Virus record (IMG/VR): IMGVR_UViG_3300033520_000026
Coordinates: 113,114 to 133,113 of that record
Source of the DNA: an uncultured virus (IMG/VR IMGVR_UViG_3300033520_000026)
Lineage: Duplodnaviria > Heunggongvirae > Uroviricota > Caudoviricetes
Strand: one strand, 5' to 3'
DNA length: 20,000 nucleotides
Shown: positions 1-20,000 of the stretch, piece by piece
Numbering within the stretch: the first letter of the stretch is position 1
Layout of the letters: every line of letters starts with the position of its first letter
The notes under the pieces: model-generated
What the model saw: only the letters and a program-made list of their open reading frames with translations
The model's database searches: none
Told to the model about the DNA's origin: nothing
Position numbers and translations under genes: made by a program

Positions 1-26
1 TCCAGGCCGCCTGATTCCCCCTCCAC

Positions 27-42
27 GCGAACCCAGGTTCGC
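27..42. promoter_or_regulatory. Palindromic operator copy 1 (GCGAACCCAGGTTCGC)
   Basis: 7-bp arms GCGAACC/GGTTCGC. The 14-bp core is identical to the copies at 4212, 9733 (inverted) and 17249. The core lies 21 bp upstream of TTGACA at 63. Confidence 0.85.
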
Positions 43-62
43 CTCTCACATACAATCCTTGT

Positions 63-92
63 TTGACAACCTGCCGATTTCACGTCTATAAA
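63..92 (+). promoter_or_regulatory. Sigma70-type promoter
   Basis: TTGACA (63-68), 18-bp spacer, TATAAA (87-92). GAGGTG SD before the GTG/ATG at 114/117. Confidence 0.7.
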
Positions 93-113
93 TTAGACGC
101 TGAATGAGGTGAC

Positions 114-422
114 GTGATGACGGTTGACGAGATGCTGCGCGACCTGCGCAGCGTGAAGATGCGTCCTAGCGAACGGACACACGTAAACGACTTGCGGGTG
201 CGCTTCCAAGTGCTTGGCGCGGTCACACCTTTAGATGAGCGGTGGCTGAGGGACATTTGCCGGCGGTATGGCATCCAACTTCGGATGCTGCATGAGTCGA
301 GGGAGCGCGCTCGTCATACGAATGCTCTGAGATCGATGGGCATCTCAACTTCTGATGCGGCTGAGCGGGCAGATGTGAGGATGAAGCAGATGGAGTCAGA
401 GGGAAACGATCTGGGATTTTGA
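114..422 (+). CDS. Hypothetical protein
   Basis: 102-aa ORF downstream of the promoter, with SD GAGGTG. No family recognised. Confidence 0.7.
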   Translation: MMTVDEMLRDLRSVKMRPSERTHVNDLRVRFQVLGAVTPLDERWLRDICRRYGIQLRMLHESRERARHTNALRSMGISTSDAAERADVRMKQMESEGNDLGF

Positions 423-438
423 GAGAGTTGAGGGATGC

Positions 439-771
439 ATGGGAAAAGTGCGCGTGACGTCCGAGGTCATGGATGCTGCCAAGGAGATCGTGTTCATCGT
501 GCGTCACATTGTGGACCATCCTTCCGACGTAGATGTTCGCGTGCGCGGTGGTGAATATCGTCTTGGCCTAGAGCTGTTCACGCATCCTTCTGACGTTGGC
601 CAGGTGGTGGGTAGGTCGGGTCATCTCACTACGTCACTGCGGTCGTTCCTTTCGGCGTTGGCTGGCAAACATAAGATCAAGATTGATTTCGACTACGTGA
701 CCGAAGAGGACAACGCTCGTGGTGATAGTGAGCTGAGGCAAGGTTCTCGACCTGTTGCTACCGCGACTTGA
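439..771 (+). CDS. khpA: KH-domain RNA-binding protein, KhpA/YlqC (UPF0109)-like
   Basis: IVRHIVDHPSDVDV...LELFTHPSDVGQVVGRSGHLTTSLRSFL matches the KhpA pattern (LVDxPxxVxV...DxGxVIGxxG), with an intact GxxG loop (GRSG). SD GAGGGA. Confidence 0.8.
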   Translation: MGKVRVTSEVMDAAKEIVFIVRHIVDHPSDVDVRVRGGEYRLGLELFTHPSDVGQVVGRSGHLTTSLRSFLSALAGKHKIKIDFDYVTEEDNARGDSELRQGSRPVATAT

Positions 772-838
772 CAAACACGGCCATCTGGTGAATAACCGCA
801 GGCACAGTTAGATCGCCCGAGCGATTCGGGTGCGGAGG
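768..838 (+). promoter_or_regulatory. Promoter plus 5'-leader hairpin and SD (class B, copy a)
   Basis: TTGACAAAC at 768 overlaps the khpA stop; the -10 is weak (near 791-798). Hairpin CGCCCGAG-CGA-TTCGGGTG at 814-832, then GGAGG at 834-838. Confidence 0.5.
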
Positions 839-843
839 CACGA

Positions 844-1278
844 TTGCTGAACAGGCCGACACAGGGTTCTGTGATCTTTTTCGCTCCTGGTCCCATTGGG
901 TGCGTCGTTTGGGAGCCTGGCACCGGCGCGCGGTATTTCCTCCAGGCGACGGACGTTGGAGATCGGATTGCGGTGGAACTCGGAGGACGGATCATGGTGG
1001 CGTTATCGTCGATGTCTGACAACACGTTTGTCGCGCATGCCTTGAATCCGGCAAAGACGGGTCATTGGACGAGGGAGTACGTGCGCAAGAAATGGCAGAG
1101 GATTTATGGGATCGGAGATCACGCGGCGCATTTGGCGATGTTGCTGAATTGGAGCCTTGGCGGAGAGCGTGCGCGGGCCTATGCGGACGAGCAGTGGCGA
1201 CTTGTATGTGGAGAGGACGGAAAGGTGGTGAGCCTACATGAAAGACGTGTTCATCGGAGACAAGGTGGGCACCCCTGA
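844..1278 (+). CDS. Hypothetical protein
   Basis: 144-aa ORF with a TTG start 5 nt after GGAGG. Confidence 0.65.
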   Translation: MLNRPTQGSVIFFAPGPIGCVVWEPGTGARYFLQATDVGDRIAVELGGRIMVALSSMSDNTFVAHALNPAKTGHWTREYVRKKWQRIYGIGDHAAHLAMLLNWSLGGERARAYADEQWRLVCGEDGKVVSLHERRVHRRQGGHP

Positions 1279-1492
1279 CGGGGTTGGTTACGTTGAGGAT
1301 GTGACTACTTGGCGAGATCGCATCCTGACGATGATTGACGCTGAGGCACAGGAATTCTCGGCGGAATGCCGTCGGTCGCATGGGCAGAACTATCAGCAGG
1401 AGTGGGGACAGATCATGGTGCGGTTTGGCCGGGTGACGCGCACATACGATGCACGTCAAGTAACGATCTTGGAGGGACGTGATGACCTCTAG
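1238..1492 (+). CDS. Hypothetical protein
   Basis: 84-aa ORF overlapping both neighbours, in operon order. Confidence 0.65.
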   Translation: MKDVFIGDKVGTPDGVGYVEDVTTWRDRILTMIDAEAQEFSAECRRSHGQNYQQEWGQIMVRFGRVTRTYDARQVTILEGRDDL

Positions 1493-2063
1493 CCGGCTCA
1501 AGCTATGTGCGTTGCGGCAATTGGTGCGCGATTCATCCGAGCGGACAGTCGTGGCGAAGGAGAATGTTGAGAAGAAGCGTCAGAAGCGCAAGCAAAAGGC
1601 AGCGGCGGAGCCTAAGCCGGAAGTGCCGAAATTTGAACAGGATCATGGACATTCAAAGAAATCGTTAGTAAATTCAGTGCAGGTGGAAGATTGGTTTCGA
1701 GAAGGGCTGAATTGTTTGTACGGTGGCAAGCTTGAGTTGCCACAGCGCGGCAAGTGGTGGACGGCTGGGGAGCGGAAAAACGCTAAGAGTTTGTTGGATT
1801 TGTATGGCGAGGCTGACGTGAAAAAAGCTGTGTCGCATCTGTGTGAGACATGGCATCAGAGGGTGGAGGCATCCGATGGTGTGCTGGCAGGGATACCGAG
1901 CATTGGGTATCTGGTCAGTCGCAAGGATACGATTTTTGCAGAGGTGAAGGGATTGGCTGCCGTCCCTAAACGGTCAAAAAAGGCGGCTAGGCGTAAGAAC
2001 AGTAAGGACTCTGACGAGTATCGCCCACCTGAGAAGCCGAATGATGTTGGGTGGTACGTATGA
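1479..2063 (+). CDS. Putative replication initiator / replisome-organiser-like protein
   Basis: Lies directly upstream of, and overlaps (ATGA), the DnaC-like loader, followed by DnaB. Basic linker plus helical C-terminal domain. The function is inferred from synteny only. Confidence 0.45.
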   Translation: MMTSSRLKLCALRQLVRDSSERTVVAKENVEKKRQKRKQKAAAEPKPEVPKFEQDHGHSKKSLVNSVQVEDWFREGLNCLYGGKLELPQRGKWWTAGERKNAKSLLDLYGEADVKKAVSHLCETWHQRVEASDGVLAGIPSIGYLVSRKDTIFAEVKGLAAVPKRSKKAARRKNSKDSDEYRPPEKPNDVGWYV

Positions 2064-2716
2064 CTGCGATAGCTATGGATACGACTAAATTATGGAGGCG
2101 GCTAACGGAGACCGATCTGGTGCGAATGCGGATTCCGCGTCGCTACTGGTGGGTTCGTTATGAGGGCATCCCGGACGGGACGTGCGTTGGCAGTGGAGTG
2201 TCCGCTCGCAAGGCGGCTCATAACTACCTGACGCAGATAGACGAGATGCGCCACAACGGCATGGGGCTATTGCTGTGGGGTACGAATGGCACGGGCAAGA
2301 CCTGCATGGCGATTGTGGTAGCGAAGGAGTATCGTCGGCACGGGTATCCCGTGCTGTTCATTGAGGCGGCAGACATCAAGCGTTTCGTAATCGAGCGCGA
2401 GATGTTCGACGAGGACCAGACCTTTTGGGATCGTGCCATGAACGTGGACGTCCTTGTGATTGACGATCTTGGCAAGGGTGTGCAGGATTCCACTGGGTTT
2501 GGAGCCCGGATGATCGATGAGTTGATCCGGCATCGCAACGCGAGTAAGCTGGTCACGCTCATTACGACCAACATGAACCAGCGTGACCTCGCTGAGGAGC
2601 TGAAGGTTTCTACGATGTCGTCACTCAAGGAACATGTGTTTCCAATTCATGTCACGGGGATCGACCGTCGTGATGCGGTCGCCAGCGGAATAGCGAAGAC
2701 ATTGTTCGACCAGTAG
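2060..2716 (+). CDS. dnaC: DnaC/IstB-like AAA+ helicase loader
   Basis: Walker A GTNGTGKT, Walker B VLVIDDLG, sensor ITTN, and the N-terminal IPRRY motif typical of phage DnaC proteins. Adjacent to dnaB. Confidence 0.9.
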   Translation: MTAIAMDTTKLWRRLTETDLVRMRIPRRYWWVRYEGIPDGTCVGSGVSARKAAHNYLTQIDEMRHNGMGLLLWGTNGTGKTCMAIVVAKEYRRHGYPVLFIEAADIKRFVIEREMFDEDQTFWDRAMNVDVLVIDDLGKGVQDSTGFGARMIDELIRHRNASKLVTLITTNMNQRDLAEELKVSTMSSLKEHVFPIHVTGIDRRDAVASGIAKTLFDQ

Positions 2717-2727
2717 CGGAGGGGAAT

Positions 2728-4056
2728 ATGACAGGTTCCTCGGGGCGTATGCCTCATGATCAAGCAGCCGAACGCGCCGTTTTGGGTGCAGTATTTTTGG
2801 AAAATGATTGCCTGGAAAGAATTTCAAGCCTGATCGACGAGGATGATTTCTTTGTCAGTGCCTACAGCAAGATCTACGGGGTCATGTGTGAATTGCGTCG
2901 GAAGGGGGTTGGTGTAGACCACGTAACGGTGGGCAGCGAGTTGCATGCGCTAGGCATCATGGATTCCATAGGTGGACCCATGGTGCTGGCGGACCTGACC
3001 GATGCCGTGGCGACGGTTTCCAACGTCGAATACTACGCCAACATCGTGCATGAGCGGTCTGCGATGCGGTCCGTGATCATGGCGGCACGAAACGTGGCAA
3101 TGAAGAGCTATCCTGGGAACGACCAGGCAGGCGTTGAGACTGAATTTGGGTTGCTTCAGGACGCCATGCACAAGATGGCGCGCACGCGCTTGCCGACGAG
3201 CCTTCTGTCGTTGGGAAATGTTGTGCTCGAAAATTACGAATTGATGGCGCATGGCCGCTCTGGGATTCCACTACCCTGGAAGACTTTGAGTGCGATGACC
3301 TCTGGCATGTGGCCAAAAACGATGACGATGTTTGTAGCTCGCCCTGGATCGGGAAAAACTTTCGTGGCAGTCATTGCAGCAAGACACGCCTGGTTACAGG
3401 GACACCCCGTGTTGATCGTCTCTCCCGAGATGAGTCGTGTCGAGATCGCGGAGCGGTTTTTTTCCATCCATTCGTCAGTGAGTTATCAGCGCATCGTGAG
3501 TGGCACCGTCTCAGACTTCGAGATGCCAAAATTGCAAGCCACGGTGGAGCATTGCAAGACGCAGGAGGGGCTTTGGATCATGGACGCGGACGACGACATA
3601 TCTCCGCGAGGGATCGAGGCTGCAATTCGTGCTTGCCGGCCGTCTCTTCTGGCCATCGACTCTCTGTACGACCTGCACATCCGAGGGGAGCGTCGTGACA
3701 AGCTGCTCGTGGCGCTTGAGTGGTTCAAGGGCACGGTGAAGTATTTCGATTTGGCCGGCGTGGGTTTTGTGCAGTTGAATCGCGCGGCAGAGGTGTCGGA
3801 GAAAAAAGGCGGAGGCGTGCGCCTCGGGACGATTGCGCTGGCAGACGAGATCGGCCAGGACTCTCATGCGGTGTTTGCGCTGGAGCAGGACAAGGACATG
3901 AAGGCCGACCGGAAATTGAGATTCAAGCCGCTCAAGCTACGTCGAGGGTCATACGTTGGGGACGGGGTCGAGGTTCATTGGGATTTTGAGAGTATGGAAT
4001 TTTCAGAGATCGACACTTCTGATAGCTCATTTGAAGACGACGCGACGCCGTTCTAA
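2728..4056 (+). CDS. dnaB: Replicative DNA helicase, DnaB family
   Basis: N-terminal PHDQAAERAVLGAVFL; H1 ARPGSGKT; H1a SPEMS; H2 LAIDSL; H3 QLNR; H4 IGQDSHAVF; arginine finger KLRRG. Confidence 0.95.
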   Translation: MTGSSGRMPHDQAAERAVLGAVFLENDCLERISSLIDEDDFFVSAYSKIYGVMCELRRKGVGVDHVTVGSELHALGIMDSIGGPMVLADLTDAVATVSNVEYYANIVHERSAMRSVIMAARNVAMKSYPGNDQAGVETEFGLLQDAMHKMARTRLPTSLLSLGNVVLENYELMAHGRSGIPLPWKTLSAMTSGMWPKTMTMFVARPGSGKTFVAVIAARHAWLQGHPVLIVSPEMSRVEIAERFFSIHSSVSYQRIVSGTVSDFEMPKLQATVEHCKTQEGLWIMDADDDISPRGIEAAIRACRPSLLAIDSLYDLHIRGERRDKLLVALEWFKGTVKYFDLAGVGFVQLNRAAEVSEKKGGGVRLGTIALADEIGQDSHAVFALEQDKDMKADRKLRFKPLKLRRGSYVGDGVEVHWDFESMEFSEIDTSDSSFEDDATPF

Positions 4057-4152
4057 AACGGGGATTTAGAAACGAACCCCGTGCGAAATAGGATGGATGA
4101 AGCGCCTTGTTTGGTTCCACGCGGGGTTCAAGTACATTTTAAGTCCGCGTTT
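4056..4152 (+). other. ~100-nt rod-like imperfect inverted repeat (candidate structured RNA or DNA hairpin)
   Basis: 4056-4071 pairs with 4137-4152 (one mismatch, two G.U). GAACCCCGTG (4074-4083) pairs with CGCGGGGTTC (4120-4129). Confidence 0.5.
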
Positions 4153-4210
4153 GGCCGTGTCACAAAAAGCGTCAAGCTGAGATGAGGAAATTGGCTGTCG
4201 ATCTTCCGAC

Positions 4211-4226
4211 GCGAACCCAGGTTCGT
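4211..4226. promoter_or_regulatory. Palindromic operator copy 2
   Basis: CGAACCCAGGTTCG at 4212-4225, ending 4 bp before TTGACA. Confidence 0.85.
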
Positions 4227-4229
4227 GCG

Positions 4230-4258
4230 TTGACAAACACAGGCGATTGCAGTAACAA
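4230..4258 (+). promoter_or_regulatory. Sigma70-type promoter for ssb
   Basis: TTGACA (4230-4235), 17-bp spacer, TAACAA (4253-4258). Hairpin GTTCTC-AGTT-GAGAAC (4315-4330) immediately before AAGGAGG. Confidence 0.6.
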
Positions 4259-4342
4259 AGATCGGCGCGGCTGCGGCTGCGATGAACATTAGACATCTGT
4301 TGATGTTGCAAGGCGTTCTCAGTTGAGAACAAGGAGGTTGGC

Positions 4343-5287
4343 ATGCCTGGGATTGGTGATCACGTAAAGACCAGTTTTGGATACGACGGCTGGGATCCGC
4401 CCGAGGGTCATGGGGAGTTCTCGAATGATGGAGGCGGTGGGGGTGGGTTTGGCCCGACGGATCGTGGTCCGGCGCGGTTCAAGGTGCCAGAACCTGACGA
4501 TAACCCGTTGGAGAGGGGCAAGCCTGCTCGCAAGCGATTCATGATCGTTGGTGCGCCGTTCTACATGTGGGAGCACGGAACATACAAGATGCAGAACATC
4601 CCTCGTGGGGTGTATTCACCATTGTGTTTGAAGCAGAACCAGCTCGCTGACCGATGTCCAATGTGCGAGGACAAGCGATGGCCGAGCTACGGGGCCTACT
4701 TCACCGTGGTGGACATGGGATTCGTGCGGTACGCGTCTGGCGGAGCAGAGCTGATCGGAGAGAACTGGGTCGATGACCGTGGCAAGAGCCACGATATGCA
4801 GTTCCGGCGGCGCTTGATGGTGGCGAAGCGTGGGGGGAAGGAAAACCCTGGCACGCTGGCGTTTTTTGAAGACCAGCGCAATCGGCGTGGCGACCTGACC
4901 GGGTGTGTATATGACACGCAGCGCACGGGCAAGAAGAAGGCTGGAATGGGAGACAACCTGGAGTTTGTCGAGCGGGCTGGGTCGGTGGTCCCTCCGACTG
5001 TGGAGGAGATGCGGGCGTACTTGCAGTCGCATGGCGCATCTGACGATGCGCTGAAGTGGGCGAAAGAGACTACTGTGTTCGACCACCTCAACAAGGAAGA
5101 GGTGAAGATCGAGGAGACTCTGTTCACGCGGATCACGCCTATTCGAATGATGCCGCTGCTCTACTCCATGGAGGAGATGGATCGGTGGATTGGGAACGCG
5201 CCACGGGTGGCTCCAGGTGCCACGGATGGCGAGCGCACTTTGACCACGGGCGCTGGATACCAAGAAGACGATCAAATTCCGTTCTGA
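4343..5287 (+). CDS. Single-stranded DNA-binding protein, T4 gp32-like (Zn-binding)
   Basis: EH...C-x9-CPMC putative Zn ligands, like gp32 H64/C77/C87/C90. Acidic C-terminal tail YQEDDQIPF resembles the SSB-Ct DDIPF. Located in the replication cluster, with a strong SD. Confidence 0.7.
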   Translation: MPGIGDHVKTSFGYDGWDPPEGHGEFSNDGGGGGGFGPTDRGPARFKVPEPDDNPLERGKPARKRFMIVGAPFYMWEHGTYKMQNIPRGVYSPLCLKQNQLADRCPMCEDKRWPSYGAYFTVVDMGFVRYASGGAELIGENWVDDRGKSHDMQFRRRLMVAKRGGKENPGTLAFFEDQRNRRGDLTGCVYDTQRTGKKKAGMGDNLEFVERAGSVVPPTVEEMRAYLQSHGASDDALKWAKETTVFDHLNKEEVKIEETLFTRITPIRMMPLLYSMEEMDRWIGNAPRVAPGATDGERTLTTGAGYQEDDQIPF

Positions 5288-5293
5288 TCGTCA

Positions 5294-5770
5294 ATGATAG
5301 ATGTCATCACAAAACGATGCTTTAAGTGCGGACTCATCAAGCAAATAGGTGATTTCTATCGACACAGTGAAACGGCAGACGGACACCTTGGGAAGTGCAA
5401 AGAGTGCGCGAAAAGAGATACAACTGAGCGCAGAAATGCCAAGTTGAGCGAGGTTAGGGCCTATGATTGTAATCGCGCCCGCGCCACTCGTCCAGAACGA
5501 CGGGCACAGAATACAGAATACAATAGGATATATCACAGAAAAGATCCCAGGCGCGGAGTTGCTTATAGAAAGATTTCAAGATTAGTTCTGTCTGGAAAGA
5601 TAGACCGCAAGCCGTGTCAGTGGTGTGGAAGAGAGGAAAATGTTCATGCCCATCATGAAGATTACGATTTTCCGTTGGATGTGATTTGGTTATGTCCGCC
5701 ATGCCATAAGCGTCGGCACATTGAAATAAAGGCTGGAGTTCCATTGGACAAGGATAAGACATGCGGGTAG
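5294..5770 (+). CDS. Phage HNH-type endonuclease with N-terminal Zn ribbon
   Basis: CFKC...FY...DG...CKEC N-terminus. C-terminal CQWC...HAHHEDYDFPLDVIWLCPPCHKRRH. Visibly more AT-rich than its flanks. Confidence 0.8.
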   Translation: MIDVITKRCFKCGLIKQIGDFYRHSETADGHLGKCKECAKRDTTERRNAKLSEVRAYDCNRARATRPERRAQNTEYNRIYHRKDPRRGVAYRKISRLVLSGKIDRKPCQWCGREENVHAHHEDYDFPLDVIWLCPPCHKRRHIEIKAGVPLDKDKTCG

Positions 5771-7308
5771 AGATCGCGGGGTACGCCTGGCTGGATCGAG
5801 CAGCTTTGACAGACCGCCAGGTTTCCAACATTGTCACTCGGCTGACCATTCAGCCGAGAAAGACGTCTGATATTGATTCGGTGGAGACACCGGATCCCAT
5901 CCGTTTGTACCGCCTAGATGAAGATCGACAGTTGATAGGCGTGCCTCGCGGTTTCTACCGGCAGATGAGCAAGGGGTTGAATGACGAGGTCTTGCGCATT
6001 GGGTGGGGAAAGCCCATGCGGAAGTTGGAGACGACGGCGCGGTTTGAGGGTCCGTTTGCCGAGCAGGCCGAGGCCATCGACACGCTGGTGACAGCGTTGT
6101 ATCCGCCTGAGACGTGCCCGGAGAACCCGCCGTGGGGCGGGGCGCTGCTACAGGCACAGCCGGCGTTCGGCAAGACGGCATGTGCTTTGGAGGTAGCTCG
6201 ACGCCTTGGTCGGAGAACGCTTATCCTCGTCCATCAGGAGTTCTTCCTGGACCAGTGGCGCAAGCGGATCGAACAGTTCTTGCCGGAAGCGCGGATCGGC
6301 ATCATCCAGCAGGATCGCGTGGAGTATGATCGCACCAAGGGTGGGGAGGCCCCGGACTTCGTGATCGGGCTCTTGCAGAGTCTGGCGCGGGACACGGGCG
6401 GGCGGTATCCCAGGGAGATGTACGAGGGCACCTTTGGTTTAATTATAAGCGACGAGACGCACCGGCTGGGGGCGGCGAGCTGGGGGGACATCATCCCGAA
6501 ATTCGACGCGGCCTACCGCCTGGGTCTGACGGCGACGCCTCGGCGCAAGGACGGGGCCGAGGACGTGTTCTTCCACCACATCGCGCCGGTCACGTACCGG
6601 GCGACCACGGAGTCGGTGCGCCCTCGATTGCGGAAGATCGTGACGACGACGGAGGTGCGATCTATTTCGCGTGGTGAGTACAAGGTGCCCGTTGACCAGT
6701 TGAACAGCGCTCAGATCATCAATCAGGTGTGTTTGGACACGTTTCGGACGCAGGCTATTGCAGACGACATCGTGCAGGCGGTGAAGGTTGGGCGGAAGAT
6801 CATGGTGGTGAGTGCCCGGCTGGAGCATTTGCGGGTCATGGCAGAGCGCACAGGGCAGGCGTTGTTCAATTTGAACCTGCCTTTCGTGCCCATCATGGAC
6901 TTCTACACGGGGGAGTGGTTTACAGGGGAGGTTTGGGAAACATCGAACAAGTCGCACAAGCGGGGCGATTTAAAGATGGCATCTCGGACGCAGGTCGATC
7001 TTGAGCGTGCGGAGCGGGCCAACGTGATTTTTGCTACCCCCCAGCTTTGCATGGAGGGACTCGATATTCCAGCATTGGATGTCATGTTGATGGCGACCCC
7101 GATTAGCGATGTGGAGCAGTTGACAGGGCGGGTGCGGCGCTGGTGTGTTCCTGGGAAGCAGTGTGCTCACTATTGCCCTTGGAGGGCGGGCAAATGCAAG
7201 GGCAAACCCATCCCGATCATCGTAGATGTGGTGGATGAGAGGATCCCGCGTTTACGTGGTATGGCTGCCAGACGCGAGAAATTTTACAAAACCTGTTGCA
7301 CGATGTAA
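5761..7308 (+). CDS. Superfamily 2 DExH helicase (UvsW/A18/Rad25-like)
   Basis: Motif I PAFGKT, Ia LILVH, II DETH, III GLTATP, V EGLDIP, VI QLTGRVRR. Confidence 0.92.
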   Translation: MRVEIAGYAWLDRAALTDRQVSNIVTRLTIQPRKTSDIDSVETPDPIRLYRLDEDRQLIGVPRGFYRQMSKGLNDEVLRIGWGKPMRKLETTARFEGPFAEQAEAIDTLVTALYPPETCPENPPWGGALLQAQPAFGKTACALEVARRLGRRTLILVHQEFFLDQWRKRIEQFLPEARIGIIQQDRVEYDRTKGGEAPDFVIGLLQSLARDTGGRYPREMYEGTFGLIISDETHRLGAASWGDIIPKFDAAYRLGLTATPRRKDGAEDVFFHHIAPVTYRATTESVRPRLRKIVTTTEVRSISRGEYKVPVDQLNSAQIINQVCLDTFRTQAIADDIVQAVKVGRKIMVVSARLEHLRVMAERTGQALFNLNLPFVPIMDFYTGEWFTGEVWETSNKSHKRGDLKMASRTQVDLERAERANVIFATPQLCMEGLDIPALDVMLMATPISDVEQLTGRVRRWCVPGKQCAHYCPWRAGKCKGKPIPIIVDVVDERIPRLRGMAARREKFYKTCCTM

Positions 7309-7331
7309 TGTGCGCGCATGAGGTGTTCGTC

Positions 7332-7901
7332 ATGACGCGTATCGAAACAGGATCTACAGGTGAAAGTTCTGGGGACAGGGATCGGAGCGAGTACCAGAAA
7401 CAATATTATCTGGACAGGAAAGAGGCGATTTCCAAGGAGCGGAAGCGTCGATACCGCGAGGATCCCGAGTACCGCGAGTCGATCTTGGATCGGGTCAGCG
7501 ACTACCGAAACAAGAAGCAGGAGAATATCAATAAGTTGCGGGCAGAGGGGAAGTTGCCGCCGTCGCATCCGAGGGGGCCACGTCCGCCGATGAAGGTCAA
7601 GGTGAACGGGGTCAGCACCATTGTGTACACGGTGGGTCGCATGGCGGTGGAGTTGAATCGGTCCAAGGACGTGATCAATTACTGGACGCGGATCGGGCTC
7701 CTACCGCCGACACCATATCGTTCTGCAAGTGGAGACCGGCTTTACACAGAGAGCATGGCCATAGTGGTAAAAATCGCCGTTGGCAAGCGTGGGCGAGTTT
7801 CGGCCAGCGACCGAGAATTTACGCGAGAGATTCGGCAAGGTTGGGAGGGCTTAGGCGTGGTCATTCCGGTTCACGTTGACAAAACGTTCATACGGCGGTA
7901 A
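7332..7901 (+). CDS. MerR-like HTH DNA-binding protein
   Basis: C-terminal YTVGRMAVELNRSKDVINYWTRIGLLP..YRSASGDRLYT is a MerR-type wHTH; the N-terminus is a charged helix. ATG 7332 follows GAGGTG. Confidence 0.7.
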   Translation: MTRIETGSTGESSGDRDRSEYQKQYYLDRKEAISKERKRRYREDPEYRESILDRVSDYRNKKQENINKLRAEGKLPPSHPRGPRPPMKVKVNGVSTIVYTVGRMAVELNRSKDVINYWTRIGLLPPTPYRSASGDRLYTESMAIVVKIAVGKRGRVSASDREFTREIRQGWEGLGVVIPVHVDKTFIRR

Positions 7902-7945
7902 TTTTGCGCGCACATAGAAGTGCGGCGTTGATGCCGCATTGGAGG
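7876..7945 (+). promoter_or_regulatory. Promoter plus 5'-leader hairpin and SD (class B, copy b)
   Basis: TTGACA (7876-7881), 17-bp spacer, TAATTT (7899-7904). Hairpin AGTGCGGCG-TTGA-TGCCGCATT at 7919-7940, then GGAGG at 7941-7945. Confidence 0.75.
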
Positions 7946-7953
7946 CGCGAAAT

Positions 7954-8487
7954 ATGAAAACTCAAGGAAACGAACGCATGACGCGGACCTATAACGTGGT
8001 CGGCGCACAGGAGCAACCAATGACAGACATTAGTCGGCCCTATGGCCCGGTTGTCGATCAACAAGACAGCCCAATGGTGGAGGTGACCTATGCAGCGGGG
8101 CGCACGGTATCGCTGGGCAACTATGAATTTGTGCGCATCCAGATCGGTGCGCGGGTGCGGATTGCGGACCTTGGCAAGGTTGACGAGGCTTTCATTGGCG
8201 TGCAGCAGTTCGTGGATGCCGTGATTAACAGAGAGGAATCGTTGGTTCGCAAGCAGCCGGTGTCATCGGATCCGTTGCCTACATTAGATGGCGTGCGACG
8301 TGAGATCTGGGTGGAGTACGGCATGACCTTGAACGCAAAGGTGAAGTTCGAGAGTTTCAAGGTTGATCTTGGTTTATCGCGTCCGTTGGGCGATTCAGAG
8401 GACGCTGATGCCGCTATGGTGGCGTTGGAGTCGTACTTGTCTCAGAGGATCGACACTGAGCGGGGTCGCATACGGGGAGAGGCATGA
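7954..8487 (+). CDS. Hypothetical protein made of two tandem ~58-aa repeats
   Basis: EVTYAAGRTVSLGNYEFVRIQIG... aligns with EIWVEYGMTLNAKVKFESFKVDLG.... ATG 7954 follows GGAGG; ATGA-coupled to recA. Confidence 0.7.
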   Translation: MKTQGNERMTRTYNVVGAQEQPMTDISRPYGPVVDQQDSPMVEVTYAAGRTVSLGNYEFVRIQIGARVRIADLGKVDEAFIGVQQFVDAVINREESLVRKQPVSSDPLPTLDGVRREIWVEYGMTLNAKVKFESFKVDLGLSRPLGDSEDADAAMVALESYLSQRIDTERGRIRGEA

Positions 8488-9731
8488 TAGGAATCAGAGC
8501 ACGCAATCTCGCCAATCTACGAAACAAGGTCAACACGAAGTACGGCGACCGGACGATTGACATGGCGAGTCGTTTGCAGCCGTTGAATTGTCCGCGTGTG
8601 ACGACGGGAAGCTTGAGCTTCGACTATGTGCTCGGTGGGGGTATCCCGGTGGGCCATGTTTTGATCTATCACGGCGGAGAGAGCAGCGGGAAGACCACCC
8701 ATGCAGTGCGCTCTGCCGGGAGTTTTCAGAGGGTGTGCGCCAACTGCTATCGGCGTGTGATGGGTGGCTTGGAGTTGGAGGAAGTGGTGGACAAGGAGAC
8801 GGGCGAGGTCGATCTGTCCCAAATAGGATACTGCGATTGCGTGAATGCGGGTCTGTTCGTGCCTGTGCAATTGCAGAAGGAGACAGACCAAGAGTTCAAG
8901 GCGCGGTTGAAGCGCTATGCGGTGAACTCTTACGAGGAGCCGCGAGTTGCCTATATAGACGTGGAGGGTACGTTTGACAACTCATGGGCGATAAAGTCGG
9001 GCTGCAATCCAGACTTGCTTTTGCTGGCGCGTCCACAGACGGCGGAGGAAGGCATCGACCTGCACGACGAGATCGTGCGCACGGGAGCGGTGGATTTCAT
9101 CGTGCTGGACAGCATTGCGGCCATGACTCCGAGCGAAGAGATCACGGCAAGTGCCTCGGATTGGCAACAGGGTCTCGCGGCGAGGCTCATCAACAAGTTT
9201 GCGCGTAAGACTAACTCGTCGAGGAACGCGGTGCGGTCTGATTTTAATAGGAAGATTACCGAGATCTGGATCAACCAGGAACGAGATAAAATTGGAGTAA
9301 CTTGGGGTGATCCGACCGTTTTGCCTTGTGGCAAGGGCCAGAAATTTGCGGCGTCGGTCATCGTGAAGATGTGGGCGAGCAAGTGGGAGAAGGACACGAT
9401 AGACGAAGAACTCAAGAAGGAGTGGCATATGGAGATCGGGTCCGAGGTCCACATGAATTACAAGGTCGTGAAGAACAAGACGGGGCCGGCCATGGGGCAG
9501 GGTGGTTTTCGCATGGGGGTGTTTGGGGACGAGGCGGCACAGGTTTTGGATATTGATTACATGTTGGCGCAGGCGGAGAAGTTCGGCCTGTTCAAGAAAG
9601 AGGGCAAGGAGTGGCAGCTCGGAGACGAATCGTACAGGACGAAAACAGAGTTGATAGCGCGGATGTCGGAGCCAGCGGTACGGGACACCTTGAGGGCGAT
9701 CCTTGTGAAGAGGATGATTGCGAGGGTGTAG
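8484..9731 (+). CDS. recA: RecA/UvsX-family recombinase with a ~67-aa Cys-containing insertion
   Basis: TGSLSFDYVLGGGIP, Walker A GGESSGKTT, AYIDVE, Walker B IVLDSIAAM, ARL, INQER, G.GQKFAAS, VVKNKT. Confidence 0.93.
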   Translation: MIGIRARNLANLRNKVNTKYGDRTIDMASRLQPLNCPRVTTGSLSFDYVLGGGIPVGHVLIYHGGESSGKTTHAVRSAGSFQRVCANCYRRVMGGLELEEVVDKETGEVDLSQIGYCDCVNAGLFVPVQLQKETDQEFKARLKRYAVNSYEEPRVAYIDVEGTFDNSWAIKSGCNPDLLLLARPQTAEEGIDLHDEIVRTGAVDFIVLDSIAAMTPSEEITASASDWQQGLAARLINKFARKTNSSRNAVRSDFNRKITEIWINQERDKIGVTWGDPTVLPCGKGQKFAASVIVKMWASKWEKDTIDEELKKEWHMEIGSEVHMNYKVVKNKTGPAMGQGGFRMGVFGDEAAQVLDIDYMLAQAEKFGLFKKEGKEWQLGDESYRTKTELIARMSEPAVRDTLRAILVKRMIARV

Positions 9732-9747
9732 GCGAACCTGGGTTCGT
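9732..9747. promoter_or_regulatory. Palindromic operator copy 3 (inverted orientation)
   Basis: CGAACCTGGGTTCG (9733-9746) is the reverse complement of the other copies. It starts 1 nt after the recA stop. Confidence 0.85.
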
Positions 9748-9781
9748 GTCTGGGCATAGTCCGTTCGTGACGAATTGCCAA

Positions 9782-10042
9782 ATGTCCGAGTTTGGAATTC
9801 TCGCGCTGCATCATGAGCACATCAAGATGCTTTCTGTGTTGCCTCGGGTGCCTAGAAATGCCGAGGGTGAATTCGATACTTGGGCATGGTCTCGCATGGT
9901 GGATTTGCCACAGCGGAGAGTTCGGGAACTATCGCGTGGGTTGATGGACATGGGGGCGATCCTGCTCGATGGGACGATGCCGTCGATTGTTTTTGAATAT
10001 CTGTCAAAATTGGCAAAGGACTGTGTGATCAAGGGGAAGTAG
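9782..10042 (+). CDS. Hypothetical protein (possible wHTH)
   Basis: 3' part of ORF 9611-10042; the start is uncertain. WAWSRMVDLPQRRVRELSRGLMDMGAI has HTH-like periodicity. Confidence 0.5.
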   Translation: MSEFGILALHHEHIKMLSVLPRVPRNAEGEFDTWAWSRMVDLPQRRVRELSRGLMDMGAILLDGTMPSIVFEYLSKLAKDCVIKGK

Positions 10043-10051
10043 GTGTTGTTG

Positions 10052-10408
10052 ATGGCGCGGATTCGACCACGGGTCTTTGAGCAGGGCGGGCGCACGCCAA
10101 CCGAGCAGGAGGAGCGGGTGGCGCGAGTGGTTCGTGGGCATCGGCAGCGGGGCAGCGGCGCGTCGATGTATGCCAAAGGGGACGTTTCCTCAGACCATTT
10201 TTTGATCGAGTGCAAGCGCACTGAGCATGCCAGTCTGAGCCTGAAGAAGTCGTGGTTAGACAAGATCTCGCGTGAGGCAGCGGCGGCGAGCAAAGAGCCA
10301 GCGCTGGCCATCGAGATTGCAGGCGGTCCCGATGACGCGCATGGTGAACGCGAGTGGATCATGATCCCCTTGCGATGCTGGAAGAAGTTGGTTGGAATTA
10401 CGGAATGA
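10052..10408 (+). CDS. Holliday-junction resolvase-like PD-(D/E)XK nuclease
   Basis: QEERVA...GSGA...KGDV...FLIECK.T...SLSLKKSWLDKI..EA, the pattern of phage Hjc-like resolvases. Confidence 0.8.
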   Translation: MARIRPRVFEQGGRTPTEQEERVARVVRGHRQRGSGASMYAKGDVSSDHFLIECKRTEHASLSLKKSWLDKISREAAAASKEPALAIEIAGGPDDAHGEREWIMIPLRCWKKLVGITE

Positions 10409-10674
10409 AGTTCAAGACGCCACAGGCTCAGGACGCGTATGCTGAGGTTCTTCGTGAGCTTGGCCAGGTCATAACCGAGGTGCAGTCGCAGTCCAAGGTT
10501 CAGGAGGCGCGGGTGTCCATGGCCGATGCGCCTGCTATTGCGTTGAGCACGGCGTACAAGGTTGGCGAGATGCGCATGAAGGGTCTTGAAATGGCCTTGC
10601 GTGTCGGGACGGAGATCGACATCCAATGGGGGTGCCTCATGGCGCGTTTGACCATGGAGGCGCAGGATGGCTGA
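10405..10674 (+). CDS. Hypothetical protein
   Basis: ATGA-coupled to the resolvase gene; 89 aa. Confidence 0.6.
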   Translation: MKFKTPQAQDAYAEVLRELGQVITEVQSQSKVQEARVSMADAPAIALSTAYKVGEMRMKGLEMALRVGTEIDIQWGCLMARLTMEAQDG

Positions 10675-10948
10675 ATGGATACTCGTATCTATGTATATGA
10701 TATTGCTTGCGGTATGTTTGATGTTGGTCATTATCTTGCCGCTGCTTCGGATGTTCAACGGGCGCGTGGCTAGATGGTGCTGTCGAGAGTTGGCGTGGCA
10801 CGATGGGTCGCGGTCTATTTTGGAATTCGACGGGGTCAACGTCCATGCGGAGTGTCGGTTTTGCGGGCGACCTGTGATGATAGACAGCCAAGGAAATTGG
10901 TTTGTGGTAGATGTTGTTTCGGGCGTGGATGAACAAAGTAATTGTTGA
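10667..10948 (+). CDS. Small membrane-anchored protein with Cys/His motif
   Basis: N-terminal hydrophobic helix (WILVSMYMILLAVCLMLVIILPLL), then CC...WH...CRFC. Confidence 0.65.
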   Translation: MAEWILVSMYMILLAVCLMLVIILPLLRMFNGRVARWCCRELAWHDGSRSILEFDGVNVHAECRFCGRPVMIDSQGNWFVVDVVSGVDEQSNC

Positions 10949-11008
10949 CAAACTCGCAGTAGGCCGTTAAAAATAGGGTTGATGCCTGGCGCGATGCCAG
11001 GGAAGGAG
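10945..11008 (+). promoter_or_regulatory. Promoter plus 5'-leader hairpin and SD (class B, copy c)
   Basis: TTGACA (10945-10950), 17-bp spacer, TAAAAA (10968-10973). Hairpin CCTGGCG-CGA-TGCCAGG at 10985-11001, then AAGGAG at 11003-11008. Confidence 0.7.
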
Positions 11009-11015
11009 TTGCAGC

Positions 11016-11666
11016 ATGTTTCTACCGTGTACGATTCCAGATGGTCAGTCGGGCGCGTGGCGCGTCGAGCGTTGCGTCGTGAGTGAGTGCGAAGCTCGGA
11101 TCGAGAACATGCGGAGTGCGTTCTCAAGAGTGCGGCAGCTTCCGGTGAATCCGGGCACGTATGTCCGGCTGGTCGGGCCGGGCGGGATCTGGATGAGCGA
11201 TACGCAGAGCGAGGTTGGGGATCACTTCGCGCCGATCAGGCGGGCTGGGGTGGTCGGCGGGCATTGCCTTGTGACGGGTCTCGGGCTTGGCCTGGTCACG
11301 GAGGCGCTGTTGGCGATCCAATCCGTGACGCGGGTGACGGTAATCGAGCTGGAGCCGGACGTGATCGCGCTTATTGGTCCGACGTTGCGGGAGCGCTGGG
11401 GAGACCGGCTGGAGATCGTGCAGGCGGACGCTCTGACGTGGCGACCTCCACGGGGGGTACGCTACAGCGTCGTCTGGCACGACATCTGGCTGTACATCTG
11501 CGCGGACAACCAGGCGAGCATGACGACGTTGAAGAGGAGGTACGCTTTTCGGGCGGACTGGCAGCGGTGTTGGCGGGAGGAGTCTGTACGGAAGGTGAAT
11601 CGGGAGGATCGGAAGGCAGCGCGGCAGATGGCGTTTTGGAAGCGTGTGCGCCAAGCGAACGGATGA
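11016..11666 (+). CDS. Class I SAM-dependent transferase, spermidine-synthase-like
   Basis: WMSDT..E, motif I LVTGLGLG, VTVIELEPDVI, IVQADA, VVWHDIW. Confidence 0.8.
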   Translation: MFLPCTIPDGQSGAWRVERCVVSECEARIENMRSAFSRVRQLPVNPGTYVRLVGPGGIWMSDTQSEVGDHFAPIRRAGVVGGHCLVTGLGLGLVTEALLAIQSVTRVTVIELEPDVIALIGPTLRERWGDRLEIVQADALTWRPPRGVRYSVVWHDIWLYICADNQASMTTLKRRYAFRADWQRCWREESVRKVNREDRKAARQMAFWKRVRQANG

Positions 11667-11675
11667 GGAGGCAGC

Positions 11676-11996
11676 ATGGCACGCGGTAAGCGACAGGGGC
11701 CGCCACAGGAGCCGAAGCGTCTGGTGTTAGAGACCTTCCGGCAGCCCGGCCACTTCCTGTTGCGCGGGTTGGAGCAGGAAGCCTATGACGTGTTCAATCG
11801 TGAGGTCCATGTTCGGCGCTGGCGCATCACGGTGGAGACGATTGAAGAGACGGACGACGTGATCTATGCGCGTCTGTTGGACCTGTGGGAGCGGTCGGCC
11901 AACATGCACGACTGGGAGCCGCTCCAGGCGGCAGCGAGGGCGCTGGGCCGGGAGTTGCCGCATGAGCGGATGGGCAAGCGCCGGGGCGAGAAATAG
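11676..11996 (+). CDS. Hypothetical protein
   Basis: SD GAGGAGG; 106 aa. Confidence 0.7.
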   Translation: MARGKRQGPPQEPKRLVLETFRQPGHFLLRGLEQEAYDVFNREVHVRRWRITVETIEETDDVIYARLLDLWERSANMHDWEPLQAAARALGRELPHERMGKRRGEK

Positions 11997-12005
11997 GAGG
12001 CAAGC

Positions 12006-12509
12006 ATGGACTTTCCGATAGAGTTTACGAGCGATCATGAGGCGGCGGAGGCGCGGCATGGGGCGGTGAAGAAACAGTGCCTGGATCGGATCGATCCTGG
12101 CAATACAAGTCGGTGGGGCCATCGGGACGATAGTGATGAGGAAGTCGCGCGGGTCTTGGCCACGATAGCGTGGGAGAGCGGATGGGACGAGGCGGTGTTG
12201 GCGAGTCAACGTGCCCAGGTGGAGAGCATCGGACAACTGATCGCGCAGCGGGACGTGGAGCACGAGGCGGCGCGTGCATGGTGTGAGAGATACGAGAGGC
12301 AGTTGTGGCAGACGCAGGACTTAGACCAGAGGTGGCAGGCAAAATTGCGGGATGCGCAGGACGCGCTCGTGAAGATGAAGGCGGAGCGGAACGAGGCGCG
12401 GGCGGATGCTGTTCAGTGTGCGATGGCCTACCGCGACAAGTTGCCCATTGGGGGGATCTTGAAGCGGATCGACGCCTATGTGCGCGTCATGTCCACGGAT
12501 AAGGGGTAA
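12006..12509 (+). CDS. Hypothetical coiled-coil protein
   Basis: SD AGGAGG; heptad-like C-terminal half. Confidence 0.7.
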   Translation: MDFPIEFTSDHEAAEARHGAVKKQCLDRIDPGNTSRWGHRDDSDEEVARVLATIAWESGWDEAVLASQRAQVESIGQLIAQRDVEHEAARAWCERYERQLWQTQDLDQRWQAKLRDAQDALVKMKAERNEARADAVQCAMAYRDKLPIGGILKRIDAYVRVMSTDKG

Positions 12510-12512
12510 ACG

Positions 12513-12848
12513 ATGGGAATATCTCCAATGAGTTTGCATGCAGGAATCGACTGTACGGATGTCGCGTTTCCTAATCCTGACCCAAGGAAATTTGTAATCG
12601 CGGATCATGAAGAGATCGGGAAATTCCTTATCCTGTTCGTTCAATATCCTGATTGCACGAACTTCGAGGGATACAAGGTTCTTGTTTATTCTGGCGTAAC
12701 TTATGACGAGATTAAAAGCAGAAGAGTCCTAGATCCTCATTTCACGGACAGTCAATCCGTTCCATCTCCAGTCGCCAGATTTACGCCAACCGAGGCTGGA
12801 CTGGAGATGGCCAGAACATTTTGCAAGTGCATGGAGGAACGGGAATGA
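12513..12848 (+). CDS. Hypothetical phage protein
   Basis: PNPDP..F...YPDCTNFEG.KVLVY...LDPHF...SPVARF.PT. More AT-rich than its flanks. Confidence 0.7.
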   Translation: MGISPMSLHAGIDCTDVAFPNPDPRKFVIADHEEIGKFLILFVQYPDCTNFEGYKVLVYSGVTYDEIKSRRVLDPHFTDSQSVPSPVARFTPTEAGLEMARTFCKCMEERE

Positions 12849-13117
12849 AGGGGCGCTGGTACGGTTTGCGGGGCGACCGGCCCGCGCACTGGCACGAGTA
12901 CGTGGATCGCCCGGACGGCACTGGGTTCTGGGCGGCGCTGAGTCGGTGCGGCATGCAGAAGGTGGTTCCGTCCGTGCTGGCGGACATCGACGCCTGGCAT
13001 GGGCGATACCCGGACGCGCCGGAGATGGACGGGCGGTGGCGGTGTCGCCCCTGCGAGCGGAACCGGGCGCTGGACGTGGCCCGGCGGCGGGCGCAGGAGG
13101 ACGGCGCGGGCATCTGA
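12845..13117 (+). CDS. Hypothetical protein (H/C-containing)
   Basis: ATGA-coupled with upstream GGAGG. Contains H...RCG...CRPC. Confidence 0.6.
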   Translation: MKGRWYGLRGDRPAHWHEYVDRPDGTGFWAALSRCGMQKVVPSVLADIDAWHGRYPDAPEMDGRWRCRPCERNRALDVARRRAQEDGAGI

Positions 13118-13127
13118 GGAGGCGAGC

Positions 13128-13451
13128 ATGGTGACGCGAGAGGAACTGGGCAAGGTGTTGCACGCGGCGTTGCTGAGTGATTGTGATAGCAATGCCACGT
13201 CGTTGGCGTGGGATCTCATCAGTTTGTGGGAGATGCACTACGCCTGGCAGGCGTACTTGGATTTGGCCTGTGAGGAGCTGTCGAAGCGTCCCGTGTATGA
13301 ACCCGTGGAGAACGCACTACGGCGGGCCTCGGGGCGTATGGGGTCCGTCACTGGCGTGTGTCCGGTACGCTTGCGGATCATTAGGTTGACCCTGGAGCTG
13401 TTCAGCGGGGTGGACTGGCAGCGGTTTGCCTCGTGTTTGGAGGAGTCCTGA
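13128..13451 (+). CDS. Hypothetical protein
   Basis: ATG 13128 follows GAGGAGG. Confidence 0.65.
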   Translation: MVTREELGKVLHAALLSDCDSNATSLAWDLISLWEMHYAWQAYLDLACEELSKRPVYEPVENALRRASGRMGSVTGVCPVRLRIIRLTLELFSGVDWQRFASCLEES

Positions 13452-13546
13452 TGGGGGCCACGCCCATGAGTGACAAACAGGATCGTCCCGCGTGTCCGCT
13501 GTGCGGCAGTCCCTATTGGAATCGTCCGAGAAAGGGTCCGAAGTGA
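13451..13546 (+). CDS. 31-aa CxxC micro-protein MGATPMSDKQDRPACPLCGSPYWNRPRKGPK (not in the ORF track)
   Basis: The ATG overlaps the upstream stop (TGATG) after GGAGGAG, and its TGA overlaps the tnpB GTG (GTGA). Alternative start at 13466. Confidence 0.55.
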   Translation: MGATPMSDKQDRPACPLCGSPYWNRPRKGPK

Positions 13547-14759
13547 AGTCCTACCGCACCGAGTTAGACCCCAACAATGCGCAGCGCACGGCGTTTATGC
13601 GTCATGCCGGTGCGGCGCGGTGGGCGTTCAACTGGGGCTTGCGGCGCAAGATTGAGGTTTATGAACAGACGGGCAAGAGTCCCTCGGCCATCGATCTACA
13701 CCGCGAGTTAAACGTCTTGAAAAAGACGGACGTGCCGTGGATGTACGAGGTTAGCAAGTGCGCGCCACAAGAGGCCCTACGGAATCTCGACAAGGCGTTT
13801 GAGGGGTTCTTCCGGCGGTGCAAAGCGGGGGCGGCCAAGAAGGGATATCCGCGCTTCAAGAGCCGTAAGCGGGGCATCGGCACATTCACGTTGACCGGGG
13901 CAATCAAGGCTACCGATCATACGATCCAACTCCCGCGCATCGGCATAGTACGCCTCAAAGAGCATGGGTACTTTCCGACGGGCACGCCAATCGTGGCTGC
14001 CGTGGTCTCCGAACGGGCTGGCCGATGGTTTGCGACGATCTGCACGATGGCGGTGCCCCAGCGCCTGCTTGGCACCGAGGTGTTTGGGGTCGATGTGGGC
14101 ATTAAGGCGATGGCAGTGCTGAGCGATGGGACCGCCTTTGAGAATCCCAAGGCGCTCAAGGTGGCAGAATCCCGCATCAAGCGGCTACAGCAGGCAGCGA
14201 GTCGCAAGCAGAAGGGCTCGATGAATCGGAAGAAAGCGATCCAGCGCTTAGCCAGGCAGCATTACCGGGTGGTTTGCGTGCGCAACGACGCGATTCACAA
14301 GTGTTCGAACGCGATAACCAAGCGGGCGCACACGGTGATCCTTGAATCGTTGAACGTCGCAGGTATGCTCAAAAACCACTGTCTAGCTAAGGCGATCTCC
14401 GATGCGGGCATGGCGGAGCTGCATCGGCAGATTACCTACAAGATGGCGTGGGCGGGTGGTACCGTGATCCAAGCGGATCGCTGGTACCCGAGCAGTAAGA
14501 CGTGCTCAGCGTGTGGGCTTGTAAAGGACGATCTGGCATTGGCGGATCGGACGTTTCGCTGTGAATGTGGGTTTGAGATTGATCGCGACCACAACGCCGC
14601 GATCAATCTAAGGAATCTCGCCGGGAGTTCCCCGGTGACAGCCTGTGGAGAGGACCGCGCTGGCGGGCGTTCAACGACGCTCGTGAAACGGACCTCGACG
14701 AAGCAGGAACCTAACACCGGACAGGGCATGTCCCTATTTGGGTTAGTTTAGGAGAACGG
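13456..14759 (+). mobile_element. Non-autonomous tnpB-only element (IS607/IS1341-like); boundaries inferred
   Basis: tnpB without tnpA. The 3' end reads TTAGTTTAGGAGAACGG. A TGGG at 13452-13455 precedes the inferred left end. GG occurs at both junctions, as expected for IS607. Confidence 0.5.
13543..14751 (+). CDS. tnpB: RNA-guided endonuclease TnpB (IS200/IS605/IS607 OrfB)
   Basis: N-terminal YRTELDPNN...HAGAARWAFNWGL; YPRFKS; RuvC-I GVDVG; RuvC-II ILESLNV; Zn finger SSKTCSAC..CEC; RuvC-III DRDHNAAINL. All three catalytic acids are present. Likely GTG start at 13543. Confidence 0.95.
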   Translation: MKSYRTELDPNNAQRTAFMRHAGAARWAFNWGLRRKIEVYEQTGKSPSAIDLHRELNVLKKTDVPWMYEVSKCAPQEALRNLDKAFEGFFRRCKAGAAKKGYPRFKSRKRGIGTFTLTGAIKATDHTIQLPRIGIVRLKEHGYFPTGTPIVAAVVSERAGRWFATICTMAVPQRLLGTEVFGVDVGIKAMAVLSDGTAFENPKALKVAESRIKRLQQAASRKQKGSMNRKKAIQRLARQHYRVVCVRNDAIHKCSNAITKRAHTVILESLNVAGMLKNHCLAKAISDAGMAELHRQITYKMAWAGGTVIQADRWYPSSKTCSACGLVKDDLALADRTFRCECGFEIDRDHNAAINLRNLAGSSPVTACGEDRAGGRSTTLVKRTSTKQEPNTGQGMSLFGLV

Positions 14760-14776
14760 GTGCGGCATGCCAGTGA
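14615..14776 (+). ncRNA. Predicted TnpB omegaRNA (reRNA) scaffold plus guide
   Basis: TnpB omegaRNAs overlap the tnpB 3' end. Hairpins seen: CCGGG/CCCGG (14621-14635), and AACCTAA/TTGGGTT (14708-14744) enclosing GGACA/TGTCC. The guide is predicted to start at 14760 (GTGCGGCATGCCAGTG). The 5' limit is approximate. Confidence 0.6.
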
Positions 14777-15135
14777 AACGACGAGCGGGTGAATCGGACG
14801 CGCTGTTTGGGGCGCGGTGCTACCGGGAGCAGTTGCGGCAAGAGATCAACATGCACACCGGGGCAGGGCGGTCCACGAATCCCGCGCCGCCGTGGTTGCG
14901 GCAGGGCCGGGCCAGCTACCTGTACGAGCGGGCCACGGGGCATGGGCCGCCTGCTGGGATGACGAACGAGGCCATCGTGGAGGCGCTCGTGCAGATGGCC
15001 TACCCAGTCGAGGAAAGGTTGGAGGCGAGCAAGTACGTGGGCCTCACTGAACGGATAGCGCGGGAGATCGATAAAGAGGTGATCGCCGAGATGATGGCGT
15101 GCGCGGAGGGAGGTGACGGTCATGGCGGTGAATGA
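14767..15135 (+). CDS. Hypothetical protein
   Basis: 122-aa ORF with a C-terminal LTERIAREIDKEVIAEM helix. Confidence 0.6.
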   Translation: MPVKRRAGESDALFGARCYREQLRQEINMHTGAGRSTNPAPPWLRQGRASYLYERATGHGPPAGMTNEAIVEALVQMAYPVEERLEASKYVGLTERIAREIDKEVIAEMMACAEGGDGHGGE

Positions 15136-15697
15136 GGTATGCGAGGACTGCGGCGCTTCGGCGGATGTGGTGACGTGCGAGGTCAGCGAGATGCAGGGCT
15201 CCTGGAGCGGCGAGACGTTCAAGGTACGTGTGCCGGGGCCGATGCGGGCGCTGTGTCTGGCCTGCGATGACCGTCGATGTGGGAAGAAAGATCGTCAATA
15301 TCAGGTGCGGAATACCATTCGGGAGGAACGCATGAACGAGTCGGATGTGAAATCGTGGGAAGCGGCGTATGACAATGTTGATGGGATCGTTCACTCGGTG
15401 AAGTGCATCGTGTGCGGCACTCTACACGACGCGAACGGCAAGACCTTTGCGCGGTTGTGGGGCGGTCTGTTGGAGGGGATCAGTGGAGGGTTGCTGGGCG
15501 GCATGACGGGGTCTACCTACTACTGCAAGCTGTGTTTCGTGAAGGCAGCGGCGAAGGCGCTTGATGTGGACTTCTATGTGAAGCGTGAGGGGTTCAGACG
15601 TGGCATCGATCCGGGGTCCACGCATGAGGAAGCGCCCACGGGCGAGCCGGGCGAGGATAGCTGGGAGACTCGGGCGTGTACGGAGATGGGCCGGTGA
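15113..15697 (+). CDS. Hypothetical protein with four CxxC motifs
   Basis: CEDC, CLAC, CIVC, CKLC. Has an internal strong SD plus ATG at 15332. Confidence 0.6.
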   Translation: MTVMAVNEVCEDCGASADVVTCEVSEMQGSWSGETFKVRVPGPMRALCLACDDRRCGKKDRQYQVRNTIREERMNESDVKSWEAAYDNVDGIVHSVKCIVCGTLHDANGKTFARLWGGLLEGISGGLLGGMTGSTYYCKLCFVKAAAKALDVDFYVKREGFRRGIDPGSTHEEAPTGEPGEDSWETRACTEMGR

Positions 15698-15700
15698 GGC

Positions 15701-15898
15701 ATGGATAACGGGCAGGTGGACGAGGGGGTTTTGGCGACTGGTGGCTACTGCCACAAGAGGGTCGCAGGGTGTTTCTGTGCGGTGGGCTGGCCGGTGGAGC
15801 GCCAGTGTCCAAAGTGCCGGGATCTGTGGGTAGAGGGGGCGTTCCGGTTCTCGTACTGCGTCTGTCCGCCCGATGATGATGAGAGGGAAAAGCCATGA
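15701..15898 (+). CDS. Small Cys-rich protein
   Basis: 7 Cys in 65 aa; coupled to the next ORF. Confidence 0.55.
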   Translation: MDNGQVDEGVLATGGYCHKRVAGCFCAVGWPVERQCPKCRDLWVEGAFRFSYCVCPPDDDEREKP

Positions 15899-16152
15899 AG
15901 AAGGTGCGACGAGTGTGGGCAACAAATATGGTTGCGACCAGTGTTGAGACCGAAATGACCATCAACGGGCAGAAGGTATGGAAGCGGTTGAGCTGTCCAT
16001 TGTCTCATTCCGCTGGGGACGTGGACTACTGCGGAGAGTGGTGCGCCTGGTTCAATGTGGAGATGATCCGGGGCGAACTCGGGGTGCCAGATCGGGAGGT
16101 CGTCACTTGCAAGGGGACGCCCATAGGGGAGATTGTCGAGGGCAAGTCATGA
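15895..16152 (+). CDS. Hypothetical protein (CP...C..WCAWF)
   Basis: ATGA-coupled; SD GAGGGA. Confidence 0.65.
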   Translation: MKKVRRVWATNMVATSVETEMTINGQKVWKRLSCPLSHSAGDVDYCGEWCAWFNVEMIRGELGVPDREVVTCKGTPIGEIVEGKS

Positions 16153-16358
16153 GCCAGAGTATCCAGTGGGCGCGGCGGTGCGGGGCGTGCAGGCACTGGC
16201 AGGCGACTGTGCATCCGGTGGGTGGCGAGTGTACGGCAGACGTGCCGTTCTGGGTGGACGAGGCCGGGGGCATGCAGCGGGAGGCGCGGTTCGTGGCGAG
16301 GGATGAGGTGCGGGCGACGGGGTGTGACAAGTTCACGCCGACGTTCGCGCATAGATGA
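16149..16358 (+). CDS. Small Cys protein (CxxCxHW...C...C)
   Basis: ATGA-coupled start at 16149, within ORF 15978-16358. Confidence 0.6.
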   Translation: MSQSIQWARRCGACRHWQATVHPVGGECTADVPFWVDEAGGMQREARFVARDEVRATGCDKFTPTFAHR

Positions 16359-16374
16359 ACCATAAGGAGCAAAA

Positions 16375-16584
16375 ATGAGCGGCACGTTGAAGTACCATTT
16401 GGACAATGCCACGGCAGTATTCGGGGAAGACAGTCCTGCCGTTGCTTTTCTCAAAGAGAAGATCGCCGAGCAGGGTGATGATGAAGAGGTCATCGCGGAT
16501 GAGTCGCAACTCATCGCGGCGTTGTTTTCCATTCACAATCAATCTCAGTCTGGGCAAGAGTTGACTGTGGAGGCGGAGCCATGA
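16375..16584 (+). CDS. Hypothetical protein
   Basis: SD TAAGGAG; 69 aa. Confidence 0.7.
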   Translation: MSGTLKYHLDNATAVFGEDSPAVAFLKEKIAEQGDDEEVIADESQLIAALFSIHNQSQSGQELTVEAEP

Positions 16585-16763
16585 GTGATGAACTAATTGA
16601 AAATTCCATTTTGTTTTTCGTTGGTGATCCAAGCAAAGAGGCGCTGCGGATCTGTGCGGATGGCAAGTTTTTCGTGTATGGGCGGGAGGTCACGCAGGAT
16701 CGAGAGGTATACGAGGGTTTCGTGAGATTTTTGAAGGAAAGCGGCCACTACAAGAAGGAGTAG
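16581..16763 (+). CDS. Hypothetical protein
   Basis: ATGA-coupled; 60 aa. Confidence 0.65.
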   Translation: MSDELIENSILFFVGDPSKEALRICADGKFFVYGREVTQDREVYEGFVRFLKESGHYKKE

Positions 16764-16765
16764 CC

Positions 16766-16978
16766 ATGAGTAAGTGGAAGATCGAGGCGAGCGCGGTGGT
16801 GAGTTTGCGGTTTGATGTGGAAGCAGAGGATGAGGACGAGGCCAATGACAAGGCTCTCGAACTTGCGAAGCAGATCCGGGGGACCATGAAGGGCGGACTC
16901 TCCGTGCCTACCGGGGTGCATCTTGGGTGGCCGGGCGCGGATACTCTGACCTGGGAAGATACCGAAGAGGGTGGATGA
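16766..16978 (+). CDS. Hypothetical protein (VEAEDEDEA motif)
   Basis: SD AAGGAG. The V-E-A-x-x-x-x-E-A pattern is common in small phage proteins. Confidence 0.65.
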   Translation: MSKWKIEASAVVSLRFDVEAEDEDEANDKALELAKQIRGTMKGGLSVPTGVHLGWPGADTLTWEDTEEGG

Positions 16979-17244
16979 TGAAGTTCGGGACGAAGTTTTG
17001 GCTGCGCCGGGGGTCCATGTTTCGCCATGCTGGAGTAGGGAGAGCGCGGTTCGTGGCGGCGCGGTTGCTATTTTGCCGGGGAGAGCAGGTGTACGCGGAG
17101 TTGCTAGAGGACGATCCGGGGACGGACGATGCGAAGACGTGTCACGCGGGACAGCGGGGGTGGTGGAGTCGGACATCCGTATCCCTTTGGGAGGACGAGC
17201 GCCCGAAAGCGCATGCTGGGAACTACATCAGCTATGACTTTTAA
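16975..17244 (+). CDS. Hypothetical protein
   Basis: ATGA-coupled start at 16975; ends 3 nt before operator copy 4. Confidence 0.55.
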   Translation: MMKFGTKFWLRRGSMFRHAGVGRARFVAARLLFCRGEQVYAELLEDDPGTDDAKTCHAGQRGWWSRTSVSLWEDERPKAHAGNYISYDF

Positions 17245-17247
17245 CCG

Positions 17248-17263
17248 GCGAACCCAGGTTCGC
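17248..17263. promoter_or_regulatory. Palindromic operator copy 4 (GCGAACCCAGGTTCGC)
   Basis: 16/16 identical to copy 1. Intergenic and followed by TGGACG (weakly -35-like). Confidence 0.85.
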
Positions 17264-17299
17264 GTGGACGCGGGCAACTATCTGTTGAAAGGGTGAAAT

Positions 17300-17620
17300 G
17301 TGATGACGAGTGCAACATTAGAAGGCAATAGCAGGATATTTCTCAGGAGTGCTTCGTCTCTTCATGGAATTATTAGGGTCACACGGTGTGAGACGCCGCC
17401 AACGATGCTGTTCGTGATGCTCGATGACCCAAAGTGCAAGGATGAGTCACTCGATCTGAGGACGCCTCAGATCAACATCGAGCAGTACGTGCGGGTGTCT
17501 AAGTTGCCGAAGGATATGCAGGAGGCGATTCGGTCGTACGTGTTGAGCCATGCGGATCTCAAAATAGAACGAGCGTTGTTGCACCCACATACATTGCTTG
17601 AGCTGGAGGAGAAGCCATGA
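17300..17620 (+). CDS. Hypothetical protein
   Basis: 106-aa ORF after operator 4; SD AAAGGG. Confidence 0.6.
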   Translation: MMTSATLEGNSRIFLRSASSLHGIIRVTRCETPPTMLFVMLDDPKCKDESLDLRTPQINIEQYVRVSKLPKDMQEAIRSYVLSHADLKIERALLHPHTLLELEEKP

Positions 17621-18081
17621 AGGTGATGTTCACGTTAGAGTTTTCCGATGACGAACGGATGGCGATAGCGCATGAGCGTGGTGATATAGAGTTGGGGTCA
17701 CGGGATGGTGTGCCGAGTTTGGCGTCACGGGAGAGCGTGCAGAATTGGGCACGGCGGAAGATCGAGGCGGCCATATACGGATTGGTTCAAGAGTACCTGG
17801 CGAAACAGAATCTTGAGAATGAGGAATTGATCCAGGTTTCTGATTTGAAGATCGAACGGTGGCGGTCCACTGCCAGCGTGGCCGATCCCCCCAATGCTGT
17901 GCGCATCCTGCATGTGCCGTCTCGGATTGTGGTGGAGAGCAGTGAGCGTGTCCCTTTCCTTGAGAACCGGCGATGTGCGATGGCCAAGTTACGGGAGCGG
18001 CTGGCCGAGGAGAAGGCTGGGATGTGCCCGATCTGCCATTATCCGGTGAACAGCGGCCCATGCCAGAGGCTTCATCCATGA
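17617..18081 (+). CDS. Protein with a class I release factor (RF-1/PTH) domain lacking GGQ, plus a C-terminal CxxC..C..H
   Basis: DLKIERWRS...NAVRILHVPSRIVVESSE.....NRRCAMAKLRERL aligns with RF1 [54 protein letters not shown]. Confidence 0.7.
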   Translation: MKVMFTLEFSDDERMAIAHERGDIELGSRDGVPSLASRESVQNWARRKIEAAIYGLVQEYLAKQNLENEELIQVSDLKIERWRSTASVADPPNAVRILHVPSRIVVESSERVPFLENRRCAMAKLRERLAEEKAGMCPICHYPVNSGPCQRLHP

Positions 18082-18314
18082 GAGTGACCTTGGCGTTCGA
18101 TCTTGGCGATGTCGTCATCGGGATGGACGAGCATAGGAAATTGGACCTCTGTTTGCGGGCAGAGGCAATGCACGGTCTGCTTCTGGAGTTAGACGAGCGT
18201 TTGCGCACGCGGGAGAAGCATGTGTTGTTGTCTATTGCGACGTTGGACGAGATCGGGGAGTTGCGGACGTGGCTGTTGAACGAGATACAGGAGAGGACGA
18301 TTCCATGGGAGTAA
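18078..18314 (+). CDS. Hypothetical protein
   Basis: ATGA-coupled start at 18078. Confidence 0.65.
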   Translation: MRVTLAFDLGDVVIGMDEHRKLDLCLRAEAMHGLLLELDERLRTREKHVLLSIATLDEIGELRTWLLNEIQERTIPWE

Positions 18315-18323
18315 AGAAAGGAA

Positions 18324-18605
18324 TTGGCACCCGTATGCAAGAGGTTGGTAGACCTTGCATCGGGTGCGGTTGACTTCTGTTGTAGAAAAGCGCCGTGCGT
18401 TTATGGGACGTGTGATCCGGGCCAGGACTGCAAGCATTTGTTCTGGGATGGGCAGCGGTGGCGGTGCCACTTGATTGCGATGAGCCCGCCCCATGCAGAG
18501 GCACTCTACGCGGGCGAGGGGTGCTGTTGCGGGCTGAATACTTTTCAACGAGAGGGGCGTGTGCCAACGCCGGTCGAGGTCGAAGAGATGAGGAAACGAC
18601 GATGA
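18324..18605 (+). CDS. Cys-rich protein (possible Zn/Fe-S binder)
   Basis: FCCRKAPCVYG.C....C..L.W....WRC.L......GEGCCC. TTG start after AAGGA. Confidence 0.6.
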   Translation: MAPVCKRLVDLASGAVDFCCRKAPCVYGTCDPGQDCKHLFWDGQRWRCHLIAMSPPHAEALYAGEGCCCGLNTFQREGRVPTPVEVEEMRKRR

Positions 18606-18829
18606 CACAAGAGGAGCAGAAGCGGTATCGGACGCTGATCGAGCGCTGGCAGGCCGAGCAGGGCGAGCAGAACGGGATCTATGCCGTGCTGGCCGGGTTC
18701 GAGAAGGCGCTCAAGGCGCACGATGACGAGTTGGCGGACTGGTACGAGGCAGCGGACGTGGACTTGCAACTCAAGCTGTACGGGTGGGTGGTGTGGCTCC
18801 TGGAAGAGCAGGCGAAGGGTGCGAAATGA
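18602..18829 (+). CDS. Hypothetical protein
   Basis: ATGA-coupled; SD GAGGA. Confidence 0.65.
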   Translation: MTQEEQKRYRTLIERWQAEQGEQNGIYAVLAGFEKALKAHDDELADWYEAADVDLQLKLYGWVVWLLEEQAKGAK

Positions 18830-19038
18830 ATGTCGATTTCAACGGGCTACGGCGCCACATTGCGGAGAGCTACAACCGGCTCGTTGGCGCGTTGACGACG
18901 CCGGAGCAGCGGGAGATGGCGGCGGACCTTGGCAACGAGATTGCGGGGCTGCTGGCGATCCATGACGACGGGGAGATCCCAGCCTGTGATCTGTCCGATG
19001 ATGTCACGTTGGTGGACCCGTTCCAGGAGGAGTCATGA
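18826..19038 (+). CDS. Hypothetical protein
   Basis: ATGA-coupled start at 18826. Confidence 0.65.
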   Translation: MNVDFNGLRRHIAESYNRLVGALTTPEQREMAADLGNEIAGLLAIHDDGEIPACDLSDDVTLVDPFQEES

Positions 19039-19161
19039 TCGGGATCGCCACGAGAGTATTTTCTGGATGGGCGACGGGCCAAAGGATACATTGAGCACGC
19101 ACTTCGAGGCGTGCCGAGCGCTGCGACAGACGGGGAAGATCGACGACGAGGACGGTGACGG

Positions 19162-19374
19162 ATGAAGGCGTTATTTCTCTGGCGTGATGGGATGCGGGAT
19201 CAGTGCGAGGTCATGGTGCCGCTGTTGCCGGTGTACCGGCGTGCGATCCGGGAGCCCTTCGTGCCGCCTTGCACGATAGAAGAGGCGAAGTCTTTCAAGA
19301 AGAGCCGCGCGGCGAGCTTTCGCCTGGTGCGGTTTCGGGACGGATCTTTTCAGTACAATGAGGTGGCTGGATAG
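19162..19374 (+). CDS. Hypothetical protein
   Basis: 70-aa ORF ending just before the next promoter. Confidence 0.6.
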   Translation: MKALFLWRDGMRDQCEVMVPLLPVYRRAIREPFVPPCTIEEAKSFKKSRAASFRLVRFRDGSFQYNEVAG

Positions 19375-19377
19375 CGG

Positions 19378-19446
19378 TTGACGAACGCCGCGAAAGGCGC
19401 TAAGCCAGTCCCTTGAGATGCCCGGCGGGATGCCGAGGCCCGGAGG
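19378..19446 (+). promoter_or_regulatory. Promoter plus 5'-leader hairpin and SD (class B, copy d)
   Basis: TTGACG (19378-19383), 17-bp spacer, TAAGCC (19401-19406). Hairpin GCC-CGGCG-GGA-TGCCG-A-GGC at 19420-19439, then GGAGG at 19442-19446. Confidence 0.55.
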
Positions 19447-19451
19447 CGATC

Positions 19452-20000
19452 ATGACTGCGGATGGACCACTGCGCGAACGAGGATCTCTCTACACGGTGC
19501 CTGACGACGTGGTGGGAGAGGAACGCATTTACGGCATGTTCAAGGACCAGAGTATTTTGGGCTACCCATGCGACATCGAGTGCAGCCGGGTAGATGACTG
19601 CGATCCAAGTGTTCAGGACATCTTTGGGTTCGACATGGTGACGCGGGGGGACAGCGCGATCCATGTGAGCGGGCTTGATCCTTTCGGGCGCAAGACGGGG
19701 CCGGGGTTCATTCGCGCCCTCGGGCGGCAGCAGATCCACTGGCAGTTGCCGAGCCACATCGAGTCCCCGCCGAGTGGGCTGGGATGTCGCGGCCCCGAGG
19801 TGGGCATCATCGTGACCTGGGACGCGGATGCGGCGGGCAGCGGGCATCGGTCGGACGTCTGGCAGCATCACGTCTTCTGGAGCGCGCCGAAGAGCTTCCT
19901 CACGCTGCGGGGCGTGCATCGCTGGTGGCGCAACCAGGGCATGGGCGACTTCAGCGTGGGTGACCTCGCTGCGCGCCTGGACGCGGGCCGGAAATCCTAC
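19452..20000 (+). CDS. Hypothetical protein, 3'-truncated by the window edge (not in the ORF track)
   Basis: ATG 19452 follows GGAGG. Open for 183 codons (MTADGPLRERGSLYTVPDD...) to the window end. Confidence 0.7.
   Translation, partial: MTADGPLRERGSLYTVPDDVVGEERIYGMFKDQSILGYPCDIECSRVDDCDPSVQDIFGFDMVTRGDSAIHVSGLDPFGRKTGPGFIRALGRQQIHWQLPSHIESPPSGLGCRGPEVGIIVTWDADAAGSGHRSDVWQHHVFWSAPKSFLTLRGVHRWWRNQGMGDFSVGDLAARLDAGRKSY

Follow-up and report, generated by a model that had tools for sequence, protein, structure and literature searches.

The 20,000-nt stretch of viral DNA analyzed here (the window) carries one 14-bp sequence four times outside its genes, which raises the question of what reads this repeat and what its reading achieves. 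The repeat was originally predicted to be a LexA-box-like element controlling phage replication genes, since CGAAC-N4-GTTCG is the LexA (Cheo/SOS) box of Gram-positive-type bacteria. As described below, a paired phage protein most likely binds these sites, rather than LexA in a switch triggered by DNA damage.

Results

The repeat and its surroundings in the window

All four exact copies were confirmed: CGAACCCAGGTTCG occupies 28-41, 4212-4225 and 17249-17262, and the copy at 9733-9746 is its reverse complement. The contexts described earlier for these sites were re-read from the sequence and proved correct. When up to two mismatches were allowed, the window gave 8 strand-matches against 0.17 expected from shuffles, and 0/200 shuffles reached 8; the repeat is real, non-coding and non-random. 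Its description as a palindrome holds for the 14-mer as a dyad, in which 12/14 positions are symmetric, but not in the sense of perfect symmetry, which is broken by the CA/TG centre. The features concerned are as follows.

28-41, no strand assigned: site 1, core CGAACCCAGGTTCG, within an extended dyad at about 25-45
63-92, plus strand: sigma-70-like promoter candidate downstream of site 1 (TTGACA, 18-nt spacer, TATAAA), as read from the sequence
4212-4225, no strand assigned: site 2, 155 nt past a DnaB-like stop and 4 nt before TTGACA (4230-4235)
4230-4258, plus strand: promoter-like TTGACAAAC (17-nt spacer, weak -10 TAACAA), as read from the sequence
8484-9731, plus strand: RecA-like recombinase gene, whose stop codon is abutted by site 3
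9733-9746, no strand assigned: site 3, CCTGGG centre, 1 nt past the RecA-like stop (9731) and 35 nt before an 86-aa ORF
17249-17262, no strand assigned: site 4, 4 nt past a TAA (17242-17244) and 40 nt before an ATG at 17303

Site 1 lies 13 nt past the stop of a DUF932 gene, and TTGACA (63-68) starts 21 nt further on. The promoter candidate at 63-92 precedes a 101-aa gene (117-422), and the promoter-like element at 4230-4258 precedes a 314-aa gene (4343-5287).

Copy number and placement across the genome

The whole 133,113-bp contig of this uncultured T4-like phage (G000, 72% complete) was then analyzed together with a near-identical relative (G001, 91% complete). The contig-wide motif scan suggested in the original prediction returned 25 copies of CGAAC-N4-GTTCG in G000, all of one family, with the central hexamers CCCAGG (10 copies), CCTGGG (10), CCCGGG (4) and CCTGAG (1). 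Base composition predicts 0.14 copies; in 200 first-order Markov simulations, the motif occurred 0.24 times on average and never more than twice. G001 contained 33 copies, against 0 for the reversed-pattern control. The core is CGAACC-YR-GGTTCG (14 bp), set in an extended dyad of ~20 bp that reads roughly A-S-G-CGAACC-YR-GGTTCG-Y-S-T. The four copies of the window are members of a set of about 30 identical sites found at gene boundaries throughout the genome.

The proposed intergenic enrichment was borne out, as 19/25 copies in G000 are fully intergenic (p = 1.6e-11). The same was observed for 25/33 sites in G001 and, among the further relatives introduced below, for 26/41 in G002, 14/18 in G003, 35/54 in G007 and 35/44 in G004, with binomial p values from 1.5e-6 to 1e-17 over these six genomes. 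Most sites of G005 and G006 lie inside called genes (intergenic 6/19 and 7/22). A copy usually stands 0-10 nt past a stop codon or just ahead of the next Shine-Dalgarno sequence, and few copies stand beside promoters. In G000, 13/17 intergenic sites flanked by plus-strand genes are at most 10 nt after a stop or at most 25 nt before a start. Where the intergenic region is long, the site is often found right against the stop of the upstream gene (e.g., G000 37927, 72298 and 122846). Such proximity to stops would fit an RNA 3′-end element as well. The asymmetric centre has no preferred orientation with respect to transcription (10:10, 12:14 and 5:5), and at least six T in the 10 nt after the site were found at 1/25, 1/33, 2/41 and 0/18 sites. 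Nearly all genes of the genome are co-directional, and canonical terminators are scarce.

The sites cover the whole genome, structural operons included, at a density of about one per 5 kb and with fairly even spacing (median 4.8-5.4 kb); therefore, they do not form the regulon of replication genes that had been proposed. The activator idea had rested on two sites upstream of a -35 element. Only 2/9 strict promoter matches in G000 and 2/13 in G001 have a site 0-40 nt upstream, and 1/9 in G000 has a site just past the -10. Because the space between a stop and the following ribosome-binding site, where most sites are found, leaves no room for a promoter, an activator role is not supported. Nor is the suggested Dcm-type methylation sensitivity: CCWGG is absent from the CCCGGG-centred copies (4/25) and from the examined repeats of G002, G003, G004, G005 and G007, and the genome as a whole does not avoid it (440 observed, 381 expected). 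The genome has been purged of CACGTG and CCCGGG; if host restriction pressure shaped the centre of the site, this would account for the imperfect CA/TG found there.

Motif drift among relatives

Using the RecA-like gene as a marker for finding relatives, we compared nine related or partly related genomes, that is, G000 and eight relatives. Each relative has its own dominant palindrome, uniform within the genome and different between relatives; the versions include CG[A/C]ACACGTGT[T/G]CG, CGAA[T/G]TCGA[A/C]TTCG, TGCAAACGTTTGCA and TGAACCCGGGTTCA. Position is kept despite the change of motif, as a site follows the RecA gene in G000, G008 and G003. All copies in G000, G001 and G008 have arms of the CGAAC-N4-GTTCG type, as in the Gram-positive-type LexA box. 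The core of G005 and G006 (TGAACC-NN-GGTTCA) is almost that of G000, with which they share only replication genes and the terminase; a shared host factor could account for this.

Two genomes are polymorphic enough to compare the halves of the dyad. About half of the half-sites in G002 (41 sites) read CGCAC and the rest CGAAC, and the symmetric positions 3/12 combine as A:T 11, A:G 11, C:T 10 and C:G 9 (Fisher p = 1). Similarly, the symmetric-position counts in G007 (57 sites) were T:A 20, G:C 4, G:A 17, T:C 13 and T:T 3. The halves do not covary in either genome; symmetric positions vary independently, indicating that selection keeps two half-sites rather than base pairing. This rejects a selected stem and fits a dimer reading two half-sites on double-stranded DNA. 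The flanks behave differently from the centre: position -1 is G at 30/33 G001 sites, position +1 is C at 19/33 and T at 14/33, and this asymmetry relative to transcription has p = 0.004 in G001 and 0.037 in G000. Flanks -1/+1, as G:C or G:U, would pair in plus-strand RNA at 24/25 G000 sites, whereas flank position 2 pairs in only 7/25.

Candidate reader proteins

Two proteins encoded in the window were considered as readers.

7332-7901, plus strand: 189-aa basic protein with a weak MerR-type helix-turn-helix, the second and weaker candidate
9782-10042, plus strand: 86-aa winged-helix-like protein, the best candidate (AlphaFold2 pLDDT 85.8)

The 86-aa ORF, already named in the original prediction, proved to be a real gene that is conserved and whose product is predicted to fold in a winged-helix-like manner; its family was found only in the five genomes with the CG[A/C]AC-type repeat. 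Its top Foldseek rows are winged-helix DNA binders, all weak (E ≥ 0.18), the best being the centromere-binding winged-helix protein AspA (E = 0.18). The putative recognition helix starts with PQRRV in the CCYRGG clade and with PL[S/A/Q]RV in the ACGT clade, although this link between helix and motif is confounded by ancestry because it reflects a single split between two clades. Furthermore, the gene has a site 35-45 nt ahead of it or ~5 nt behind it in 3/4 lineages. The 86-aa protein is the foremost candidate, but that it is the actual reader seems doubtful to us. For the 189-aa protein, the Pfam MerR_1 match (E = 3.6e-4) is below the family cut-off, no homologue was found in G004-G007, and its gene stands beside RecA also in loci without the repeat.

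Discussion

The best overall explanation, which we hold tentatively, is that the gene-boundary dyad sites are docked by a phage dimer that acts on read-through transcription. Its parts differ in strength. Judging from the half-sites, each site is probably a double-stranded DNA docking place for a two-fold symmetric, sequence-specific protein. We lean slightly towards a docking protein encoded by the phage, which would drift between lineages together with its sites; such a reader fits better than host LexA, as the original prediction had favoured. That the bound dimer would stop or insulate transcription running through gene boundaries, as stoperators do, is suggested by the placement of the sites and by analogy, and is possible but rather doubtful. 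A fuller picture, unlikely to be right in all its details, is that of an apparently virulent T4-like lineage, possibly of Chloroflexota, which punctuates its one-directional genome with 25-57 dyad sites; a small phage winged-helix dimer would make protein-based transcription stops or insulators of them, the reader would evolve together with its sites, the centre of which would be shaped by restriction pressure from the host.

Binding by host LexA, through which the phage genome would be wired to the host SOS repressor or soak it up, is improbable. The arms and 4-bp spacing are identical to those of the LexA box in every copy of G000 (25/25), G001 (33/33) and G008, the relatives of TnpB hint at a host among the Chloroflexota, 2/4 Chloroflexota lexA loci have a GAAC-N4-GTTC box immediately ahead of lexA, and two unrelated phage types (G005 and G006) have the GAACC-NN-GGTTC core in common. 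However, the spacer is fixed within each phage genome, whereas the two lexA-linked Chloroflexota boxes differ in theirs, and the 25-33 copies stand mostly after stops rather than over promoters, where an operator would be expected. The likeness also weakens in relatives, whose arms become GCAC (in about half of the G002 half-sites), GAAT or GCAAA; those of G007 and G004 are not GAAC. In 401 Chloroflexota genomes, the exact 14-mer occurs about as often as chance predicts (1-2 copies in 18 of them, with a similar number for the reversed control). The original prediction had suggested looking for a LexA/CI-like gene; neither PF01726 (LexA_DNA_bind) nor PF00717 (S24) matched at E ≤ 1 in the four phage records G000-G003. 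The host LexA reading is therefore not supported; if host LexA does bind, the phage would soak up or sense the SOS repressor on an unusually large scale.

The independent half-sites would equally fit a protein of phage or host that serves genome compaction or organization, partition-like spreading, replication or packaging. Such a role outside transcription, which we regard as unlikely, would suit the even spacing, the weak AspA match of the 86-aa protein and the many intragenic sites of G005 and G006, which a role in transcription would not call for; for their own repeat, the authors of the Cluster O report likewise considered a transcriptional role unlikely (PMC4351075). Nevertheless, a position-blind role leaves the hugging of stop codons in long intergenic regions unexplained, and no ParA/ParB-type gene was seen among the phage genes. 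An RNA (or single-stranded DNA) hairpin between cistrons, acting as a processing site, 3′ stabilizer or factor-dependent terminator, appears very improbable, even though the plus-strand RNA folds to a 6-10 bp stem with a 4-nt loop (-6.5 to -15.5 kcal/mol), the sites follow stop codons by 0-10 nt, the -1/+1 flanks are asymmetric as expected for plus-strand RNA, and the phage encodes a KH-domain protein. Compensatory covariation is absent where the element varies, flank position 2 is mostly unpaired, the centre has no orientation bias, and a hairpin kept purely for its structure would not be expected to be so strictly invariant; by their sequences, the AT-rich versions of relatives would give only weak stems. 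An intrinsic terminator or REP-like element was rejected, given no compensatory pairing, no U-tract and no matching Rfam family.

We give equally little weight to a repeat without a dedicated reader, either a short homology for PeSL-like gene-module exchange or a small selfish element that inserts at gene junctions as it spreads. An 820-bp cassette in G001 (138544-139364) lies between two copies where G000 has one (76954), a site coincides exactly with the start or end of several G000/G001 homology blocks (one ends at site 4), and concerted change of all copies between lineages would be natural for a copy-and-paste element; indels of like kind are described for the Cluster O repeat (PMC4351075). 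Yet breakpoints are not enriched at the palindrome compared with other junctions (6/19 versus 42/155 in G000, p = 0.79; 8/25 versus 35/197 in G001, p = 0.11), the copies have no transposase or nuclease linked to them (no site adjoins the TnpB gene at 13492-14748), and 14-20 bp is, in our assessment, short for homologous exchange.

The reading by a phage dimer can also be set against known systems. Streptomyces phage phiC31 likewise has highly conserved inverted repeats (CIRs) in many intergenic regions of one genome, which are bound by its repressor; phiC31 is a temperate phage whose repressor is known. Among published systems, Cluster O mycobacteriophages offer the closest analogue, a 17-bp repeat for which the relevant sections of Cresawn et al. 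(2015, PMC4351075) describe a dyad, TGTTCGG-N3-CCGAACA, with invariant arms and a variable centre, in >30 copies per genome, many in short intergenic gaps. Its centre is oriented without regard to transcription, some indels have a copy on either side where relatives have a single one, and the authors propose a dimeric DNA-binding protein while leaving the function open. Copy number, invariant arms, variable centre, lack of orientation bias and copy-flanked indels recur here, a likeness of kind and not homology: the sequence differs, the layout is 6+2+6 rather than 7+3+7, and an uncultured T4-like myovirus with a different host takes the place of a siphovirus of Mycobacterium. Compared with the repeat as reported there, the intergenic bias is stronger here (19/25 versus 14/34 clearly intergenic), and the motif drifts in a graded manner among relatives.

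Cluster A stoperators (L5, Bxb1), as presented in the portions of Mavrich and Hatfull (2019, PMC6550527) dealing with them, are 20-30 or more dispersed sites, mostly off promoters, whose motif differs between related phages in step with the repressor and where the bound protein blocks transcription elongation. The present sites resemble them in their tens of dispersed copies, mostly away from promoters and in short intergenic gaps. Stoperators as described there are, however, asymmetric 13-bp sites oriented with transcription and recognized by a temperate phage's immunity repressor (PMC6550527), for which a monomeric form is described in the relevant part of another report (PMC9283540), whereas the present site is dyad-symmetric and unoriented. 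Unlike in the stoperator phages, no repressor, integrase, S24 domain or other sign of a temperate lifestyle was found in G000 (72% complete) or its relative (91% complete). The PeSLs of T4-like phages, in the account given in the pertinent parts of Comeau et al. (2014, PMC4122927), are cassettes that join a stem-loop terminator to an early promoter, mark recombination junctions and occur only in hyperplastic regions. They share with our sites a repeated intergenic motif in a T4-type genome, where one indel is flanked by two copies here. PeSLs so described are longer composites; few of our sites adjoin promoters, a U-tract is lacking (T-run after 1/25), and homology breakpoints are not enriched at them.

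Comparable dispersed repeats without an explained function are thus already known in other phages. To our knowledge, dispersed invariant dyad repeats have been described in a few phage groups, and their function has never been established outside the stoperator case. The present lineage offers a natural experiment in nine related or partly related genomes, each with its own version of the site; polymorphic half-sites in two of them exclude a base-paired structure as the selected feature, and the candidate readers are few. If the sites are protein roadblocks, they would explain how transcription units are separated in a 170-kb, mostly one-strand genome with few terminators, and would provide a portable, programmable transcription stop. 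If a winged-helix dimer of a virulent lineage does read them, the sites would be a symmetric counterpart of stoperators outside the temperate actinophages.

Copies of the repeat in the window and the contig

As originally predicted, the window carries four copies of the repeat, with the exact 14-mer at 28-41, 4212-4225 and 17249-17262 (sites 1, 2 and 4) and its reverse complement at 9733-9746 (site 3). Only 0.17 matches with two or fewer mismatches were expected by chance, and the observed number was reached in 0/200 shuffles. The contexts described for these copies, two just upstream of a −35 box and two within 1-4 nt of a stop codon, were likewise correct. The name palindrome fits the arms, since CGAACC and GGTTCG are symmetric, but not the central two bases, which are CA or TG and make the dyad imperfect.

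Across the whole 133,113-bp contig (G000), 25 copies of CGAAC-N4-GTTCG were found against 0.14-0.24 expected. All were variants of CGAACC-YR-GGTTCG, with CA at the centre in 10, TG in 10 and CG in 4, together with one CCTGAG. The flanking bases prolong the dyad (−3 A and −1 G in 23/25 each; +1 C in 16 and T in 9; +3 T in 20/25), and the median distance between sites is 5.4 kb. Nineteen of the 25 copies are fully intergenic, compared to a non-coding fraction of 15% by the same gene calls (p = 1.6e-11). Many sites occupy an entire gap: a stop codon precedes them by 1-10 nt, and after them come the Shine-Dalgarno sequence and, at 12-19 nt, the start codon of the next gene; thus, no space for a promoter is left there. 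In longer gaps, the sites tend to adjoin the upstream stop (G000 positions 37927, 72298 and 122846), and the sole site among minus-strand genes (28430) likewise lies 2 nt past a stop.

The phage genome

The window is the final 20 kb of a single virus contig with a CheckV completeness of 72%. The G+C content of G000 is 58.8%, and its G-over-C skew is strong. Genes were called with a simple codon-usage caller, which is rough, above all at >64% G+C, and ~97% of these crude calls lie on one strand. The contig encodes a T4-type major capsid protein, sheath, tube and baseplate, and the window encodes a KH-domain protein, DnaC-like and DnaB-like proteins, a helicase, a RecA-like protein and TnpB. Further positions in the window are as follows.

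439-771, KhpA-like KH-domain protein
5294-5770, endonuclease VII-like protein
10118-10408, RusA-like resolvase
17617-18081, RF-1-domain (peptidyl-tRNA hydrolase-like) protein

Megablast found no DNA-level relative of the window among 50,697 phage records, and the major capsid protein reached no more than 30.5% identity with a counterpart in these records; therefore, no annotated relative was usable. No tRNA was found in the sequence pieces L001-L006. The TnpB gene (IS605 OrfB-type) lies inside the phage at 13492-14751. Its closest relatives are 50-58% identical and come mostly from Chloroflexota and Asgard archaeal metagenome-assembled genomes, a kinship that weakly hints at a Chloroflexota host. 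In the RecA-like protein (8484-9731), four invariant cysteines (C85, C88, C117 and C119), which are kept in the relatives G002 and G003, are inserted past the Walker A motif and may form a zinc ribbon.

The motif drifts among relatives

Relatives were found through the RecA-like protein. The nearest, G001 (RecA 98% identical; 168,688 bp, 91% complete), carries 33 sites of the G000 family, and orthologous sites in the two genomes differ by transitions in the centre. In G001, a 1721-aa protein (L012 11484-16646) carrying an intein with HNH and NUMOD3 motifs is encoded directly ahead of the T4-type portal gene and is probably the large terminase. G008 (RecA 82% identical) has 11 sites in 58 kb. 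In G002 and G003 (RecA 58-60% identical), the centre of the repeat is a different one, ACGT, and G002 contains 41 sites of the form CG[A/C]ACACGTGT[T/G]CG under a widened pattern. G007, a more distant T4-like relative having portal, capsid, sheath and baseplate genes in common with G000, contains 57 sites of the form CGAA[T/G]TCGA[A/C]TTCG, or 54 under a stricter pattern. G004, G005 and G006 have only replication genes and terminase in common with G000; G004 has 44 copies of TGCAAACGTTTGCA, and TGAACC-NN-GGTTCA occurs 19 times in G005 and 22 times in G006. Such a repeat was also present in at least 9 of 40 more distant RecA loci of 20 kb each. A site lies 3′ of the RecA gene in G000, G008 and G003 although the motif differs.

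LexA, promoters and methylation

The original prediction proposed either the host LexA or a phage regulator, possibly an activator, as the factor reading these sites. The arms of the G000 repeat equal the consensus of the Gram-positive-type LexA box, and a GAAC-N4-GTTC box lies just upstream of lexA in 2/4 Chloroflexota genomes inspected; thus, cross-binding by the host LexA is possible. Against it, the spacer is uniform in each genome, the half-sites of relatives are CGCAC, CGAAT or TGCAAA, and the sites are not positioned over promoters. Neither LexA_DNA_bind (LexA DNA-binding) nor Peptidase_S24 domains were found in the four phage records G000-G003, so that the suggested search for a phage LexA gene gave none. 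Moreover, in 401 Chloroflexota genomes the exact 14-mer was no commoner than chance predicts (1-2 copies in 18, with a similar result for the reversed control), and neither a host nor a prophage was found thereby.

The early-type promoter of the lineage consists of TTGACAAACGC, a spacer and TAnnnT, located 65-90 nt ahead of starts. It occurs 13-27 times per genome in G001, G002 and G003, nearly always in intergenic regions (a window example is 4230-4258). A site ends 0-40 nt before the −35 box in 2/9 of these promoters in G000, 2/13 in G001, 6/27 in G002 and 2/19 in G003, and one arrangement, in which the site begins immediately past the −10 box, is common to G001, G002 and G003. Because most promoters have no site nearby, a phage activator acting upstream of the core promoter was unsupported, and a promoter operator or activator site was rejected since few sites adjoin promoters. 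The proposed methylation sensitivity through Dcm-type CCWGG was also rejected, as CCWGG is not avoided in the genome and 4/25 centres in G000 are the CG variant.

Duplex DNA site or folded strand

If a stem were under selection, compensatory pairs would be expected where the element is polymorphic. At the symmetric positions 3 and 12 of the G002 repeat, the combinations A:T (11), A:G (11), C:T (10) and C:G (9) were counted (Fisher p = 1.0), and the symmetric variable positions of G007 showed T:A 20, G:C 4, G:A 17, T:C 13 and T:T 3. Such independence means that about half of the G002 and G007 copies would carry a stem mismatch that selection has not purged. In addition, flank position 2 pairs in only 7/25 G000 sites, the centre is not biased in its orientation with respect to transcription, and no Rfam family matched. 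As judged from these sequence comparisons, the half-sites vary independently, as would be expected if a protein with two-fold symmetry recognises the site in duplex DNA. An intrinsic terminator was rejected because a T-run was not found after the sites; terminator-like matches in the window numbered 21, against 13.6 ± 4.3 in shuffles. The T-runs 3′ of two G002 sites sit immediately upstream of −35 boxes and are presumably UP-like promoter parts. The flanks point the other way. They are asymmetric in G001 (−1 G 30/33; +1 C 19/33 and T 14/33; p = 0.004) and in G000 (p = 0.037), and in plus-strand RNA the −1/+1 bases would be G:C or G:U in 24/25 G000 sites. This asymmetry counts against a duplex site, although it may be an effect of the stop codons and ribosome-binding sites nearby, or of a strand-specific mutation bias.

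Candidate readers

No family common to all repeat-bearing genomes resembles a DNA-binding regulator. An 86-aa ORF (9782-10042), missed by the gene caller, is conserved in G001, G008, G003 and G002 (45-99% identity). A profile search found this family in no further fetched genome, and wider searches added just the loci L325 and L326, both belonging to the ACGT clade with G002 and G003; thus, they gave no real covariation test of protein and motif. The structure model of the 86-aa protein is confident (pLDDT 85.8), and its best structural matches, weak ones (E >= 0.18, TM ~0.6), are the winged-helix DNA binders AspA, the CggR DNA-binding domain and MarR proteins. The putative recognition helix starts with PQRRV in the clade with the CCYRGG centre and with PL[S/A/Q]RV in the ACGT clade, a link confounded by ancestry because there is a single split between the clades. 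A site lies 35-45 nt upstream of the gene in the G000 type and L326, or ~5 nt downstream in G002.

The MerR-like protein (7332-7901), absent from G004-G007 and present in RecA loci without the repeat, was downgraded to a weaker candidate. In a ribbon-helix-helix protein (L002 9728-9919), the residues presumed to face DNA are identical between G001 and G002 despite the differing motifs of these genomes. A 72-aa gene (L006 3574-3792), whose promoter is overlapped by a site, was dropped as a reader, as its product is acidic and matched no DNA-binding family at Pfam E <= 1e-4; one PHROG of unknown function matched.

Recombination and palindrome avoidance

Some homology blocks between G000 and G001 stop precisely at sites, window site 4 among them. 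Other gene junctions carry breakpoints just as often (p = 0.79 and 0.11), and PeSL-like recombination hot spots were therefore rejected. In G001, a one-gene cassette of ~820 bp lies between two palindrome copies (138544-139364), where G000 has a single copy (76954). In our reading, recombination at the repeats is a by-product, as has likewise been reported for the Cluster O repeat (PMC4351075).

AGGCCT, AGTACT, CAGCTG, CCTAGG, CGATCG, CTCGAG and CTGCAG have zero copies in G000 and G001, compared to 20-79 expected by base composition. For CACGTG, the repeat centre in G002 and G003, about 40-49 copies were expected, and G000 has 2 and G001 none; CCCGGG occurs 20 times where 35-77 were expected, and GATC reaches twice its expected frequency. 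So extreme a shortage of 6-bp palindromes suggests that the DNA is unmodified and under heavy pressure from restriction. That pressure may be why the repeat centre changed, and it may favour CCCAGG/CCTGGG over the perfect CCCGGG.

A boundary element of the lineage

The Cluster O repeat and stoperators are elements of a known kind to which these sites belong, and phiC31 CIRs are similar. To this kind, our analysis adds a test against base-paired structure, a set of motifs that drift from relative to relative, a candidate for the reader and a proposed connection with restriction avoidance. The sites make up a genuine family of double-stranded DNA sites with dyad symmetry, found throughout the lineage at gene boundaries, and they are most likely read by a phage-encoded dimer. 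From their placement, the role that we favour is that the bound protein would act as a stoperator-like roadblock or insulator.

Follow-up and report, generated by a model that had tools for sequence, protein, structure and literature searches.

Few catalytic modules of translation are as conserved as release-factor domain 3, whose GGQ loop is regarded as indispensable. Rescue factors of the ArfB/YaeJ type have been described as keeping the GGQ motif and as depending on a linker and a basic C-terminal helix for mRNA-channel binding; in the parts of that account drawn on here, the YaeJ GGQ domain alone (residues 101-140 deleted) showed no ribosome binding, the basic C-terminal tail being required (PMC3950681). 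Domains that have lost the catalytic residue are also on record. The glutamine-less mtRF2b of plants and an extra ICT1 of ticks are organellar bacterial-type release-factor domains (PMC3472500), as is MRPS35, which excerpts of a survey of release-factor evolution list as lacking the catalytic glutamine, together with Dom34, of the archaeo-eukaryotic fold (PMC6514570). For both Balon (PMC10901736) and Dom34 (PMC6514570), the passages drawn on describe occupancy of the A-site without hydrolysis.

In phages, GGQ-less RF-1 mini-domains are already annotated in databases, and no paper describing or testing GGQ-less phage release-factor domains was found in literature searches on the subject. The terms ‘phage’ and ‘viral’ have no occurrence in the survey of release-factor evolution (PMC6514570), nor has ‘release factor’ in a paper on polyvalent proteins (PMC5512222). 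The annotated mini-domains include phrog_20323, whose proteins of about 76-78 aa come from T4-like Acinetobacter phages (Twarogvirinae). An example is KARL-1 gp136 (YP_009881556.1), which lacks GGQ (…TSGARRWVNRPFNAVR…) and whose gene adjoins a tRNA cluster and an RNA ligase / 2',3'-cyclic phosphodiesterase gene.

A viral gene with a release-factor domain

The window, meaning the whole 20,000-nucleotide stretch of DNA that was analysed, is the final 20 kb of a 133-kb IMG/VR record with an estimated completeness of 72%. It contains a gene for a release-factor-like protein, labelled P0001 (Table 1), and the segment singled out by the first-pass annotation, 17830-18003, corresponds exactly to its residues 72-129. 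The ATG overlaps the stop codon of an upstream ORF (17300-17620) and the stop codon overlaps the ATG of a downstream 78-codon ORF (18078-18314), in both cases as ATGA. On the opposite strand there is a 236-aa ORF at 17630-18340. The gene belongs to a run of small ORFs on the same strand that follows, on its downstream side, a replication/recombination module comprising DnaC, DnaB, helicase, RecA-like and resolvase genes. Structural genes elsewhere in the record specify a T4-type capsid protein (gp23), a tail sheath, and tube (gp19-type) and baseplate proteins. As its DnaB shares only 26-28% identity with the closest cultured-phage DnaB, the record represents a large myovirus without a close cultured relative in the searched collection.

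Table 1. Features of the P0001 gene, with coordinates in the window.
Feature	Coordinates	Strand	Remarks
Shine-Dalgarno-like GGAGGAG	17605..17611	+	5 nt before ATG; read from sequence
Whole CDS, P0001	17617..18081	+	154 aa plus stop; single copy in the 133-kb record
N-terminal module type A, residues 1-71	17617..17829	+	acidic, net -5; two helices in AF2 model
Release-factor domain 3 core, residues 72-133	17830..18015	+	sequence and structure matches
Shortened loop STASVADPPN, residues 84-93	17866..17895	+	replaces 14-residue GGQ loop; alignment gap
C-terminal tail, residues 134-154, putative zinc knuckle CX2CX8CX3H	18016..18078	+	C137, C140, C149, H153

Few genes related to translation accompany it. 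No tRNA genes were found in the 133-kb record (aragorn), nor were RNA-repair, Pth or other translation genes, aside from a KH-domain ORF at 439-771, 17 kb upstream of P0001 (PF13083, E 7.7e-12). The earlier proposal that a KhpA protein points, with P0001, to phage control of host translation thus loses much of its force, this distant ORF being its sole basis. The only methyltransferase in the window (11016-11663) matches phrog_15480 and, weakly, RrnaAD, and is not HemK-like. Stop-codon recoding and a link to tRNAs were likewise discarded: besides the absence of tRNAs, code-11 long-frame coverage, a crude measure in a genome of 59% GC, was 0.67-0.98 per 10-kb bin, and no recoded block was seen.

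Residues 72-133 of P0001 form a release-factor domain 3 of bacterial type. The HMMER check against Pfam RF-1 (PF00472) proposed in the first-pass annotation gave a match (E 3.3e-5) of residues 74-132 to profile positions 9-72 of 116, though at 24.2 bits it lies below the curated cut-off of 35 bits. Among its relatives, P0014 (37.4 bits) and also P0015 (39.1 bits) exceed this cut-off and P0016 (29.2 bits) falls short of it, and all seven family members tested matched the profile, with a best E of 7.3e-8. The best PHROG for P0001 is phrog_20323, annotated as ‘RF-1 domain peptide chain release factor’ (E 3.5e-10, 40.6 bits; PHROGs have no curated cut-off), with residues 72-131 aligned to most of the model (positions 2-64 of 73). 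When P0001 was run against the PDB with phmmer, 24 of the 25 chains at E <= 10 were release factors, the best at E 0.0033. Alignment of a seven-sequence family profile with 20 canonical release-factor fragments in hhalign gave a probability of 97.9% (E 4.7e-13, 62 columns), and because of this profile-profile result RF-1 homology is supported despite the missed single-sequence threshold. The PCRF domain (PF03462) gave no match in P0001 at E <= 10, and the codon-recognition domains, marked by a PxT or SPF tripeptide, are absent.

Structure prediction agrees with this assignment. The AF2 model, built on a 10-sequence alignment (the alignments were shallow, at 10 and 14 sequences), has a mean pLDDT of 76.4, with 80-91 in the core and 53-80 in the N-terminal part. 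Its core consists of strands at 77-82, 94-99 and 104-108 and a long helix at 114-133, which is the domain 3 fold. All 13 Foldseek matches to the PDB at E <= 1e-3 were domain 3 of RF1, RF2 or mtRF1, superposing with an rmsd of about 2 Å over 68-77 columns. In a VIA structure search against representatives, ranks 1-7 were all members of the release-factor family (RF1, mtRF1, PrfH, RF2 and mtRF-R; Z 8.3-10.0), and the neighbours below them were dsRNA-binding and HPF-like folds (Z <= 7.4). The ESM Atlas model of P0001 also matched RF1, over residues 67-136. The view that residues 72-129 follow domain 3 on both sides of the loop is therefore upheld by PF00472, phrog_20323, hhalign, Foldseek and VIA alike, and the suggested AlphaFold/Foldseek comparison with RF1/ArfB returned domain 3 matches.

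The missing loop and the constraint on the family

HMMER, MAFFT and hhalign agree on a single four-residue gap over xGGQ. In P0001 the loop reads R-STASVADPPN-A, so that the flanking R and A enclose 10 residues, compared with 14 in canonical release factors; the change from 13 to 9 residues reported earlier is the same event counted differently. V88 aligns with the conserved V after GGQ-H (18/19 canonical fragments, 11/11 family members). The GGQ columns are present in all 19 canonical fragments and are gaps in all 11 family members, so that, as the alignments have it, the loop of this family is excised rather than point-mutated. Since the three GGQ columns are deleted throughout the family, peptidyl-tRNA hydrolysis by the GGQ mechanism is impossible for P0001, in line with the loss of catalysis originally proposed.

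The deletion is accompanied by changes nearby. Of the 24 columns with conservation of at least 85% among the 19 canonical fragments, 14 were identical in at least nine of the 11 family members, and a T was additionally replaced by S in all 11. The residues kept include D76, L77, R83, V88, A94, R96, I97, H99, P101, N117, A121 and L125. Retention was rare for the N of HVN (1/11) and the G of PTG (2/11), the E of ERSQ was retained in no member, and the Q of RSQ was replaced by an aromatic residue (F, W or Y) in every one. The structural core is thus kept, with replacement of the catalytic loop and of a number of canonical residues adjoining it along the sequence.

Two readings which depend directly on the loop are hard to sustain. 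P0001 might still hydrolyse peptidyl-tRNA through a different residue of the loop, for instance the conserved Asp within VADP; acidic or polar residues are frequent in the short loop, and D90 is found in 9/11 members. The loop is nevertheless four residues shorter and lacks Gly-Gly and Gln, the last being taken as the criterion of activity in the passages of the evolutionary survey drawn on here (PMC6514570). Its length also varies, being 10 residues in most members, 11 in P0015 (SPDSRVNQADN) and 8 in P0016 and P0017 (PGSVDGPYN), and its sequence differs between P0015 and P0016/P0017, making an alternative hydrolase very improbable. Much the same holds for a decoy of PrmC (HemK), by which P0001 would soak up the methyltransferase of the RF1/RF2 GGQ glutamine. 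The domain 3 fold by itself speaks for it, and 2b3t_B, from RF1 with PrmC, is among the fold matches (E 0.034), as expected of an RF1 chain. The window has no HemK-like gene, however, and because the substrate loop with its methylated glutamine is precisely what has been deleted in 11/11 members, this part of the first-pass annotation is highly unlikely to be right. P0001 and its family are probably non-catalytic binders.

The family itself appears to be rare. Searches of 5.8 billion clustered proteins and of 1.84 billion representatives yielded the full core-plus-tail architecture in 11 clusters at 90% identity (P0001-P0007 and P0014-P0017), every one on a viral or metagenome contig, with lengths reaching 169 kb. 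Three family loci were located in IMG/VR and two more in a JGI metagenome collection; a search of 185,579 prokaryote species genomes yielded none, and no prophage copy. Among 48 profile-search matches, 12 lacked GGQ and 20 had it, the other 16 being mostly labelled PCRF plus RF-1 in precomputed Pfam annotation. Scoring of 26 candidates for longer fused forms (271-2000 aa) gave none at E <= 0.001, which is weak evidence. Two groups of matches were set aside: P0012, a repetitive 796-aa protein (E 3.2e-4) that matches residues 53-87 in five stretches, is likely a repeat artefact, and matches labelled Enterococcus, Listeria, Staphylococcus and ‘Bacteriophage sp.’ proved, in all four records opened, to be full-length canonical RF1/RF2 with GGQ, probably from host DNA as the records are marked UNVERIFIED.

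More distant GGQ-less RF-1 relatives are P0010 (76 aa), P0011 (132 aa) and P0013 (273 aa), the last of which has an N-terminal InPase domain (PF18823) fused to its GGQ-less RF-1 domain. For all seven GGQ-less relatives scanned, phrog_20323 is the best PHROG. In a tree of 72 columns, loop columns included, the zinc-tail family forms one group with support 93/96 on a long stem, and the data neither establish nor reject one clade uniting all 15 GGQ-less rows (p-AU 0.586; long branches).

Selection on the gene was estimated by the Nei-Gojobori method from six nucleotide copies in five pairs, partly non-independent because L021 is nearly identical to L001 and L022 encodes P0005. Whole-gene dN/dS was 0.19-0.36, with dS of 0.22-0.87 and one-sided Fisher p values from 1e-10 to 1e-5. 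By part, it was 0.20-0.36 in the core, 0.26-0.44 in the N-terminal module and 0.05-0.25 in the tail, the most constrained part of the gene. As far as sequence data allow, neutral decay is excluded and all three parts of the gene are maintained by purifying selection. A decaying remnant or a mis-called ORF without function is accordingly scarcely credible. P0001 does fall under the Pfam cut-off and faces the opposite-strand ORF described above, but against these points stand the dN/dS values, reading frames intact in all six copies, a strong Shine-Dalgarno sequence, invariant Cys and His residues and a confidently folded core. Since both RF-1 profile and structure matches exist and dN/dS shows selection, the first-pass view of a release-factor domain whose loop has been replaced stands.

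Tail, N-terminal modules and possible partners

On either side of the core lie the two regions reported at the outset, an N-terminal part of no known family and a CPICH..C..H tail, and both are present. The tail comprises 21 residues directly after the domain helix, carries a net charge of 0 to +2 across the family and has the consensus …G-x-CPIC-x-x-x-x-NSG-x-CQR-x-H-x, with C137, C140, C149 and H153 invariant in 11/11 members. The spacing CX2CX8CX3H suggests a putative zinc knuckle, metal binding being read from the pattern. The tail of P0001 gave no Pfam or PDB sequence match.

The N-terminal modules are of two unrelated types, type A in P0001-6 and P0015 and type B in P0007, P0014, P0016 and P0017. 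In the model of P0001, type A consists of two helices (11-21 and 38-67) at lower confidence; type B is modelled as a confident four-helix unit (pLDDT 85-93) followed by a disordered linker (pLDDT below 50). Type A had no Pfam or PDB match by sequence or profile, and in its Atlas model it is similar to small hypothetical proteins of viruses (TM 0.53-0.71). A ribbon-helix-helix reading of the module found no support: Pfam and PDB profiles gave no match, the model has no N-terminal strand, the module is acidic, and the Atlas neighbours are viral proteins without names or chains for which no family is named in the aligned part. Paralogy with the downstream gene was also considered, but no alignment resulted when the P0001 N-terminal part was compared by BLASTP with ORF 18078-18311. 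The two types share a syntenic slot, the type-B gene of locus L003 lying between homologues of the window ORFs 16927-17244 and 18078-18314. Because the same core and tail stand behind two unrelated modules at one such slot, core plus tail is best regarded as the constant working unit.

Charge is unevenly distributed along the protein. In P0001 the N-terminal part has a net charge of -5, the core +3 and the tail +1. The modules are acidic in 11/11 members (-2 to -7; -2 to -6 in the seven with type A), and core charges run from 0 to +4 across the family, compared with 0 to +6 in 12 canonical cores examined.

Our tentative preference, possible rather than probable, is that P0001 is a non-hydrolytic binder of the large ribosomal subunit, in the A-site and peptidyl-transferase region. 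In this scheme, the release-factor fold, the mildly basic helix and the zinc knuckle together would make up a binding module that docks on large-subunit rRNA around the A-site and peptidyl-transferase centre, the usual place of the fold. With the site occupied and no peptide released, termination or ribosome rescue might be damped or redirected during infection, and the exchangeable acidic N-terminal module could recruit or repel a second, lineage-specific partner. The proposal is put forward because the fold is conserved, the basic helix is kept, and the glutamine-less precedents, Balon, Dom34 and MRPS35, act on ribosomes. Also in its favour are the 14 canonical columns retained, a core charge close to the canonical range, selection that is strongest on the tail, the constancy of core plus tail behind different modules, and the position of the gene after the replication/recombination module. 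Several observations count against it. The YaeJ GGQ domain does not bind ribosomes by itself, and P0001 is without the linker and basic tail of ArfB; canonical residues beside the catalytic loop have been replaced as well; the N-terminal modules are acidic in every member; and the 133-kb record offers no tRNA, RNA-repair, Pth or translation genes except the KH-domain ORF. A precise fit in the peptidyl-transferase centre is disfavoured because the family loop varies from 8 to 11 residues.

The acidic modules also bear on a second reading, in which P0001 would be a protein-binding decoy or adaptor that mimics the surface of host RF1/RF2 domain 3 and titrates a protein of the host or of a rival element that recognises release factors, for instance a toxin, a defence sensor or an enzyme that modifies them, with the acidic module as a second protein contact. 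Their presence in 11/11 members and exchange between two unrelated folds at one locus resemble arms-race turnover, and the upstream neighbour evolves fast, at 37-46% identity between phages whose release-factor-like proteins are 66-92% identical. The family is also rare and lineage-restricted (11 clusters, none in the species genomes), and the InPase domain fused in P0013 is of a type described, in the passages of the polyvalent-protein paper drawn on here, for polyvalent proteins that phages are predicted to inject (PMC5512222). No neighbour is obligatorily conserved, however, the downstream 78-aa ORF being missing at locus L002, and the GGQ loop, the most recognisable surface of domain 3, is what was removed. 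On balance we consider a decoy or adaptor somewhat unlikely.

The structural neighbours ranked after the release-factor family raise the further idea of a non-ribosomal RNA binder, whose fold and CCCH-type knuckle would bind tRNA, phage mRNA or another structured RNA. These neighbours are dsRNA-binding domains and ribosome-binding proteins of HPF/RaiA type (Z 5.7-7.4), a likeness that may reflect a common arrangement only, and the genes of the basic GGQ-less Acinetobacter phage mini-proteins (+7 for P0008) adjoin the tRNA cluster and RNA ligase/phosphodiesterase gene mentioned above. Binding of this kind is unlikely given that the present record carries neither tRNA nor RNA-repair genes, and that P0001 taken whole, with its charges of -5, +3 and +1, is not basic.

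To return to the large subunit, binding there could be taken a step further. P0001 might be a viral ribosome silencer or anti-rescue factor built on a bacterial release-factor fold, with a dead domain 3 and a knuckle at the 50S A-site and peptidyl-transferase centre either holding peptidyl-tRNA in place or excluding RF1, RF2, ArfB and PrfH. Termination, or a host abortive-infection or rescue pathway, would thereby be blocked, with heads tuned to particular hosts or defence proteins, and the protein would be a bacterial-fold counterpart of Balon and Dom34. This is improbable; if true, the GGQ-less phage family phrog_20323 would gain a function. More generally, should P0001 bind ribosomes, it would be a translation modulator of a kind new for phages and could serve as a small probe of the A-site, and should it bind something else, a hidden partner of the release-factor fold would be revealed.

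Comparison with known systems

P0001 and domain 3 of RF1/RF2 have a homologous fold, with Z scores of 8.7-10.0 and an rmsd of 2.6-4.9 Å over 72-80 residues. Unlike these factors, P0001 lacks GGQ as well as the PCRF and codon-recognition domains, and no domain 4 follows the helix. With ArfB/YaeJ, ICT1 and C12orf65 (mtRF-R) it shares the layout of a stand-alone domain 3 without a codon-reading domain, and structural matches to rescue-factor domains were obtained (7a5h_C, Z 8.5; 4v95_AY, Z 6.9; 2rsm, Z 6.9). In contrast to ArfB/YaeJ, however, it lacks both the linker and the basic C-terminal helix, and its model has no helix between the second and third strands.

With MRPS35, mtRF2b, tick ICT1, Dom34/Pelota and Balon, P0001 shares the loss of the catalytic glutamine in a protein that has been retained. 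The sequence relationship to MRPS35, mtRF2b and tick ICT1 is limited to the release-factor fold, and with Balon and Dom34 there is none. MRPS35, mtRF2b, ICT1, Dom34 and Balon are cellular or organellar, whereas P0001 is viral and has another domain architecture. The combination of an acidic head, a core with an excised loop and a CCCH tail appears to be undescribed as well as rare. As the loop has been excised, the rest of the fold is under purifying selection and a new, putatively metal-binding tail has been added, the release-factor fold probably has a second, non-hydrolytic use exploited by phages.

Among phage proteins, a family of small RF-1 domain proteins, phrog_3122, matched P0001 weakly (E 0.04), and the Atlas neighbour clusters, of 66-72 aa with scores of 0.78-0.81, serve as a lead only. 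The nearest known relatives are those of phrog_20323. Both P0001 and the KARL-1 protein lack GGQ and carry an N-A-V-R motif, and the structure of P0001 matches proteins of Acinetobacter phages 133 and Henu6 (TMt 0.74-0.77). The phrog_20323 proteins are bare domains of about 75 aa, basic (as with P0008), with a loop one residue below the canonical length, and are encoded in a tRNA island. In P0001, by contrast, four residues are deleted and the domain is flanked by an acidic N-terminal module of 71 aa and a CCCH tail of 21 aa, in a record with no tRNAs. The Acinetobacter phage homologues provide a culturable system for a fold that P0001 shares with them.

Genes and ORFs around the release factor-like gene

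Features of the window and of the 133-kb phage record (contig G000:C1)
Feature	Coordinates	Strand	Matches and remarks
KH-domain ORF, KhpA/KhpB-type	window 439-771	+	PF13083, E 7.7e-12, exceeds cut-off
HNH / endonuclease VII-like gene	window 5294-5770	+	phrog_2340, E 2e-27
TnpB / IS605 OrfB-type gene	window 13492-14751	+	HTH_OrfB_IS605, OrfB_IS605 and Cas12f1-like TNB domains; phrog_506, E 1e-107
Two overlapping ORFs, different frames	window 15895-16152 and 15978-16358	+	strong tblastn matches for both in L001 and L002, loci of related phages
236-codon ORF	window 17630-18340	-	antisense to entire RF-like gene
545-aa protein with Mom-family domain	G000:C1:3156-4793 (L015)		PF25680, E 1.9e-9

The 58% GC content is taken to be the probable source of the long ORF antisense to the RF-like gene, since substitutions track the plus frame. 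The first-pass annotation had paired the RF-like gene with a “KhpA” as pointing to phage control of host translation; this KhpA corresponds to the KH-domain ORF. The two genes lie 17 kb apart (the KH-domain ORF upstream), with nothing connecting them.

Elsewhere in the window, the HNH / endonuclease VII-like gene lies immediately upstream of a ResIII/DEAD helicase gene (5761-7308), which it overlaps by 10 nt. The TnpB / IS605 OrfB-type gene is located within the phage early region. The true gene call for the two overlapping ORFs is ambiguous, since both frames are strongly matched in the related phages. In the 133-kb record, the gene encoding the Mom-family-domain protein adjoins a gp23-type capsid gene, and the domain suggests that DNA modification may occur in this phage.

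Release-factor genes in other phage records

In the Acinetobacter phages KARL-1 and Lazarus, a conserved 80-aa ORF, which matched no Pfam family at E <= 0.1, precedes a 78-aa RF-domain gene lacking GGQ. The locus is flanked by a tRNA cluster / RNA ligase gene on one side and a tail-fibre gene on the other; a “tRNA-Pyl” is annotated within the cluster in the Lazarus record. Full-length canonical RF1/RF2 genes, with GGQ present, were found in four GenBank “phage” records marked UNVERIFIED (OR846590, OR848537, OR845006 and MT838602; L007-L010). These genes are probably host DNA within phage assemblies, and they raise apparent phage RF counts.

N-terminal module exchange and a domain fusion

The RF-like gene (window 17617-18081) and its counterpart in a related phage (L003:5716-6240) occupy the same syntenic position, with a type-A or type-B N-terminal module, these being unrelated acidic modules, ahead of a constant RF core and putative zinc tail. 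The alternation of the two types among related phages is a domain swap inside one gene slot. A further combination is found in P0013, a distant metagenome relative of 273 aa, in which an N-terminal InPase domain (PF18823) is joined to a GGQ-less RF-1 domain. This fusion hints that some dead RF domains are carried on virion or injected proteins; the InPase part resembles what are called “minor head proteins” in PB1-like Pseudomonas phages, as well as the “mega protein” of Atu_ph07.
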